Shown here piece by piece: positions 1 to 64,000 of a stretch of 64,000 nt of DNA. Origin of the DNA: a candidate division FCPU426 bacterium (GTDB lineage Bacteria; Oederibacteriota; PGYV01; Palsa-1178); the NCBI GenBank assembly GCA_963840035.1, contig CAWIXE010000002.1:288001-352000 (forward strand), read 5' to 3'. How positions within the stretch are numbered: position 1 is the first letter of the stretch; each line of letters opens with the position of its first letter. Below the pieces are notes generated by a model that had not been told where the DNA came from, did not search any database, and was given only the letters and a program-made list of their open reading frames with translations. The translations under genes and the position numbers were made by a program.

Positions 1-1
1 C

Positions 2-520
<519 letters not shown>

Positions 521-527
521 AACGGCA

Positions 528-555
528 GGGAATGGGTAATGGGGAATCGGGAATA
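528..555. repeat. Heptamer tandem repeat arm GGGAATN x4
   Basis: gggaatg ggtaatg gggaatc gggaata. Confidence 0.7.
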
Positions 556-606
556 AAAACGTGAAAGAACGATTCGGCTTTTGTCGAGGGATAAATCGTT
601 CAGGCA

Positions 607-639
607 CCGGTAGCCGCAGCCTTCAGGCTGCGATAGGCA
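607..639. repeat. GTAG-type REP-like palindrome, family A
   Basis: GTAGCCGCAGCCTTCAGGCTGCG; near-identical copy at 9337-9369, related copies at 53455 and 57182. Confidence 0.85.
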
Positions 640-708
640 GGATTTGCCCTGTATGGCGGCCTGTGTTACTTCCGGTTTGTCGATTGATACTTTTTCGGGG
701 GTTAAAGT

Positions 709-1266
709 ATGCAGGTAAAAGGCGTGAGCGTGGCAGCGACAAGGGAGTTTGTAAAGTCAAGGTTTGAGGACGCGGGGTATGAAAAATGGCTTGCAGCCAT
801 GCCTGCCGCGTCAAAGAAAATATTTGACAGCCCGATTCTGGCCTCTGAATGGTATGAGCCTGCCGCGGCATTTCAGGAGCCGACAAAGGCCGTGTGCGCC
901 GCGTTTTACGGCGGGGACCTCTCGGGCGCGCGCGAACTGGGCAAGTTCGCGGCTGTTTACTCCATGAAAGGCATTTATAAGATATTTATGAAAGTGGCCT
1001 CGGTTACTTTTGTCCTTGAAAGAGCCGGGCAGATATTTACGTCCTACTACAAACCGAGCGCGATTTCCGTGACAACCCACGGGGATAAAGCCGTGACTTT
1101 AAGCGTCACGCAGTTTGAAGGCATGACCGCTTATGTGGAAGCCAGGATAGGCGGGTGGCTTGAAGGCGTTCTGGAAATGTGCGCGAGGAAGGAAATAAAG
1201 GTAATTACGAAAAAGTCCATGTCAAAAGGCGACAAGGCTACGGATTTTTATATGGAGTGGAAGTAA
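709..1266 (+). CDS. Hypothetical protein, possibly DUF2378/TIGR02265-like (V4R/H-NOX-like)
   Basis: 185 aa; VKG start, ILASEWY, IGGWLEGVLE and terminal EWK resemble this family; family call uncertain. Confidence 0.6.
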   Translation: MQVKGVSVAATREFVKSRFEDAGYEKWLAAMPAASKKIFDSPILASEWYEPAAAFQEPTKAVCAAFYGGDLSGARELGKFAAVYSMKGIYKIFMKVASVTFVLERAGQIFTSYYKPSAISVTTHGDKAVTLSVTQFEGMTAYVEARIGGWLEGVLEMCARKEIKVITKKSMSKGDKATDFYMEWK

Positions 1267-1272
1267 AACGGA

Positions 1273-1421
1273 GTCGCAAGACCCAAGACCCAGGGCCCAA
1301 GTCACGATGCCTAAGCCGGGTTTATGTAAAAATATATTGTAAAATACCGTTGAAATGATAAAATTATCAAGATTTTCAGGATTAAGACTCAATATTTACT
1401 TGGGTCTTGGGTCATGAGACT
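1273..1421. repeat. Heptamer hairpin element GACCCAA-type x5 ... TTGGGTC-type x3 enclosing the leuS upstream region
   Basis: gtcgcaa gacccaa gacccag ggcccaa gtcacga ... ttgggtc ttgggtc atgagac. Confidence 0.75.
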
Positions 1422-1451
1422 ATTTTTTTCAGACTATTATTCGGAGGCGTT

Positions 1452-3941
<2,490 letters not shown>

Positions 3942-3944
3942 GAT

Positions 3945-4035
3945 CAGCTTAAAACTGAAAGTTTAAAATTTAAAGTTGAGGCAGAGATTTGTTCCGGTAT
4001 CAACTTTCACTTTTCAGTTTTAAATTTTAAGTTAA
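3945..4035. repeat. Heptamer hairpin element (TGAAAGY/TAAAAYT family)
   Basis: ttaaaac tgaaagt ttaaaat ttaaagt tga ... tcaactttcacttttcagttttaaattttaagtt. Confidence 0.8.
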
Positions 4036-4047
4036 ACGGAGGTTTTT

Positions 4048-4560
4048 ATGAAAAAAGTGTTTTTAGCGGTGCTTGCAGTTGTTGCTTCACTAGGTCTTGT
4101 GTCCTGCGCGGGTTACTCTCCCCAGGTCCAGTTTCCATCCTACATCACAAAAGTGGCGGTGCCGATATTCGCCAACAAAACGGACCGTTTCGGCATGGAG
4201 CAGTACGTGACACAGAAAACCATTGACCAGTTTATTTCAGACGGAAAGGTGTCAATCGCCGATGAACAGTCCGCTGACGCCGTTGTTAAGTGCGCCATAG
4301 AGCAGTACGTGCTTATGCCCACCAGGTATGACACGAACCAGGTGCCTCAGGAATACAGGCTTAAAATCACGGTGTCGCTCTTTTTCTTCGACAACAAGAA
4401 CCAGAGGAAACTCTGGGAAGAACCGAAGTTATGGGAAGACACCACATACTATGTTGTAAACAGCCTCGGCATGCCGGCTGAAACGGAAGAGATGGCAAGG
4501 AACAGGCTTTTAGACAAACTTGCCGAAAGGGTATTTAGAAGGGTGATATACGGGTGGTAA
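4048..4560 (+). CDS. lptE: LPS-assembly lipoprotein LptE
   Basis: Lipobox LVSC-AGY, VAVPIFANKT motif, conserved leuS-lptE-holA order. Confidence 0.8.
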   Translation: MKKVFLAVLAVVASLGLVSCAGYSPQVQFPSYITKVAVPIFANKTDRFGMEQYVTQKTIDQFISDGKVSIADEQSADAVVKCAIEQYVLMPTRYDTNQVPQEYRLKITVSLFFFDNKNQRKLWEEPKLWEDTTYYVVNSLGMPAETEEMARNRLLDKLAERVFRRVIYGW

Positions 4561-4561
4561 T

Positions 4562-5125
4562 ATGAGGAAACAATTTGCTGCAGCGCTCATCATAGCGGCG
4601 TTTTGCGCGCCGGTTTTTGCCGGCGAAGCGGGCGGGTTCATTCCCGGGCATATTACCACGTGCCATGCCTTTATAAACGGCTACCCCGCGGACACCACAA
4701 ACTGGTTCTTCCGCGCGCAGCATAAGGTGGTGCAGTACTGGGCGTATTTCCTTTTCCCTTCGGGCAAGGAAATAGCCGCCGCTAAATCAAAGAACTACCT
4801 GTTTATTAACCCGTATGAGCTGTACTCCGGCGCCGGCAAATTCAAGGATGAAAACAACTATGTCTTTGAGAACAGGTGGATATCCCCGTCAGGCAAAACC
4901 ATAGCGGAGAAAGTCTACTCCTGGAATAAAACCTCGGCCACTGATAAGATTACGATAGACAACAGGAATTATGTTTCATACGCGTTTATTAATTATGTGG
5001 GTATCGCCCAGATGTTCAAGGAAAACGGCCAGGAAAGGCTGCCGGACGAAGTGGGGCTTTACCATATTAACCTTTACATAAACGGCGAACTGGCGGCGGT
5101 TACTTTTTTTGAGATGAAAGACTGA
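4562..5125 (+). CDS. Secreted hypothetical protein
   Basis: Signal peptide ending VFA; starts 1 nt after the lptE stop. Confidence 0.75.
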   Translation: MRKQFAAALIIAAFCAPVFAGEAGGFIPGHITTCHAFINGYPADTTNWFFRAQHKVVQYWAYFLFPSGKEIAAAKSKNYLFINPYELYSGAGKFKDENNYVFENRWISPSGKTIAEKVYSWNKTSATDKITIDNRNYVSYAFINYVGIAQMFKENGQERLPDEVGLYHINLYINGELAAVTFFEMKD

Positions 5126-5132
5126 TAAAGGC

Positions 5133-5253
5133 AGCTGAAAATTGAAAGTTTAAAATTGAAAGCTGGAACAAAGAAAATCAAAAACTGACAACTAAAAGCT
5201 GAAAGCGGGGACTATCGCCTCCACTTTCAGCTTTCAATTTTAAGTTTTCAGTT
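5133..5253. repeat. Heptamer hairpin element (TGAAAGY family), two forward arms and one inverted arm
   Basis: gctgaaaattgaaagtttaaaattgaaagctgg ... ccactttcagctttcaattttaagttttcagtt. Confidence 0.8.
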
Positions 5254-5265
5254 AAAAGGTGACAT

Positions 5266-6249
5266 TTGGCAACGAAGTATATCAAAACAGCAAAACCAGA
5301 GCAGTACTACGTCGTCGCGGGGGAGGATGATTTCTTCCGCAGGGAGTTCATAAGGGAACTGCTTGATAACTTCCTAAAAAAAGACGTGGATGAGACTTCC
5401 ATAGAGAACTTTGATTTTTCCGAAAAGGCCGCGGCGCCTCCGGTGGAGGCTTTAATAGAAGCCGCTTCGACCCAGCCTTTTTTTACCCCGAAAAAATTCG
5501 TCGTGGTCAGGGAATTTACAAAACTCTTAAAGGATGACATGGAAAAACTCACCGCGTTCCTGCCGGATGTGCCGGAATTCACTTTTCTGGTGCTGGGGAC
5601 AAGCGAGTCGGGAAAGAGGGTCTCGGACCTGGGCATTCCCGCTAAAAACTTCATAAACCTGCAATCCACAGCGGAAGCCGACATCCGCATGTGGGCAAAG
5701 AACCATTTAAAGGAACAGGGCAAGGAAATAGACCCCGAGGTGCTTGAATATGTCATCGCGGAAGCAAACTCCGACCCGGGCATTATCAGGGGGGAGATAG
5801 AGAAGATGCTCCTGGTCACAGGCGACAGAAGCGTAATTGGCAGGGAAGATTTCGAGAAGATAAGGGGCACGGAAAAAGGCTCCAGCATATATGAACTCAC
5901 CGACGCCATAAGCGCGAGGGATAAGAAAAAGGCGTTCATAACCCTGGAGAAAATATACGATGACTCGTCGCCTGAAATGATACTGGCCTTTATTTTTAAC
6001 GAGATAAAGAAGATGTACGTCTTTAAGTATTTCCTCTCGACAGGCCAGGTCAGCAAGGCCTTCAGGTTCGCCTTTACCAAAGACTCAAACGAAGCCATAA
6101 GAAGGGCAAAAGAATTCGCAAAACCCCCGTACATAGACATCCTGACCATAATAAAGGAAACGGATAAAAAAATTAAGCTCTCGGGAAGGGATAAGGCGAA
6201 AACGCTGCTTTATGTGATGATAGAGCGGATTTTAACGAGGGTGGGTTAA
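5266..6249 (+). CDS. holA: DNA polymerase III delta subunit
   Basis: YVVAGEDDF, QPFFTPKKFVVV, EIEKM, IYELTDAI; synteny with leuS-lptE and rpsT. Confidence 0.9.
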   Translation: MATKYIKTAKPEQYYVVAGEDDFFRREFIRELLDNFLKKDVDETSIENFDFSEKAAAPPVEALIEAASTQPFFTPKKFVVVREFTKLLKDDMEKLTAFLPDVPEFTFLVLGTSESGKRVSDLGIPAKNFINLQSTAEADIRMWAKNHLKEQGKEIDPEVLEYVIAEANSDPGIIRGEIEKMLLVTGDRSVIGREDFEKIRGTEKGSSIYELTDAISARDKKKAFITLEKIYDDSSPEMILAFIFNEIKKMYVFKYFLSTGQVSKAFRFAFTKDSNEAIRRAKEFAKPPYIDILTIIKETDKKIKLSGRDKAKTLLYVMIERILTRVG

Positions 6250-6254
6250 GTGCT

Positions 6255-6380
6255 GAATTACTAATTACAAATTACTGATTACTAATGAAAATCTGCAAAC
6301 AAACCTATTAAAATAAAAAACCGCGGCGCGAGCCGCGGTTTTCCTTTATTAGTAATTTGTCATTAGTAATTAGTAATTAT
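6255..6380. repeat. Heptamer hairpin element AATTACT x4 ... AGTAATT x4 enclosing a terminator
   Basis: aattact aattaca aattact gattact aat ... attagtaatttgtcattagtaattagtaatt. Confidence 0.85.
6315..6342. terminator. Bidirectional intrinsic terminator between convergent holA and rpsT
   Basis: aaaaaa ccgcggc gcga gccgcgg tttt. Confidence 0.85.
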
Positions 6381-6625
6381 TTTTTACCGGCCCTTTTCGC
6401 GGCGCGCGCTTTATACCTGTCGCCTGTGTTCTTTTTCAGAATGCCGGACTGTACTGCTTTGTCCACGACCGAGTATACTTTAGGAAGCATTTTTGTCGCT
6501 TCTTCAGGCGTGACGGTTCTGAGTTTTTTCAATATGTTGCGGACCTGGGATACTACGCCTTTCCTTCTTTCGGTCCTTTTTACCGTTTTCCTTAAGTCCT
6601 TTATTGAAGCTTTTAAATTAGGCAT
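6377..6625 (-). CDS. rpsT: 30S ribosomal protein S20
   Basis: MPNLKASIK...VDKAVQSGILKKNTGDRYKAR; basic 82 aa; RBS GGAG-AGG. Confidence 0.95.
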   Translation of the reverse strand: MPNLKASIKDLRKTVKRTERRKGVVSQVRNILKKLRTVTPEEATKMLPKVYSVVDKAVQSGILKKNTGDRYKARAAKRAGKK

Positions 6626-6658
6626 TTCCTACCTCCGTAGATTTGAAATAATGAAAAG

Positions 6659-6687
6659 ATTCTAATATATATAAGGCTTATTGTCAA
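6659..6687 (-). promoter_or_regulatory. sigma70 promoter of rpsT
   Basis: TTGACA-17-TAGAAT on minus strand. Confidence 0.7.
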
Positions 6688-6853
6688 CTTGAAAAACGTG
6701 TTTATCACCATATAAAACCGCGGGTTTAATGGTATCAAGGGGCGGATATTTGGTAAAAAAAGTTGATAACCCGTTATTTTACTATATAATTATGTATATA
6801 AGGCTGGATTATCATACCCGGAACACTGCAAACTCTCATAAAGGAGCATAATT

Positions 6854-7594
6854 GTGAAAAAACCATTATTTATTGCAATTAGCCTGTTTTTGTTCTTTTT
6901 GTCCGTGCCCCTGTCAGCGGATTTCCGTTATTACTCCTGGACATATCAGTTTGTTACCATGCCGCCCGGGGCCATTGAACTTGAGGTAAATAATACCTAC
7001 ACTGAGCCTAAAAAAGGGGTTTACTCTTCCGGTTACTGGGAAAGGCAGTATGAGATAGAGACCGGGCTGCTCGACAGGGTGGATTTTTCATTTTACATGA
7101 CTGACGCGAGGGTGACACCGGATGACATGATGAATACCACGGAGATAAAACTGCGCTCGCGCATCAAGCTTACTGAAAAAAAGGATGACTTTTTTGTGGA
7201 TCCGCTGTTGTATATTGAGTACAGGTTCAGGCAGAACAGGCGTTTGCCTGATACGTGGGAAATAAGGGGAGTTATAGCGAAAGATATGGGCCCGCTGCAT
7301 TCGGCGATAAACCTTTTTGCCGAAGAGGTAATAACGCATGAGGGCAGGTCAAAAAAATTTAATCCGGGATATGCCGCGGGTGTATCTTACGCGGTAATTG
7401 GGGACAGGCTCAGGCTGGGAATTGAAAGCACCGGCGATTTTAACAGCCAAAAGTATTTCCTGGGGCCGGCTGTTTCCTATAAAGGCAGGCACCTCTGGGC
7501 TGTGCTGACCCCGGCATTCGGCCTGACAGACAAGTCGGATTATATAAAGGTCCAGTTCGTTATAGGCGTGGTATTTGACATGCCGGAACAGTAA
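6854..7594 (+). CDS. Secreted, probable outer-membrane beta-barrel protein
   Basis: Signal peptide; alternating aromatic beta-strand pattern; RBS AAGGAG. Confidence 0.65.
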   Translation: MKKPLFIAISLFLFFLSVPLSADFRYYSWTYQFVTMPPGAIELEVNNTYTEPKKGVYSSGYWERQYEIETGLLDRVDFSFYMTDARVTPDDMMNTTEIKLRSRIKLTEKKDDFFVDPLLYIEYRFRQNRRLPDTWEIRGVIAKDMGPLHSAINLFAEEVITHEGRSKKFNPGYAAGVSYAVIGDRLRLGIESTGDFNSQKYFLGPAVSYKGRHLWAVLTPAFGLTDKSDYIKVQFVIGVVFDMPEQ

Positions 7595-7617
7595 AAGCGC
7601 GTTTACAAAAATCCCCT

Positions 7618-7643
7618 GTAGGGGCGGCCCCATGTGGCCGCCC
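7618..7643. repeat. GTAG-type REP-like palindrome, family B
   Basis: GTAGGGGCGGCC ccatgt GGCCGCCC; related to 30321-30391. Confidence 0.75.
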
Positions 7644-7702
7644 GAAACGCCGGATGCTTGTTCCTTAAAACGTAACTGAATATTTGAAAATGCCGATAAT
7701 TC

Positions 7703-7731
7703 TTGCCCGTTTTCCGCCTTTGTTATATAAT
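7703..7731 (+). promoter_or_regulatory. sigma70 promoter
   Basis: TTGCCC-17-TATAAT. Confidence 0.55.
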
Positions 7732-7766
7732 AAGGAACATTTTACATCAAAATATAAGGTGGTAAT

Positions 7767-8438
7767 ATGGCAAAGATAAAGAAGGGAAAGGCCGGAAAGA
7801 AATCCGCAGGCGAGGCGCTTTTCATAGCGAAACTTAATATCCTCGATGTCATTACACTTTCAGGGATGCTTCTGGCTCTGACATCCATTCTCCACTCGCA
7901 CTACAGCAGGCTTGAGAACGCGCTGGCTTTCATGTTTGTGGCCATGCTGGTGGACAGCCTTGACAGGGAATTCGCGAAGGCGCTTAAAATGGAAAGGCTC
8001 TTCGGCCGCTTCCTGGACGGATTCATTGACCTTCTTGTTTATATAATAGCGCCGGCCGTCTTCTTTTATTATTTCGGGTTTGAAAGGGTGCACATAGTAT
8101 GGATGCTGCTTTTATACGGCGCGTGCGGCGTGGTCAGGCTTTCTGTTTATGACCAGGTGGGGGATATTAAGCTGGATAAGAATAAACTGGCATACATGGG
8201 CATGCCGGTTTACTGGTCGCATGTCATAGCCGCGGTTTTCTACGGGTTGTCCTATATCTGGAAAGGCGACGCCGTCGTGTTCACCGCAGGCGCGGTCATG
8301 CTGATTTACGCGTTCTTAATGGTGCTCAACAGGCCTTTCCCGCAGATAAAGTCAAAACCGTATATGTATGTCATTCTCGCGGGATTGATAGCGTTCTTTT
8401 TCTGGCTTGGAGCCACAAAAGGACAGCCGCTGTTTTGA
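7767..8438 (+). CDS. CDP-alcohol phosphatidyltransferase family (PssA-like)
   Basis: DxxD..A...GxxxDxxxD motif (DSLDREFAK...GRFLDGFID), multiple TM helices, YMGMPV. Confidence 0.8.
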   Translation: MAKIKKGKAGKKSAGEALFIAKLNILDVITLSGMLLALTSILHSHYSRLENALAFMFVAMLVDSLDREFAKALKMERLFGRFLDGFIDLLVYIIAPAVFFYYFGFERVHIVWMLLLYGACGVVRLSVYDQVGDIKLDKNKLAYMGMPVYWSHVIAAVFYGLSYIWKGDAVVFTAGAVMLIYAFLMVLNRPFPQIKSKPYMYVILAGLIAFFFWLGATKGQPLF

Positions 8439-8653
8439 TAGAAGCCATATTCGTTAAAACTTGCGATTTAAACCTGCCGCGCGGGGCAATCAATTTAAAA
8501 ACCATATCAATCACATTGCTTTTTGTTTCTTTGGATTTTCAGGCCGTGGAACTTTGAATGAATATTTAATAATGAAAGTGCGCAATGGGCTGCGCGCTTT
8601 GCGCGGTGTGAACCACAAGTCATAAATAACCCCCTTATAACACGTTGTTTTTG

Positions 8654-8669
8654 CGGCATGCTATTTGCT
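8654..8669 (+). promoter_or_regulatory. sigma54 (-24/-12) promoter candidate
   Basis: CGGCATGCTATTTGCT: GG-N10-GC with GGCA and TTGC cores. Confidence 0.6.
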
Positions 8670-8782
8670 CTTATATGTTAAAACAACGGAGGTGGGGTAT
8701 GGAAAGAATGACAGGTTACGCGCAGGGCAAAAAGATGAAATCACGCGCTTATCTACGGGGAAAAATTAAAGCGGGGGCAAAA

Positions 8783-9304
8783 ATGAAGAAGATAATATCA
8801 ATTGCAATGACGGTGATTATTTTGTTACTGTCATCAGGATGCGCTACTTTTACAAACAAGGAAACAGGGCGGCAGGAAGTTGTGGTAAAAAGCGACGCCA
8901 TAGCGCCTGTTGAGATTATTTCCGCCCTGGGCGGTTTGACTTTAGGCGGGATAATGGCTTCGCAAACCGGTTCCGGACTTGGCCAGGCAGGCTTGGTTTT
9001 GGGTACCGGGCTGTTTTTCTATGGATTTGGCAGTATGATGGTTGCGAATTCATACAAAGATCAATACCGCAATACAGCGATTTTGTCCGGCTACCTGGCG
9101 GGCATGGCGGCCGGAATAGGCGCAGCCATATATGAAGGAAATGACATGGTTAAAAATGGCGGGTCTATCGGCGGAGTTATGGCGTTCGTAGTCAGCCCTT
9201 TCATCATAGCAGGCTGCGCGTTTATCGGCGCGGGGCTCGGCAATGTTGCAGGGCATGTCATGGATATTTTTAACGGAGGAACAGGGGAAGGCAAAGCTAA
9301 TTAA
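8783..9304 (+). CDS. Gly-rich membrane lipoprotein (glycine-zipper-like)
   Basis: MKKII...SSGC lipobox, GxxxG hydrophobic helices; alternative in-frame ATG at 8699 with a strong RBS. Confidence 0.7.
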   Translation: MKKIISIAMTVIILLLSSGCATFTNKETGRQEVVVKSDAIAPVEIISALGGLTLGGIMASQTGSGLGQAGLVLGTGLFFYGFGSMMVANSYKDQYRNTAILSGYLAGMAAGIGAAIYEGNDMVKNGGSIGGVMAFVVSPFIIAGCAFIGAGLGNVAGHVMDIFNGGTGEGKAN

Positions 9305-9336
9305 TAATAGCCCCTTCGTTAGGCTCTGTTATTGTC

Positions 9337-9436
9337 CCGGTAGCCGCAGCCTTCAGGCTGCGAAAGGCAAGTTTTGTTTTCACAGCCTGTAATTAGTGAC
9401 ACCAGGTTTTTGTAGAGCCGCTGCCTGCTGCGGCTC
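9337..9436. repeat. REP-like family A copy plus a second GTAG palindrome (9412-9436)
   Basis: ccgGTAGCCGCAGCCTTCAGGCTGCG; GTAGAGCCGC tgcctgct GCGGCTC. Confidence 0.8.
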
Positions 9437-9469
9437 AAAGCAGGCGCTAAAGCCTGTCAGGAGGGGGAT

Positions 9470-9823
9470 ATGAAAAAAATTACCATAATAATCGTGGCTG
9501 TTATGATCTTATCTGTATTTTCAGGCTGCGCCACTTTTCGCGAGGTCCCGGGGGAAAAACTAACGCAAAAAGAGGAAACATTGAGAAGTGTATACAAGGC
9601 TTCGGTTATTACCGGAGCGGGTATCGGGCTGATAGCGGGAATTGTGGGGGCGTGTACCTATAAGCCGTCTGTCTGGTTCAGACCGCCGCAGTGGTCCGTG
9701 TTTGCCATAGAAATACCGGTAATGACCTGTTTTGGATGGCTTGTGGGTACAGGTGTTGGGGCGGTTACATATGAGCTGGGCAAGGGAGCGGAGTTAAGGC
9801 AGGAAACAACTGCCAATGAATGA
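9470..9823 (+). CDS. Gly-rich membrane lipoprotein with an N-terminus similar to the 8783 gene
   Basis: MKKI...SGCATF shared with the upstream gene; GxxxG helices. Confidence 0.7.
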   Translation: MKKITIIIVAVMILSVFSGCATFREVPGEKLTQKEETLRSVYKASVITGAGIGLIAGIVGACTYKPSVWFRPPQWSVFAIEIPVMTCFGWLVGTGVGAVTYELGKGAELRQETTANE

Positions 9824-9914
9824 TGAAAAGGCCGGTTAAATTTCCTGCCGCGGCGAAGGACTTAAAACGTAAATTCCTCTTTTAATACACAACTCTTTCA
9901 TATATAATACCTGC

Positions 9915-11580
9915 ATGCCAATAATACACAAACTAAAAACAGACATCAAAGACGCCATAAAGGAAAAGACCGGAATTGACGCCGCTGAAGGGTCGTTTCA
10001 GCTTACCCCTCCGCCTGCCAACCAGCCGGGGCATTTCGGCACAAACGCCGCCATGGCAATCGCCAAACAGCTCAAAAAGAACCCCTTTGACATAGCCTCT
10101 GACTTAGCCGCATGCCTTAAATCAAAAGACTACATAACTGAAGCTGAGGCCATACGGCCCGGGTATGTGAATATCACCCTGAAAAGCGCCGCGTACAGCG
10201 CGGAACTTGCGGCGGCACTTTCCGATAATTCATTTTTCAGGAACAATTCCGGAAACGGAAAATCAATTAATATGGAATTTGTCTCGGCCAACCCGGTGGG
10301 GCCGCTTAATATTGTCAGCGGCAGGGCGGCGGCTTACGGCGATACGCTGGCGAACATCCTTGATTACTCCGGTTATAAGGTCACGAGGGAAACATACGTA
10401 AATGATTTCGGAAGGCAGATGCATTTATTCGCGCTCTCCCTCATGGCGCGTTACCTCCAGCTCTACGGCAATAATATAAGCGTGCCCGAAGAAGGTTACC
10501 AGGGCGAATACGTCACTGAAGTGGCAAAGGCGTTCAAGGAAGAGAAAGGCGACGGTTATTTTAAGGCCCTCGGGGAAGTAACGGAACTTGAGAAGTGCGT
10601 GAAGTATGACGACTTCAGGGCTTTCGGGTTAAAGCATATCCTGGCGTGGCAGAAAAAGACCCTTGAGAATTTTGGGGTGAAGTTTGATGTCTGGTTTTCT
10701 GAGACACTGCTCCACACTAATAAGGAAGTAGACGCCGCCTTTAAGATAATAGAATCGCGGGGCCTGTTCTTTGAGCAGGAAGGCGCTACATGGTTTAGGA
10801 CCACGGATTTCGGGGACGATAAGGACAGGGTGGTAAAAAAGTCCGACGGAGACTACACGTATTTTGCCTCTGATATAGCGTATGTACAGAATAAGGTGAA
10901 AAGAGGGGCGGACATAGTCATAAATATACTCGGCCCCGACCACCACGGGTATGTAAAAAGGCTCGAGTCCATCATGCAGGGGCTTGGCTATGATAAGGAA
11001 CGCATTAAGGTCATAATCCTACAGCAGGTAAACCTCATTGAGGCCGGGGAAAAGATGAAGATGTCCAAGAGGGCGGGTAATTTTGTCTCGCTTGATGAAT
11101 TATTGGAAAGCGTGGGCAAGGACGCGTCCCGTTATTTCTTCGTTATGAGGAACTATACGTCACATCTTGATTTTGACATACAGCTTGCCAAGGAACAGTC
11201 GGATAAAAATCCTGTATTCTACATACAGTACGCGTACGCGCGCATATGCTCCATATTTGTAAACGCCGGGGTAAAGCCGGCGGAAGTTAAGGCCGAAGGC
11301 GTTGATTTCTCAGTCCTTGAAAAAGAGGAGCTTGATATAATCCGCAGGATAATTTCACTGCCGGATGACATAAAAGACGCGGCTGATAAATACACTCCGT
11401 CAGGCCTTGTGCAGGCTGTCTTTGACATGGCAGGCGCCTTTCATACTTTCTACAACAAACACCGCGTCATCATAGATGATAAGGCTGTAATGGGGAAGAG
11501 ACTCTACATCATGGCCGCGCTGAAAAAGGCTTTTGACACATGCTTCGCGCTTCTGGGGATTACGTTAGAAGAAAATGTAA
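9915..11580 (+). CDS. argS: Arginine--tRNA ligase (probable +1 insertion just before the true end; ORF as read runs to 11600)
   Basis: MEFVSANPVGPL, GDDKDRV, KMSKRAG, YIQYAYARICSI; ATG TAA at 11575-11580 would give the usual EKM* ending. Confidence 0.95.
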
Positions 11581-11700
11581 TTTTCAATTTTCAATTTTAG
11601 ATTTTCAATTGAAACCATGTTTTATAATCTAATATCAACATATGGCAGTAGTCTTTGTTATGTACTTAATTGAAAATTGAAAATTTAGAATTGAAAATTC
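11580..11700. repeat. Heptamer hairpin element TTTTCAA x4 ... TTGAAAA x4
   Basis: attttcaattttcaattttagattttcaatt ... aattgaaaattgaaaatttagaattgaaaatt. Confidence 0.9.
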
Positions 11701-11775
11701 ATCCCTGATTAACCACTTAATCAAAAACCTCCAAAAATTAAAAATCAACCTTTTTGTTTCACGTTAAACTTTTTA

Positions 11776-11801
11776 CGAAAGCGATTGCGAAAGCGGTTGT
11801 A
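11776..11801. promoter_or_regulatory. Two overlapping LacI-type operator candidates
   Basis: CGAAAGCGATTGCG and CGAAAGCGGTTGTA (AAnCGnTT core) just upstream of a promoter. Confidence 0.45.
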
Positions 11802-11824
11802 GATATTTCGTAAACACCCCATTT

Positions 11825-11853
11825 TTGACAAAAACAAACGTGTGTGAGATATT
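11825..11853 (+). promoter_or_regulatory. sigma70 promoter
   Basis: TTGACA-17-GATATT. Confidence 0.55.
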
Positions 11854-11927
11854 ACATATGGGGGAAGAGGTGTTTTTTTTTGGCTTCTTATTTAAATGTT
11901 TAAATAGACTAAAAAAGGAGAAAAACA

Positions 11928-14900
11928 ATGGCACAAATCAGGGGCGCGGCAATGATTTTAGCCTTATGTTTCACGTTTGCATTCCCCGTATTCGCACAAC
12001 AGCCAAAGATAGTATCCGTTACCATGGACCCTCCAAGCCCCGGTTACGGTGATGTCGTAAATATAACCGTTACCATGTGTGTCAGCCTTTATAATAAAAC
12101 TTTCATGGACCTGGCAATATCATCTTATCCTACGCGGCAGGTACCGGGTTCAGGCGGACAGGTATTCCTGGTGCACGGCACGAATGTTGATAATTCAGCC
12201 ATCATAGACATGCCGCTTGTAAACATGCCAAATGCCATGGGCGCAAGTTTCGCCATGAATGTCACTTACACCGCGGGTGACTGCCTTGACTGCGCTCCGG
12301 GAACTCCTGATACAGGCAGGACTGTCACAAAAGTTTATAAGGTGCATATTCCAAGGCCCGAGGATTTTACTGCCTGTACCATACCCGCGCTTTATCTGCA
12401 TGTGGGCGCGAAGTATTCAAACTTAAATACGAGCGACTGGACCACTCTTTCCGGGCCGCCAAACGGCTGCCCTACAAGCGCGGCGGTCATAAGCTGGCCG
12501 GTGGAAACACCTCCGGCAAGTTTTGGAATATCAAAAAGGTCGGAGGGTTTTTTGGAAACTGCCGGGGACCTTATCCTTTATTCCATAGATTACAATTATG
12601 CCAACAGCAGCGGGCTGCAGATCATAGACGCCATACCGTCGCCCGGTACTTTTACCCTTATTTCATACGGGCCGTCTTCCATACCGCTTGGAAGCGTGAT
12701 CGCGCCGCCCGGCCCGAACCCCACAAGCGGGACCTTCACGTGGAATTTTCCCGGAAGGCTGGGCGAGCCGGGCAGACAGGAAGGCACGGCCTGGATGCTC
12801 CTTAGAATAAACAGCACTCCCGGAGGGACCGCAGTATTTACCAATAACGCCACCGCAAAGATGGCCGGGTTTCCTGACATCAACAGGCAGGTGCAGACAA
12901 GGGCGGGCCTGCCCGCGATATCGCTTTCAAAGGACCAGAGCGCGAACTCGGTGAACCTCGGCGATACCATAACATATTTCCTTTCATATAATGTAAATGG
13001 ATACGCGCTGCGTAATTTCCAGGGAATAGACAATCTGGCCAACGGCTCTTACAGCGCTGTCAGGCCGGACGGATGGAAGTTCCTTCCATTTGGCGCGGAC
13101 CCGGGGACGTGGGTGGTTTCCGACGCATGCGGCACCGGCGATAAGACCATAAAGGCAAGCTCGTCAAGTAATTCGAGCTATCCCGCCCTGCTGCTGGAGG
13201 ACGGGGATAATTTAAATGACAGCGACCAGTTCTGCACCGGCATGATAGTATCTGATTTTTACATAGACCCCGGAACATACGAGGGCGCTGACGCGCAGAT
13301 AATAATACGGAACAACGGGAAGACCGGTTCGGATGCAAGGTCCATTGGAATAGTGGCGTCCATAGACAATTTCCCCGGCCCGGGTAATTTCTTTTACCAG
13401 AAGTGCGGAGGGACCCCGCAGTGGTGCGGCGATGGCGGAGGTTCGGCATACCCCGGGTCAGGAGTTACCGCGCGCATAGGAAACATATCGGCGTTAAAGT
13501 GGTACAGGGTAAGGATAAGAGTTACAGCCATTGCCGGCGGCCAGAGAATTGAGGCAAAAATATGGGCAAGGGGAGACCCCGAACCTTCGTTATATGACAT
13601 TGCATATAATGACGCAAACCTCGGGACTAATGACTGGAAATGCGACGGCTCCGCGGGTTCGCTTTCCACGGACTGGCGGCCGGGCGTAAATGAACAGCCC
13701 GGCACGAACGGAAGCGTCAGGGATGTGTATGATAACTTCGCGATGTACGAAGCCAGGGGTTTCGGAAACGCGTTTGTGACGGATACGGTGCCGGCTGGAA
13801 TGACCTTTGCCGGGTGCAACGGCTGCTTAAATAACGGCCACGTCCCGGTCAGGTGGGACCTGGGCGCACATATAGAAAATGAGAGCGGGTCGCTTACATG
13901 GTGGGGGGTCCCGGATTGCACGGAAAACCCTGTAGTAAATGTTTCTATGATAAGTTCTGACGCTAACTTTCCCGTATTTTCAAATGAAACTTCGCTTAAA
14001 GTCATCGGATGCAATACTCCGACCGTCACTCCGACCAAGACAATGACATCCACTTTTACCGAGACTCCCACTGCAACTCCCACGCGCACTGCAACGCCTA
14101 CATATACCTACACTCTTACGGCGACCGAGACATCAACAAAGACCGCGACCCCGACCGCGACTTCCACCAGGACTGCCACGCCGACATTTACATTTACCCG
14201 CACTGCGACGGACACATATACCAGCACAGCCACTCCGACGGAAACAAGCACCAAGACCGCGACGCCTACCGCGACTGACACGAAGACATCCACCCCGACT
14301 TACACTATGACCTCCACGAGGACCTACACTCCCACCCCCACGGATACATTTACCGTCACCCATACGCGCACTGCCACGCCCACATATACATGCACGGAAA
14401 CCATATCATCAAATACGCCCACTTTTACCAGGACTTTCACCGCGACATCTACCGCCACGCCGACGTTTACAGCCACGCAGACGTATACCCCAACTTACAC
14501 GCCCACGGATACGTATACTGCCACGCCGACTTATACCATGACGCAGACGCCGTTTGTGGCTTCGCCGACGTCCACATACACAGCCACCAAAACGGCGACG
14601 GAAACGAATACCTATACAGCCACGTCCACGGCAACCCCCACTTATACTTCCACGCACACCCTGACTTCGACGCCCACATTTACATTCACCATAACGCAGT
14701 CATCCACGCGCACATCGACGCCCACGTTTACGGCCACGCCCACAATTACAGGATCGCCGACCATCACGCCTACAAGGGCGCCGTACCCGTTCTTTGTAAC
14801 CATCGGGGTATACAGCGAGAACGGCGAGCTGGTGAGATATATAGGGGAGTGGCCCACCACGCACATGATATCAAGCGCCGAGTTCACCATAGCGGGGCCG

Positions 14901-15740
14901 GTTGACGACGGCATGGTTTCCGGTGAATCGGTCATGACCATATATTTCCCGGGCGTTGAGACGGAGCAGACGCTCGGCCAGGGAGGAACATATGTCACCT
15001 GGGACGGTAAGAACAGCGGCGGCCAGGCGGTAAATTCCGGGCCGTATTATGTTTCGATAATTGAAGTTGACAAATATGACCATACGAACACGATGACGCG
15101 GGAAGTCACCATACTGCAGGGCATCTCGTACATGGAAATGAACATATTCAACACGGCGGGGGAATTAATCTATACTAAAAAAGAGATGAATAAAAAACCC
15201 AAGGACAGGATCATCCTGCGCCTGCCCGAAGAAATTTTGATAAATAAGGACGGCGGCAATGAAGTGAAAATATCCTATGGAAACGGGCCGGATGATTTCT
15301 TTTCGTGGGACGGAAGGAATAACCAGGGCATCGCTGTCACAAGCGGAACTTATGAGATGCAGGTAATATACAGCAATGAGAAAGGGCTTGTCACGGAAGG
15401 GTCCCGCCCGGTACAGATACTCAGGGAAGGCAAAAAATACCTGGGCGAGATAAAAACCTACCCGTGCCCGTACGCGGGGACAGCCGGGGGCATTACCATA
15501 AGCTGGGGCCCCGCATGCCAGGGAAAAGCCACAGTCATCATATATAACGTCGCCGGCGAGAACGTAAAAGAGATAACCTGCGGCCTTGAGGACGGAAAAA
15601 CCGTATGGGATGCCAGGTCCACAGGCGGAGACCCTGCCAGCGCCGGCATTTACATGTACAGCGTCGAGGCCAAAAATAAGGACGGCTACCTGGAGAAAAA
15701 GACGGGTAAGTTGGCGATAAGTAAAAGCAGGAAAAGATAA
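11928..15740 (+). CDS. Large secreted protein: Cys-rich N-domain, DUF11-like Ig repeats, ConA/LamG-like domain, Thr-rich stalk, three FlgD-Ig/CTD-like domains
   Basis: Signal peptide; [28 protein letters not shown]; (Tx)n tract; repeated WDG.N..G....G.Y; YPCP...IYNVAG...GIY...GKLAI. Confidence 0.8.
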
Positions 15741-15844
15741 TTTTATATTTTCAATTTTAAATTTTCAATTAAAGGCCTGAAATTGCCGCAGGCCCGTTTG
15801 TTTTGCCGTTTAATTGAAAATTGAAAATTCAGAATTGAAAATTC
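15740..15844. repeat. Heptamer hairpin element TTTTCAA family
   Basis: ttttatattttcaattttaaattttcaattaa ... ttaattgaaaattgaaaattcagaattgaaaatt. Confidence 0.9.
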
Positions 15845-15923
15845 GTTTTATTATAGAATTTCCCCCCGTTTACTGCTATAATACTCCCGTTTTCAAATAA
15901 TTTATTTATTTTTGCGGGGGAAT

Positions 15924-16880
15924 ATGGCTGATCGCGATGTTGAAAAGGAATTAAAAGAGATAAAAGAAGAACTGAAAAAGCTGCAGAAGCTTGAAGTTTC
16001 GATACAGGAACGCTATGAGGAACTCTTAAAGAAGGAAGAGGCTTATTTAGGCGAAATCAATGAATCCATTGAAAAAGAGCTTACTGTTATTGTCCTGGGC
16101 ACCGTAAAAAAGACCATAAACAAGGAAATGACCGCCTTAAAGATGCTCAGGCGCCATATAAGAAACCAGGTGCGGCATCAGGTGTCAAAGGAAATCAAAT
16201 CCTCCATATCAAAACTCCTTCCCGAACTTAACAAAATGATCAAGGACGAAGTTAAAAAGACGTCGCTTGACATCATAAACCAGCTAAAAAGGCAGACAGG
16301 AAAACAGCTTGAAAAAGAAGTTGTTGAGCAGATTAAGGAATCTACATCCGCTCTCGTGGAACAAAAGGAAGAATCAGAACGCAAGGCCATCATTGATTCC
16401 TTAACCGGATGCTTTAACAGACGGTATTTTGAGACAAAACTTGAGGACGAGCTCAACCTCGCAAAAAGGTTCAGGACAAAAATAGCCCTTATCATGTTTG
16501 ATATAGACCACTTTAAAAAGGTAAACGACACATACGGGCACCAGGCCGGCGATACCGTACTTCAGGAAGTCGTGGTCACAGCCAAAAGCTGCCTTTCATC
16601 GGCTGACTCGCTGTGCAGGTACGGCGGCGAAGAATTCGCGGTCATCATGCCTGAGACGGAGATAAGCGAGGCCATAGACATAGCCGAGCGCATGAGGAAG
16701 GCTATAGAAGAGCACGCGTTCTACGGCGGAGAGACTTTGATTAACGTCACCATAAGCATAGGAATTTCGGAGTATCCGGAACACGCAATCATAAAGGAAG
16801 CCATCATAGAAAAGGCGGATGGCGCCCTTTACACCGCGAAGAACTCCGGCAGAAACAACACCAAAATCGCGATCAAATAA
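15924..16880 (+). CDS. Coiled-coil diguanylate cyclase (GGDEF)
   Basis: DSLTG, DIDHFKKVNDTYGH, RYGGEEF; no RxxD I-site. Confidence 0.92.
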   Translation: MADRDVEKELKEIKEELKKLQKLEVSIQERYEELLKKEEAYLGEINESIEKELTVIVLGTVKKTINKEMTALKMLRRHIRNQVRHQVSKEIKSSISKLLPELNKMIKDEVKKTSLDIINQLKRQTGKQLEKEVVEQIKESTSALVEQKEESERKAIIDSLTGCFNRRYFETKLEDELNLAKRFRTKIALIMFDIDHFKKVNDTYGHQAGDTVLQEVVVTAKSCLSSADSLCRYGGEEFAVIMPETEISEAIDIAERMRKAIEEHAFYGGETLINVTISIGISEYPEHAIIKEAIIEKADGALYTAKNSGRNNTKIAIK

Positions 16881-16882
16881 TA

Positions 16883-17623
16883 ATGTCTGAAAAAAACTAC
16901 AAGTGCGTAGTAGCATATGACGGGACCGGGTACCACGGATGGCAGAAACAGGAGTCGTTTGAAACCGTACAGGGAGTCATTGAATACGCCCTTGAAAAAC
17001 TTTTTGAAAAAAAGATCAGCGTTACTGCGGCAAGCCGCACCGACTCGGGCGTGCACGCGCACGGCAATGTTTTTAATTTCAAGGTTAAAACCCCTTACGC
17101 GGCTGACGGCATCCGCAGTCTTTTGAATACGCTTCTGCCGTCTGACATAAAGATTATGTCCTGCCGCGCCGCTGACGACAGGTTCTCGGCGCGCACCGGC
17201 GCGAAAAAAAAGTTTTACCGCTACATGATATGGAACAGGCCCAACATGCTGCCCGTGCACGTTGATTTCGCGTGGCACTTCAGGGACAGGATAAACGCGG
17301 ATAAAATCAGGGAAATAATCCCGCTTTTTATCGGAATGAAGAATTACCTGACTTTTTCGGCGGCCAGCTCGGACGCGAAAAGGTATGAGCGCGAGTTAAA
17401 GTCCATAACCGTGTCAAAAAAAGGCCCCTGGATCATAATAGATTACAAAGGAAAAAGCTTCCTTCATAATATGCTGCGTAAAGTCACGGCGGCGCTTGTA
17501 TACTACGCCAAGGGCTCGCTTACGCGCGCGCAGGTGGAAAAGATGTTTGAAAAGCAGGACCGCTCGCTGATGCAGTACATGGCGCCCCCGCAGGGGCTGT
17601 ATCTGGTGAAGATAATCTATTAA
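16883..17623 (+). CDS. truA: tRNA pseudouridine(38-40) synthase
   Basis: YDGTGYHGWQ, SRTDSGVHA, FLHNMLR, APPQGLYL. Confidence 0.95.
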   Translation: MSEKNYKCVVAYDGTGYHGWQKQESFETVQGVIEYALEKLFEKKISVTAASRTDSGVHAHGNVFNFKVKTPYAADGIRSLLNTLLPSDIKIMSCRAADDRFSARTGAKKKFYRYMIWNRPNMLPVHVDFAWHFRDRINADKIREIIPLFIGMKNYLTFSAASSDAKRYERELKSITVSKKGPWIIIDYKGKSFLHNMLRKVTAALVYYAKGSLTRAQVEKMFEKQDRSLMQYMAPPQGLYLVKIIY

Positions 17624-17705
17624 CTTGAAACTGAAAGCTGAAAACTGAAAGCTGGAGCGTTTTTAAGCTTCAACTTTCAGTTTTAAGTTTTAAATTTTAA
17701 GTTAA
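17621..17705. repeat. Heptamer hairpin element (TGAAAGC family)
   Basis: taacttgaaactgaaagctgaaaactgaaagctg ... caactttcagttttaagttttaaattttaagtta. Confidence 0.85.
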
Positions 17706-17717
17706 AGGGAGTTTTGA

Positions 17718-20411
17718 TTGAAAACATTCTACATCATCGACGGCAACAGTTTCGCCTACAGGGCGTTTTTTGCCATGCCGCCTTTGACCGGGCCTTCGGG
17801 CGCGGAAGTGCACGCGGTTTTTGGCTTTTATAATATGGTGATGCGCATCATTAAGACTAAAAAGCCGGATTACATAGCCCTCACCTTTGACCACCCCAAG
17901 CCCACGCACCGCCATAAAAAATTCGCGGATTACAAGATACAGCGGGAAAAAATGCCCGAGTCCCTGCAGGCGCAGATGAAAATGATAAAGGACATCGCGC
18001 TGCACTCCAACTTCGCGGTATTTGAACAGGAGGGTTATGAAGCTGACGACATCATAGCCGCCGCTTCGGTGGAAGTGTCAAAAACAACTGATTTTGTGAT
18101 AGCCTCATCGGATAAGGACATGATGCAGCTGGTCACGGACAGGGTCTCCATTTACAAATACACAAAAGGCGGGGAAATAATCTTAACCCCGGATAAGATA
18201 AGGGAACTCTTAGGCATCGACCCGGTAAATGTCGTTGACGTCCTGGCTTTAATGGGCGACGCCTCCGATAATATACCCGGAGTGGACGGCATCGGCGAGA
18301 AAACCGCGTATAAGCTGGTCCAGGAATTCAAAACAATAGACAACCTGTATAAGAACCTGGATAAGATAAAATCGGAATCACAGCGCGAAAAATTAAAGTC
18401 AGGCGAGGCAAATGCCAGGCTATCGCACGAGCTCGCGCTTTTGCAGGCTGATACAAGCCTTTTAAAGACCATCAACTTTGATATGAAAGCATGCGCCGTA
18501 TCCCTTATTGACACCGAGGTCCTGGACGGGCAGTTTGTAAACTATAACTTCAAGTCGCTGGTGGGCGATAAAAGCGTAATCATAAAACAAGCGGGGAGGG
18601 TGAATGACGATGCACAAAACAAAAGTAATAAAGAGGCTGAAAAAGATGTACGGAAGGACGACAAAAAGGCAGAAGAGGGTAAGGCAGAAAAAGAAAAAGT
18701 AGCGCCCGGGGAGATAAAGTTATTACGGGCGGATGAGGCGGAAAAGGCCGTGAGCGGCAAGGGACCTTTGGTAATGGTCTTTGACGGGGATGAAAACGGC
18801 GTGGAATTCTTATCGATACGCTCCGGGGAGAGGTCTTACTGCGTCTGCGGAGGCATCCAGGGAAAACCGGACATAACAGGCAGGGAAGTACTGACAAATT
18901 CGGCGAAACTGCTTTATAAATATTCCCGCGGGAATCCGGATAAAGTCAGCGATTTCATGCTGATGGCCTACCTTTTAAATCCCGAGAAATCATACGGCCA
19001 TCATTCCCTCGTGTTTTCGGAATTTTTAAACGGCGTATTCCTTTCATACGAGGATGTCACCGGCAGGGGCGCCAAAAAAGTAGCGGCGGATATGGCCGAC
19101 CCTGAAGCCCTTTCAAAATACGCGGCGTCAACGCTGGCCGCGGCCGTTGAAACGGACACCGTGCTTAATGAAAAGCTTATCGCTGAAAAACTTGGCCCGG
19201 TTTATAATGACATTGAACTGCCGCTTTCACGGGTGCTTGCGGACATGGAGATAAACGGGCTTAAGATCGACTCGGTTTATCTGGATGAGCTCATCACAAA
19301 GACCGCGGCGGAAATAGGCAGGATAGAAAAACGCGTATATAAGCAGGCGGACGGCGAATTCAACATCAATTCGCCCAAGCAGCTCGGCGAGGTGCTCTTT
19401 GAAAAACTCAACCTGCCGAAACAGAAGAAGACCAAGACCGGGTACTCCACGGATAACGAGGTTTTATCCGCGCTTGAGCGCAGCCATCCGGTAGTGGCGG
19501 ACATCCTCAAATACAGGACGCTGAACAAATTAAAGACCGGATTTCTTGACGCGATAAAGATGAAACTGAACCCTGATGGAAAACTTTACCCTGATTATAA
19601 CCAGACAGTGGCCGCAACCGGACGCCTGTCGTCGTCAAACCCCAACATCCAGAACATACCGGTCAGGGGAGAGGAAGGCAGGGAGATAAGGAAAATATTC
19701 CTGCCGCTTGACAGGAGGGAAAAACTCATTAAGGCGGACTACTCACAAATAGAGCTGCGCATACTCGCGCACATGTCCGGGGATGAAAAACTTATTGAGG
19801 CTTTTAAAAAAGGCGATGACATTCACTCCATAACCGCGTCGGAAGTATTCGGAATACCGGCAGAGTTTTTAAACAAAGACCACAGGCGCGTTGCAAAGAC
19901 CATAAACTTCGGAATCATATACGGAATATCGGCATACGGCCTGGCAAAGCAGCTTTCGGTATCTAATACGGAGGCGGCGGATTTTATAGACAGGTTCTTT
20001 TTCACCTTCCCAAAGGTCAGGGAATATCAGGAGGCGACAAAGATAAGCGCCGCGGAGAAAGGCTATGTGGAGACCTTAACCGGGAGGAAGCGCTTCATGG
20101 CGAATATAAATTCGGCAAACAGGAACATAAGGGAATTCGCGGAGCGCGCCGCCATAAACGCGCCCATTCAGGGCACCGCCGCGGACATTATAAAGATAGC
20201 GATGATAAACATAAATGAAGAGTTTAAAAAAACAGCCATTAATGCTAAAATGATCCTGCAGGTGCACGACGAACTTGTTTTCAGCGTGCCGCAGTCCGAA
20301 CTTGTAAAGGTCAGGAAGACAGTCAGGGAAAAAATGGAGGGCGCGCTGAAGCTCGGCGTGCCCGTCACCGTGACAATGGGAGAAGGAGACAACTGGTATG
20401 AGTGCGGCTAA
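17718..20411 (+). CDS. polA: DNA polymerase I
   Basis: 5'-3' exonuclease (IDGNSFAYRAF, EADD, GDASDNIPGV) and Pol A motifs DYSQIELR, AKTINFGIIYG, QVHDEL. Confidence 0.97.
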   Translation: MKTFYIIDGNSFAYRAFFAMPPLTGPSGAEVHAVFGFYNMVMRIIKTKKPDYIALTFDHPKPTHRHKKFADYKIQREKMPESLQAQMKMIKDIALHSNFAVFEQEGYEADDIIAAASVEVSKTTDFVIASSDKDMMQLVTDRVSIYKYTKGGEIILTPDKIRELLGIDPVNVVDVLALMGDASDNIPGVDGIGEKTAYKLVQEFKTIDNLYKNLDKIKSESQREKLKSGEANARLSHELALLQADTSLLKTINFDMKACAVSLIDTEVLDGQFVNYNFKSLVGDKSVIIKQAGRVNDDAQNKSNKEAEKDVRKDDKKAEEGKAEKEKVAPGEIKLLRADEAEKAVSGKGPLVMVFDGDENGVEFLSIRSGERSYCVCGGIQGKPDITGREVLTNSAKLLYKYSRGNPDKVSDFMLMAYLLNPEKSYGHHSLVFSEFLNGVFLSYEDVTGRGAKKVAADMADPEALSKYAASTLAAAVETDTVLNEKLIAEKLGPVYNDIELPLSRVLADMEINGLKIDSVYLDELITKTAAEIGRIEKRVYKQADGEFNINSPKQLGEVLFEKLNLPKQKKTKTGYSTDNEVLSALERSHPVVADILKYRTLNKLKTGFLDAIKMKLNPDGKLYPDYNQTVAATGRLSSSNPNIQNIPVRGEEGREIRKIFLPLDRREKLIKADYSQIELRILAHMSGDEKLIEAFKKGDDIHSITASEVFGIPAEFLNKDHRRVAKTINFGIIYGISAYGLAKQLSVSNTEAADFIDRFFFTFPKVREYQEATKISAAEKGYVETLTGRKRFMANINSANRNIREFAERAAINAPIQGTAADIIKIAMININEEFKKTAINAKMILQVHDELVFSVPQSELVKVRKTVREKMEGALKLGVPVTVTMGEGDNWYECG

Positions 20412-21036
20412 AAAAACAACTGTTGTTGCAATTACCGGAAACACAAAAGCGGGAAAAAGCGAGGCGGCGGAGCACCTGAAGGAAACATATCCGGTCATAG
20501 ATGTTGACAAGCTCGCCCATACGCTTTACAAAAAAGGCACCCCTCTTTACAGGGTATTAAAACGCAAATACGGGCCGGTCATAATCAAAAAAGACGGCGA
20601 CATAAACAGGCGCATACTCGGGGAAATCATCTTCGGGGACAGGCGCGACTACTGGGATTTTACGTGCATAGTATATCCGGCCCTGATTAAAAAACTCAAA
20701 AATGAAATAAAAGGCTATACAGACCCTGTCGTGGTGCTGGATATGGCCGTTTTATTTGAAAGCGGTTTTTACACGCAGGCGGACAGGATAATATTCATCA
20801 GGGCGTCCAATAAGCAGTGGAAAAAACGCGTTGAGACCGAGTCTGACCGCCGGTATTTTGAAAAAATACGCAAATTTCAGGAATTTTTCCCCACATCGAA
20901 AAAGATTGCATTAAGCGATTATATTGTTTATAATAATGAAGATAAGGAACAACTTCACGAAAAAGCTGATAAAATAATGGAAAAAATCAGGAAGGAGCAT
21001 TATGGACCCGAAAGAGCAGGAAGAAGCCGTAAATAA
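20398..21036 (+). CDS. coaE: Dephospho-CoA kinase
   Basis: AITGNTKAGKS P-loop (divergent), IDVDKLAH, INRRILG, LFESG; polA-coaE synteny. Confidence 0.85.
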   Translation: MSAAKKTTVVAITGNTKAGKSEAAEHLKETYPVIDVDKLAHTLYKKGTPLYRVLKRKYGPVIIKKDGDINRRILGEIIFGDRRDYWDFTCIVYPALIKKLKNEIKGYTDPVVVLDMAVLFESGFYTQADRIIFIRASNKQWKKRVETESDRRYFEKIRKFQEFFPTSKKIALSDYIVYNNEDKEQLHEKADKIMEKIRKEHYGPERAGRSRK

Positions 21037-21868
21037 AATTCTAGGCAAGATCAAGGCGCTCCCGACGCTTTCACTTGTTGTGGCAAAGGTCATACAGGTA
21101 GTCTCCAACCCCCTTACTTCAGCTTCTGATCTAAGCAAGATAATCACCGTAGACCAGGCATTAACCGCCAAGGTTTTAAGGCTGGCAAATTCCGCGTTTT
21201 ACGGTTTCCCATTCAGGATAAAAAACATAACCCAGGCCGTATCCATACTCGGGTTTGATACCATAAGGAACCTGGCGCTCACCGTTTCGGTATATAAGGT
21301 GTTTACAGGCGAGAATGACTCTGAATTTTCACACCAGGACTTCTGGAAGCACTGCGTGGGCGTGGCTATTTGCGCCAGCCTGCTTGCCAGGAGGATCAAA
21401 TATAAATCACCCGAAGGCGCGTTCACGGCAGGGCTGCTCCATGACATAGGAAAGAATTTCTTTGAGCAGTACATGAACAAGGAATACAGGGAAGTCCTGA
21501 AATACGCCAAGGAAAAGAACAAGTCCATTTATTTAGCCGAGCAGGAAAAACTTTCCATAGACCATGCCATAGTGGGAAAAATGATGGCTGAGAAATGGAA
21601 CCTGCCGCATGAACTGGCGGCGGGCATCGCGGCCCACCACCACCCGGAAAAAGAAGAGGAAGAGACGGTCATGGCGCACATCATAAACGTGGCTGATATC
21701 ATATGCAAGAAGCAGTCGATAGGCTTTTCCGGGGACACGGTGGATATGCCGGTCTCCAAGGAAGGCAGGGAACTTTTTGCACTGGATGAGGCAGGAGAGG
21801 CGCAGTTAATAGCCTCGCTGGAAAAAGAGCTTAAAGAGGCCGAAGCTTTTGTCAACATGCCCCAATAA
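21002..21868 (+). CDS. HDOD domain protein
   Basis: LPTL, DQALTAKVLRLANSAFYG, FWKH, GLLHDIGK, DHAIVG. Confidence 0.92.
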   Translation: MDPKEQEEAVNKILGKIKALPTLSLVVAKVIQVVSNPLTSASDLSKIITVDQALTAKVLRLANSAFYGFPFRIKNITQAVSILGFDTIRNLALTVSVYKVFTGENDSEFSHQDFWKHCVGVAICASLLARRIKYKSPEGAFTAGLLHDIGKNFFEQYMNKEYREVLKYAKEKNKSIYLAEQEKLSIDHAIVGKMMAEKWNLPHELAAGIAAHHHPEKEEEETVMAHIINVADIICKKQSIGFSGDTVDMPVSKEGRELFALDEAGEAQLIASLEKELKEAEAFVNMPQ

Positions 21869-21893
21869 TTTTTGCGGCATACGGAGGAAATAA

Positions 21894-23051
21894 TTGAGCC
21901 TTACTGAAGAGGAAATAAAGGAAATAAAGGAACTCAAAGAGTACATAGGGAACCTCGAAGTAATTAACGAGGGGCTCAGGCGCTCCTTTGAGGAGATGAC
22001 AACGCTTTACAGGCTTGTTGATATCATAACCGAGGCGAAAACGCTTGAACGCGTGCTTAATTCGCTGCTGGACCTGGTGGCAGAGATAATCCCGTGCGAC
22101 GGCGCCATACTGTTTCTGACCGATGAGACTACGGGAGAGCTTGACATAGTCTTAAAACGCAACATTAACAGGAAGATTGAAAACAAGGTAAACCTGCAGA
22201 ACAAGCAAAAAGTCATAGACTGGGCCCTTAAAAAAGGCAAGACGATTGCCATGCCCGACACGGACGAAGACGCTTCCGAATCGGACAAGGTGACTTTTGT
22301 GCTGGTGCCCTTAATCGCCCACGACAAACCCGTCGGCTTAATTGACATCATCACAGACACGCCCGAAGGCGACATCACGTCGAAAGACCTTTCCCTTTTA
22401 ACCATTCTCGCGAAGCAGGCCGCGCTCTCCATAGAAAATGTAAAATTATACGAGTCCATGAAAAAGGACCAGATAAGCATTATCAGGGCGCTCTCATCCA
22501 CTGTGGACGCCAAGGACCACCATACGCTTGGCCATTCGCAGAGGGTGTCGGAATATTCGCTGCGCATAGCCGAGGCTCTCGAACTGCCGGAGAGGGAAAT
22601 AGAAGTTGTCAAGTACGCCGCGCTGCTGCACGACATCGGCAAGATAGCCATCCCGGACGACATCATAAAAAAACCTTCGCGTTTAACCCCTGAGGAGTTT
22701 GAGCAGGTCAGGAAACACCCGGTAATCGGCGCGAGGATAATCAAGGAAATAGACTCACTGGCGCCAATGGTGCCGATAATACTGCACCATCACGAGCGGT
22801 TTGACGGCAAAGGATATCCGGACGGGCTTAAAGGGGAAAATATTCCCATGGGCGCGAGGATCGTGCATGTCGCTGACGCGTATGAGACGATGGTGACGGC
22901 GCGGACATACAGGGACATGCTGCCGCCAGAGCTGGCGGTGTCGGAACTCAGGAAGAACGCGGGGACCCAGTTTGACCCGCGCGTGGTCGAAGCGTTTATC
23001 CCAATACTGAGGAAGAATTCGGTGGTATATGAAGATCAAGGCGGATCCTGA
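21894..23051 (+). CDS. GAF + HD-GYP phosphodiesterase
   Basis: LVPL...AALSIEN GAF; HSQRV, LHDIGK, HHERFDGKGYPDGL. Confidence 0.93.
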   Translation: MSLTEEEIKEIKELKEYIGNLEVINEGLRRSFEEMTTLYRLVDIITEAKTLERVLNSLLDLVAEIIPCDGAILFLTDETTGELDIVLKRNINRKIENKVNLQNKQKVIDWALKKGKTIAMPDTDEDASESDKVTFVLVPLIAHDKPVGLIDIITDTPEGDITSKDLSLLTILAKQAALSIENVKLYESMKKDQISIIRALSSTVDAKDHHTLGHSQRVSEYSLRIAEALELPEREIEVVKYAALLHDIGKIAIPDDIIKKPSRLTPEEFEQVRKHPVIGARIIKEIDSLAPMVPIILHHHERFDGKGYPDGLKGENIPMGARIVHVADAYETMVTARTYRDMLPPELAVSELRKNAGTQFDPRVVEAFIPILRKNSVVYEDQGGS

Positions 23052-24519
23052 GGTTTTTTTTTATAAAACAAACAAAGACATAAAATTCATCCTGATAAAT
23101 ATGGCTGTGCTGGTGGTGATAACCATCGCGCTTTATTTTATCGGGAGGGGTTTAAGCTCCGTTGTCCCGTATTCCTTCGCGATCATACTCCTTTTTTATT
23201 CATTTTATTCCATGGGCCGCGAAGGCGGTGTTTCATATGCTTTTGTTTTCGGGGTCATGCTGGCGGTGATGATATTCTCGCCGGCTGTTTTTGACAGGAC
23301 ATCATGCCTGATCATATTTTGCATATCGGCCAGCCTGCTGGCGCATTTTTCCGGCATGATCAAGTGGATGGATGAGGCGGAAGTCAAGAACATTGACAGC
23401 GAATCCAAGGTGGAGGGCGAAACCGTCACGGCCAATGAAAAACTGGCCAAGCTGCGCGGGGTCTTAACGGCGCGCCGGACAACGCTTGAGAAGTACAGGG
23501 TATTAAACAAGATCGCGGAACAGTTAATGCGCACCCTGGATAAAAAGGAAATCTTAAGCATCATCAGCGGTTCCATATCCAGCATGATAGGCAACAAACC
23601 GGTAAAGTGCATGCTCCTGGTCAAGGATGAGCAGACTGATGTTTTTTACCCGGCTGTGGAAGAACAAAAAGAGGAAAAACTGGTGAAGAACGCCATTTCG
23701 ATATATAAGAAGGATCCGTTTGACGAATGGATCATAAAGAATAAATTCACCCTTTTCATAAAAGACCTGGACGACGACCTGCGTTTCAGGAATTTGCGGA
23801 AGGACTGGATAGCCTTCAAGTCGCTTATCGCCATGCCGCTTTTTGAAAATAAGAAACTCATAGGCATACTTAAATTTTACTCGGGGGAACCCGATGTGTT
23901 CGGGATCGAGGACGTAAGGCTTTTAAACTACCTGGGAGACAATTGCGCGACCGCGCTGGAAAATTCAATGCTTTACCAGAAAACAAACGACCTTGCCATC
24001 CGGGACGGCCTCACGGGGCTTTTCATACGCAGGCATTTTATTGAAAAACTTGACGAGGAAATGCGCAGGGTAAAGCACGCGGAAACTCCGGCTGAAAGCC
24101 TGACTTTCTCATACCTTATGATAGACATTGACCATTTCAAGAACTGCAATGATACTTTCGGGCATCAGTTCGGAGACAAGGTCTTAAAAACCCTCGGCGG
24201 GTTCTTAATTGACGACCTGCGCGAGATAGACATGACCGGCAGGTACGGAGGGGAAGAGTTTGCCGTCATACTGCCCAATACGAACTTAAACGGCGCGAAG
24301 TTCGTGGCCAACAGGCTGCGCGAGAACTTCTCAAAAATGATATTTCAGCCTGATGACAAGCACGGCATAAAGCTTACGCTCTCCATCGGCGGCATTGAAT
24401 TTAAAAAAGAGATAAAGCTTACAGAACTCATAAATAAAGCCGACAAGGCCCTGTACCATTCGAAAGAAAACGGCAGGAACATGGTCACTTTCTGGGAGGA
24501 CATATCAGATGAAAGGTAA
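23029..24519 (+). CDS. Membrane-bound GAF-GGDEF diguanylate cyclase
   Basis: N-terminal TM helices, GAF, REID I-site, RYGGEEF. Confidence 0.92.
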   Translation: MKIKADPEVFFYKTNKDIKFILINMAVLVVITIALYFIGRGLSSVVPYSFAIILLFYSFYSMGREGGVSYAFVFGVMLAVMIFSPAVFDRTSCLIIFCISASLLAHFSGMIKWMDEAEVKNIDSESKVEGETVTANEKLAKLRGVLTARRTTLEKYRVLNKIAEQLMRTLDKKEILSIISGSISSMIGNKPVKCMLLVKDEQTDVFYPAVEEQKEEKLVKNAISIYKKDPFDEWIIKNKFTLFIKDLDDDLRFRNLRKDWIAFKSLIAMPLFENKKLIGILKFYSGEPDVFGIEDVRLLNYLGDNCATALENSMLYQKTNDLAIRDGLTGLFIRRHFIEKLDEEMRRVKHAETPAESLTFSYLMIDIDHFKNCNDTFGHQFGDKVLKTLGGFLIDDLREIDMTGRYGGEEFAVILPNTNLNGAKFVANRLRENFSKMIFQPDDKHGIKLTLSIGGIEFKKEIKLTELINKADKALYHSKENGRNMVTFWEDISDER

Positions 24520-25925
24520 AGGCGCGCTTTTCACGGCCGGTTACGCGGCGGCCATCATTGCCTGCTTTTTACTGGGCTTCTGGCTGAAGTCCCCCGGCCA
24601 TAATTTCTTCCCGGCCGCGCTTTGCATGATGCAGCTTGCCGTGGCCAGGCTTTTTGGGCCAAAGCCGCAGAAAGCCGCGTTTGGAATCAACGCGGCGGCG
24701 GCGGTTGCCATGCTGTTTCCAGCGGCTGTAATTGACATATGGGTATTGCTGAGTTCCCTGGCTATTTTTACTGCTGCGTATTTTTTCAGCATTATATTTT
24801 CCAGGCATAAGCAGAAACTTGACGAACAGGAAGCTGTAATAAAGGTAAAATCATCGGGCCTTAGGGGGCAAAAAGACGCCGAGATGGAGGCCATGGAAAA
24901 GGAAGACGACGAGATGGAGAGGGAGCAGAAAGACATCAGGTCCCTTTACGACGCCAATAAGGAATTTTCCACAACCTTAAATACAACGCAGTGCATGGAA
25001 AAGCTCAATGAAATACTTAAAAAAATACTAAAAAACAATTTCGGGATATCGCTCGACGATATTTTCTATATAATCGCCTATAAAAAGGATTCGGAGTTTA
25101 TCATCGCGCAGTCCCACGGCTATGACGAGGAATCGCTCAAGGAAAAGGAAAAGGCGTATATTTCAAAAATTATGAAGTCCGTGCCCAAAACCCAGGAGGT
25201 ATTGTACATACCCGATACGGCAAAATCAGGGCAGGACGAAACAGCAGTTTTTAACAAGTCCATGATGTATGTCCCTTTTTACGCCGAGAAGAAGATCATA
25301 GGCGTGCTCATGCTTCTCAAGCAATAAGGCGAACATATTCAACTCAAAACAGGTGGAGTCGATGAAATTCCTGACCAATCAGATCGCCCTCTCGCTAGAA
25401 AAAGCCAGGCTCTACGAGGAGGTTGAAAAACTTTCCGAGACTGACAGCTTAACAGGGCTTTTTGTCCACAGGCTTTTTCAGGAGAAGCTTGAGAATGAAA
25501 TAAAAAGGACCGAGAGGTACGGCGGCAGCCTTGCCCTCGTGCTTGGCGACATAGACCACTTTAAGCTCATTAACGACACATACGGGCACTTAGCCGGCGA
25601 CTATATCCTTAAGACCATAGCCATCATATTGAAGAACCATACCACACAGGTGGATACCGTGGCGCGTTACGGCGGCGAGGAATTTGTGATAATCTTTCCG
25701 GAGAACGACAAGGAAAAAGGCCATGCCAAGGCGGTAAAGATAAGGAAAGAGATAGAGAAGTACCCGTTCAAATACAAGGACGTGCAGATAAAAATCACCA
25801 TGTCCATGGGTGTTTCCTCATATCCCGTGGACGCGAAAGACAGGCGTTCGCTTATAGAAAAGGCGGACAAGGCATTATATAAGGCGAAGGATGAGGGAAG
25901 GAACAGGGTTATAAGGGCAGAATAG
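24509..25925 (+). CDS. Membrane-bound GAF-GGDEF diguanylate cyclase split by one +1 insertion near 25315
   Basis: Removing one base from atgcttctcaagcaataag gives GVLMLSSNKANIFNSKQVESMKF, completing the GAF and joining ORF 25353-25925 (RYGGEEF). Confidence 0.85.
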
Positions 25926-25928
25926 GCG

Positions 25929-25958
25929 GAGATAAGAGACAGGAGACAAAAGACAGAA
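25929..25958. repeat. Heptamer arm GAGACAR x4
   Basis: gagataa gagacag gagacaa aagacag. Confidence 0.75.
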
Positions 25959-25964
25959 GTGTGT

Positions 25965-26108
25965 TGTCATTGCGAGGAGGCGCAGTTGTTCCTCGCCGAC
26001 GAAGTCCTTCGACAAACTCAGGATAGTGAGTATGTCGAACTACAATCTTGCAGTGTTAAGCGGGATTGCTTCGTCGCCATAAAACAAATACGGTTCCCCG
26101 CAATGACA
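25965..26108. repeat. TGTCATTGCG...CGCAATGACA palindromic element with nested 38-nt insert (26005-26042)
   Basis: Aligns with uninterrupted copy 57237-57351; GAAG|CAATC is split by tccttcgacaaactcaggatagtgagtatgtcgaacta. Confidence 0.85.
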
Positions 26109-26123
26109 AACAGTATGTATGCT

Positions 26124-26158
26124 GGAATTGTAAATAGTAAATTTTAAATAGTAAATTG
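26124..26158. repeat. Heptamer arm TAAATWK x5
   Basis: ggaattg taaatag taaattt taaatag taaattg. Confidence 0.65.
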
Positions 26159-26166
26159 GAGTACTG

Positions 26167-26763
26167 ATGGACCGCGATACTGAAAAAAGGATCGTTGAAG
26201 AGTCGAGGAAAAACCCCGGGGCTTTCGGAAAAATATTCGAGGAATACTATCCGGCCATATACCGGTATGCCCTTCACAGGATGGGCAATGTCGACGCGGC
26301 AAATGACGTAGCCGCGGAGGTTTTCTTTAAGGCCCTTAATAAGCTCTCGGGTTTCAAATGGGCGGGTGTGCCGTTTTCGGCATGGCTCTACCGGATAGCG
26401 GGAAACGAGATTATAGATTATTACAGGGGGCGAAAGCACGAGCCTGATTCGTATGACGCGTACGAAACCGAGTTCAACGTGCTTGATAAAAACGCCCAGG
26501 CTAATATAGAAAAGGAAATGCTTGAAGCCCAGGAAGAAGTTGAAAAAAACGGAAAATTTATTGAAGCCAGGGAAGCGTTGAAAACGCTTCCGGCGAAATA
26601 CCAGGAAGTACTAACCTTAAGGTTTATTGAGGACAGGAAAATACTTGAGATTTGTGCCATCCTTGGCAAGGGTGAGGGCACGGTAAAATCCCTTATTTCA
26701 CGGGGTGTTTCCAGGTTAAAGGAATATTTTGAGGCAAAAAAACGCAACCTTCACGTGAAATAG
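26167..26763 (+). CDS. ECF RNA polymerase sigma factor (ECF-1)
   Basis: Region 2 (ANDVAAEVF, FSAWLYRIAGN) and region 4 (EICAILGKGEGTVKSLISRG). Confidence 0.95.
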   Translation: MDRDTEKRIVEESRKNPGAFGKIFEEYYPAIYRYALHRMGNVDAANDVAAEVFFKALNKLSGFKWAGVPFSAWLYRIAGNEIIDYYRGRKHEPDSYDAYETEFNVLDKNAQANIEKEMLEAQEEVEKNGKFIEAREALKTLPAKYQEVLTLRFIEDRKILEICAILGKGEGTVKSLISRGVSRLKEYFEAKKRNLHVK

Positions 26764-26769
26764 GCGTTA
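26744..26769 (+). promoter_or_regulatory. ECF-1 promoter candidate before the anti-sigma gene
   Basis: GCAACC-N15-CGTTA (TATCAGT). Confidence 0.7.
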
Positions 26770-26787
26770 TATCAGTGAAGGCGAAAG

Positions 26788-27627
26788 GTGGCAATTAAAA
26801 TGGATGAAAAAGACGTAATACAAAAGCTTACACAGGCAGGGATAAAAGGCGCTGAAACACCGCTGCGCAGGGATGCCATTAAAAGGGCCCTTATGGCAAA
26901 AGCGGCTGAAAAAACGCGCGTAAAAAACCCTATATTTTCAAAGCTGGTGCCGTCAGTGGCGCTTGCTTTCGCGTTTGCCGCTGTGACATACTTTGTAGTT
27001 GATAATATGAATGAGGGCTCAAAGTTTAATACGCGCGGCGGGGTATGGTCCACATACACCGATTCCCATGAAGGCGGGAATTCGCAGGTATGGCCGCCGG
27101 AGTCGGACAGCACCAAAAATGATTTTGTCATGTCGCAGCCGGGTTACGGCGGGACAGGTTATGCCGTAAGGGTAACAGGCACCACCGGCAACGCGCTCGG
27201 CCTTAATTATAACTACTTCGGGTTTGTCGTGCGTTTTGACGAGAAGTCACAGTGCCCGACGTGCCAGGGTACGGACATAAAAAAGTATTCCGGCATCAGG
27301 TTTAAGATAAAAGGAACGCTTCCTGCTGGTCAGCTGATGTTTGTGCTGCCGCACGAGTCCAATAATTGCATCAGGGAAAGGCTCACGTGCAAGAGCCTGA
27401 CAGACTACGCGGATTATGAGGAAGACATTACAAAGCATGTTACACGGGAGTGGACAACTGTAATGATTAATTTCAGGCTCGACTTAAAGCAGCCTTTTTG
27501 GGTAAGCGGCGAAAATAAGGTGGACGTGGATAAGGTCCTTGAGAATGTCCATCTGTTCAAGTGGCAGTATAAGAACGGAAACGGCAAGCCGGTTGAGATA
27601 TGGATCGATGATGTGGAGTTGTTTTAA
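26788..27627 (+). CDS. Single-TM putative anti-sigma factor with extracytoplasmic CBM11/CIA30-like domain
   Basis: Short basic N-domain, one TM, then GGVWSTYTD...VWP...FVMSQPG...YSGIRFKIKG...IWIDDVELF, alignable by eye to modules in the GH8 proteins. Confidence 0.8.
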   Translation: MAIKMDEKDVIQKLTQAGIKGAETPLRRDAIKRALMAKAAEKTRVKNPIFSKLVPSVALAFAFAAVTYFVVDNMNEGSKFNTRGGVWSTYTDSHEGGNSQVWPPESDSTKNDFVMSQPGYGGTGYAVRVTGTTGNALGLNYNYFGFVVRFDEKSQCPTCQGTDIKKYSGIRFKIKGTLPAGQLMFVLPHESNNCIRERLTCKSLTDYADYEEDITKHVTREWTTVMINFRLDLKQPFWVSGENKVDVDKVLENVHLFKWQYKNGNGKPVEIWIDDVELF

Positions 27628-27641
27628 CGTTGAGGGATGGC

Positions 27642-27825
27642 GAGACAAGAGATAGGAGACAAAAGTAAGGCGGAGTCGTACTTCTGTCCGGCGGAGTTTT
27701 ACTACTGTCTCCAGTCTCTTGTCTCGTCTTTACTCGAGTAAAGACATTTTGCTGAGGGAAAACGAGACAGGAGATAGGAGACAGAAGTAAGACGGCAGCA
27801 GTTTTACTCCAGTCTCTTGTCTCGC
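27642..27825. repeat. Two consecutive GAGACAR heptamer hairpins
   Basis: gagacaagagataggagacaaaagtaa ... ttactactgtctccagtctcttgtctc, occurring twice with variation. Confidence 0.85.
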
Positions 27826-27846
27826 ATTTACTCAAACTAAGATACT

Positions 27847-27872
27847 GCAACCCGCGAGATTAAGGAACGTTA
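27847..27872 (+). promoter_or_regulatory. ECF-1 promoter candidate before the glycoside hydrolase
   Basis: GCAACC-N15-CGTTA (AGTAAGT). Confidence 0.7.
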
Positions 27873-27915
27873 AGTAAGTAGATGATTGATAAAAAACTAC
27901 GAAGGAGGGATTACA

Positions 27916-30213
27916 ATGAAAAAACTTTTGAAGTTGTTGCTGATGTTGGTTGTAATGCTTGCCATCGTCCTGCCGGCATTTGCCGAGGGCGAAGACATAG
28001 CGGCAAAGCACAGGGTAAAGTTGTGGACATTTGAATCAGGCACGACCGAAGGCTGGCACGGTGTGGCCAAGTGGGCCAGCATCTGCACGGTTAACAAAAA
28101 CCCGGAATATGTAACAGAAGGCAAGAATTCATTAAAGGTCGACCTTACTGGATCCAAGGACTGGAACCAGGAAGTCATGGTAAACAGCGGGCCGTTCGAC
28201 CCGAACGTGACAAAGTTAGTCGAACTTTCATTTGACTGCATAGTTCCTGAAGCGTCCGTAAAAGGGCTGGAATTCCAGGAAATATACATGGTCGTATCGA
28301 GCAAGTCAAATGCCTGGTACCAGTTAAAGAGCCCTCTGCTTGCGGGCACGAACAAGATTGTCTTTAAGATCGACAACGCCAAGATGAACGCTGATGTATG
28401 GAATATTTACCTGGTTACAAACAATACACAGCCGTTCAAAGGGCCGATTTACATAGACAACATGATCGGAAGGATCATGGGCACACCCGGAACCATTGAG
28501 GGAAAAATAACGGACAAAGATACGGGCTCGGCAGTCGCGGGCGCAAGGGTTGTTGTAGGCGATAAGCTTGTTGTAACAGACGCGTCCGGCGCATTCACCA
28601 TGACAGTGCCGGAGGATGTTTATAAACTCGTTGTAGTATCATTTGGATACAAGGATTATTCCACTGAAGTGACGGTCCTGGCAAATAAGACAAAGTCCAT
28701 GGGCTCGATCGCGACATTCAAGAAAAAAGACCCGACAAAGAAAGCCGTAACCATCAACATAGACCCGGCAAAGGTCATACGCACCATAGACCAGCATAAG
28801 ATGTACGGCCAGAACATAGCTGCCTGGCACAAGCCTGAAGGTTACAGGGACAATGTGGCCCTTGGAAAACTCCAGAAGATCGGCGCCACATTTTACAGGC
28901 TTCCCGGCGGCGATTACGGCAACCTATACGACTGGAAGACCGGAGATGTTTACAAATACGACGGCACAAAGAACTGGGTGCCGGAGCTTAACTATATGGG
29001 CGGCATGGCCCCGTTCTTAATCAGGATGAACACGCAGTTTTTCCCGGGACAGGTTGAGGCGCTTCCTATAATAAACATCCTCACACCCGCGGGCAAGACC
29101 ATAGCGCAGAGGCTTGATTACGGCGTTGAATGGCTCCAGGACATGAAGAATAAGGGCATAAAGTACCGTTACGTCGAAATAGGCAACGAGCTTGACAACA
29201 AACCGGACGTACCCGGCCCGAAAAAAGCAAAAGAAGGGCAGAAGTGGTATGACGCCCCCACGGACATGAAGAACAAGATGTGGTGGACGCAGGTTGCCAA
29301 CTACTCAAAAGTATTCAACCTGGCGGCTTACAAGATCAAGACATTTGACAGGTCGCTTAAGATCATGGGCCCGGTACCGATGCAGCCCATGAATAAGGAA
29401 AGAAAAGAAGGCGAACCATGGAAAGCGGAAGGAACGGAAGCGCCGTACTGGGTGGAAAAGTTCCTGAAACTCTCCGGCGATTATGTTGACACGCTGGCCA
29501 TTCACGAATATCCGTTTTGGGCCAATAACGACGCCAGGTTGCTTCTCACGAAACCGCAGACCACATGGCCGGTATACATGCCCAAATACAGGGCATGGAT
29601 AAAGAAGTATATTACGTCAAAGTACCCGAACAAATACGTGGAAGTAGCCCTTACGGAATGGAATTCCGGCGATGAAAATGTCATGACAGCCATGATAGAG
29701 AACGCGCTCTTTTGCGCGGATTATCTCGGCTCGTTCATGAAGGTCGGCGGAGACATGGCGTTTGTGTGGGACATATACACGCAGAAGCCGGGCACCGGCG
29801 GCGGACACGGGCTGCTTGACGAGGAAAATGACCCGACCAGCAAGTTCTCTGAGAGGTCGCATTACTGGGTATTTGACATGTACTATAACAGGTTCGGCAA
29901 AACCATGGTGGAATGCACATCCTCGAGCCCGGACCTGTCGGTATACGCGGCAAAGGTTGATGACGGCACAGTATCAATAATGGCCATCAATAAGACAAAG
30001 CTCGCCATATCGAGCGCCAAGATAAACATCAAAGGAACACCGGTATCAGGCTCAGGCAAGGCATGGCAGTTATCCGAAAAGGAATACGTATGGTCCAAGG
30101 AACTCTTCAGGCCGATAGTAAACTCCGGCCCGACAGAACTTAACGTAAACCTCGGAAACGGCACCTATGACTTCCCGCCGTATTCCGTAACGGTACTGCA
30201 GGTTAAAATATAA
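27916..30213 (+). CDS. Secreted clan GH-A glycoside hydrolase (GH44/GH39/GH51-like) with N-terminal CBM-like and carboxypeptidase-regulatory-like domains
   Basis: Signal peptide; RLPGG, EIGNEL (acid/base), IHEYP, ALTEWN (nucleophile), PPYSVTVL tail; no CTD. Confidence 0.8.
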   Translation: MKKLLKLLLMLVVMLAIVLPAFAEGEDIAAKHRVKLWTFESGTTEGWHGVAKWASICTVNKNPEYVTEGKNSLKVDLTGSKDWNQEVMVNSGPFDPNVTKLVELSFDCIVPEASVKGLEFQEIYMVVSSKSNAWYQLKSPLLAGTNKIVFKIDNAKMNADVWNIYLVTNNTQPFKGPIYIDNMIGRIMGTPGTIEGKITDKDTGSAVAGARVVVGDKLVVTDASGAFTMTVPEDVYKLVVVSFGYKDYSTEVTVLANKTKSMGSIATFKKKDPTKKAVTINIDPAKVIRTIDQHKMYGQNIAAWHKPEGYRDNVALGKLQKIGATFYRLPGGDYGNLYDWKTGDVYKYDGTKNWVPELNYMGGMAPFLIRMNTQFFPGQVEALPIINILTPAGKTIAQRLDYGVEWLQDMKNKGIKYRYVEIGNELDNKPDVPGPKKAKEGQKWYDAPTDMKNKMWWTQVANYSKVFNLAAYKIKTFDRSLKIMGPVPMQPMNKERKEGEPWKAEGTEAPYWVEKFLKLSGDYVDTLAIHEYPFWANNDARLLLTKPQTTWPVYMPKYRAWIKKYITSKYPNKYVEVALTEWNSGDENVMTAMIENALFCADYLGSFMKVGGDMAFVWDIYTQKPGTGGGHGLLDEENDPTSKFSERSHYWVFDMYYNRFGKTMVECTSSSPDLSVYAAKVDDGTVSIMAINKTKLAISSAKINIKGTPVSGSGKAWQLSEKEYVWSKELFRPIVNSGPTELNVNLGNGTYDFPPYSVTVLQVKI

Positions 30214-30242
30214 TTACCAAATAATAATTACAAATTACGAAT
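30212..30242. repeat. Degenerate AATTACN heptamer arm
   Basis: aattacc aaataat aattaca aattacg aat; same family as 6255. Confidence 0.55.
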
Positions 30243-30247
30243 GAAGC

Positions 30248-30280
30248 AAGGGCGGCTGGAAACAGCCGCCCTTTTTGTTT
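30248..30280 (+). terminator. Intrinsic terminator
   Basis: aagggcggctg gaaa cagccgccctttttgttt. Confidence 0.9.
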
Positions 30281-30320
30281 TGTTTTCAGCATTATCGTTC
30301 TTTTTGTAAAGATTTGTTCT

Positions 30321-30391
30321 CGTAGGGGCGAGCCGGTGGCTCGCCCGGGTTTAGAACTAAAGGCAGGGCGAGCCACCGGCTCGCCCCTACG
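30321..30391. repeat. REPIN-like inverted doublet, family B
   Basis: cGTAGGGGCGAGCCGGTGGCTCGCCC ... GGGCGAGCCACCGGCTCGCCCCTACg, perfect inverted pair. Confidence 0.9.
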
Positions 30392-30458
30392 AAGGGCCTG
30401 TAAAACACACAGTAAATACGCAGTTAAAAATAAAAAGCTACGCGATTTTAATCACGCC

Positions 30459-30513
30459 TTGACTTTTTATATTTCCTGTGTGATACTCTATATGTATTAC
30501 AAATGCATTACAT
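30459..30513 (+). promoter_or_regulatory. TA operon promoter and probable antitoxin operator
   Basis: TTGACT-17-GATACT followed by ATGTATTACAA ATGCATTACAT (two pseudo-palindromes). Confidence 0.6.
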
Positions 30514-30529
30514 TTAGGAGGTTTTACCC

Positions 30530-30781
30530 ATGCGTTTCGCTAATATCAGGGAATTAAAGCTTGAGACCAATAAGGTCATGGAAGATGCCGTAAGTTATGG
30601 GTCTATTGTGGTTACTCAGAAGGGTAAGCCTATCGCTTTGATACGCCCCATTAACGAGAATGATATTTCCATCAAAGCAGGCGGGTTGTGGGGGCGGCTC
30701 CGGGATTCCGCTGAAAGGCAGGGGTTCGGGGTTGGGGATGTTGAGGGTGTAATTAAAAAGTCCAGGCATAAGAAGAAATGA
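30530..30781 (+). CDS. Phd/YefM family antitoxin
   Basis: NIRELK...IVVTQKGKPIALIRPI; ATGA overlap with the toxin. Confidence 0.85.
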   Translation: MRFANIRELKLETNKVMEDAVSYGSIVVTQKGKPIALIRPINENDISIKAGGLWGRLRDSAERQGFGVGDVEGVIKKSRHKKK

Positions 30782-31194
30782 AAGTAAAACCTTTAGTTGT
30801 TATTGATACCAATGTCCTGATTTCCAGCCTTTGGGGCGGTAATCCGGGGAAGGTTATTGAGCTGTGGGATAAGAACAGGTTTACCGCGCTTATCAGCAGG
30901 GAAATACTGGACGAATACCTTGATGTCTTAAGCAGGTTTAAAGCCGCGGATGAGGATATAGAGCAGTTCATAATGCTTTTCATGAGCAGGGAAAAGGCCG
31001 CCATAGTTAAAACACATGCCAAATTATCAATAATAAAAAACGACCCGGCTGACAACAAATTCATCGAATGCGCGGTGTACGGGAAGGCGAATTATATAAT
31101 AAGCGGGGATAAGCATTTATTGGGGCTGGGGAAGTATAATAAGATTAAAATAATGACGCCTGCGGAGTTTTTGGCGGAAATTAAGGGTTTGTAG
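30778..31194 (+). CDS. PIN-domain toxin (VapC-like)
   Basis: VIDTNVLIS, DPADNKFIECA, IISGDKHLL. Confidence 0.92.
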   Translation: MKVKPLVVIDTNVLISSLWGGNPGKVIELWDKNRFTALISREILDEYLDVLSRFKAADEDIEQFIMLFMSREKAAIVKTHAKLSIIKNDPADNKFIECAVYGKANYIISGDKHLLGLGKYNKIKIMTPAEFLAEIKGL

Positions 31195-31280
31195 CGGGCG
31201 GATATCATCCGCCCGGCAAAGCTGGGGTTTGATTTCAGGCAAAACAAAACCGCAGGCGCATGATATGCGCCCGTTACAAA
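31188..31280. repeat. REPIN-like inverted doublet supplying the toxin stop codon
   Basis: tttGTAGCGGGCGGAT atc ATCCGCCCG ... GGCGCATGATATGCGCCCGTTACaaa. Confidence 0.8.
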
Positions 31281-31399
31281 AGGCTTACCGACATGATTGA
31301 AAATACCCGTTTTATCTGCTATATATAATGTAGATACCCTAAAACCATCATCCATCAACTGCCTTAAATAAGGGCTCTCATAACATCCGCGCTCTTATC

Positions 31400-32344
31400 A
31401 TGCCCGGAAGGGATTATTTGATGTTGAACATGGGACGGCTGCCCGGCATACATCCTCTGGAGAGGACGCTGGCAGGGATACAGAGCATAATGAAATCCAT
31501 GACCTTTGATACAAAAGAGAAGGAAATGGAGTTCAGGAATGAACTCATCAGCAAGGGAATACCTGAAACAGACAGGCCCATGACGCCCGCGGAGACAGCC
31601 CAGGAACTGATATATGAGGCAAACGAGCGGGAGGATGTGTGGGACAGGGTGCTTCTCGCTTATGAGGCGCTCAGCGTTTACCCGGATTGCGCCGACGCGC
31701 TAAACCTGCTTGCGCTGGAAAAATCAAAAAACAAGCAGGAGGAACTTGAGTTTTATTTGAAGGCTGAGGAAGCCGGGCTCAGGACGCTCGGCGGGGATTT
31801 TATCACGGAGCATAAAGGGGCGCTGTGGGAAGCCACAGAAGCGCGGCCCTATTTGCGGGCCATGGAAGGGACGGCTAACGCGCTTTGGCGCAACGGCAGG
31901 AAACATGAAGCCATGGCAAAGTGCAGGGAAATGCTGGAATTAAACGCGGCGGATAACCAGGGCATAAGGTATACCCTCATGAGTTTCCTTTCCGAGGAAA
32001 GGAAATATCATGATCTGGAAATATTCCTGAAAAACCCCATATTCAGCGACGAGTCCGGCGTGGAATGGTATTATATGAGGGCCCTTGTTTCCTACGCCAT
32101 GCATGGGGAGACAAACGGTTCAAGGAAATACGCTGAGGAAGCCATCCGCAGGAACCCTCATGTGATTAAGTATATTGCCGGTTTCTCCAAGATGCCGGAC
32201 GACCTTCCGGATAAGTACACCCCGAAAAGCGAGGAAGAAGCGGTCATATACGCGGCAAATAATATTTCCGCGTGGTTCAAGGTCGATAACGCCTTTGAGT
32301 GGCTGGTGGATACCGCAACTGAAGTGCTGGGCCATTTAAAATAA
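31400..32344 (+). CDS. Conserved hypothetical TPR-like helical protein
   Basis: 314 aa; PDCADA, RPYLRA, LELNAADNQGIRY; start codon uncertain. Confidence 0.75.
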   Translation: MPGRDYLMLNMGRLPGIHPLERTLAGIQSIMKSMTFDTKEKEMEFRNELISKGIPETDRPMTPAETAQELIYEANEREDVWDRVLLAYEALSVYPDCADALNLLALEKSKNKQEELEFYLKAEEAGLRTLGGDFITEHKGALWEATEARPYLRAMEGTANALWRNGRKHEAMAKCREMLELNAADNQGIRYTLMSFLSEERKYHDLEIFLKNPIFSDESGVEWYYMRALVSYAMHGETNGSRKYAEEAIRRNPHVIKYIAGFSKMPDDLPDKYTPKSEEEAVIYAANNISAWFKVDNAFEWLVDTATEVLGHLK

Positions 32345-32366
32345 AATATCAGCATACATTGGTATT

Positions 32367-32460
32367 CCTTAACCCTTACCCTCAGCCTTTGGAACTGTAT
32401 TTATGCCAGCATACACTTAATAATAAAGTCCAAATTCTAAGGGTGAGGGTTAAGGTTAAG
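32367..32460. repeat. Hexamer-type hairpin element (CCTTAA/CCTCAG ... TGAGGG/TTAAGG)
   Basis: ccttaacccttaccctcagcctt ... aagggtgagggttaaggttaag. Confidence 0.65.
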
Positions 32461-32507
32461 TGTAAAGGAAAAGCAAAACCGTATCGTTTATTTCGTCTTA
32501 AAATCCA

Positions 32508-32535
32508 TTGACTTTCCCCCCAGTTTTATTATAAT
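32508..32535 (+). promoter_or_regulatory. sigma70 promoter of the polyamine operon
   Basis: TTGACT-16-TATAAT. Confidence 0.65.
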
Positions 32536-32606
32536 AAAAATCCGTTAGTTAAAGAAAAGGCAGACGCACTCAGCGCGTCTTTATGACAATAAAAGGAGAA
32601 AAACAA

Positions 32607-33137
32607 ATGGCAAAAAAAGCGAAAAAGGCAGTTAAAAGGGCGCAGATAGTGTCGCTTCCGCCTCAGGGCATGACAACTACAATACCGGATAAATTTTACC
32701 TCGTAGCGGGCGAATCCGAAGGCATGACGCCCCTTAACGCTTTTGATAACGCGCTAGTCGACGCGGGCATCGGCAACACCAATCTTGTGAAGATGTCATC
32801 CATACTTCCCCCGGGCTCAAAGCAGATAAAGCCGGTAAAGCTTCCGCTTGGCGCGCTTGTGCCTGTGGCATTTGCTTCAAAAGTATCATCTCAGACGGAT
32901 GAAATCATATCAGCCGCAGTGGCGATAGCCATACCTAAGGACCCTAAGAAAAACGGGCTTATTATGGAATACTCGGCAGCCGGACACAAGCAGGAAGTGG
33001 AAAAGATAGTAAGGCATATGGCTGAGGAAGGTTTTAAGCAGAGGGGATATGAATTAAAGGAAGTGCTTTCCATATCGGCTCAGCATAACGTGAAGAAAAT
33101 CGGCGCCGCGTACGCGGCCGTCGTTCTCTGGTGGTAA
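32607..33137 (+). CDS. pdaD: Pyruvoyl-dependent arginine decarboxylase
   Basis: LNAFDNALVDAGIGNTNLVKMSSILPP (S-S self-cleavage site), GLIMEYS. Confidence 0.9.
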   Translation: MAKKAKKAVKRAQIVSLPPQGMTTTIPDKFYLVAGESEGMTPLNAFDNALVDAGIGNTNLVKMSSILPPGSKQIKPVKLPLGALVPVAFASKVSSQTDEIISAAVAIAIPKDPKKNGLIMEYSAAGHKQEVEKIVRHMAEEGFKQRGYELKEVLSISAQHNVKKIGAAYAAVVLWW

Positions 33138-33141
33138 TCAG

Positions 33142-33981
33142 ATGGCAAAAATGACCGGCAAGTGGTGCACCGAAGTCTACAGGGACACAGCGCTTTCATT
33201 TAAGATAAAGAAGAAACTCTACGGCAAGCGCTCCAAGTACCAGATGGTTGAAGTCTGGGAGACCGAGAAACACGGAAACCTGATGGCATTAGACGGATGC
33301 TACATGGTATCAACGGAAGAGGAATTCGTATACCACGACATGATAACCCATGTGCCGCTTTTCGCCCACCCGAACCCGGAAAATGTTCTGGTCATCGGCG
33401 GAGGCGACGGAGGCACGGTCAGGGAAGTCATGAGGCATAAAGGGGTAAAGAACATAGATTTCGTCGAGATAGACGATGACGTATACACCGTATCCAAGAA
33501 ATACTTCCCGGCGCTTGTAAAAGGCTTAGAGCAGGACAAGAGGGTAAACTTCATGTTCGGCGACGGCATCAAATATGTAAAAGACTCGTGCGATAAGTAC
33601 GACGTGATACTCGTTGACGGCACTGACCCGTCGGATATAGCCGGCGGATTGTTTTCGTCGGAATTTTTTAAGGATGTCCATAACGCCCTTAAAAAAGACG
33701 GCATCATGGTAATGCAGTCAGAGGACCCGTTCTTTGACGCGGATATCATCAAGAACGTTCAGGACAGGCTGAAAAAGATATTCAGCAAAGCAGGCCTTTA
33801 CCTGGCGTTCATACCCATATATCCTTCGGGCATGTGGAGTTTTTCCTGGGCGTCAAAAAAGCACGACTTGAAGGAAATTAAGAATAAAAAATCAAAGATA
33901 GGCAAATGCAAATACTACACACCCGAACTTCACGGCGCGGCTTTCGCGCTGCCGCAGTTCGTGCAGGACAGGATAAAATGA
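33142..33981 (+). CDS. speE: Polyamine aminopropyltransferase (spermidine synthase)
   Basis: VLVIGGGDGGTVRE, VEID, YDVILVDGTDP, YPSGMW. Confidence 0.95.
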   Translation: MAKMTGKWCTEVYRDTALSFKIKKKLYGKRSKYQMVEVWETEKHGNLMALDGCYMVSTEEEFVYHDMITHVPLFAHPNPENVLVIGGGDGGTVREVMRHKGVKNIDFVEIDDDVYTVSKKYFPALVKGLEQDKRVNFMFGDGIKYVKDSCDKYDVILVDGTDPSDIAGGLFSSEFFKDVHNALKKDGIMVMQSEDPFFDADIIKNVQDRLKKIFSKAGLYLAFIPIYPSGMWSFSWASKKHDLKEIKNKKSKIGKCKYYTPELHGAAFALPQFVQDRIK

Positions 33982-34832
33982 ATTTCATAAAGGACCCCAA
34001 CTTCATAGGTTGCGACGCTTCTTTTAAAGCGGCAAAGTCTGTCGTGGTCGGTCTTCCCTATGACGGCACTTCCTCTTTCAGGCCGGGTTCGCGTTTTGCC
34101 CCGGACTCCATACGCAAACACTCCTATTCCATAGAGACTTTTTCCCATGAGCAGGAAAGGGATTTAACTGATTATAAGATAGCGGACATGGGGAACCTGG
34201 AGCTGCCTTTTGGGAACAGTGAAAAGGCCCTTGATGAAGTGGAAGAACTCTGCGGCTACATATTAAAGAATAAAAAGAAAGCCTTATATATAGGAGGGGA
34301 GCACCTCTTAACATACCCCATCATGAAGCAATACCATAAAAAATATAAGGGCCTGAAAGTCATATACTTTGACGCCCACGCGGATTTCAGGACAGGATAT
34401 TCCGGAAGCAGGCTCTCGCACGCGTCCGCGGCAAGGCTTACCACTGAAGTCATCGGCAATGAGAATTTATACATGTTCGGCATCCGGTCGTTTGAAAAAG
34501 CCGAGTGGCTCCACATGAAGAAGCACAATATATTTGTGGACAGCAAAGTAGAGCGTTTTGACGAGGTAGTTGAAGACATAAAAGACTCCCCGGTTTACAT
34601 GTCCCTTGATATGGATGTTTTTGACCCCGCGTGCCTTCCCGGGCTTGGCACGCCCGAGGCCGGCGGTATTTTTTACAGGGATTTCATGGACTTAATGCCC
34701 GGGCTTTCAAAGCTGAACATAGTGGGCATGGACGTGCTCGAAATATCACCCGAGTATGACCCGCACGGCAATTCCAGCGTATTCGGCGCAAAAGTGATAA
34801 GGGAACTCCTGCTTAATACTGCGGTCAAATGA
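33978..34832 (+). CDS. speB: Agmatinase / ureohydrolase
   Basis: SFRPGSRFAP, GGEH, DAHAD, SLDMDVFDP, GTPE; ATGA overlap with speE. Confidence 0.93.
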   Translation: MNFIKDPNFIGCDASFKAAKSVVVGLPYDGTSSFRPGSRFAPDSIRKHSYSIETFSHEQERDLTDYKIADMGNLELPFGNSEKALDEVEELCGYILKNKKKALYIGGEHLLTYPIMKQYHKKYKGLKVIYFDAHADFRTGYSGSRLSHASAARLTTEVIGNENLYMFGIRSFEKAEWLHMKKHNIFVDSKVERFDEVVEDIKDSPVYMSLDMDVFDPACLPGLGTPEAGGIFYRDFMDLMPGLSKLNIVGMDVLEISPEYDPHGNSSVFGAKVIRELLLNTAVK

Positions 34833-37189
34833 CTAAGAAAGACCGCGTCTATCAGATAATCCTCGCGATCCTCCCGCTTTTTGTTTTCTTTCCCATGTAC
34901 TTTCAGGGTAAGCTCATATCGTGGCTGGACATGATGCATTATTTCATGCCTTTCAGGATAATGACCGCCAATGCCATACAGCACGGGGTCATGCCTTTCT
35001 GGAACCCGTACATCTACTGCGGAAACCCTCTCATGGCGAACATGCAGACGGCCGTATTTTACCCGCTGAATATTTTTTACCATGTGCTCGCGCCTGACGC
35101 GGCATTGCGGATAACCACTTATCTCATTTTCCTTGTAATGGCAATTTTTGCGTATGGTTTTTTCAGGCTTTATAAGATTTCCGAGGAGGGAAGTTTCATG
35201 GCCGCCTGCATGCTGGCGTTCGGTTTTTTTACGACAATAAAGGCCGTGGAGCTTGCAGAGATAAATGTGCTGGGGTGGATGCCCGCTGCGCTATATTTTA
35301 CGAAGAAATACGCGGAAAGCGGAAAGTCCGCGGACAAGTTCATGATACCCCTGTTCCTTGCACTGTCGCTGCTGGGCGGGCACCCGCAGTTTTTTATTTA
35401 CATCTTCACGATATTCTCGATATTCTTTATTTATGAGCTGGTATACCTCAATAAGGGGCACCGGATTGACGCCGTTAAAAATTACCTTTTGATCTGTTTT
35501 TTATTGGGGGCCCTGGCGCTTATACAGCTTTTGCCCACGGCAAACTTTATCCTTCAATCAAAAAGGGCGGTGGGGGGCATTTCTTTCGAGGAAAATATCG
35601 GCGGGTTCATGAAGTTTGAGCACCTGATGTCATTCTTTTTCCCGTTCTTAACTGATTTCTTCTCCAAACACTCGAGTTTCCTCAACTGGGTGGGTTTAAT
35701 AGACATAGGAGTATTGCCGGTGGCGCTGCTGGGCCTTGGCATGCTGAAAATGAAAGACAGAAAACTTAAAATATTGATGATGTCCGTAATTGCTGTGTCG
35801 CTCCTGTTTGTTTTCGCCGGGAACATGCCGTTTTATAAGAAAATGTATGAAAGCGTGGGATTCCTGTCTTCCATGAGGTACCATTCAAAGATAATAGTAA
35901 TTACTTACTTTTTCATCTGCTTTCTCGCGGCCGCGGGGTTTGACAGCCTTTTTTACGGGGCGGACGGGGAAGCCAAAGCCTTCTCAAAAGTTGCGCTTGC
36001 GTGCGCCGGAATAATGCTGATTATTTATCTGTTCGCGGACATTTACAGGAATTTTATACTCGGGTCGTACAGAAAAATCTTCGACCCTGCCATGAGTTTC
36101 CAGGCCACGTTTGACGCGGTGAATATCTACGCCAGATTTGCCGGAAAATTCCTGATATATACCGTTTTTCTATGCGCGTCAGCGGCCGTCTTTTACCTGG
36201 CCGGGATAAAAGGGTTAAGGAACGGTTATGTAAAAGGCGCGGCAATGGCCATCGCGGTTTCAGGGCTCTTTGTCATTCATCTTCCGGGCAACGGGAATTT
36301 TACCACGTATAAGCTCATGTCGGAAACCACAAAGCAGGCGGAATTTGTCATGGCAGACCCGGGTATGAACGGGTACCGCGTACTCGCTCCGGGCATAGCC
36401 AATCCTTTTGAGTTTGACATTGATTCAAACACCTACGAGGAGCTCTACTATTATATCAGGGATGTTTTCACACCCAACATAAACCTCTGGTATCCGTTTA
36501 AGAACGCCGAGGGATTTGATTCGCTGTCCCTGCTTTCGTTTGCCCGGGTAAAGTCTTATTTTGGCGTGATGGATAAGCCCTGGGATAAACCGGCATTTTC
36601 ACTTCTTTCTGCCAGGTACATTTCAAGCAGGTCGCCGATTTCGGGCAGGTACCTGAAACTGGCTAGTAAAGGCTCTACAGACCTGTATATGAACTCAAAC
36701 GCGCTTAAAGAAGCTTTCTTCCTGCCGGTTTCTTCGGGAGTTAAGTATGTGGCCGAAAAGGACGGATATCTGGAATTATTCAAGAAGGGTTTTAACCCTT
36801 CGAAGACCATGGTCCTTGAGGAAGCGGACAGGGCGCGGGCCGAGGCTGTAATTGAGGGCGCGGCCGGGGGCAAAACCGCGGCAGCCAGGACAGAAGTTGA
36901 TTTTTCTGATGTTGACCTGAATACCATAAAGATAAAAGTAACCTGCGGGGAAGCCGGTTTCCTCACCGTTACTGATAATTATTACCCGGGATGGAAAGCC
37001 TCAGTGGACGGAGCCCCGGCCAGGATATTTAAGTCATATACCACGTTCAAGTCGGTCTTCCTTAAGCCGGGGAGCCATACAGTGGTTTTTTATTATTCGC
37101 CGCCTGAATTTCCGCCGGCCGCGGTCGTTTCAATCACGGCCCTGCTGCTGTTAATTCCCGTGGTGCCCATGCTGCTGGTGCTGTTTTGA
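34829..37189 (+). CDS. YfhO-family multi-pass membrane protein (GT-C glycosyltransferase-like)
   Basis: PFWNPYIYCGNPLMAN, FYPLN, GHPQ, IQLLP, DNYYPGWKASVDG, GSHTVVFYYSP. Confidence 0.88.
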   Translation: MTKKDRVYQIILAILPLFVFFPMYFQGKLISWLDMMHYFMPFRIMTANAIQHGVMPFWNPYIYCGNPLMANMQTAVFYPLNIFYHVLAPDAALRITTYLIFLVMAIFAYGFFRLYKISEEGSFMAACMLAFGFFTTIKAVELAEINVLGWMPAALYFTKKYAESGKSADKFMIPLFLALSLLGGHPQFFIYIFTIFSIFFIYELVYLNKGHRIDAVKNYLLICFLLGALALIQLLPTANFILQSKRAVGGISFEENIGGFMKFEHLMSFFFPFLTDFFSKHSSFLNWVGLIDIGVLPVALLGLGMLKMKDRKLKILMMSVIAVSLLFVFAGNMPFYKKMYESVGFLSSMRYHSKIIVITYFFICFLAAAGFDSLFYGADGEAKAFSKVALACAGIMLIIYLFADIYRNFILGSYRKIFDPAMSFQATFDAVNIYARFAGKFLIYTVFLCASAAVFYLAGIKGLRNGYVKGAAMAIAVSGLFVIHLPGNGNFTTYKLMSETTKQAEFVMADPGMNGYRVLAPGIANPFEFDIDSNTYEELYYYIRDVFTPNINLWYPFKNAEGFDSLSLLSFARVKSYFGVMDKPWDKPAFSLLSARYISSRSPISGRYLKLASKGSTDLYMNSNALKEAFFLPVSSGVKYVAEKDGYLELFKKGFNPSKTMVLEEADRARAEAVIEGAAGGKTAAARTEVDFSDVDLNTIKIKVTCGEAGFLTVTDNYYPGWKASVDGAPARIFKSYTTFKSVFLKPGSHTVVFYYSPPEFPPAAVVSITALLLLIPVVPMLLVLF

Positions 37190-39162
37190 AAAAAACTTAC
37201 ATACTGAAAATTATTCCCGCAGCGCTTTTTTTTCTTGCCATACTTGCTTTATACACGGGGAACATGGCGCCTTCATTTAATTCGGACGACAGCCCCGAGA
37301 CTTCAGTGGCATTTCATACGCTTGGGGTCCAGCACCCGCCCGGGTATCCATTAAATACCATGATAGGAAAAATATTCACGTTTATCCCGCTGGGCAGCAC
37401 TGCTTTCAGGGCAAACCTGATGTCCGCGTTTTTTTCTCTGCTTGCGGGTTTCATGATATACCTTCTTGCATTTTCCACGGCGAAAAAACACTTTAAGCTT
37501 GAAGAGAACGGGGAAGCCCAGGCAGCGGCGCTGATAGCCGCGGTATTTTACATGCTCGGAGCCTCGGCGTGGCTCCAGGGAAGCTTCGCGAAGGGTTCCA
37601 TATACGCGTTAAACAGTTTTCTCCTGGCTGTATGCCTGTGGGCGCTTTTCAGGGCCGGGGACGGGAAAAAATTCCTGTACCTGTTTTCATTTATATACGG
37701 GATATCCATGGGAAACCACTGGACTTCCATGGCGGTAATCGCGCCGGCGGCCCTGTTTTACCTTTTCATGAAGAGAAAAAGCCTTACGTTAAAATCGTTG
37801 ATGACCGCGGCCGCCTTTTTTATTTTTGGCTGCGGCGTATATTTATACGTTTGGATACGCAGCGCCGGGATGCCGGCATACGCGTGGGGGGACATCAAGA
37901 CGGTTAATGACTTCATATGGCTCATATCCAGGGCGCAATACTCGGGTATCGAGAACGCGCATAAGCTGTCGCATACCGCGGGGCTGCTCATGTTTTACTT
38001 AAAAAACCTGTTTTACAGCGAGTATCCGCTGTTCTTTGCGCTGCTGCTTATACCCGGCGCGTATATCCTTATCAAAAAGGATTTTGCTCAGGGCGCGGCA
38101 ATAACGGGCGCGTTCCTGCTTGTCGCGGTAAGCGTGGCGTCGTTTGCGACGCCTCCGGCAAAAACCGAGTGGATAATAAAACCCTACATGGTATCGACAT
38201 ATGTCTTTGCCGCGCTTTTCGTTTCGGCTTTTTTTTCATGGGCCGCCGGGTTCATAGGCAAAAAGGCCCGGGTGTATGCCTTAGCCGGCGCGCTCGCGGT
38301 TTTAACCGCGGCCATGGCGTTTTTCAATAATCCGGGTTATTCCAGGTATTTTATCGGATATGATTTTGCTGAAAATATATCCAAGACCCTGCCTGAAAAT
38401 TCAATAGTTTTTACTGAAGGCGACATGAATGTCGGGGCCGTACTGTATAAGACGCTTGTCGACAAAGAAAAATTCACGCCGCTCATACCTGTGGTCCTGC
38501 TTTATGACTGGTACTTAGGCCAGGTCAAACGCAATTACCCTGGCAGCGTGAACCTGCCGGAAAAAGGAAGCTCGCCCGGGGCATACATACTATCCATAAT
38601 TCAGGCTAACCCGGGAAGGCTGTTTTACTATTCAAACGTGTATAACGCCGGTTTCATAAACCCTTCAATGCTCACGCCAAACGGCCTTTTGTACAAAATC
38701 CAGGGGCCGGCCGAGCGCAGGGTCGTAAGCGATACCCCCATCGCAGTTTATTCTTTCAGGGGCTTGACAGGCAAGAGGGTTAAATATGACGAATTCACGC
38801 AGAGGCTGGTGCTGGATAATTACGCGATGGCGTTTTTTACGTTGGGGGATTCGATGCGGATGGCGAACTATTTTGGCGTGGCATCGGCTTTCTACGAACG
38901 CGGCCTGCTGTTTGCTGAAAACAGCGGCGCGTATACCAACGTGGGGCTCTGTTATTATTACATGAAAAACATGGCAAAGGCCGAAGAAAAATGGGAAAAA
39001 GCGTCCCAATTGGCCCCAGACGACCCCACAATACTCACCAACCTCGCGTTTGTTTACGCGGCAAGGAACGACAGGGCAAAAGCGAGGGAATACGCGGAAA
39101 AAGCCTTAAGGATTAACCCCGCAAACCCAACCGCGGCGCAGATTATTAAAAACCTTAAATAA
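37186..39162 (+). CDS. DUF2723 / TMEM260-like GT-C protein with C-terminal TPRs
   Basis: DSPE, HPPGYPL, FRANLMS, GNH, EGD motifs; many TMs; TPR tail. Confidence 0.85.
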   Translation: MKKTYILKIIPAALFFLAILALYTGNMAPSFNSDDSPETSVAFHTLGVQHPPGYPLNTMIGKIFTFIPLGSTAFRANLMSAFFSLLAGFMIYLLAFSTAKKHFKLEENGEAQAAALIAAVFYMLGASAWLQGSFAKGSIYALNSFLLAVCLWALFRAGDGKKFLYLFSFIYGISMGNHWTSMAVIAPAALFYLFMKRKSLTLKSLMTAAAFFIFGCGVYLYVWIRSAGMPAYAWGDIKTVNDFIWLISRAQYSGIENAHKLSHTAGLLMFYLKNLFYSEYPLFFALLLIPGAYILIKKDFAQGAAITGAFLLVAVSVASFATPPAKTEWIIKPYMVSTYVFAALFVSAFFSWAAGFIGKKARVYALAGALAVLTAAMAFFNNPGYSRYFIGYDFAENISKTLPENSIVFTEGDMNVGAVLYKTLVDKEKFTPLIPVVLLYDWYLGQVKRNYPGSVNLPEKGSSPGAYILSIIQANPGRLFYYSNVYNAGFINPSMLTPNGLLYKIQGPAERRVVSDTPIAVYSFRGLTGKRVKYDEFTQRLVLDNYAMAFFTLGDSMRMANYFGVASAFYERGLLFAENSGAYTNVGLCYYYMKNMAKAEEKWEKASQLAPDDPTILTNLAFVYAARNDRAKAREYAEKALRINPANPTAAQIIKNLK

Positions 39163-39283
39163 ATTTTCAATTTTCCATTCTGAATTTTCAATTAAAACAG
39201 AGCTTTTTGCAGGGATTTTTATTTTGAGTTCTTATATTTGAGTTGTTGTGGTTGATTGAAAATATAAAATTGAAAATTCATAA
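39162..39283. repeat. Heptamer hairpin element TTTTCAA family
   Basis: aattttcaattttccattctgaattttcaatt ... attgaaaatataaaattgaaaattcataatt. Confidence 0.85.
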
Positions 39284-39302
39284 TTGTATTCATAAATGCC
39301 TG

Positions 39303-39331
39303 TTGAAAAATCCCCCGTTTTACTGTAAAAT
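39303..39331 (+). promoter_or_regulatory. sigma70 promoter
   Basis: TTGAAA-17-TAAAAT. Confidence 0.6.
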
Positions 39332-39371
39332 AACTTTGTTGTTTCATAATATCAGGGAGAGTGCGCAAATA

Positions 39372-40700
39372 ATGAAATTGTCACGTAAAATCATTATAAT
39401 TATGGCTCTATTTCTTCTTTTTTCCGCACAGCTATTCCCGGCGGGCGGAGCGGGGATAACTTCTTCTAACTTCCTTAAATTATCCCAGGGCGCAAGGCCG
39501 GCGGGCATGGGTGAGGCTTTTGTCGCGATCGCTGACGACGTCAACGCTGTTTACTGGAATCCGGCGGGATTAGCCCAGCTGACACGCAACCAGGTATGCC
39601 TGATGCATTCTGTCTGGCTTGTGGATGTAAACTTTGAATACATGGCTTACGCCCTTCCCATAAAGGGCTTCGGCACGATCGCGGCTTACGGATTATTCTT
39701 AAATGCCGGGGAAATATTCAAAACCGGGGAAACTCCCGCGGGAGATTATTTATATGACGGCGCGAAGATAAAGGCCACGGATTTTAACGTGACTGTGGCA
39801 TACGCCAAAAAATTATCGGAAATAATCGGGGATGACTCGCTTTTTGCGGACTTATCGCTCGGAATAAACGTCAATATTATCAGCGAAACCATAGCGGATG
39901 ATACCGGCGGCGGATTCGGGGTAAATATCGGCGCTTATTTTTACCCGCGCTATGAAAATTATTCCATGGGGCTGACCCTCGAGAACATCGGGGTTGCCAA
40001 TAACCGCCCGTCGCTGCCCTCGGTCGTTAAATTCGGCTTTGGCTACAGGTTCCCGCTGGAAAACGCCTTCATATCATTCACTGAAGAAGGCTCCTTCAAC
40101 TACATTGAGAATAACGCGGCAGGTTCCGTGGATATACTTTACTACCCGGTGGAAGGTTTCTTTAAGGTCAGGATGGGCGTTGAAAAGTACTGGGAACTGA
40201 ATAAATTCCACACAATAGCCTTAAGGCTCGGTTACAAATTCTTTGAAGACCTTGGGGCGCTCGCCGGTATCACGGCGGGTTTCGGCTACAGGCTTACAGT
40301 AAATAAGGAAACTACCGTTGACGTGGATTACGTTATGTCGCCTTATGCCGAGCTCGGGCTTTCCCAGAGGATATCGGTGACAGGCAAGTTCCTGGGAACC
40401 CCTGAAAGCCATTCCACTGAAAACCCGAAGGAAGCTTCCGTATATTATAAAAAAGGATATGAACTCCTTTACAAAAAACAGTTTTCCAACGCGCTTATCG
40501 AATTCTCAGAGTGCATAAAAAGATACCGCAACTACGCGCCGTCATACATGGGCATAGGCGCCTGTTTTTTAAACATGGGCAAGAAAGCCATGGCAATGAA
40601 AGCTTACGCTAAAGCCCTTGAAATCGACCCGACTAACACCAAACTTAAGGATTATGTGGAGCAGCTTAAAGCCCAGATACCGCCGGTTCCCGGAAGGTAA
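39372..40700 (+). CDS. PorV/PorQ(FadL)-family beta-barrel fused to C-terminal TPRs
   Basis: FLKLSQGARPAGMGEAFVAIADDVNAVYWNPAGLA signature; LRLGY, LGLSQRIS; TPR tail. Confidence 0.85.
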   Translation: MKLSRKIIIIMALFLLFSAQLFPAGGAGITSSNFLKLSQGARPAGMGEAFVAIADDVNAVYWNPAGLAQLTRNQVCLMHSVWLVDVNFEYMAYALPIKGFGTIAAYGLFLNAGEIFKTGETPAGDYLYDGAKIKATDFNVTVAYAKKLSEIIGDDSLFADLSLGINVNIISETIADDTGGGFGVNIGAYFYPRYENYSMGLTLENIGVANNRPSLPSVVKFGFGYRFPLENAFISFTEEGSFNYIENNAAGSVDILYYPVEGFFKVRMGVEKYWELNKFHTIALRLGYKFFEDLGALAGITAGFGYRLTVNKETTVDVDYVMSPYAELGLSQRISVTGKFLGTPESHSTENPKEASVYYKKGYELLYKKQFSNALIEFSECIKRYRNYAPSYMGIGACFLNMGKKAMAMKAYAKALEIDPTNTKLKDYVEQLKAQIPPVPGR

Positions 40701-40757
40701 TAAGCCTACTTGCAGCGCATGGAAGACATCTGATAAATAACTGAAGGAGCAAAGCAA

Positions 40758-41753
40758 ATGAGGGTTACGATAAAGGACATAGCAAAGAGGGTGGGTGTGA
40801 CCCCTGCCACTGTTTCCATGGTCATAAACAACAGCCCCAAGATAAGCCAGAAAACAAAGGAGCTTGTGGCAAGCGCCATAAAGGAAATGAACTACCATCC
40901 TAATTATATAGGAAGAAGCCTCGTCAAAGGCAAAACCAATAACATCGCGGTTGTGGCTTCATTTTTTGCGTCGCTTTTTGCCCTTGAGTCTGTCCGCGGC
41001 ATAGAGGCGAATCTAAGGAATACCCAGTATAACCTGATACTGTATTCGACCAGAGGGCTTGAGGAAAACGAGAACGAGATGCTCCGCAGGCTTTTTTATG
41101 AACGCAGGGCCGACGGGATAATAATCATCTCGTTAAGGATGGAAAAGGAACTTCTTGACGAATTCAAGAAGGAAGGCATACCCGTAGTTTTCATAGAAGA
41201 GGTCATAGAAGGCGCGCCAACAGTAAAATTTAAGAATATAAAGGGCGCATATATGGCCACGGAATACTTTGCCAAGAATAAGAGGAAAAACATAGGGCTT
41301 ATAGTGGGGGAATCAGGATTAAACGCGGAGGAACGGCTTAAAGGCTATAAAGACGCCTTAAATGATTTTGGCATGGCATTTGACGAGAAGAATGTCGTGA
41401 GGGTGAAAAATTATAATTTCGAAGAAGGGGAAAAATGCTTAAAACAGCTCCTTAAAAAATCCCCGGATACAGACGCCATATTCTGCGCGGCCGGGGACGT
41501 GACGGCCATAGGCGTGCTTGACGCCGCAAAAGCCATGGGGGTTAAGGTGCCTGACGACATAGCGGTCATCGGGTATGACGATATTTACATATCAAACCTG
41601 ACAAACCCTTCGCTTACCACCATAAGGCAGCCCATCGCCCAGATGGGAAGGCAGGCTTTTGACGTGCTCATGGATATAGTGGAAGGCAAGACGCCGTATG
41701 AAAGCAAAATTATCAGTTTTGAGCCGGAACTCATTATCCGCGATTCAGTGTAA
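40758..41753 (+). CDS. LacI-family transcriptional regulator
   Basis: TIKDIAKRVGVTPATVSMVIN HTH; VPDDIAVIGYDD, PSLTTIRQP. Confidence 0.96.
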   Translation: MRVTIKDIAKRVGVTPATVSMVINNSPKISQKTKELVASAIKEMNYHPNYIGRSLVKGKTNNIAVVASFFASLFALESVRGIEANLRNTQYNLILYSTRGLEENENEMLRRLFYERRADGIIIISLRMEKELLDEFKKEGIPVVFIEEVIEGAPTVKFKNIKGAYMATEYFAKNKRKNIGLIVGESGLNAEERLKGYKDALNDFGMAFDEKNVVRVKNYNFEEGEKCLKQLLKKSPDTDAIFCAAGDVTAIGVLDAAKAMGVKVPDDIAVIGYDDIYISNLTNPSLTTIRQPIAQMGRQAFDVLMDIVEGKTPYESKIISFEPELIIRDSV

Positions 41754-41761
41754 AAAACCTT

Positions 41762-42688
41762 ATGCCGCTTTCTAAAAACCGTATTTTTAAATCATTGTTT
41801 ATATCAGCGGTTTTGTTCGCGGCAATTCCTTTCAAAATATCTGCTGCCGGAAATACAGCCGGTAGTTTTCTGCTTGTAAACATTCAGGCCAGGGAAACAT
41901 CGCTCGGAGGCATATATGCCCCGTATTACGCGCGGCCCGGGGCTTCCACCATGAACCCGGCAACCCTTCAGGGAATAAAGAACAGCTATGTGATATTTTC
42001 CCATTATGCCTCTGTTTTTAACACGCACTACGAGCAGGTGCAGTATGCCTTGCCGCTGGATGTTTCCTCGTGCGCGGGAGCGTACCTGATGTATTCCGCT
42101 AACGACACTCTCTTTAGGACAAATGAATTCGGCGAGCCTGTGGAGAGGATTGAAAATTATGACGCCATAATAGGAGGGACATATTCGAGGGCCCTCAATG
42201 AAGAGTATAATATAGGGGCAAATCTGAAAGTTGTGGCTGAAAAACTTTATAACAGCACGAACTTCGGGGCGGTTATAACAGCGGGAATGCTTTACAGAAA
42301 TTATGAAAGCAGGTACACTATAGGCGCGGATATTGAAAATTTGGGGATTGGCACATCTTTCTTTAAGGAAAAGACACTGTATCCCATAGTGTTCCGGGCG
42401 GGTTACGGCACTGAAGTATATAAGTATGAGGAAGAGTATAAAATATCGCTTTACATAGAGGAACGCGTTTTTTTAAATGAGGATGAAGGCACCGAGACTT
42501 CTTTCGGGATGGAAGCCATATACAAAAAGTTTTTTGTCTTCAGGTACGGATATATTTTCGGCAGGAACGAGGGCCGGGTGGCCACGGGCGCCGGGATAAA
42601 GCTAAACGATTTTTTTGTGGATTACGCGTATCAGCCGTACTTTGTGTCCGACAACGCGCATAGGGTGACTATAAAATACATGTTTTAA
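41762..42688 (+). CDS. Second, divergent PorV/PorQ-family beta-barrel
   Basis: FLLVNIQARETSLGG...MNPATL; FRYGY, VDYAY, HRVTIKYMF with terminal Phe. Confidence 0.78.
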   Translation: MPLSKNRIFKSLFISAVLFAAIPFKISAAGNTAGSFLLVNIQARETSLGGIYAPYYARPGASTMNPATLQGIKNSYVIFSHYASVFNTHYEQVQYALPLDVSSCAGAYLMYSANDTLFRTNEFGEPVERIENYDAIIGGTYSRALNEEYNIGANLKVVAEKLYNSTNFGAVITAGMLYRNYESRYTIGADIENLGIGTSFFKEKTLYPIVFRAGYGTEVYKYEEEYKISLYIEERVFLNEDEGTETSFGMEAIYKKFFVFRYGYIFGRNEGRVATGAGIKLNDFFVDYAYQPYFVSDNAHRVTIKYMF

Positions 42689-42770
42689 TTTTGGATTTTC
42701 AATTTTAAATTTTCAATTAACGGCAGATCCTGCCTTTAATTGAAAATTTAAAATATAAAATTGAAAATTG
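42687..42770. repeat. Heptamer hairpin element TTTTCAA family
   Basis: aattttggattttcaattttaaattttcaattaa ... ttaattgaaaatttaaaatataaaattgaaaatt. Confidence 0.9.
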
Positions 42771-42778
42771 GAAGGCAC

Positions 42779-43360
42779 ATGGACGAACTTGAGATCATAA
42801 AGCGCGTTAAAAAAGGCGAGACAAAATATTTTGAGGAAATCATAAACAAATACAAAAAGGTCGTATTCGGCCATTGTTATAATTTTTTGCGCAACAGGGA
42901 AGACGCGGAGGACGTGACGCAGGAAGTGTTTGTCAGCGTATATAACAACCTCGCCTCTTTCAGGGGCGACTCAAAGCTCTCCACGTGGATATACAGGATA
43001 ACCATGAACAGCTGTAAGAACAGGTTAAAACAGATGCAGCGCCTGAAAGCCAATTTTATCGAGGAGTTTTATGAGCCGGGCGGCGAGGAAAGGGAAAGCC
43101 TGGTAAACGAGATACAGGAAAAGGAAGAAAAACAGCCGGACAAGGAATTTGTGTCCGATGACATGCGTAAGACCGTTTATAAAAGGATCGATGAGCTCAC
43201 GGAAGAACAAAAAAACGTGATACTTTTGCGTGATGTGGACGGGCTGTCTTATGAGGAGATCGGCCAGTTGTTGAAGCTTTCTGTTCCGGCAGTTAAATCA
43301 AAACTGTTCAGGGCAAGGGAGAATTTAAGGGAAAAGCTTCAGAAAGACAATATCTTATAA
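42779..43360 (+). CDS. ECF RNA polymerase sigma factor (ECF-2, RpoE/SigW-like)
   Basis: DAEDVTQEVF, FRGDSKLSTWIYRI, GLSYEEI, VKSKLFRAR. Confidence 0.95.
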   Translation: MDELEIIKRVKKGETKYFEEIINKYKKVVFGHCYNFLRNREDAEDVTQEVFVSVYNNLASFRGDSKLSTWIYRITMNSCKNRLKQMQRLKANFIEEFYEPGGEERESLVNEIQEKEEKQPDKEFVSDDMRKTVYKRIDELTEEQKNVILLRDVDGLSYEEIGQLLKLSVPAVKSKLFRARENLREKLQKDNIL

Positions 43361-43401
43361 TTGTCAATTCGTTGTGTCAGGTTTTTATGTAAAAATACAG
43401 C

Positions 43402-43429
43402 GAAACTTTTTTAGCGGGTCGTTGTCATA
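43402..43429 (+). promoter_or_regulatory. ECF-2 promoter candidate before the anti-sigma gene
   Basis: GAAACT-N16-GTCATA. Confidence 0.6.
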
Positions 43430-43454
43430 TATTTAACGATTGGAGGTTTAAAAA

Positions 43455-44420
43455 ATGCAAGAAATAAAATGCGAAAAACATAAAGAGCTGATTATGGAAA
43501 TGGTGGACGGTGAAATTAAAGCCGGTGACATTTCCATTGTTGAATCTCATTTGAAATCATGCAAAGAATGCGCCGATTATAAAAAAGACCTTATAAATAT
43601 GACCGTTTTTACGAATTCTATGAAAGTTGAAGCTCCGGATTTCATGGAAACAAGGATTATGGCAAGGATTGCCGCTCCAACAGCAGTTTCCGGGTTCAGG
43701 TGGTTTCCTGCATTATCATATGGAAGCACTTTTGCTGTGGCAGTCATAGCAGGCTTTCTCCTTATATATAACAAGCCTGGAACCGTTGAAGTTAATACTG
43801 CGTCAGTCAAAAAAGCTGAAAAAACAACGGTTGCGTCAGTAAAGAAAGTTACGACTGAAACTTCAAAAACAACTGTAAAATCAGTTGAAATAGCGAAAAA
43901 AGAAGCGCCTGCAGTCATTGATCCACCTAAAAATGAAGAAAAAAAGGAAGTAATTGCTTCCGCGCCATATATGGCGCCGGTTAATTCATCCAATTCAGGC
44001 ATGAGCCAGCAGGTTGTGCCGTCAGGCGGAAACAAGTCAAATGGAGTTTCGCAGGTTGAAAATAGCGGTATGGTATCGGCCGCAAGCGGATTGGACAAAG
44101 TTCCGGTTCCCACGAGAATACCTTTACTTGAAAGTGAAAAAGCGATTGTGGCGAATAACCTTATAAACCCTGACAGGGGAGAAACATCAAGAATAATGAT
44201 TAATGTTGAAGATGCCTGCAGGGTCAGGATAATGATTTACGACAAAAACATGCAGGTTGTCAAAGAGATAGTCGACGAAGACAAACTTCCGGGCAAATAT
44301 GAAGCCTTATGGGCGGGGAAAAATGACGAAAACCGCACAGTTTCACAGGGCGTATATTTTGTTTACATTCAGCTCGGGAAAAGGGTAATTAAAAAGAATA
44401 TTATGGTGGTAAAACAGTAA
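43455..44420 (+). CDS. Zinc-finger (ZAS) anti-sigma factor with TM, linker and C-terminal FlgD-Ig/CTD-like domain
   Basis: HLKSCKEC (HxxxCxxC), one TM, NPDRGE...IYDKN...WAGKND...VSQGVYFV...KKNIMVVKQ. Confidence 0.85.
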   Translation: MQEIKCEKHKELIMEMVDGEIKAGDISIVESHLKSCKECADYKKDLINMTVFTNSMKVEAPDFMETRIMARIAAPTAVSGFRWFPALSYGSTFAVAVIAGFLLIYNKPGTVEVNTASVKKAEKTTVASVKKVTTETSKTTVKSVEIAKKEAPAVIDPPKNEEKKEVIASAPYMAPVNSSNSGMSQQVVPSGGNKSNGVSQVENSGMVSAASGLDKVPVPTRIPLLESEKAIVANNLINPDRGETSRIMINVEDACRVRIMIYDKNMQVVKEIVDEDKLPGKYEALWAGKNDENRTVSQGVYFVYIQLGKRVIKKNIMVVKQ

Positions 44421-44430
44421 CACTTTCAAT

Positions 44431-44516
44431 TTGACAAAATGAGCGGGAAAGCTTAAAATTAAAAGATATTGACGTGTTATATAAAGAGGAAATTTAAGGT
44501 GTTGGAATAGGTCTAT
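44431..44516 (+). promoter_or_regulatory. Tandem sigma70 and ECF-2 promoter candidates
   Basis: TTGACA-17-TAAAAT (44431-44459); GAAATT-N16-GTCTAT (44489-44516). Confidence 0.65.
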
Positions 44517-44568
44517 ATATTGTTTTATTTTTTAGGCGAAACAATAAACGAGAGGCGGTACTTATTAC

Positions 44569-47500
44569 ATGAATAAATTATTGAAGGCGTTAGGTACCTT
44601 TTTATTTATATCTGTTATTTTTTGTTATATCACGCCCGCGGCAAGCGGATACGCGACATATCAGGTGACGTACGCGGCGGGGTCGGCGCAGCTAGCGGAC
44701 TCGGCGCTGCTTGAGTCGACGTATTACCCCAACTGGAAAAGCAACTTTGTCGTGACAGCTGGGGCATACCAGAGGGTGAGGTATCCTGAAGGATTGAACA
44801 ATAACGCCGTATACGGCGGTACAGCGTCGGAAGGAATCGGATACGGGATGCTGCTTGCGGTATGGTTTGATGACCAGCCGCTGTTTAACAATTTATGGAA
44901 TTATAAGGTACAGCACTCGGTAAAAGGCGGGCTGATGGCATGGCTCGTGGACCAGAACGGAAATAACTTAGACCCGAACTCCGCGACAGACGCGGACGAA
45001 GACATAGCCATGGCGCTGATACTGGCCCACCGCAGGTGGGGAAGCTCCGGGGTTAACTACAATTCCCTTGCGAGTTTGGAAATCGGAAAGATATCGTCGC
45101 AGGACATAGACACTACGGATTTCCACCCGTACCCGGGGGATTACTGCACGCACGCAAGCAACACAAACACATACCCGTCATACTTCACGCCGGCATGGTA
45201 CCGCGAGTTCGGTATACAGAGCGGAGACACGACGACATGGAACAAGGTAATAGCAAGGACATGGACGATGCTGACCACTGGCGGAACCAGGAGCGGCACA
45301 ACGGGGCTGGCGACAGAGTTGTGCACGGCAAACGGAGGCGCGGTATCAAACATAGACAGTTACAATTCGTGCAGGATACCGTGGAGGTATTCGCTGGATT
45401 ACTGCTGGAACACGGACGCGAACGCGCTGGCGCAGATAAAGCTGAACGCGGCGTTTTTTAACGGATCAGCGACGACATGCGGAGCGGGATACGACATAAA
45501 CGCGGCAAACAACGGAGTAAGGCAGGACGCGACGCATAACGGATCAAGGGTAGGGCCGGTAACCACGGCGTTTATGTACAGCACAGCGCCGGCGGGGCAG
45601 CTGCAGGCGTTTTACAATGACGCTGTAGCGCAGCAGTCGGACACTGGACATTTTTATAACGTATCGCTGGCATTATTAGGAATGCTGCAGGCAACAGGAA
45701 ACTGCCCGAGGATGTTCGGGGCAGCACAGCCGACGCCGACGCCGAAACAGGGAGACCTGTTTGACGACTGCGAAGACGGGGACAATGTAAATATGTGGGG
45801 CGGCTACTGGTATACATACGATGACAATGATAACAATAATAAAGGCACCTCGCTTGTAGTGCCGTGGTCGGACAACCACTCGGCAACAGCGGGAAAGACG
45901 CCGACGCCGTTTTCCATGCAGGCGCCGGGATATCCGACAAGCCCGTACGGCACGGTATTTGGGGCCAGGATGACGGGAAATGTAACCACGGCATGCGCGT
46001 GGGGATTCATAGGGATGGGGTCAGGGACAAGCGCTGACAGCGGATCGCCCACATATGCGGTAAAGGACCTGACGGTATACGGGCTGGCTGCGGGAGGATT
46101 CCGTTTCAAGGTAAAAACCAATGACATTAAGCATTATACGGTAAAGATATCATGCCCGGCGTCTGTAACAAGCGCGGCGGGAGCGGATTATAATTTTGAT
46201 TTTGCCGGATCCACGGCGTGGTCGCAGGTGGACGTGCCGTTCTCGGCGCTGACACAGCCGACATGGCGCACGATAATCATGGATAAGGCGCTGGTATTGA
46301 GAAACGCGACAGACCTTCAGTGGCAGACCGTAGGCCAGCCGACAACGCAGTTTGACATAATGGTGGACGACATAGAGTTCTACCCGGCCCTGCCGGCGAC
46401 ACCTACGCCGACATATTGTGTCGGAGAAAAGCTTGACAGCATGGAAGACGGGGACAACATGAACGAGTTTGGCGGGTTCTGGTATACATACGCCAATGAC
46501 ACAGGTACGGCAAAAGCGTCGACAATATGGCCTGACTCGCCGCATGGGGTCACATTTACCATGAGCGCGCCCGGAGCAAACGGTTCCTTGTTCTGCGCGA
46601 GGATAACAGGGACGGTAAGCAATGCAACAGTGCCGTTTGTCGGGATGGGGACGAACATGAGGTCTGACGGGTCAAGCGCCAACATGGGCGGATTTATCGG
46701 GCTCACATTCTGGGCAAAAGGCGACGGAAACCTGTACAGCGTAAAATTAAAGTCTGACCCGACCGTTATAACTGGCGGCAACGAGTTCAAGTACACATTC
46801 AGGAGCACCATAGGAGCGTCCGAGGGATGGGAACAGATGAACATACCGTTCTCCATATTCACGCAGGAGAGGGGATGGGGCACAAAGACCACGGTGGCGT
46901 TAGTGCTTGCCAAACTGCAGCAAATACAGTTTGAAAGCAAGGGGCCCAGCCATACGGTTGATTTCTCAGTGGATGACGTGGAGTTTGAGTGCTCGCAGAA
47001 CTGGACTCCCACGGTAACTAAAACAATTCAGCCTCCAACAAGCACCATTACGCCCACGCATACGGTATCGCCCACATGGACCAGCTCAAATACGAAATCC
47101 GCGACGCCGACCAAGACGGACACGGCAACATATACTTCCACGGCAACAGGCACGTATACAAAATCATCCACGCCTACCGGGACATATACCAATACGCCGG
47201 CAAACACATCCACAAATACGCCGACAGGCACGAACAGCGCCACCAGGTCAGCGACGCCGACACCCACATTTACAAATTCCCCGGCAAACTCGCCGACGGA
47301 TACCCCGACGGCTACAAGCACTTCCACAAAATCTTCAACCGCGACTTCCACATATACAAATACGCCTATCAATTCCCCGACTAATACGCCGACTGTAACT
47401 GACACGGGCACGAAGACGGCCAGCCCGACGGAGTCTTCGACAAAAACAAGCACGCCGACCGTGACAGAAACCAGCTCGTTTACAAATACGCCGACAAGTT

Positions 47501-48462
47501 CTAACACGGCCACGGTAACGCCTACATTTACTCAAACCCAGACTTTCAGCAATACGCCCACGGCCACGGAGACAGGCACGACAACCGAAACATGGACTGT
47601 TTCGCCTACTTTCACGGCATCCCCTACGATATCAGAGACATATACGAACAGCCCGACATATACGGTTACGGATACAAAAACGTATACCGCTACGGCTACG
47701 CCCAGCAGCACAGGGACCAGCACCAATACAGCCACGGTTACTCCGACCGCGAGTTCCTCTGTCACGGCTACATCTTCGATAAGCCAGACTTCCACGCCGG
47801 GCAATACCTTTACATATACAAATACGCCGGAGAATACATTCACAAACACGCCGGGCAATACCGCCACATATACGAACACGCCGGTAAATACTGCCACAAA
47901 TACGCCGGTTAACACGTCAACAAACACCCCTGCTAACACGGCGACAAATACGCCTGTCAATACCGCAACGAATACTCCGGCAGATACGGCCACTTTTACC
48001 AGGACAAATACTCCTGTGGATACGGCTACTTTCACCAAGACCAATACGCCGGTTAATACCGCAACCGGAACATACACGCCCACAAGCACCATCACAAAAA
48101 CGTTATTACCCACAGCGACGGTTACATATACATCCACGCCGGACACTCAGGCTGTTGACGGATTGAAGCCGCATCCAAACCCATATAACCCTAAAAAAGG
48201 GGATCTGCTTATAGGATTCAGGGTTGCCCGGCCGGATGTGGATTCTATCACTATCAAAGTTTACACGTCGGGGCAGAGGCTTATCAGAAGTGTTACCTTG
48301 AATCAGGCCCAATCCATCATAGCCATGAATATTGGTTATATCGGATGTAAGGCGGATCTGTTTAAAAGTTTATCAAACGGCACCTATTATTACATGATAA
48401 TCGCCAAAAAAGGCGGCACAGAAACTAAATCAAAGATTGACAAAATTATAATATTAAAGTAA
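44569..48462 (+). CDS. GH8 glycanase + 2 CBM11/CIA30-like modules + Thr-rich stalk + T9SS-like CTD
   Basis: [39 protein letters not shown]...LSNGTYYY...KIIILK. Confidence 0.9.
44625..47014 (+). repeat. 2390-bp direct repeat, copy 1
   Basis: Appears identical to 48581-50970 (offset 3956); translations and shadow ORFs match. Confidence 0.95.
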
Positions 48463-48530
48463 TATAAGGCAATTTTTTAGAGGTTTGCTAATATTTTGTT
48501 ATATAATCCGGTACGGATTAGGAGGATTTT

Positions 48531-51500
48531 ATGAATAAAAAATTGGTTTTTGTCCTTTTTACTATTATTGCGTGCATGTTTTATATCACGCCCGCGGCAA
48601 GCGGATACGCGACATATCAGGTGACGTACGCGGCGGGGTCGGCGCAGCTAGCGGACTCGGCGCTGCTTGAGTCGACGTATTACCCCAACTGGAAAAGCAA
48701 CTTTGTCGTGACAGCTGGGGCATACCAGAGGGTGAGGTATCCTGAAGGATTGAACAATAACGCCGTATACGGCGGTACAGCGTCGGAAGGAATCGGATAC
48801 GGGATGCTGCTTGCGGTATGGTTTGATGACCAGCCGCTGTTTAACAATTTATGGAATTATAAGGTACAGCACTCGGTAAAAGGCGGGCTGATGGCATGGC
48901 TCGTGGACCAGAACGGAAATAACTTAGACCCGAACTCCGCGACAGACGCGGACGAAGACATAGCCATGGCGCTGATACTGGCCCACCGCAGGTGGGGAAG
49001 CTCCGGGGTTAACTACAATTCCCTTGCGAGTTTGGAAATCGGAAAGATATCGTCGCAGGACATAGACACTACGGATTTCCACCCGTACCCGGGGGATTAC
49101 TGCACGCACGCAAGCAACACAAACACATACCCGTCATACTTCACGCCGGCATGGTACCGCGAGTTCGGTATACAGAGCGGAGACACGACGACATGGAACA
49201 AGGTAATAGCAAGGACATGGACGATGCTGACCACTGGCGGAACCAGGAGCGGCACAACGGGGCTGGCGACAGAGTTGTGCACGGCAAACGGAGGCGCGGT
49301 ATCAAACATAGACAGTTACAATTCGTGCAGGATACCGTGGAGGTATTCGCTGGATTACTGCTGGAACACGGACGCGAACGCGCTGGCGCAGATAAAGCTG
49401 AACGCGGCGTTTTTTAACGGATCAGCGACGACATGCGGAGCGGGATACGACATAAACGCGGCAAACAACGGAGTAAGGCAGGACGCGACGCATAACGGAT
49501 CAAGGGTAGGGCCGGTAACCACGGCGTTTATGTACAGCACAGCGCCGGCGGGGCAGCTGCAGGCGTTTTACAATGACGCTGTAGCGCAGCAGTCGGACAC
49601 TGGACATTTTTATAACGTATCGCTGGCATTATTAGGAATGCTGCAGGCAACAGGAAACTGCCCGAGGATGTTCGGGGCAGCACAGCCGACGCCGACGCCG
49701 AAACAGGGAGACCTGTTTGACGACTGCGAAGACGGGGACAATGTAAATATGTGGGGCGGCTACTGGTATACATACGATGACAATGATAACAATAATAAAG
49801 GCACCTCGCTTGTAGTGCCGTGGTCGGACAACCACTCGGCAACAGCGGGAAAGACGCCGACGCCGTTTTCCATGCAGGCGCCGGGATATCCGACAAGCCC
49901 GTACGGCACGGTATTTGGGGCCAGGATGACGGGAAATGTAACCACGGCATGCGCGTGGGGATTCATAGGGATGGGGTCAGGGACAAGCGCTGACAGCGGA
50001 TCGCCCACATATGCGGTAAAGGACCTGACGGTATACGGGCTGGCTGCGGGAGGATTCCGTTTCAAGGTAAAAACCAATGACATTAAGCATTATACGGTAA
50101 AGATATCATGCCCGGCGTCTGTAACAAGCGCGGCGGGAGCGGATTATAATTTTGATTTTGCCGGATCCACGGCGTGGTCGCAGGTGGACGTGCCGTTCTC
50201 GGCGCTGACACAGCCGACATGGCGCACGATAATCATGGATAAGGCGCTGGTATTGAGAAACGCGACAGACCTTCAGTGGCAGACCGTAGGCCAGCCGACA
50301 ACGCAGTTTGACATAATGGTGGACGACATAGAGTTCTACCCGGCCCTGCCGGCGACACCTACGCCGACATATTGTGTCGGAGAAAAGCTTGACAGCATGG
50401 AAGACGGGGACAACATGAACGAGTTTGGCGGGTTCTGGTATACATACGCCAATGACACAGGTACGGCAAAAGCGTCGACAATATGGCCTGACTCGCCGCA
50501 TGGGGTCACATTTACCATGAGCGCGCCCGGAGCAAACGGTTCCTTGTTCTGCGCGAGGATAACAGGGACGGTAAGCAATGCAACAGTGCCGTTTGTCGGG
50601 ATGGGGACGAACATGAGGTCTGACGGGTCAAGCGCCAACATGGGCGGATTTATCGGGCTCACATTCTGGGCAAAAGGCGACGGAAACCTGTACAGCGTAA
50701 AATTAAAGTCTGACCCGACCGTTATAACTGGCGGCAACGAGTTCAAGTACACATTCAGGAGCACCATAGGAGCGTCCGAGGGATGGGAACAGATGAACAT
50801 ACCGTTCTCCATATTCACGCAGGAGAGGGGATGGGGCACAAAGACCACGGTGGCGTTAGTGCTTGCCAAACTGCAGCAAATACAGTTTGAAAGCAAGGGG
50901 CCCAGCCATACGGTTGATTTCTCAGTGGATGACGTGGAGTTTGAGTGCTCGCAGAACTGGACTCCCACGGCCACCAAAACAACTCAGCCGGCCTCGCCGA
51001 CTAATACGGAATCATGGACGCCGTCACCCGCAATAACATCGACATTTACGGGTACCAGGACAAGCACGGTGACGCCGTCATTCACAAAGACTGATACGCC
51101 CTATTACAGCCCGACGGATACGCGGACACCCGTACCTCCTACGGAAACCTGGACGGCATCGCCGGCTTTTACGGCTACGGATACAATGACGCCGCTTCCA
51201 CCGACCTCCACATTCTCGGTATCGCCCATAGCATCGGCAACAAATACGCCGCTGCCGGCAACCGCGACAAATACACCGATGCCTCCGACAATGACTAATA
51301 CGCCATTGCCTCCCACATCCACAAATACGCCGATACCGCCGACGCTGACATTTACACCGATACCGCCATCTCCGACAATAACGAATACACCTGACACAAG
51401 CCTTCCGGTTGATGTGCTTATAGACGACTGCAATGATGGTGATAACGCAAACTTACACGGCGGTTACTGGTACGCGTTTGATGACGCAGGAACAGGGTTG

Positions 51501-53360
51501 TCATATACGGATCCTGTATCTGACAAACGCGCGGTTGTTGACGGCAGGCCGACAGAGACCTTTATGATGAAAGCACCTGACCATACAACAGGAATGTCAG
51601 GTGGAGCGGCCAAGGTAACCGGTGCGGTAATAAATACGGCGGCAGACATCGCGGCTGGCAAAGGCTATGGTTTTATTGGAATGGGTACTAATCTTGCCCA
51701 GCCGGAAATGCCAAAAGATATAGGCTGCTGCAGTGGAATAAGTTTCTACGCCAGAAGTTCAAGTTCCACCATGACATCTTTCAGGATGAAACTGGGACAC
51801 CCGAACGCGTTTACGCCTCCAAATCCAAGCGAGAACATGTATGGAAAAGCGTTCCCGCTGACGTCAACATGGACACTTATTACCATACCATTCAGTGACT
51901 TAACTCAGCTTCCATGGTGGGGAACAACAATTCTGAGGACAGACGCCCTGAAGTTTGTTAATTCCATACAGTTCCAGTCAACAGCTCCGGATAATACAAA
52001 TGTTGCGGGCATTGACCTTGAGGTAGACGATTTGACAATATATAACTGCGTCGGAGGCTGTATGCCTACGCCGTTACCTACAGTTGTCATACCCCCGACA
52101 CCGACTATAACACCAACGCCCAATGCGCCGCTTGTGGATTTCCTTGTGGATGACTGCACGGACGGGGATAACGCGAACAAGCTCGGAGGATACTGGTACA
52201 CATTTGATGACGCAAATGCGTCAACACATTCATATGTCTGGCCCATGTCGGACAAATGGGGCGTGATTAAGGCCGTTCCGACATATGCTTTTATCATGTC
52301 GGCGCCGGGATATAATAGCACGGGTTTTGCGGCGCAGATGACCGGAACCACGACCAATGAGCTTCTGTCAGGAACCTCATATATTGACTTCCTTGGAATG
52401 GGAACAAATCTATCGGAACCCAAAGGCCCGATACAGCTTAATTGCTGCGGAGGCGTCAGGTTCTACGCAAAGTCAGACACCCCGGGCGTAATGGCTAATT
52501 TCAGGGTAAAACTCGGCGCAACAGCCGCGTACGCACTGGCCGGAGGCGAGGGCGGGGATATGTACGGCAAGGAATTCACGGTGACAAATACATGGCAGCT
52601 TTATCAGATAGGCTTTGACAGCTTTACAGCGGAAGGCTGGGGTGCCACTAATTACCCGGGAAATCAGCCTTCAAGGGCGCAGGCTCTGGCACAGGCTGAC
52701 TCTATTCAGTTCCAGTCAACCGGACAGGGGAAGGCAAACATAGACCTCTGGGTTGATGACCTGTACCTTACAAACTGCTATTCGGGATGCGTTGCGGCAC
52801 CGCCGGCACCGACTAGCACAAACACGCCGAATATACCGGCAACAGCGACTAACACACCTTATATCGGTCCGTCAGCGACAAATACGCCTATAGTTCCGAC
52901 AGCGACAAACACGCCGTACATACCGGGCGGTCCGACAGCGACTAACACTCCTTATATACCTGGAGGCGCTACAGCAACGCCGACGGCAATGCCGGTGTCT
53001 GATGTGCTCGAAATAGTGCCCGGTACAGTCGTTGTTTATCCTAATCCGGCAATGAATGACACAGACCCGATTATAATAAGGTTCTTATTAAGAAAAGAAG
53101 CGTCTGAAGCTACAGTAAGGGTATTCACCTCAGGTATGAGGCTTGTCAGGGAGGCAAAAGTTACCCTTCCCATGTCAGGCCCGTCAGGAAATATCCTCGG
53201 AGCTATGGGGCCTGTCAGCGGCGGCGGAACCTGCTATATAGGGTTGAAATATGATTTCATCAAACCGCTTTCAAAAGGCACATATTACTTCGTCATAGAT
53301 GTTAAGAAAGGCAGTGAAACCGCAAAATCAAAAGTTGAGAAGATAATAAAACTTAAGTAA
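48531..53360 (+). CDS. GH8 glycanase + 4 CBM11/CIA30-like modules + Pro/Thr linkers + T9SS-like CTD
   Basis: Same GH8 and first two modules; two further DDC.DGDNAN..GGYWY.FDD modules; YPNP...LSKGTYYF...KIIKLK. Confidence 0.9.
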   Translation: MNKKLVFVLFTIIACMFYITPAASGYATYQVTYAAGSAQLADSALLESTYYPNWKSNFVVTAGAYQRVRYPEGLNNNAVYGGTASEGIGYGMLLAVWFDDQPLFNNLWNYKVQHSVKGGLMAWLVDQNGNNLDPNSATDADEDIAMALILAHRRWGSSGVNYNSLASLEIGKISSQDIDTTDFHPYPGDYCTHASNTNTYPSYFTPAWYREFGIQSGDTTTWNKVIARTWTMLTTGGTRSGTTGLATELCTANGGAVSNIDSYNSCRIPWRYSLDYCWNTDANALAQIKLNAAFFNGSATTCGAGYDINAANNGVRQDATHNGSRVGPVTTAFMYSTAPAGQLQAFYNDAVAQQSDTGHFYNVSLALLGMLQATGNCPRMFGAAQPTPTPKQGDLFDDCEDGDNVNMWGGYWYTYDDNDNNNKGTSLVVPWSDNHSATAGKTPTPFSMQAPGYPTSPYGTVFGARMTGNVTTACAWGFIGMGSGTSADSGSPTYAVKDLTVYGLAAGGFRFKVKTNDIKHYTVKISCPASVTSAAGADYNFDFAGSTAWSQVDVPFSALTQPTWRTIIMDKALVLRNATDLQWQTVGQPTTQFDIMVDDIEFYPALPATPTPTYCVGEKLDSMEDGDNMNEFGGFWYTYANDTGTAKASTIWPDSPHGVTFTMSAPGANGSLFCARITGTVSNATVPFVGMGTNMRSDGSSANMGGFIGLTFWAKGDGNLYSVKLKSDPTVITGGNEFKYTFRSTIGASEGWEQMNIPFSIFTQERGWGTKTTVALVLAKLQQIQFESKGPSHTVDFSVDDVEFECSQNWTPTATKTTQPASPTNTESWTPSPAITSTFTGTRTSTVTPSFTKTDTPYYSPTDTRTPVPPTETWTASPAFTATDTMTPLPPTSTFSVSPIASATNTPLPATATNTPMPPTMTNTPLPPTSTNTPIPPTLTFTPIPPSPTITNTPDTSLPVDVLIDDCNDGDNANLHGGYWYAFDDAGTGLSYTDPVSDKRAVVDGRPTETFMMKAPDHTTGMSGGAAKVTGAVINTAADIAAGKGYGFIGMGTNLAQPEMPKDIGCCSGISFYARSSSSTMTSFRMKLGHPNAFTPPNPSENMYGKAFPLTSTWTLITIPFSDLTQLPWWGTTILRTDALKFVNSIQFQSTAPDNTNVAGIDLEVDDLTIYNCVGGCMPTPLPTVVIPPTPTITPTPNAPLVDFLVDDCTDGDNANKLGGYWYTFDDANASTHSYVWPMSDKWGVIKAVPTYAFIMSAPGYNSTGFAAQMTGTTTNELLSGTSYIDFLGMGTNLSEPKGPIQLNCCGGVRFYAKSDTPGVMANFRVKLGATAAYALAGGEGGDMYGKEFTVTNTWQLYQIGFDSFTAEGWGATNYPGNQPSRAQALAQADSIQFQSTGQGKANIDLWVDDLYLTNCYSGCVAAPPAPTSTNTPNIPATATNTPYIGPSATNTPIVPTATNTPYIPGGPTATNTPYIPGGATATPTAMPVSDVLEIVPGTVVVYPNPAMNDTDPIIIRFLLRKEASEATVRVFTSGMRLVREAKVTLPMSGPSGNILGAMGPVSGGGTCYIGLKYDFIKPLSKGTYYFVIDVKKGSETAKSKVEKIIKLK
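48581..50970 (+). repeat. 2390-bp direct repeat, copy 2
   Basis: Appears identical to 44625-47014. Confidence 0.95.
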
Positions 53361-53379
53361 TTAGGCAAGACTTAAATAC

Positions 53380-53416
53380 AAGCCGCCTGCGCGTAAAAAC
53401 GCAGGCGGCTTTTTTT
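53380..53416 (+). terminator. Intrinsic terminator
   Basis: aagccgcctgcg ... cgcaggcggcttttttt. Confidence 0.9.
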
Positions 53417-53454
53417 ATGTAATTTGCGCCGATGTTTTTGATTTGTGACAACTA

Positions 53455-53553
53455 TGACAGCCGCAGCCTTCATGTCCGTCGAAGCTTTAGCGGAGACGGA
53501 TTAGGCTGCGTAAGGCAGGCTGTCGTTTCGCAACCTAAAGGTTGCGGCTGTCA
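53455..53553. repeat. REPIN-like doublet, family A, with a 31-nt hairpin inserted at 53470-53500
   Basis: tgacagccgcagcct[tcatgtccgtcgaagctttagcggagacgga]ttaggctgcg ... cgcaacctaaaggttgcggctgtca. Confidence 0.85.
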
Positions 53554-53619
53554 AGGAATGAAACGCTATTTTACAGTATTATTGGTTTCATATAGCAAAA
53601 CCGTATCTATTATTTTATC

Positions 53620-53647
53620 GGAACATTTGTTATAATAATTTGTCTTA
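53620..53647 (+). promoter_or_regulatory. ECF-2 promoter candidate (with embedded TGnTATAAT)
   Basis: GGAACA-N16-GTCTTA. Confidence 0.6.
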
Positions 53648-53703
53648 TATATTAAGGATATTTATGTCTTCACGTAAAAGTATTCAAAACATATGGAGAA
53701 TAC

Positions 53704-56700
53704 ATGCTAAAAGAAAAAAGACTAACTAAATCTCCTAAATCTCTGTTTATACTATTATTTCTTTTCTTTTCTTCAACCATGTTTGCTGCCCATGATTACA
53801 GAAACGCCCTTTATCTTACAACCTATTATTACGGCGCGCAGCGGTGCGGCACATCATATTCCTGGCTTTTTGGCGCGTGCCATGTAAAGGACTCTGACGG
53901 CGCCGCAAAAATTGACGGCGGCTGGCATGACTGCGGGGACCATGTGAAATGGATGGGGACAGGAGCTTACGCGTGCGGCGTGCTGCTGGAAGGGTACCTC
54001 GCTTTTTCATCTTCGTATGAAGACAGGTATCAGCAGACAAATTCAAACGGCGCCTCAGACGGCATACCCGACATAGTAAATGAAGCGAAAGTATACACTG
54101 ATTTTCTTTTAAAGGCTTTATCAGGCGGAAAACTTTATGACCAGATAGGGAATTTCGGATCCGGTACGGGCGGCGACCATAAGCACTTCTCGGAGCCCCA
54201 TGACCAGTCGTTGAATTATACTTCGGCGGAAGGCGGCGAAAGCGACGGCCCCAGGGTATTCCGCGGCGTAACCGCGGCGTCGAACCTCGCGGGCAAAGCA
54301 GCGGCGTCGCTGGCGCTTATGGCCATCGCGTATAAAAATATCGACCTTGCCTACGCGACGCAGTGCTATAACAAAGCAAAGGATTATTTTACATTTGGCG
54401 ACGCGACAAAAGCTGTTTCGTCATCTGTACAGGGCAGCTATTACACCGAAACAAACTGGGCTGATGACATGTCCTGGGGGGCCATAGCCATATACAGGGC
54501 ATCAGTGGCATTGGGTACTCCAGATACATCATACCGCACAAAGGCAATCACATACGCTGACGATGCGGGTTTTCAGGGGGCGGGTTACTGGGTGCTGTGC
54601 TGGGACCATACCGAACAGATGGCAAATTACGGGCTGTGGCTTGTCACGGGCGACACAAAATACAGCGGCCGCATGAAAACGGAAGTTGATAAATACAAAA
54701 CAAAACTTGTTAACTGCACATCGGGCTCATATATGTTTTTTGGCTCTGGCTGGGGCGAACTGCGCTACGGAACGGCGGCCGCTTTTGTCTGCATGCTTTA
54801 TAATAAAAATGTCGCGGCAGACGCGGCGGCTGTTGATGTGGCAAAAAAGACCATTGATTATGTCCTGGGCACGCACTCCACGGCAGGCGACGCGCCGGCA
54901 GGGCGCTCTTTTGTGGTTGGTTATTCCAACCCTGATAATGTGGCGGCCGGCTGGGTACAACACCCCCATCACAGGGGCGCCTTTGGAAAAACAAAGGCGC
55001 AGAATGCCGACCAGCTCTTTCAGAATGAAAAAGCCTCACCCGGGTCTGTGCCTTACACAAACGTGCTTAAAGGGTCCATGATGGGCGGACTGACAGGGAA
55101 CTGTTCCACGTTTACCGATAATATTGACTCCTACCAGTGGACTGAAGGCGGCATAGATTATAACGCGGGGATTGTCGGGGCCATTGCCGGGCTTGTAAAT
55201 TACCTGAACCCGCCGACGCCAACATATTCGCCCACGCAGAACCTTTCCATGACAAGGACATATACGCCTACCGTATCCCCGACTTATACCATAACGCCGA
55301 TACCGCCGGCGACACACAAACTGAACCTTGAAATAAAGTCGGCAAGCCTGGCAAATACGTGCGGCGAGCAGGCCATGAATTATGACATTAAGATTACAAA
55401 TTATGATTCTGTGGACATAGATATCTCGACGTTGAAATGGAGGGTGTGGCTTAACACTGCCGCGTCAATTGTCGTGGAAAAATACGATTCAAGGATATTT
55501 GACGCTACTGGCACGGGCACAAGCAACCAGCCGGGGGTGGCATCTTCCGAGACGGCAATAGGTTCTATATGCAGCCTTGGCGGGAAAACCGCCAATAAAT
55601 ACATTGATGTTACGTTTACCGGGGCGTATTCGATACCGGCAAACGGGGGATATTTATACATGAAGGGCGTGGTAAGGACATCCTCTTACGCGAACCTGGA
55701 CCCCGAGTGCGATGATTATTCCACAATACCCGGCGCATGGGCAGCCTATACCAATTCATCGACGTTTACGCTCTACGAGGGGACTAACCTTGTATGCGAG
55801 TACCTGAATTCAACGACGCAGGATACGGCAAACACGGGAATAAATCCATGCACCGGCGCGACAGGCTGCCCAGGAGCAACGACAAAAACAAATACGCCAA
55901 CCGCGCCTACGTTTACAGCCACGCCGACAAGGACAAATACACCCGTGCCTACCCCGACGTCTACCGCGACACGGACAAATACGCCCGTGGCTCCGACCGC
56001 GACGCATACATCGACCAGGACGGTCACGCTTACAAATACGCCGCAGCCTCCGACATATACTTTCACTTCAACCCTGACAAATACACCTGTGCAGCCGACA
56101 GCAACGTTTACCGCGACTAAGACAAACTCACCCGTTCCACCGACCTCGACATTTACCCTCACGCGCACTAATACGCCGCTGCCGACCGATACTTTTACGC
56201 CGCTGCCAACAGTTACTTTTACTTCCACTTTTACGGCCTCAAAGAGCGCGACCCCGACCCCGACCCCGACAGTGACGCGGACATCATCAAGGACCGCCAC
56301 GCCGACGGTATCTGTCACATCAACAAAATCAATAACGCCTACGCTTACAATAACGCAGACGCATACGGCATCTCCGACAGAAACTGACTATGCAGGCACA
56401 CCGACCGATACATGGACAAGTTCGGCCACGCCGACTATTACGCAAACGCATACCGGCAGCCCCACGGAAACCTGGTCTGTCACCGATACTTATACAGCGA
56501 CGCCGACATTTACTTCCACGGACCTTCCTACGGAGACGAATACTCCCGTTAATACTGCCACGATGGTGCTGCCAAGCAGCACAAATACGCCTGTGAGCAC
56601 AGCCACGGATACCCCGGTGGACACTCCTGTTTATACTGCAACAAATACGCAGGTTAATACCCCGGTAAATACATTCACAAATACTCCCGTGGACACGCAG

Positions 56701-57177
56701 GTAAGCACTGCCACAAATACTCCGGTAAACACGCCGCAAAATACCCCGGTAAATACAGCGACCGCGACAAAAGTGCCTACTATGATTATTACCCCGACAT
56801 TTACACGGACGGCAATGCCGACAGCCGCGGAAACCCCCACAAATACGCCAATTACTGCCGCGACAAAAACAGATATAGAAATAATTCAGGTTAAACCTTT
56901 CCCGAACCCGTATAGCGGGACAGGGGATATGTCGCTGGGCCTTGAAATAACCAGGGCAATTAAGCAAATTGACATTTATATTTATACCTCCGGTTCAAGG
57001 CTTGTCAGGCATTATGCGCTTAATGAAAACCATGCCGCGGGATACTGCGTACTGGACATCAGCGGCGATAAATTTAACGGGCTTGCAAAAGCCACGTATT
57101 ACATGGTCGTAAAGGTGAAGGCTGATAACAATAAGGAAGCCGTCAGCGGTATTGAAAAGATAACTATTTTAAAATGA
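53704..57177 (+). CDS. GH9 endoglucanase + CBM3-like module + Thr-rich stalk + T9SS-like CTD
   Basis: YGAQRCG, GGWHDCGDHVK, HPHHR, TEGGIDYNA; IKITN...DISTLKWRVW and DDYS CBM3-like; FPNP...YYM...KITILK. Confidence 0.9.
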   Translation: MLKEKRLTKSPKSLFILLFLFFSSTMFAAHDYRNALYLTTYYYGAQRCGTSYSWLFGACHVKDSDGAAKIDGGWHDCGDHVKWMGTGAYACGVLLEGYLAFSSSYEDRYQQTNSNGASDGIPDIVNEAKVYTDFLLKALSGGKLYDQIGNFGSGTGGDHKHFSEPHDQSLNYTSAEGGESDGPRVFRGVTAASNLAGKAAASLALMAIAYKNIDLAYATQCYNKAKDYFTFGDATKAVSSSVQGSYYTETNWADDMSWGAIAIYRASVALGTPDTSYRTKAITYADDAGFQGAGYWVLCWDHTEQMANYGLWLVTGDTKYSGRMKTEVDKYKTKLVNCTSGSYMFFGSGWGELRYGTAAAFVCMLYNKNVAADAAAVDVAKKTIDYVLGTHSTAGDAPAGRSFVVGYSNPDNVAAGWVQHPHHRGAFGKTKAQNADQLFQNEKASPGSVPYTNVLKGSMMGGLTGNCSTFTDNIDSYQWTEGGIDYNAGIVGAIAGLVNYLNPPTPTYSPTQNLSMTRTYTPTVSPTYTITPIPPATHKLNLEIKSASLANTCGEQAMNYDIKITNYDSVDIDISTLKWRVWLNTAASIVVEKYDSRIFDATGTGTSNQPGVASSETAIGSICSLGGKTANKYIDVTFTGAYSIPANGGYLYMKGVVRTSSYANLDPECDDYSTIPGAWAAYTNSSTFTLYEGTNLVCEYLNSTTQDTANTGINPCTGATGCPGATTKTNTPTAPTFTATPTRTNTPVPTPTSTATRTNTPVAPTATHTSTRTVTLTNTPQPPTYTFTSTLTNTPVQPTATFTATKTNSPVPPTSTFTLTRTNTPLPTDTFTPLPTVTFTSTFTASKSATPTPTPTVTRTSSRTATPTVSVTSTKSITPTLTITQTHTASPTETDYAGTPTDTWTSSATPTITQTHTGSPTETWSVTDTYTATPTFTSTDLPTETNTPVNTATMVLPSSTNTPVSTATDTPVDTPVYTATNTQVNTPVNTFTNTPVDTQVSTATNTPVNTPQNTPVNTATATKVPTMIITPTFTRTAMPTAAETPTNTPITAATKTDIEIIQVKPFPNPYSGTGDMSLGLEITRAIKQIDIYIYTSGSRLVRHYALNENHAAGYCVLDISGDKFNGLAKATYYMVVKVKADNNKEAVSGIEKITILK

Positions 57178-57181
57178 TGCC

Positions 57182-57428
57182 GGCAGCCGCAGCCTTTAGA
57201 TGAGGCAGTTAATAGTTGTGTTGACAGATTACAAGATGTCATTGCGAGGAGGCGTTTTTGTTATTTGCCGGCGAAGCAATCCGGCTGCTTTTACAGGAAG
57301 AAACGAGATTGCTTCGTCGCCATGAATCAAATACGGCTCCTCGCAATGACAAACTGTAAATATTAAATACTACACTTTAGTCTATGTAAAGGCTGACCTG
57401 GTTTAGCAACCTGAAGGTTGCGGCTGCC
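57182..57428. repeat. Family A REPIN enclosing a TGTCATTGCG element (57237-57351)
   Basis: ggcagccgcagcctttag ... tgtcattgcgagga...gaagcaatc...gattgcttc...tcctcgcaatgaca ... gcaacctgaaggttgcggctgcc. Confidence 0.85.
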
Positions 57429-57534
57429 AAGGGAAAAACATTTCCCCGCAATACTTCCAAATGGCATGAAAAAGGTGTTGTTTAATGCAATTCAAATAGG
57501 TTTCGCCATGTAAAACCCCAACCCCTATTTTTTC

Positions 57535-57562
57535 GGAACTTCTGTTATAATGCGTTGTCTAA
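57535..57562 (+). promoter_or_regulatory. ECF-2 promoter candidate (RpoE-like consensus)
   Basis: GGAACT-N16-GTCTAA. Confidence 0.65.
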
Positions 57563-57614
57563 TACATAAGAATAGGTCTATGTATATATTTTTTTCAGGA
57601 AGAAGGCGCTTTGC

Positions 57615-60518
57615 GTGATAAACATTAATGCTAAAAAAACAGGCCCGAGTAACGCAAAACTTTTAATTACCCTGATTATTTTTATCCTATCCGCGTTTCC
57701 TTTGTTCGCGGCTACCAATGATTACGCCCAGGCTTTAAAGCTCGGGACCTATTTTTTTGGAGGGCAGCGCTGCGGCAATACACAGTCATGGCTCCATGGC
57801 GCATGCCACACACAGGACGGCTCCACGCAGGGTATGAGCCTATCCGGAGGCTGGCACGACTGCGGGGACCATATAAAATTCAGCCAGACCGGCGCTTACG
57901 CGGCCGCGCTGATGCTGTTATCCTATCTGGAGTTTACACCTTCTTTTAAGGATGATTATTCCACCGCAAATTCAGCCGCGCCTTCAAACGGGGTGCCGGA
58001 TGTGCTTGATGAAATAAAAATAGAGACTGATTATCTGCTGAATGTTTTTACCGGGACTGCCCTGTACTATCAGGCAGGGACAGGAGGGGATCCTGACCAC
58101 GCGTGTTTTACCGAACCTGTGACACAATCGGGCTGGACAACGGCCCAGGGCGGAAATCCGAGGACCGCGTATTCATACAACGGTTCCGCGGCGAATATTG
58201 CGGGCGTAACAGCCGCCGCGCTGGCGTATATGGCCATCGCTTACAGGCCATATAATTCGGCATACGCTGATTCCTGCCTTGCGGACGCTCAGGCCATATA
58301 TACTTTCGGAAAAAATTCAACAGGCTCCAGCGGGTCACAGTGCTGCTACTCATCGGCAAACTGGGCCGATGACATGTGCTGGGCTGCCGGCGCGTTATAC
58401 AGGGCAACCGGGACCGCAAGTTATATTACGGATGCCGCGAATTTTTATTCAAACGCAAATTACACGCAGCCGAGCGCGGGGCAGGTAAACTATTACGGCG
58501 GCTGGGACCATACTGAACCATACGGCGCTTATGAATTATGGAGGGGCACAGGCACAGCGGCTTACAGAACCATGCTGCAGACAGCCGTGGGGCTCTTCAA
58601 CGGAAAATTCACATCCTGCGGCGGGAGCGGATACTTCGCGCTCGACGGATGGGGGACTTTCAGGTACGCGTCAGCCGCAGCATTCATTAACCTGCTGTAC
58701 TATAAGATCGATAATACCGCCACGACGGCTTATAATAACGCCAAGGCAAATATGGATTTCATCCTGGGGTCGCATACGGCCTTTGGAAACGTGCCTGCCA
58801 ATTATTCATTTCTCATGGGATACAATGTGCAGGGCGGCGGAAACCCGCAGCATCCCCACCACAGGGCTGCTTTTGGAAAGACCACGGCTTATAATGTGTG
58901 GACAACATTTAACGCGGAGCAGAGTTCGCCCGGAAGCATACCATATGGTTTTTACCTTACCGGCGCCATGATTGGCGGGCTTGCTTCCTCATGTGGAAAT
59001 TTTGTGGACAATATCGGAAACGTAACCACCACAGAGGTTTGCACCGATTATAACGCGTGTTTTGTGGCGGCCATGGGCGCGCTGGTAAGTTATGTAAACC
59101 CCACAACTCCGACAAATACACCGGTGGCGCAATCGCCGACTTTTACGGTTACTTTCACAAGAACAGCAACAAAGACAGCGACAAAAACCGCAACAATGAC
59201 TTTTACACTTACAAACACGCCAAATCCTCCCACGGATACATTTACCCCGACTTTTACCCGGACCGCGACTAAGACTGCCACGCTAACTTCGACCATGACT
59301 TACACCATGACAAATACGCCTGTCGCGCCGACGTTTACATACACGGCGACTTTTACCGGGACGGCGACTAAAACAGCAACGCGGACTTCGACGATGACTT
59401 ACACATTAACAAATACCCCTGTTGCTTTCACGCCGACATTCACACAGACCTTTACCGCGACTGCGACAGTTTCATATACGCCGACACAGACGCCGTTGGC
59501 GCCTACAAATACTTTCACGGCAACGCGGTCATTTACCCTGACAGCCACGCCGACTAAGACGTCCACTGAAACATTTACAGTCACAGTTACGCCGAGCGGC
59601 ACAAAGACCGCCACCCTGACTGTTTCAAATACACAGACCATGACGGCCACCCCGACAAGAACAGTTACGCAGAGCCTGACTTCAACGCCGACGTTTACCA
59701 TCACTGAAACACATACTGCCTCGCCAACGGAAACTGATTATGCCGGTACGCCGACTGATACATATACGCCAACTCCTTCATTTACTGTTACACAGACAGG
59801 CACGGCATCGCCGACTTATACAGTCACTTACACTCTGACCGATACGCCTACGGCGGAAGATACCCCGACTCAGACAAATACACAGACAGGGACGCCTACT
59901 GAACTCCCGAGCGGGACAAATACTCCGAGCGGGACACAGACCATGCCATACACGGCCACATGGACGCCTTCAGTTACACAAACTGATACGCCTTTTGACA
60001 CGGCAACACAGACGCAGGTCGACACACCTGTACAGACTTACACACAGACGCCTGTTAATACAATTACATCAAGCCCGACGCAGACAGCCGTAAACTCCGC
60101 CTCGCCAACAAGGACTAACACTCCGGTTATCACAAATACATTTACGCGCACGATTGTCCCGACCAACACTGTCACTCCTACAGGAACGCCGGTTGGCGTG
60201 CCTACGGAAAAAGACATCAGGATAATCGATACAAAGCCGTACCCGTGCCCGTATATCAATTCGGCAGATTTGACGGTAGGATTCACGTTAACAAGGAACG
60301 CTGTGAAAACGGAATTTTATTTATATACCAAGGCGATGAGGCTGATCAGAAAATACTCTTTACCGGGAACATACGCTGCGGGGTATAACACGCTTAGCAT
60401 TGACAGCCCGTTGTTCGCAGGCATTTCAAGGGGCGTATACTATTTCGTAATAACGGCAACAGGGGATAATAAAGCGGTTGCAAAAAGCCGGATTGAAAAG
60501 CTTATAATACTTAAATAG
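57615..60518 (+). CDS. GH9 endoglucanase + long Thr-rich stalk + T9SS-like CTD
   Basis: FGGQRCG, GGWHDCGDHIK, HPHHR, TEVCTDYNA; YPCP...ISRGVYYF...KLIILK. Confidence 0.9.
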   Translation: MININAKKTGPSNAKLLITLIIFILSAFPLFAATNDYAQALKLGTYFFGGQRCGNTQSWLHGACHTQDGSTQGMSLSGGWHDCGDHIKFSQTGAYAAALMLLSYLEFTPSFKDDYSTANSAAPSNGVPDVLDEIKIETDYLLNVFTGTALYYQAGTGGDPDHACFTEPVTQSGWTTAQGGNPRTAYSYNGSAANIAGVTAAALAYMAIAYRPYNSAYADSCLADAQAIYTFGKNSTGSSGSQCCYSSANWADDMCWAAGALYRATGTASYITDAANFYSNANYTQPSAGQVNYYGGWDHTEPYGAYELWRGTGTAAYRTMLQTAVGLFNGKFTSCGGSGYFALDGWGTFRYASAAAFINLLYYKIDNTATTAYNNAKANMDFILGSHTAFGNVPANYSFLMGYNVQGGGNPQHPHHRAAFGKTTAYNVWTTFNAEQSSPGSIPYGFYLTGAMIGGLASSCGNFVDNIGNVTTTEVCTDYNACFVAAMGALVSYVNPTTPTNTPVAQSPTFTVTFTRTATKTATKTATMTFTLTNTPNPPTDTFTPTFTRTATKTATLTSTMTYTMTNTPVAPTFTYTATFTGTATKTATRTSTMTYTLTNTPVAFTPTFTQTFTATATVSYTPTQTPLAPTNTFTATRSFTLTATPTKTSTETFTVTVTPSGTKTATLTVSNTQTMTATPTRTVTQSLTSTPTFTITETHTASPTETDYAGTPTDTYTPTPSFTVTQTGTASPTYTVTYTLTDTPTAEDTPTQTNTQTGTPTELPSGTNTPSGTQTMPYTATWTPSVTQTDTPFDTATQTQVDTPVQTYTQTPVNTITSSPTQTAVNSASPTRTNTPVITNTFTRTIVPTNTVTPTGTPVGVPTEKDIRIIDTKPYPCPYINSADLTVGFTLTRNAVKTEFYLYTKAMRLIRKYSLPGTYAAGYNTLSIDSPLFAGISRGVYYFVITATGDNKAVAKSRIEKLIILK

Positions 60519-60521
60519 GGC

Positions 60522-60605
60522 GGATTATGAATTCTGGATTCCAGATTCTGGATTGAGGAAAAAACGGGCTTTTATTGGGTTTTAATCCAGAATCTAGAAT
60601 CAAGC
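60522..60605. repeat. Heptamer hairpin element GATTCTG ... CAGAATC
   Basis: gattatg aattctg gattcca gattctg gatt ... aatccagaatctagaatc. Confidence 0.8.
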
Positions 60606-60612
60606 AAAAAAC

Positions 60613-60638
60613 GCAACCTAAAACAAGCAGTTGCGTTA
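60613..60638 (+). promoter_or_regulatory. ECF-1 promoter candidate before the SLH-porin operon
   Basis: GCAACC-N15-CGTTA (AGTTAGT). Confidence 0.7.
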
Positions 60639-60676
60639 AGTTAGTGACGGGATTTTGCTGTGTTGATATATTAGCG

Positions 60677-60706
60677 CTAAACCGCTTTAGTTATAAAGCG
60701 TTTAAA
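60677..60706. promoter_or_regulatory. Tandem LacI-type operator candidates
   Basis: CTAAACCGCTTTAG (near-perfect palindrome, central CG) and ATAAAGCGTTTAAA. Confidence 0.55.
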
Positions 60707-60719
60707 CGCATAAAAACAA

Positions 60720-60748
60720 TTGACCTGATTTTTGGGGTTTGGTATAAT
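60720..60748 (+). promoter_or_regulatory. Near-consensus sigma70 promoter
   Basis: TTGACC-17-TATAAT. Confidence 0.75.
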
Positions 60749-60791
60749 AATGTAAATTTTTTGCTATAAAAAATTTTCGCAAGGAGAGAGC

Positions 60792-63209
60792 ATGAGTAAA
60801 AGGGACTCCGTGAAATTCTTACTTGTTATTTTTTCCTTTTTTGTTATTTCGCCGGCTTTCGCCGCTTTGGATAATCCTGTTATCATCCCGCAATCAGAGG
60901 GGATTTATGAGGATTTTTATCAGATGGCGCAGGCAGGCCTTATCAAGTCAGTTCCGGCGGACCAGTTCAGGTACGCCGCGATGTCGGATTATGAGGCGGC
61001 CGGTTATGTGGTAGAGGCCATGAACCTTTACGCCCAGGCCGGTGCCCCGAAAACCTCTTCAGGGATGGCAGCCAAGCTGCAGAAATATTTCGCCATTTAC
61101 AGGGCAAAGGCATTTGAGATATACGGCAAGACCATGGAAATGAGAAAGCAGCTAAAAAAAGTTGAGGGGCTTGTAAAGTCCCCGGACATAAAAGGCTTTG
61201 ATGAAGTTTTAGACGAAGCAAAAGATACCATGCCTGATGTCGAGGAAGAATTCAAAAACACCACGTTCCGCGGAGTCCCGCCTTTTAAGGTCATGGGCAT
61301 GCTCATGGCGCGCTGGCAGGACGTCGAAGCTTTCGGTATAGCGCCGGCGCACCACACATCGCTCGGCGGCACAGTGATGTCGCTTTGGACGGAAGGTATA
61401 GTATCAAGCGATGTGAGTTTTAAACTCAATTTAAATTTTGAAAGGCCGGCAAATGAAGCGGAAAAAGGGGATTTCCCCGAATACTGGGGAACAGGGCAGA
61501 GGTTCCTCGATAAGTACACCATTAACTTAACCCTCTGGGGATGGCAGGTCAATACAGGATTTTTCTGGGAAGACATCACGCCATTCATAGCAAAAGGAAA
61601 CCTTTCAGACAGGCCGGCGTTCTTTGACCGCGACCCGTACGTCCTTGAAGAGACCACAAAGGGCCACTTTGAAAACGCGTTCTTACATTCATTCATAAAG
61701 CGCGGGGACATATGGTCCATGCATGGTTTTTACGGCGTTGAATTTGCGAACATGGCGCTGCCCTGGGGCGCTAAGTTCAAGATTATGGGCGGCAAGGCGG
61801 AAAAGTTTGACGAGCGTTATGACAAGTTATACCTGTATGAATTTGCAGGAAGGTATGTTCAGGCAATTGACTTTTCTGTGTTAAGCGGAAGCCAGGTAGC
61901 CTTTAATTTCTTTAATACTTCAAATGAACTTGCGGAAGTGCAGACACTCGCCCCGGGCGTTCCGGGTCCGAATTATCCTGTAAAGCCTTTTGCATACCTG
62001 CAGTCAGCCACGATATTCGGCGGCGACGCTAAGATAAAACTTTTTAACACACTGAGCATCAACGGCGAAATTGAAATGGGAGACCTTTACAGCTACCTGC
62101 CCAAGCCGTTTGACGCGTACCCTGGTTTTTATCCGCCTAAGTACCACCAGCAGGGGCCGGCGTTATATTTAACCGGCATATTAAAGGACCTGATTCCTGT
62201 TGACCTTGAATTAAAATACACTTTTATAGACCCGAACTATGTGGCGCAGGCTTCGGCCGTTAATGACACCACAAGCAGGACCGTAAACGCGACGGGCAAA
62301 GGCGTTGAAATGACATGGAACACTTACGCCGGAGACCCCACGCTTATGTATAATAACATGAGCAGGATCGACGCGAGGGCTTCCATAGAACTGCCGGCGG
62401 CTTTCGGGTTCCTGAACCTCGCTTACGGCACGGCCTCGCAGGTTACCGCCACGACCAATAACGTATTTGTAGACCACTTTATATTCGGCAACAGGCTTAC
62501 AGGAGCCATGTGGTGGCAGCTCTTCTTCAGCCAGTACGGGTATCCGGTTGACGGAAGGGACGTGGGTTTCTACTCATACAACGCCATGGATCACCCGGCC
62601 ATACCGATGAAAGGCACCGGATACAGGTACATATTTACGGAAAAATGGCTTTCAAACAAGGAAATGATAAGGTCAAAAGACCCCAACACCAGCTTTAAAG
62701 AAACATCCCTGAAATTTACAACGAATATCAGTGCGGAACTGAAGTTGTCCATCCATAAGATGCTGGGGGCTATGGGCATACAGTCAGGCAATATATTCCT
62801 CGAGCTATACGGAGAGTTAAATTCACTCAGGCCGGGCAGTGATATGATGCCGACATTTGACCCGGATACGCTTTTCTCGCAGAATCTTATAAATACATTT
62901 ATAATATGGAATAACACAAGAAAATCCAGCCTGATGTTTGAGTACTCCATCGAAAGATGGACGACCAAACATTCGTACGTGGCTGTGGCTCCTACGACCA
63001 TAACACCGGCCACGCCGACCGGCTTCCTTTATGCGAACATCCCTATAGATTACTTTGACCAGAGCATCGGGGCGGGTTTTGATTATGATTTCGCGCCCAG
63101 GACGCAGATAGCGGTCAGGGTCAAAAAATTCATGCATAATGACCTTGTCGTAAAGAAACAGAGCTTTGACGGATGGTATCTCGGACTTGAACTGAAAAAC
63201 TTCTTCTAA
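60792..63209 (+). CDS. Large outer-membrane protein: degenerate SLH-like N-domain, coiled coil, beta-barrel (OmpM-like architecture)
   Basis: Signal peptide; YEDFYQMAQAGLI...MSDYEAA; helical segment; amphipathic strands; terminal LELKNFF. Confidence 0.7.
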   Translation: MSKRDSVKFLLVIFSFFVISPAFAALDNPVIIPQSEGIYEDFYQMAQAGLIKSVPADQFRYAAMSDYEAAGYVVEAMNLYAQAGAPKTSSGMAAKLQKYFAIYRAKAFEIYGKTMEMRKQLKKVEGLVKSPDIKGFDEVLDEAKDTMPDVEEEFKNTTFRGVPPFKVMGMLMARWQDVEAFGIAPAHHTSLGGTVMSLWTEGIVSSDVSFKLNLNFERPANEAEKGDFPEYWGTGQRFLDKYTINLTLWGWQVNTGFFWEDITPFIAKGNLSDRPAFFDRDPYVLEETTKGHFENAFLHSFIKRGDIWSMHGFYGVEFANMALPWGAKFKIMGGKAEKFDERYDKLYLYEFAGRYVQAIDFSVLSGSQVAFNFFNTSNELAEVQTLAPGVPGPNYPVKPFAYLQSATIFGGDAKIKLFNTLSINGEIEMGDLYSYLPKPFDAYPGFYPPKYHQQGPALYLTGILKDLIPVDLELKYTFIDPNYVAQASAVNDTTSRTVNATGKGVEMTWNTYAGDPTLMYNNMSRIDARASIELPAAFGFLNLAYGTASQVTATTNNVFVDHFIFGNRLTGAMWWQLFFSQYGYPVDGRDVGFYSYNAMDHPAIPMKGTGYRYIFTEKWLSNKEMIRSKDPNTSFKETSLKFTTNISAELKLSIHKMLGAMGIQSGNIFLELYGELNSLRPGSDMMPTFDPDTLFSQNLINTFIIWNNTRKSSLMFEYSIERWTTKHSYVAVAPTTITPATPTGFLYANIPIDYFDQSIGAGFDYDFAPRTQIAVRVKKFMHNDLVVKKQSFDGWYLGLELKNFF

Positions 63210-63224
63210 TAACGGAGGTAATAA

Positions 63225-64000
63225 ATGCTTAAGAAAATCGCACTGCTTTTGGCTATGGTTATCCTGCCGGTACTCGTATTATCGGCTGATTCGGCAACGA
63301 TAGGGAGCGACCACTGGACTTATAAAGACATTAAGTCCCTTGTCGACTCCGGCGTTATTTCCAAACCCCTGACAAAGGATTCGCTTACCAGGGCGGAAGT
63401 CGTCGATTACATAAACGACGGCGTCCATAACGTGCTTGCCGCCAACGGCGCTGTGCAGGCGTCGGGCTCTGACGCCGTTTTAATGGCGCAGATAGACAAA
63501 CTGTATAACCTGGTAAAGGCATACATGACAGATATGATGAAGACGCAGCAGAAGCTGGACTCCATTCTTGAGACCATAGGCGACCTGAAAGTCAAAAAAG
63601 AAAACATAGAAAAAAGACAGGACAAGCTTTTAAATTCTATGGGTATGAGGATTAACGGAGAATCCAGCGCTTATATGACCGATGTGTTGTTATTTGGATC
63701 CAAATATCTGGCTCCGGGAACAACAGCCCAGCGCTACAGGCCTATTACGCAGTACCTTGACCTTAAATTCTCGCTCAACGCCACCAAGGAAATGTACGCT
63801 GAAGCCACATTCCGCGTGGAAAATGTTTACGGCGGATTTTGGGGTTCCATGGACATATACGGATTAAGAAGGTTCTTCATACAGGGCCAGTATCCGGTAT
63901 CATTTGTTTTTGGCGATTACCAGGCGAAACTTACGCCCTTTACTTTATGGGCGGTTGACGATGAAAGGCCGTATGAGTCCAGGATATTCTCCGACAAAAG
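63225..64000 (+). CDS. Second SLH-like/coiled-coil/beta-barrel protein, 3' truncated (absent from ORF track)
   Basis: RBS GGAGGT; MLKKIALLL...DHWTYKDIKSLVDSGVI...LTRAE, coiled coil, then MRINGE... beta strands; open to window end. Confidence 0.8.
   Translation, partial: MLKKIALLLAMVILPVLVLSADSATIGSDHWTYKDIKSLVDSGVISKPLTKDSLTRAEVVDYINDGVHNVLAANGAVQASGSDAVLMAQIDKLYNLVKAYMTDMMKTQQKLDSILETIGDLKVKKENIEKRQDKLLNSMGMRINGESSAYMTDVLLFGSKYLAPGTTAQRYRPITQYLDLKFSLNATKEMYAEATFRVENVYGGFWGSMDIYGLRRFFIQGQYPVSFVFGDYQAKLTPFTLWAVDDERPYESRIFSDK

Follow-up and report, generated by a model that had tools for sequence, protein, structure and literature searches.

The closest described systems are the SigI/RsgI pairs of Clostridium (Acetivibrio) thermocellum, whose promoters follow the consensus C-----AAA-N13-14-CGWA (PMC4711584), and the ECF sigma/anti-sigma pairs that control polysaccharide utilisation loci in Bacteroides; in Cytophaga hutchinsonii, cellulase genes are reported to be under ECF control as well (PMC10766802). 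What is known of Goldbacteria, cellulose degraders that have not been cultured, comes from genomes and cell-free enzyme assays only (PMC7031533), and that paper contains 'sigma' once and none of the strings 'ECF', 'promoter' or 'regulat'. Here we analyse a window of 64,000 nucleotides (the whole stretch of DNA examined) together with the 3.46-Mb genome that it belongs to. Typical ECF promoters carry AAC at -35 and CGT at -10.

The window contains three exact copies of GCAACC-N15-CGTTA (Table 1), against 0.02 expected from dinucleotide shuffles, and none of 100 shuffles reached three or more. The first-pass annotation had taken these sites for promoters of the sigma factor ECF-1, placing them before an anti-sigma gene, a GH-A hydrolase gene and an SLH-porin operon; all three were recovered, with the tails that it gave for them. 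We consider it likely that the motif, extended by W-A-T, is the promoter code of ECF-1 in this Goldbacteria-type diderm and, as part of the same claim, that the gene next to ECF-1 encodes a predicted CBM11-like anti-sigma switch over a regulon of about ten promoters.

Table 1. Features of the ECF-1 locus and of the outer-membrane barrel operon (positions in the window).
Feature	Position	Strand	Basis or remark
GAF-GGDEF diguanylate cyclase gene	24509..25925	+	Pfam GGDEF 1e-45
ECF-1 sigma factor, 198 aa	26167..26763	+	Pfam Sigma70_r2 1.2e-16, Sigma70_r4_2 1.9e-13
Promoter-like site 1	26744..26769	+	GCAACC-N15-CGTTA; 56 nt before anti-sigma ATG 26800
Anti-sigma candidate, 275 aa	26800..27627	+	Sigma-gene synteny, homologues, AF2 model
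REP-like nested palindromic repeat block	27628..27846	+	Between anti-sigma and hydrolase genes
Promoter-like site 2	27847..27872	+	GCAACC-N15-CGTTA; 69 nt before hydrolase ATG 27916
Secreted hydrolase, 765 aa from ATG (775-aa ORF)	27916..30213	+	Pfam, family profile
Promoter-like site 3	60613..60638	+	GCAACC-N15-CGTTA; 179 nt before ATG 60792
Housekeeping-type promoter TTGACC-N17-TATAAT with TG extension	60720..60748	+	11/12 consensus matches; between site 3 and gene
Outer-membrane protein, 805 aa	60792..63209	+	AF2 model, Foldseek, profile search
Second operon gene, 715 aa, extends past window end	63225..64000	+	SLH-like N-terminus

Across the whole genome the motif occurs ten times where about 0.8-0.9 copies are expected (spacers of 5-60 except 15: mean 0.82, maximum 5; independence estimate 0.92), corresponding to a Poisson P of ~2e-8 for all ten sites and of ~2-4e-5 for the seven outside the window. 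About one of the ten is expected from chance. The fixed spacing sets AAC and CGT 16 nt apart in every copy, and the spacers are unrelated to one another. The bias extends to flanking positions that the search pattern did not cover, with A at -3 in nine of ten sites and, after CGTTA, A or T in all ten, followed by A in seven and then T in seven. The AGT tail described as shared in the first-pass annotation is true of the three window sites but confined to them among the ten, the commoner trait being the T at the third position. One-mismatch variants with spacer 15 number 20 in the whole genome, by estimate about chance level, so the motif appears stringent; a one-mismatch scan was accordingly rejected as a general way of extending the regulon. 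Among those variants, only C2:645252, which precedes a GH44-like gene, looks meaningful, with C2:187549 as a further possibility. An apparent excess at spacer 13 (five matches) was likewise discarded, consisting of three copies of one tandem repeat stretch plus background.

All ten sites face a gene on the same strand that starts 56-362 nt downstream, and seven lie wholly in intergenic DNA, though ORFs of at least 150 aa fill 85% of the genome. Glycoside hydrolase genes follow five of the seven sites outside the window (GH44 twice, GH9, GH5 with a LacI regulator behind it, and GH2), and the gene of a LysM protein follows a further one. The motif is present at two of the three GH44 genes of the genome, and a fourth, weak GH44-like gene has a one-mismatch copy 37 nt upstream. 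Enrichment before CAZyme genes, which the first-pass annotation had proposed to look for, is thus found genome-wide, and its three-gene 'uptake arm' proves too narrow a description of the regulon. The weakest sites are the one inside the 3' end of recJ (C2:544224) and the one before the LysM gene; the latter recurs in a relative (G096).

The element is conserved beyond this genome. A GCAAC...C(G/A)TTA-like sequence stands between the ECF sigma and anti-sigma genes throughout the order: in all 19 related loci GCAAC occurs no more than 70 nt ahead of the anti-sigma start, and the full GCAAC-N15-17-[CGT][GA]TTA in 14 of these. Because the -35 block is translated as R-N, as Q-P, or falls beyond the stop codon (at least nine loci), it is the DNA itself that is conserved and not the protein. 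In the seven other genomes of the family, 20 exact sites were found against four for a reversed-pattern control. Six precede anti-sigma genes and three GH44 or GH44-like genes, while a GH51-like orthologue, a barrel orthologue (60% identity, in G092), a GH9, a LacI and a LysM orthologue account for one each; three more fall within the 3' end of a GH9-CBM9 gene that immediately precedes LacI or GH5, and the remaining three have no clear target or are probably chance. Motif copies in other genera thus precede orthologues of the same targets. Two further families (f8 and f10) have the variant GCAAC-N16-CATTATA, with ten matches against one for the control: five at anti-sigma genes, one each at a GH44 gene and a barrel orthologue, one in the same context at a contig end, one at the gene of a CBM_4_9 protein and one intra-ORF. 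Since these two families show few extra sites, the wide regulon may be specific to the family of this genome. In five near-complete genomes from other orders, where the anti-sigma is absent, the pattern matched once in total against six times for the control. The motif is ECF-like, as had been proposed: a two-block AAC/CGT element tied to the ECF-1 locus across relatives.

We infer that ECF-1 reads this motif because of co-location alone, and a genuine ECF-type promoter could instead be served by a different sigma factor, or by both members of a paralogous pair, with ECF-1 a mere neighbour. The genome holds about 11 ECF-type sigma genes, some ten besides ECF-1, among them a 48%-identical paralogue on contig 3 whose locus carries GCAACC-N15/16-CATTA, as do the regions before a GH9 gene and the gene of a 1047-aa secreted protein. 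The GCAACC block is common to both sets of sites and the second block differs by one base, making cross-talk possible; ECF-1 orthologues in other families themselves use CATTATA, and the ECF-1 gene has no upstream motif of its own. Against this, the CGTTA form sits within the ECF-1 locus here and in six of the seven other family genomes, and the paralogue's own locus has the CATTA form only. The -35/-10 element between sigma and anti-sigma genes moreover tracks ECF-1 orthologues across the order, and genomes without the pair show no enrichment. We regard a different or shared reader as unlikely, and ECF-1 as the probable one. A comparison by eye of 13 aligned sigma orthologues, confounded by relatedness, gave no clear residues that separate CGTTA-type from CATTA-type orthologues.

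LacI genes lie downstream of several sites, so the motif might also serve a DNA-binding regulator as its operator (a LacI-type protein encoded beside cellulase genes, for instance) or be another conserved non-promoter element. LacI operators are palindromic, whereas this motif consists of two short blocks in an AAC...CGT pattern, separated by a spacer of fixed length and unconserved sequence, lacks dyad symmetry and always points toward the gene; it is also anchored between sigma and anti-sigma genes in all 19 loci, and we judge an operator very unlikely. Chance, or a by-product of coding or repeated DNA, could account for the roughly 0.9 sites expected here, for three sites in relatives inside an orthologous GH9-CBM9 coding region and for two or three more within 3' ends of unrelated genes, yet as an explanation of the motif it is highly improbable, given the count of ten against 0.8-0.9 expected, the unrelated spacers, the lack of extended flanking identity, conservation across reading frames and in non-coding DNA, orthologous targets in other genera and control genomes at background level.

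By its sequence, ECF-1 is a bona fide ECF sigma factor. It scores 93.5 bits against NCBIfam TIGR02937 (sigma70-ECF; cut-off 42.9), and its Pfam domains are Sigma70_r2 and Sigma70_r4_2/r4 only, the small sigma-2 plus sigma-4 arrangement of group 4; its best named NCBIfam matches, the BldN family and SigW, both stay under cut-off. The gene upstream, conserved as a neighbour in relatives, where it ends about 30 nt ahead of the sigma gene, encodes a GAF-GGDEF protein and is split here by a frameshift into ORFs 24509-25327 and 25353-25925. Site 1 takes in the final codons of the sigma ORF and its TAG stop, in agreement with the 3' location given in the first-pass annotation. No motif was found upstream of the sigma gene start in this genome, even with a relaxed pattern, and a related one about 55 nt upstream occurs in only two of the 19 related loci (L020 and L024); positive autoregulation from a promoter ahead of the sigma gene, the usual ECF design, is thus not seen here. 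The sigma gene may share a transcript with the preceding GAF-GGDEF gene.

Downstream of the anti-sigma gene the arrangement varies between relatives. In this genome a repeat block separates it from the hydrolase gene, and the RNA fold of 27625-27850 (-102.5 kcal/mol, z = -10.4) is highly stable. A riboswitch or sRNA in 25900-28000 was considered and rejected, the Rfam results being sub-threshold microRNA-like hairpin matches to the repeat block only. The survey of ECF-1 orthologues covered 18 orthologous loci, besides paralogues. In most of them the hydrolase gene trails the anti-sigma gene by a few to ~170 nt, and a second promoter copy before the hydrolase recurs in just one (L057 in G098). 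Because the hydrolase gene follows so closely and the second copy is rare, the internal promoter probably drives anti-sigma and hydrolase together in most relatives. That site 1 would drive only the anti-sigma gene can thus be true at most of this genome, in which a very stable hairpin block and a second promoter copy intervene, and probably not of most relatives. Negative feedback via the anti-sigma is plausible.

The anti-sigma candidate is a single-pass membrane protein kept beside the sigma gene in 19 related loci. It is laid out as a helical cytoplasmic N-terminus of ~45 aa, one TM helix (~49-67) and a periplasmic CBM11-like beta-sandwich (~68-275), and it matches no known anti-sigma domain. 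Nothing came from Pfam at E values up to 10 (CBM_11 and CIA30 included), from NCBIfam or from phmmer against PDB sequences; 51 homologues were found at 39-68% identity. In the AF2 model the C-terminal domain has pLDDT mostly >84 and the N-terminus is of low confidence. Foldseek searches with the ectodomain place CIA30 (1.2e-8) and C. thermocellum CBM11 (~2e-8) at the top, with TMt of 0.63-0.69; the CBM11 structures are 6r3m_A (2.1e-8) and 1v0a (2.6e-8), at TMt 0.65-0.69, and CBM30 is also among the top matches. The ectodomain shares homology with domains that recur in giant glucanases of this organism, the GH8 protein of the window among them, and the related domains in the GH8 proteins of the window do match Pfam CBM_11/CIA30. 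The modelled ectodomain thus appears CBM11-like by fold only, consistent with the CBM-type sensor that had been postulated.

The two other targets in the window also correspond to what the first-pass annotation had named, a GH-A hydrolase and an SLH-porin. The hydrolase comprises a signal peptide, an N-terminal CBM-like region, CarboxypepD_reg, a GH51-like clan GH-A catalytic domain and a C-terminal beta-sandwich. The protein itself passes the threshold of no Pfam GH family; its family profile matches GH51 arabinofuranosidases (6e-18) over the whole catalytic and C-terminal domains, and also GH44, GH39 and GH79. A distant homologue has a weak GH39 match, and some sources label homologues alpha-L-arabinofuranosidase. 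Residues N424-E425 (GNE) and E581 (TEWN) are invariant in 26 hydrolase sequences, with E425 and E581 the predicted acid/base and nucleophile on a (beta/alpha)8 domain, as in clan GH-A.

The gene of the 805-aa protein is the first of an operon that also encodes a second protein of this kind and small CBM proteins. It has a signal peptide, a small SLH-like domain, long helices and a large beta-barrel with a terminal Phe; the AF2 model has helices at 90-157 followed by ~30 strands up to residue 802, a predicted coiled-coil stalk and barrel of the OmpM/SlpA type. Its top Foldseek matches are Deinococcus SlpA/SDBC, Veillonella OmpM1 and other large barrels, at low TM-scores (0.15-0.42). Pfam, including SLH, and NCBIfam searches were empty, and the profile matches the SLH chain 8bz2_A (E 0.0078); atlas look-alikes are SLH/OMP clusters (0.96) in which 75-100% of members carry SLH. 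The N-terminus of the 715-aa protein bears a weak resemblance to the N-terminus of the 805-aa one, and further downstream, beyond the window, come genes for a CBM9 protein and small CBM11/CIA30-like proteins and a GH9 gene. A paralogue, 34% identical, is encoded at C2:606907-609156, and the genome-wide scan found no exact motif near it. The CATTATA variant lies ahead of the N-terminus of the barrel orthologue in G084. G092 likewise has the housekeeping-type TTGACC-N17-TATAAT, and in G084 a TTGACA lies upstream of the start codon.

For ligand, release and feedback we infer the following model. The single-pass protein encoded next to ECF-1 would keep the sigma factor at the inner membrane until beta-glucan or cello-oligosaccharide fragments entering the periplasm bind the CBM11-like domain of that protein; binding would free ECF-1, probably via regulated proteolysis or conformational change. 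RNA polymerase with ECF-1 would then fire the roughly ten promoters, serving the anti-sigma gene (in most relatives also the GH51-like hydrolase behind it), the operon of two SLH-tethered large outer-membrane barrels with small CBM9 and CBM11-like proteins, and the genes for both GH44 enzymes, GH9, GH5 followed by the LacI regulator, GH2 and the LysM protein. The housekeeping-type promoter of the barrel operon may provide basal uptake, letting the inducer enter before the ECF promoter amplifies the response. Because the sigma gene lacks the motif and is possibly co-transcribed with the GAF-GGDEF gene, induction would raise the anti-sigma and not the sigma factor, resetting the switch.

Such a code would allow part of the plant-fibre response circuit of an uncultured cellulose degrader to be read from its genome: it predicts which GH and CBM genes are co-induced and places the pair of outer-membrane barrels in the same response as the cellulases. 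It would extend CBM-on-anti-sigma sensing from the sigma-I systems of Gram-positive bacteria to the ECF sigmas of a diderm candidate phylum, where the sensor must read periplasmic oligosaccharides rather than the insoluble polymer. The sigma/anti-sigma/promoter set, compact, orthogonal and equipped with a candidate glucan-sensing domain, is testable without culturing the organism. Possibly, though we lean slightly against it, Goldbacteria independently evolved from ECF sigmas a system of the clostridial style, 'one sensor, one promoter code, one enzyme set'. A promoter word would then stand between each sigma/anti-sigma pair (CGTTA for ECF-1, CATTA for its paralogue, CGRAAC-N17-GTCWWA for ECF-2), with a separate subset of GH9, GH44, GH5 and GH8 enzymes answering to each pair. 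Anti-sigmas of the ECF-1 type would sense, through periplasmic CBM11-like domains, which oligosaccharides the SLH-tethered barrels admit; one G/A difference in the -10 block would keep the two paralogues apart, and autoregulation of the anti-sigma, not the sigma, would yield an adapting, pulse-like response.

Classical SigW, SigM and BldN promoters have an AAC -35 block and a CGT -10 block ~16 nt apart, with stringent bases and a small regulon. The present system resembles them in all these respects and differs in its exact words (GCAACC, CGTTAWAT), in its targets and in having the conserved site between the sigma and anti-sigma genes, not ahead of the sigma gene. With the ECF systems of Bacteroides and Cytophaga it shares a Gram-negative-type envelope and the use, here predicted, of an ECF sigma with a membrane anti-sigma (here a candidate) for glycan enzymes and outer-membrane uptake (PMC10766802); unlike in those systems, Pfam searches turned up neither a FecR-type anti-sigma nor a SusC/TonB-dependent transducer carrying a signalling extension, the CBM-like sensor would be on the anti-sigma itself, and the predicted outer-membrane partners are SLH-tethered large barrels.

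The likeness to SigI/RsgI of C. thermocellum, as described in PMC4711584 and PMC10766802, extends to several paralogous sigma/anti-sigma pairs, to a membrane anti-sigma (here a candidate) with an extracytoplasmic carbohydrate-binding sensor (here by fold) akin to the organism's own enzyme modules, to a two-block promoter code (here a predicted one) for each sigma before cellulase or hemicellulase genes, and to a housekeeping promoter on some targets for basal expression. In contrast to SigI/RsgI, the sigma factor here is an ECF (sigma2+sigma4, TIGR02937) and not a sigma-I, its gene has no promoter of its own ahead in this genome, and the candidate anti-sigma lacks an RsgI_N domain (Pfam, E up to 10) and carries a CBM11-like sensor instead of CBM3, PA14 or GH10. 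GCAACC-N15-CGTTA departs from the SigI consensus in both blocks and in spacing (PMC4711584), and the host, being a diderm, would have the sensor in the periplasm and not at its surface. The proposed system is a new variation, in Goldbacteria, on known glycan-sensing sigma/anti-sigma control.

That the GCAACC-N15-CGTTA sites form a regulon readable at the DNA level is well supported by sequence comparison. The three exact copies listed by the first-pass annotation (sites 1–3) were all recovered on the forward strand of the window, versus 0.02 expected from shuffled sequence (three or more copies in 0/100 shuffles), and on direct reading their spacers are unrelated, as claimed. Across the source genome (G000, 3.46 Mb on three contigs, C1–C3) the exact motif occurs 10 times at spacer 15, compared with an independence expectation of 0.92 and a mean of 0.82 matches (maximum 5) at control spacers of 5–60 excluding 15 (Poisson P ~2e-8; P ~2-4e-5 for the seven out-of-window sites, which were not used to define the motif). 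Allowing one mismatch at any of the 11 motif bases adds only 20 further sites in total, by estimate about chance level; the two blocks and the distance between them are thus under strict constraint, as would be expected of an ECF promoter. The shared AGT tail reported after CGTTA reads as given at the three window sites and in its exact form at none of the others. Outside the search pattern, A occupies position -3 in 9/10 sites, and the base directly 3' of CGTTA is A or T in 10/10, followed by A in 7/10 and then T in 7/10. Spacer 13 has five matches genome-wide, three of them copies of one tandem repeat: the near-identical stretches, 2424 bp apart, indicate from sequence a long tandem repeat, probably the repeated domains of a giant gene.

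A gene lies downstream on the same strand of all 10 sites, its start 56–362 nt away, and 5 of the 7 out-of-window sites precede glycoside hydrolase genes, in line with the anticipated enrichment before CAZyme or transport genes. The regulon had been described as three linked genes; those targets hold, but seven further sites enlarge it, including ones before two GH44 genes and GH9, GH5 and GH2 genes. The genome encodes three GH44 proteins above cut-off (two carry the motif), ~9 GH9 and ~9 GH5, and a one-mismatch copy also stands 37 nt ahead of a fourth, GH44-like gene. LacI-family regulators adjoin both cellulase clusters, the one outside the window lying downstream of a putative ECF-1 site with the GH5 gene in between, which suggests layered control of these clusters by sigma factor and repressor.

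Coordinates of the motif sites and associated features (bare numbers, positions in the window, which spans C2:288001-352000; C1–C3, source-genome contigs; distance, motif start to start codon)
Feature	Position	Strand	Distance (nt)	Details
Site 1	26744	+	56	anti-sigma candidate, GGTGG ribosome-binding site
Site 2	27847	+	69	hydrolase, GAAGGAGGG ribosome-binding site
Site 3	60613	+	179	805-aa barrel gene
Motif site	C1:525505			GH44, 305 aa
Motif site	C2:190257		56 (true ATG)	GH9 with CelD_N; terminator upstream, second GH9 behind
Motif site	C2:206802			GH5 with FlgD_ig tail, then LacI regulator
Motif site	C2:427589			GH2
Motif site	C2:1314984	-		GH44, 1007 aa
Motif site	C3:71753			LysM protein
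Motif site	C2:544224			inside recJ 3' end, then 122-aa secreted protein; weakest site
N13 stretches	C2:2900, 5324, 7748			GCAACC-N13-CGTTA
GAF-GGDEF gene	24509-25925			split at ~25310-25330
ECF-1 sigma gene	26167-26763			198 aa
Anti-sigma candidate	26800-27627			275 aa
Repeat block	27628-27846			219 nt
Similar palindromes	~25926-25990, ~60520-60600			intergenic
Hydrolase	27916-30213			765 aa
Toxin-antitoxin pair	30530-31194			Phd/YefM-like antitoxin (weak Pfam match), PIN-domain toxin
Polyamine set	32583-34832			pyruvoyl-dependent arginine decarboxylase, spermidine synthase, agmatinase/arginase-family enzyme
LacI regulators	40758-41753, C2:209016-210017
ECF-2 sigma gene	42761-43360			zf-HC2 anti-sigma
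CGRAAC-N17-GTCWWA	43401			between ECF-2 sigma and anti-sigma
CGRAAC-N17-GTCWWA	53619, 57534			before both window GH9 genes
CGRAAC-N17-GTCWWA	C2:202887			before GH9 at C2:203323
Tandem promoter	60720-60748			TTGACC-N17-TATAAT
Barrel gene	60792-63209			805 aa
Barrel paralogue	C2:606907-609156			34% identity
Paralogous ECF/CBM-type anti-sigma pair and its CATTA variant	C3:305058-307410 (L008), C1:762510, C1:1116633

Seven other genomes of the source family (f1) hold 3, 6, 4, 1, 2, 1 and 3 exact sites (20, versus 4 for a reversed-pattern control). Six precede the anti-sigma gene, two a GH44-like gene with an F5/8-C domain, and one each the GH51-like hydrolase orthologue (G098), the barrel orthologue (G092; 60% identity, with the motif at a distance of 160 nt), GH44, GH9 with CelD_N, LacI directly and the LysM orthologue (G096). 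Three (L039 in G092, L054 in G093, L055 in G094) fall at the same orthologous point within the 3' end of a GH9-CBM9 gene, 260–430 nt before LacI or GH5, where the motif may act as an internal promoter or may be a coincidence of the coding sequence that descent has preserved; the last three are unclear or probably chance. In two other families (f8, f10) the variant GCAAC-N16-CATTATA has 10 matches versus 1 in the control: five before anti-sigma, one before a GH44 gene, one before the N-terminus of a barrel orthologue (71 aa at a contig end, 44% identical) and one likewise placed in a sister genome, one before a CBM_4_9 protein and one inside an ORF. Five near-complete genomes of other orders, which do not have the sigma/anti-sigma pair, together gave 1 match versus 6 in the control.

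By its sequence the ECF-1 product is an ECF sigma factor, with Sigma70_r2 and r4_2 domains (Pfam) and 93.5 bits to TIGR02937 (NCBIfam cut-off 42.9); its best named NCBIfam matches, the BldN family and SigW, fall below their own cut-offs. The anti-sigma candidate (P0001) matched no Pfam or NCBIfam family; its sequence comprises a K/R-rich N-terminus of ~45 aa, a hydrophobic helix (~49–67) and a 200-aa C-terminal domain, and it has 51 homologues (39–68% identity), the named ones from Goldbacteria or unclassified assemblies. AlphaFold2 with the 51-homologue alignment predicts a confident β-sandwich for the C-terminal domain (pLDDT mostly >84), whose best PDB fold matches are CIA30 (1.2e-8), the C. 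thermocellum family-11 carbohydrate-binding module (~2e-8, TMt 0.63–0.69) and then CBM30, so that the model agrees with the proposed CBM-type sensor. Homologues of this domain recur as repeats in 1200–2400-aa secreted proteins of the source genome and its relatives, the 1609-aa GH8 protein of the window among them.

Site 1 runs across the final codons and TAG stop of the sigma gene. Within the order, 18 genomes have a full-length anti-sigma orthologue, and there is also one paralogue-type locus; the genes run GAF-GGDEF, sigma, anti-sigma, large hydrolase, a conserved arrangement. The phylum's other orders yielded no full-length orthologue and only weak CBM-like-domain matches in large proteins. 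All 19 loci have GCAAC within 70 nt ahead of the anti-sigma start, and 14 of them the pattern GCAAC-N15-17-[CGT][GA]TTA, the second block reading CGTTATA in the source family and GCATTATA in most others. The conserved part of the sigma alignment stops before the motif, leaving a tail of 0 to ~25 aa, and GCAACC encodes Arg-Asn in the source genome and L020, Gln-Pro in L013, L014, L018 and L023, and lies beyond the stop codon in at least nine loci, so it is the DNA and not the protein that is conserved. The source genome has neither an exact nor a relaxed motif ahead of its sigma gene. Only L020 (G077) and L024 (G095) have GCAAC[TC]-N15-16-CGT[AT] in front of sigma, at a distance of ~55 nt; some lineages may have classical sigma autoregulation. 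The preceding GAF-GGDEF gene is broken in the source genome: its two ORFs lie in different frames, owing either to a frameshift (pseudogene) or to misassembly.

The protein behind site 2 carries a signal peptide and a CarboxypepD_reg domain. The family profile of its last 500 aa matches GH51 arabinofuranosidases across the entire catalytic and C-terminal domain (6e-18) and further GH44, GH39 and GH79; N424-E425 and E581 do not vary among 26 sequences. Judged from these features it is a clan GH-A hydrolase, as annotated, of GH51-like type. Between anti-sigma and hydrolase lies a block of nested palindromic repeats (folding energy -102.5 kcal/mol, z = -10.4), directly followed by site 2. Such low-complexity palindromes recur beside promoters elsewhere in the window and probably belong to the REP or small-hairpin class of repeats. 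Site 1 had been assigned to the anti-sigma gene only. This may hold in the source genome, where the repeat block and the second copy set the hydrolase apart, but not the orthologous loci at large: in the 18 the gap is a few to ~170 nt, a second copy occurs only in G098, and in relatives without one the internal promoter probably serves both genes together. Downstream of the hydrolase lie the toxin-antitoxin pair and an ordinary polyamine set.

The 805-aa protein behind site 3 is modelled with a small helical domain, long helices, ~30 strands and a terminal Phe. Foldseek ranks Deinococcus SlpA/SDBC, Veillonella OmpM1 and large barrels first, at low TM-scores, the family profile finds an SLH chain (E 0.0078) and then coiled coils, and language-model look-alikes are SLH/OMP clusters, all consistent with the SLH-type outer-membrane channel first proposed. 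The operon continues with a 715-aa protein of similar N-terminus, a CBM9 protein, small CBM11/CIA30-like proteins and GH9. Between site 3 and the barrel gene stands a TTGACC-N17-TATAAT promoter with a TG extension (11/12 consensus positions); the tandem is kept before the orthologous operon in G092, and G084 has TTGACA upstream of the barrel orthologue's start codon. We read this arrangement as basal plus induced expression of a putative uptake operon, a logic also described for C. thermocellum xylanase genes in a review (PMC10766802).

Among ~11 ECF-type sigma genes of the source genome, the closest to ECF-1 (48% identity, contig 3) lies next to genes for a CBM-type anti-sigma (47% identity) and one more CBM-like protein. 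Ahead of its sigma gene this locus has GCAACC-N16-CATTA, and between the sigma and anti-sigma genes GCAACC-N15-CATTA. Elsewhere in the genome the spacer-15 CATTA form occurs just twice, 59 nt ahead of a GH9 gene and 62 nt ahead of the gene for a 1047-aa secreted protein. ECF-2 is laid out like ECF-1 with a different word, CGRAAC/GTCWWA, found at 9 genome sites with N17 versus 0–6 at other spacings.

In the mechanism we propose, oligosaccharides from β-glucans would enter through the barrels and bind the periplasmic CBM11-like domain of the anti-sigma, setting free the sigma factor to transcribe from ~ten promoters, while increased anti-sigma would reset the switch. Titles and abstracts of the papers matched suggested no sensor pairing CBM11 with an anti-sigma factor, and no paper combining Goldbacteria/Goldiibacteriota terms with 'sigma factor' was found; in the main text of the Goldbacteria cellulase paper (PMC7031533) 'ECF', 'promoter' and 'regulat' are absent and 'sigma' occurs once. 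The clostridial SigI/RsgI systems work alike, but the system here has no RsgI_N domain, its sigma factor is of the ECF and not the sigma-I type, its promoter differs from the SigI type, and the source genome has no sigma autoregulation. From the Bacteroides PUL systems it differs in having no FecR/SusC features.

Follow-up and report, generated by a model that had tools for sequence, protein, structure and literature searches.

We describe a sigma/anti-sigma pair of a candidate division FCPU426 bacterium that we read, on balance, as a trans-envelope switch: the anti-sigma factor would use a cargo-type C-terminal domain (CTD) as its sensor, dock with it on a PorV-like outer-membrane carrier and control cellulase genes. 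Gene order, a paralogous module, conservation and a model of the complex give good support to a functional link of the anti-sigma tail with PorV-like proteins. The window, meaning the whole stretch of DNA analyzed, comprises 64,000 nt (positions 288,001 to 352,000 of the forward strand) of contig CAWIXE010000002.1 in assembly GCA_963840035.1.

A first-pass annotation of the window had treated positions 42779 to 44420 as one anti-sigma gene. This span was found to hold two genes, an ECF sigma factor gene (42779-43360) and a gene for a 321-aa anti-sigma factor (43455-44420). The same annotation correctly placed the anti-sigma factor between PorV-like genes and CTD enzymes, as PorV/PorQ genes lie upstream and two GH8 genes followed by two GH9 genes lie downstream. 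The features of the cassette are as follows.

39372..40700, + strand: PorV/PorQ-family outer-membrane barrel with a C-terminal TPR tail, gene 1 of the cassette (NF033709, 139.5 bits; cut-off 90)
40758..41753, + strand: LacI-family repressor within the cassette (LacI 70.7 bits, Peripla_BP_3 106.4 bits)
41762..42688, + strand: small PorV-like 14-strand barrel, directly 5' of the sigma gene (NF033709, 104.6 bits; cut-off 90)
42779..43360, + strand: ECF (RpoE-like) sigma factor (Sigma70_r2, Sigma70_r4_2, TIGR02937)
43401..43429, + strand: ECF-type promoter motif GAAAC-N17-GTC in the sigma/anti-sigma gap, 26 nt before the anti-sigma start codon
43455..43700, + strand: cytoplasmic part of the anti-sigma factor, a zinc-binding anti-sigma domain, residues 1-82 (zf-HC2, RsiW match)
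43701..43769, + strand: single transmembrane helix of the anti-sigma factor, residues 83-105 (helix in the model, hydrophobic stretch in the translation)
43770..44117, + strand: disordered periplasmic linker of the anti-sigma factor, residues 106-221 (low pLDDT)
44118..44420, + strand: C-terminal beta-sandwich of the anti-sigma factor, residues 222-321 plus stop (cargo-tail superfamily, T9SS-CTD-like / FlgD_ig)
44431..44459, + strand: sigma-70-like promoter 5' of the first GH8 gene (11/12 consensus positions)
44569..48462, + strand: GH8 enzyme (GH8a) with a CIA30/CBM11-like module and a C-terminal tail of a second subtype (Glyco_hydro_8, 140.2 bits)
48531..53360, + strand: second GH8 enzyme (GH8b), tail subtype as in GH8a (Glyco_hydro_8, 140.4 bits)
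53619..53647, + strand: ECF-type promoter motif 5' of the first GH9 gene (pattern match)
53704..57177, + strand: GH9 enzyme (GH9a) with a C-terminal tail (Glyco_hydro_9, 240 bits)
57534..57562, + strand: ECF-type promoter motif 5' of the second GH9 gene (pattern match)
57615..60518, + strand: GH9 enzyme (GH9b) with a C-terminal tail (Glyco_hydro_9, 266.6 bits)

The PorV-TPR gene is listed as an ORF from 39243, and its start, to judge from the translation, is likely the Met at 39372, ahead of a signal-peptide-like stretch; its TPR_1 match (39.1 bits) covers residues 432-465 of the listed ORF. Judged by its domains, the LacI-family repressor is a cytoplasmic, sugar-responsive regulator. Five cargo proteins had been claimed for the region. 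The four enzymes downstream do carry the tail, but the 805-aa protein at 60792-63209 is absent from the 106 tail-bearing ORFs that an iterated search found in the genome, and the fifth tail-bearing protein lies far upstream of the cassette (11928-15740; FlgD_ig 62.2 bits).

The 193-aa sigma gene product contains regions 2 and 4 only (Sigma70_r2, 62.7 bits; Sigma70_r4_2, 59.3 bits) and matches TIGR02937 at 111 bits, well over its cut-off of 42.9. From these matches we assign 42779-43360 to the ECF sigma factors (sigma-70 family, group 4). In the anti-sigma factor, residues 6-40 match zf-HC2 at 22.9 bits (cut-off 22.2), and C6, H32, C36 and C39, with the HxxxCxxC motif, are invariant in 19 relatives. 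A search of solved structures with the family sequence profile returned RsiW (5wuq_C, E = 5e-7) and FlgD only, and no T9SS tail. We classify the N-terminus from its sequence as a class I zinc-binding anti-sigma domain (ZAS; RsiW-like). The zinc domain would retain the ECF sigma factor on the cytoplasmic side, with binding and inhibition of the cognate sigma predicted from the adjacency of the two genes.

In the predicted structure of the anti-sigma factor, residues 4-55 are helical (pLDDT ~92) and residues 83-105 form a membrane helix. Residues 110-208 are disordered (pLDDT ~32), and residues 222-321 fold into a beta-sandwich (pLDDT ~94). The earlier description of a ZAS anti-sigma with a transmembrane segment and a flexible linker is borne out by these domain matches and this model. 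The protein has no N-terminal signal peptide: its N-terminus is the cytoplasmic zinc domain, and helix 83-105 is its sole hydrophobic helix. The linker is not conserved in sequence (mean pairwise identity 0.19) and is always long, spanning 114-161 aa in 18 relatives. The anti-sigma factor has no match to the FecR family or to OMP_b-brl_2, and its C-terminus is a seven-strand sandwich. Additionally, the genome encodes an RseP of the site-2 protease type (312.9 bits).

The C-terminus had been described as a FlgD-Ig/CTD-like domain, and this description stands for the superfamily and the fold but not for the curated families. Both FlgD_ig (24.8 bits) and CHU_C (16.9 bits) score the tail below their cut-off of 27, and there was no match to TIGR04183 at E<=0.1 or to PF18962 at E<=1, so that the curated T9SS-CTD thresholds are missed. 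The anti-sigma factor is likewise absent from the genome's 40 matches to the curated tail model, for which the anti-sigma factor of a second module in the same genome scores 20.8 bits vs a cut-off of 23. Across the wider anti-sigma family, matches at E<=0.01 occur to TIGR04183 in 19 of 39 members, to PF18962 in 7 of 39 and to CHU_C in 28 of 39. The iterated search, which was seeded with the anti-sigma tail, placed the domain within 12 aa of the C-terminus in 77 of the 106 ORFs and reached all the neighboring enzyme tails (GH8a, 3.5e-17; GH8b, 1.7e-13; GH9a, 1.4e-9; GH9b, 6.2e-12). Pairwise phmmer from the anti-sigma tail, in contrast, matched none of the four at E<=10. The proposed likeness to the C-termini of the neighboring cargo holds, to judge from these searches, at the superfamily level only, and the anti-sigma tail is a separate subtype. 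Because the subtypes differ, simple competition for one site is not evident.

The best fold match of the tail, found on a second look, is the PorU CTD (6za2_B; Z 10.0, rmsd 2.3, 90 residues aligned), followed among T9SS proteins by the PorZ CTD (Z 8.7) and the NucA CTD in a T9SS complex (8glk_D, Z 8.2). Unrelated Ig-like domains reach Z 8-9, and the beta-sandwich fold is generic. The domain runs to the last residue of the protein, and its near-terminal K313 and K320 are invariant; a near-terminal lysine is described as conserved in T9SS tails (PMC10994853). Thus, the anti-sigma factor combines the fold, the extreme C-terminal place and the near-terminal lysine of a T9SS tail, though the fold is a common one. 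The same domain also occurs as internal repeats, up to 15, in giant proteins and is therefore not solely a terminal tag.

These observations bear on a different reading, a generic periplasmic Ig-like sensor, in which an FlgD_ig-type sandwich binds an envelope ligand or a protease and the PorV-like neighbors reflect only a co-regulated surface-protein regulon. FlgD_ig is indeed the top Pfam match of the tail, albeit below threshold, unrelated Ig-like folds score nearly as high as T9SS tails, and the domain is also present as internal repeats in large proteins. We nevertheless consider this reading unlikely, given the extreme C-terminal position in most of the ORFs, the TIGR04183 and CHU_C matches in the wider anti-sigma family, and the co-divergence of the PorV-like neighbor and the tail-barrel model presented below.

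The tail is the most conserved region of the anti-sigma factor, with a mean pairwise identity of 0.60; within the same 5 genomes, identity is 0.55 for the anti-sigma tail vs 0.33 for the GH8 cargo tail. Its nearest relative among the tails is that of the second module's anti-sigma factor. In a tree of 57 anti-sigma and 98 cargo tails, built from few columns and with all cargo tails taken from one genome, the two labels change 3 times vs 46.6 times when shuffled, and constraining the anti-sigma tails to one clade is not rejected (p-AU 0.914). We also considered, and rejected, a recent origin of the anti-sigma tail by copying from a neighboring cargo tail, as the anti-sigma tails cluster on the tree.

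All 10 related loci have the gene order PorV-TPR, LacI, PorV-like, sigma, anti-sigma; they are kin rather than independent samples, and their anti-sigma factors share 32-45% identity. The second module has the order sigma, anti-sigma-CTD, PorV, cargo, PorV, 205-aa ORF, cargo. Cargo of the second-module type consists of non-enzyme surface proteins, namely CARDB and beta-propeller proteins. Searching for the architecture together with PorV co-occurrence had been suggested as a check, and in the phylum full-length anti-sigma-CTD genes are listed for 40 of 99 genomes and 14 of 23 families. At 30 further loci the sigma gene lies directly upstream of the anti-sigma gene in every case, and 21 of them have a PorV-like gene as the immediate neighbor, while in 3 more it follows after one or two cargo genes. 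Of the genome's 10 small sigma genes, 2 are followed by an anti-sigma-CTD gene; both have a PorV-like gene within 3 genes, and the other 8 do not. Among its paralogs, the small PorV-like barrel is closest to the pair of barrels in the second module (98.4 and 75.9 bits, with the next at 56.8), and the cassette sigma factor likewise has its nearest paralog in the second module's sigma factor. By these comparisons, the PorV-like barrel, the sigma factor and the anti-sigma tail co-diverge as a module. To gauge spread outside the phylum, 10 second-tier relatives were looked up by cluster, which yielded two names, 'hypothetical protein' and 'gliding motility-associated C-terminal domain-containing protein' (NCBI name), and no lineage; the anti-sigma factor of the second module, used as query, retrieved 7 proteins that carry no lineage names.

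The model of the small PorV-like barrel (pTM 0.80) matches Flavobacterium johnsoniae PorV most closely (8gl6_F, E 5e-14, TMq 0.81; 6h3i_F, TMq 0.78), and FadL/TodX folds at ~1e-8 and TMq ~0.6. Both cassette barrels pass the NF033709 family cut-off, but they score only 33.9 and 57.1 bits against the PorV equivalog NF033710 (cut-off 250). The genome holds 39 matches to the PorV/PorQ family, 27 of them over the cut-off, and 24 of the 39 adjoin a tail-bearing gene. A predicted CTD-PorV complex had also been proposed as a check. When the anti-sigma tail was modeled with the adjacent small PorV-like barrel, the complex scored 0.93 in three runs and the best of 3 controls scored 0.00; 116 of 157 solved complexes and 2 of 215 mismatched pairs attain this mark. 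In the model the partners have pLDDT of at least 89, at least 99% of contacts agree between runs, and the tail sits on the loop face of the barrel. The small PorV-like barrel is thus the predicted docking partner of the anti-sigma tail. Because PorV-CTD complexes have already been solved (8gl6, 8glk), this result may reflect likeness to them rather than binding by this copy.

A FadL-fold partner next to GH8/GH9 cellulase genes could also suggest nutrient-type cell-surface signaling, in which the PorV-like barrel senses or imports cellulose breakdown products and signals to the tail, reporting substrate and not secretion state. Its parallels would be FecA-FecR or the pairing of SusC-like proteins with anti-sigma factors in polysaccharide loci of Bacteroides, and cellulase control through anti-sigma factors by extracytoplasmic polysaccharide is known from RsgI/SigI of Clostridium thermocellum. 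The barrel is far closer to PorV than to FadL/TodX, however, the anti-sigma factor lacks a FecR domain, and its neighbors are PorV-like barrels rather than TonB-dependent receptors. The cassette already has a sugar regulator of the LacI type. Since the paralogous modules regulate CARDB and beta-propeller surface proteins, which are not enzymes, a sugar signal cannot be general. We therefore regard a nutrient signal as improbable, and return to a cargo-type tail that docks on a PorV-like carrier.

To what extent this docking involves a secretion machinery depends on what the genome encodes. A SprA-like protein is represented by four collinear pieces in one 2177-aa frame (73.3, 62.6, 46.9 and 28.6 bits), each below the cut-off of 200, and the SprA Pfam model does not match this frame. 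The PorU model matches genome proteins in their tails only. GldK gives weak pieces only (34.9 bits vs a cut-off of 350), and no match was found in the genome to GldM, GldL or PorP/SprF, searches in which the positive controls gave none either. A canonical T9SS is not evident, and the SprA-like protein is weak. The idea that the secretion machinery engages the tail is accordingly split: its link to PorV-like barrels is carried by the gene order and the complex model, but the canonical machine behind them is not evident.

In every one of 11 loci, the gap between the sigma and anti-sigma genes contains the motif GAAAC-N17-GTC with constant spacing. The motif occurs 3 times in the window vs 0.04 times expected, for a pattern derived from these very sites, and the other two occurrences precede the two GH9 genes. 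Overall, it stands ahead of both anti-sigma and GH8/GH9 genes. In L009 and L010 the GH8 gene begins 11-12 nt past the anti-sigma stop, and in L007 and L008 TTGACA/TATAAT-like pairs lie upstream of GH8. Genome-wide, a loose pattern ([CG]G[AG]AAC, 16-18 nt, GTC[AT][AT]A) has 28 matches, 15 intergenic and 13 inside genes, and 7 of the 15 intergenic matches are upstream of tail-bearing genes. By itself the loose pattern is not specific. The promoter motif, as judged by pattern searches and the gap sequences, links the sigma/anti-sigma pair to cellulase genes, and the cassette sigma factor is its putative reader among the 10 small sigma factors. GH8a has the sigma-70-like promoter in addition. Public sequencing runs were searched for positions 41700-46000 of the window, and none, RNA or other, was listed.

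The switch that we favor would operate as follows. The tail would cross the periplasm to the PorV-like barrel, possibly within an SprA-like pore, in the manner of real cargo tails. Whether the anti-sigma factor is cleaved, by a site-1 protease and then by RseP, would depend on the state of this contact, with the carrier either free or occupied by enzyme cargo. Freed sigma would drive the anti-sigma gene, giving negative feedback, and would also drive the cellulase genes, while LacI and the sigma-70 promoter would govern the supply of sigma and barrels. We infer the trigger for sigma release and the sign of the signal, which could run in either direction. As the anti-sigma factor is encoded beside a PorV-like carrier, the cell may match cellulase output to the state of the export route.

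The first-pass annotation had compared the system to FlgM, an inhibitor that is itself exported. This analogy finds no support because the anti-sigma factor is anchored by its membrane helix. A modified form would have the linker and tail exported and displayed like cargo after cleavage near the membrane, with removal of the anti-sigma factor by secretion as the activating step. The cargo-like superfamily and fold of the tail would suit this, and for the Dma family, Dma1 is reported to have been detected in the OMV fraction solely as C-terminal fragments (PMC10927553). The sigma-binding part, however, is cytoplasmic and lies behind the membrane helix, so that its removal by export would require regulated intramembrane proteolysis; the search of the genome gave no PorU-type sortase, and the data fit mere docking equally. 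We hold inhibitor export to be very unlikely.

Docking on a carrier also admits a more specific and more doubtful form, which we offer tentatively: the anti-sigma factor as a tethered decoy cargo. Its tail would sit in the SprA-like pore, held by the dedicated PorV-like carrier, and its other end would hold sigma at the inner membrane, so that one polypeptide spans the envelope. Free carrier or translocon capacity would then be read as cleavage or stabilization of the decoy, tuning transcription of the cellulase cargo. If true, the decoy would be a secretion checkpoint made from a secretion tag, in a phylum with an apparently reduced, motor-less type IX relative.

If the switch itself is confirmed, it would provide a direct molecular link between an outer-membrane export route and transcription of the exported enzymes, made by an export tag fused to an anti-sigma factor. 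It would widen the recently recognized class of anti-sigma factors that span the envelope, suggest a testable function for the many PorV-like barrels outside Bacteroidota, and offer a handle on cellulase control in uncultured cellulose degraders. The proposed tail-barrel contact is testable with two small recombinant proteins.

In the literature we found no description of an anti-sigma factor with a cargo-type CTD; PorA-PorXY-SigP and the Dma anti-sigma factors come closest. RsiW/SigW of Bacillus subtilis and other class I zinc anti-sigma factors share the N-terminal domain, the HxxxCxxC motif and the single-pass topology, and an RseP-type protease is encoded here as well, but their extracytoplasmic part is unrelated to that of the FCPU426 protein. 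RsgI/SigI of C. thermocellum, as described, likewise uses membrane anti-sigma factors to govern cellulase genes from the extracytoplasmic side; that system is Gram-positive, uses another sigma family and senses polysaccharide directly through carbohydrate-binding modules. The T9SS type A tail on PorV in the SprA translocon (PMC10994853; 8gl6, 8glk) resembles the anti-sigma tail in its sandwich fold (Z 8.2-10), its near-terminal lysine and a barrel contact that is modeled here on the loop face. In those solved complexes the passenger is described as staying at the rim on the periplasmic side, with the tail inside the pore, a geometry that, by analogy, an inner-membrane-tethered protein could mimic. 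Unlike type A cargo, the FCPU426 anti-sigma factor has a membrane anchor instead of a Sec signal peptide and falls below the curated tail models, and no GldKLMN motor or PorU is evident in its genome.

The Dma anti-sigma factors (PMC10927553) are described with the same overall layout: an N-terminal sigma-binding part, one inner-membrane helix, a long disordered periplasmic region, an outer-membrane-associated C-terminus and an ECF sigma partner. Dma proteins bring their own eight-strand outer-membrane barrel (OMP_b-brl_2), whereas the soluble beta-sandwich of the FCPU426 protein would need a separate PorV-like barrel, and Dma controls vesiculation whereas the FCPU426 anti-sigma factor sits in a cellulase locus. 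Finally, PorA of Porphyromonas gingivalis is described as a T9SS-type CTD protein whose tail binds PorV and which signals to the ECF sigma factor SigP via PorXY; its authors proposed feedback on secretion capacity for this circuit, and they report PorA homologues only in Porphyromonas (PMC7712824). In both systems a T9SS-type tail would act in signaling to an ECF sigma factor. PorA, however, is a surface protein in its own right and works via a two-component system, and because the FCPU426 tail is fused directly to the anti-sigma factor, the switch proposed here would need no relay.

The span at 42779–44420, which the first-pass annotation had assigned to an anti-sigma factor with a transmembrane segment, a linker and a C-terminal domain, does encode such a protein, but it comprises two plus-strand genes, of which the first is an ECF sigma factor. 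The genes of the cassette and those downstream are as follows.

Genes around the sigma/anti-sigma pair (window coordinates)
likely start 39372, 5' of sigma: PorV/PorQ-family barrel with TPR tail (PorV-TPR; NF033709, 139.5 bits)
between the two barrel genes, 5' of sigma: LacI-family repressor
41762–42688, directly 5' of sigma: small PorV-like barrel (NF033709, 104.6 bits)
42779–43360, + strand: ECF sigma factor, 193 aa (Sigma70_r2, 62.7 bits; Sigma70_r4_2, 59.3 bits; TIGR02937, 111 bits, cut-off 42.9)
43455–44420, + strand: membrane anti-sigma factor, 321 aa (zf-HC2, 22.9 bits, cut-off 22.2)
3' of the anti-sigma gene: glycoside hydrolases GH8 (GH8a), GH8 (GH8b), GH9 (GH9a), GH9 (GH9b)

In the anti-sigma factor, C6, H32, C36 and C39 are invariant across 19 aligned relatives, and the family profile recovers the solved anti-sigma domain of RsiW (5wuq_C, E 5e-7). 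An AlphaFold model built from the same alignment predicts helices at residues 4–55 (pLDDT ~92), a membrane helix at 83–105, disorder across 110–208 (pLDDT ~32) and a seven-strand beta-sandwich, the tail, at 222–321 (pLDDT ~94). The linker measures 114–161 aa in all 18 relatives with both landmarks located. Mean pairwise identity is highest in the tail (0.60); the zinc domain averages 0.41 and the linker 0.19. A comparison confined to one set of five genomes gives this tail 0.55, against 0.33 in the adjacent GH8 cargo's tail, with the small barrel at 0.49 and sigma at 0.58. At 26167–27627 the window contains another ECF sigma gene (198 aa), and the 279-aa ORF after it shows no family match, zinc motif or tail.

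The small barrel is modelled with ~14 strands (pTM 0.80), and structurally it comes closest to F. johnsoniae PorV (8gl6_F, E 5e-14, TMq 0.81; 6h3i_F, TMq 0.78), with FadL/TodX well behind. The order PorV-TPR, LacI, PorV, sigma, anti-sigma is identical in all ten related loci from public genomes, several of them Candidatus Goldbacteria / Goldiibacteriota records, whose anti-sigma factors are only 32–45% identical. A GH8 gene comes next in eight of the ten, and the DNA runs out in the other two.

Several further features of the window were noted. An AT-rich palindromic element with arms of ~35–40 nt (88–89% complementary) occurs twice, just 5' of the PorV-TPR gene (39147–39286) and just 5' of the sigma gene (42672–42770); none is present in the corresponding gaps of the ten related loci. 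Downstream of the GH9 genes, 60792–63209 encodes an 805-aa protein without a Pfam family, whose C-terminal residue is aromatic, a frequent trait of outer-membrane barrels, and which has an ortholog after GH9 in one related locus (L006); it is followed by an exported protein of at least 258 aa (63225–63998) that continues past the window edge. A cyclic-di-GMP-type signalling run (15912–25925) holds three GGDEF proteins, an HDOD protein and a GAF/HD protein. Leucyl-tRNA synthetase occupies two ORFs ~210 nt apart, 1407–2903 (catalytic N-part and editing domain) and 3114–3941 (C-part with the anticodon-binding domain), a layout that a gene split, an insertion or a frameshift might explain.

Against curated models, the anti-sigma tail merely grazes FlgD_ig (24.8 bits, cut-off 27) and CHU_C (16.9 bits), and it matches neither TIGR04183 nor PF18962. 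A single-sequence search with residues 221–321 against the 11,507 ORFs of the genome matched numerous large proteins at their C-termini (E 3e-14 to 1e-3), several of them also TIGR04183-positive. Iterated, the search converges on 106 ORFs, and in 77 of these no more than 12 residues follow the domain. The resemblance to neighboring cargo C-termini that had been proposed holds in the iterated search, which reaches GH8a (3.5e-17), GH8b (1.7e-13), GH9b (6.2e-12) and GH9a (1.4e-9), but not in pairwise comparison, where none of these four tails was matched at E≤10. The nearest pairwise relatives are the anti-sigma tail and the cargo of a second, paralogous module elsewhere in this genome, together with a 526-aa protein. 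Because the pairwise search misses all four hydrolase tails, the tails of this genome, judged by sequence similarity, fall into two or more subtypes, and that of the anti-sigma factor differs from its neighbors'. In a second look at the fold, the best match was the PorU tail (6za2_B, Z 10.0, rmsd 2.3, 90 aligned), and the matches also include the tails of PorZ (Z 8.7) and of T9SS-bound NucA (8glk_D, Z 8.2); unrelated Ig-like domains match at Z 8–9 as well. Additionally, a library-wide profile search finds giant proteins with as many as 15 internal copies of the domain, so homology alone is insufficient to call it a sorting tag.

A complex of tail and PorV-like barrel, put forward in the first-pass annotation as a check, was predicted with confidence. 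Small barrel residues 12–291 (34-row alignment) and tail residues 212–321 (19-row alignment) scored 0.93 in all three runs, compared with 0.00 for the best of three controls; our mark is reached by 116 of 157 solved complexes versus 2 of 215 mismatched pairs. The partners' pLDDT is 89 or higher, and contacts agree between runs by at least 99%. The interface takes in 39 of the 110 tail residues, including 10 of 18 invariant positions (N235, Y262, D263, V296, G299, Y304, Q306, V311, K313 and K320). On the barrel, contacts fall at every second turn (67–71, 97–115, 145–150, 182–188, 223–225, 251–254 and 276–280), on the face that, by the strand order of the model, bears the longest loop, with the C-terminus on the other side; by usual outer-membrane barrel topology this would be the external loop face. 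Because PorV–tail complexes have already been solved, the result may reflect likeness to them and not binding by this copy. In the solved translocon, as outlined in PMC10994853, the tail sits on the PorV loops inside the SprA pore with the passenger at the periplasmic rim. By analogy, an inner-membrane-tethered protein with a linker of >110 aa could take this geometry.

The genome (98% complete) has 39 PorV/PorQ-family matches (27 above cut-off) and 40 to TIGR04183 (34 above cut-off), and in a crude gene set 24 of the 39 PorV-like genes directly adjoin a tail-bearing gene. A distant SprA-like protein of 2165 aa lies ~43 kb downstream; it aligns in four collinear pieces (73.3, 62.6, 46.9 and 28.6 bits, each below the cut-off of 200) and in Pfam matches fn3 only. 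PorU matches are confined to the tail, GldK yields generic pieces only, and the GldM, GldL and PorP/SprF models gave no match in a search where the controls for GldM, GldL and PorP matched nowhere either. RseP is present (312.9 bits). Together the gene content suggests a pared-down relative of type IX secretion that has numerous cargo/barrel pairs at its core. Some PorV-like barrels carry an internal Ig-like domain, the same domain as the tail, before or after the barrel (on contigs of this genome, e.g. C2:365328–367643, C2:392348–394462, C2:988870–990720 and C1:296089–298413). The stretch C2:374859–384589 (locus L041, 7859–17589) encodes the SprA-like protein and, after it, two fn3 proteins of 818 and 250 aa, the latter with a tail; it is preceded by genes for TPR proteins, another LacI-family gene, an O-antigen-ligase-like gene and a heptosyltransferase-like gene.

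The second module, on another contig, has the order sigma, anti-sigma, barrel, cargo, barrel, ORF, cargo: a 194-aa ECF sigma, a 313-aa anti-sigma factor (HxxxCxxC, membrane helix, linker and a tail of the same type; FlgD_ig 33.2 bits), a first PorV-like barrel, a 650-aa CARDB protein with a tail, a second PorV-like barrel, a 205-aa ORF without a family match, and a 1490-aa beta-propeller protein with a tail. Among the 10 small sigma-70-family genes in the crude set of 2900 genes, only those of the cassette and the second module are followed by a zinc-type anti-sigma factor with a tail. PorV-like genes lie within three genes of both, versus none of the other eight. Of the 39 PorV-like genes, the small barrel's nearest paralogs are the second module's two barrels (98.4 and 75.9 bits; next 56.8), and the two anti-sigma tails are mutual best matches. 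Searched with the cassette sigma, the second module's sigma is the closest paralog (135.8, next 112.4); in the reciprocal search the cassette sigma ranks only second. The two modules look to have been duplicated as whole units.

A profile search of 1.84 billion representatives found ~20 orthologs and a second tier of full-length 280–360-aa relatives; among 39 of the latter, aligned, at E≤0.01, FlgD_ig matches 39, CHU_C 28, an NCBI anti-sigma model 22, TIGR04183 19, zf-HC2 11 and PF18962 7. Across 99 genomes of the phylum there are at least 57 full-length matches, in at least 40 genomes and at least 14 of 23 families (150 of 528 matches listed). The anticipated co-occurrence with PorV-like genes was borne out here: sigma lies directly 5' in 30 of 30 loci, and a PorV-like gene directly adjoins the pair in 21 and stands one gene further in one more, with three loci stopping right after the pair. 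At wider flanks, three of five further stretches (two being loci from the 30 without a visible barrel at narrow flanks) read sigma, anti-sigma, one or two tail-bearing cargo genes, PorV-like; the other two have no barrel in range. In a tree of 57 anti-sigma and 98 cargo tails (98 columns only; cargo tails from this genome alone), the anti-sigma label changes 3 times, versus 46.6 with shuffled labels, and a single anti-sigma clade is not rejected (p-AU 0.914). On these grounds the fusion appears ancient and passed on by vertical descent, as opposed to arising again and again from nearby cargo.

In all 11 loci the sigma-to-anti-sigma gap (70–110 nt) contains GAAAC-N17-GTC, which we take to have the form typical of RpoE-type ECF promoters; a short leader and ribosome-binding site come after it. 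The fuller CGRAAC-N17-GTCWWA occurs three times in the window (0.04 expected), 5' of the anti-sigma gene, GH9a and GH9b; since the pattern was derived from these sites, its independent support is conservation in other loci. The motif also precedes GH8 genes in the related loci L001, L006 and L007, and in L009 and L010 GH8 starts 11–12 nt past the anti-sigma stop. A sigma-70-like promoter lies 5' of GH8a too (44431–44459). Because sigma begins only 6–21 nt past the small barrel gene in 8 of 11 loci, it is probably made together with the barrels and LacI, with the anti-sigma factor and cellulases dependent on the ECF-type promoter; this arrangement would therefore give negative feedback. In a genome with 10 small sigma factors, the cassette sigma is the putative reader of the motif. 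Separately, the genome's top-scoring PorV-family gene (C2:65108–66183, 188.5 bits) has CGGAAC-N17-GTCTAA 103 nt 5' of it.

The best-supported account is a trans-envelope switch, in which the tailed anti-sigma factor would hold sigma at the inner membrane while its tail docks on a dedicated PorV-like barrel. The state of this contact would control anti-sigma proteolysis, and through it transcription of the anti-sigma and cellulase genes. The data establish the architecture and its conservation, the gene linkage, the modelled interface and the promoter motif; we infer the binding in the cell, the trigger, the trigger's sign and which sigma factor reads the motif. Secretion or carrier state is favored over substrate as the signal, because the proteins under paralogous-module control are non-enzyme surface proteins, and because a LacI regulator is already part of the cassette. 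Our literature search turned up no description of an anti-sigma factor joined to a T9SS-type tail. A large ECF classification paper names type IX secretion among its references only, and the text of the Goldbacteria cellulase paper takes up neither PorV nor sigma factors nor C-terminal domains. A nearest known system is PorA of P. gingivalis; as outlined in PMC7712824, its tail binds PorV and the protein acts upstream of PorXY-SigP.
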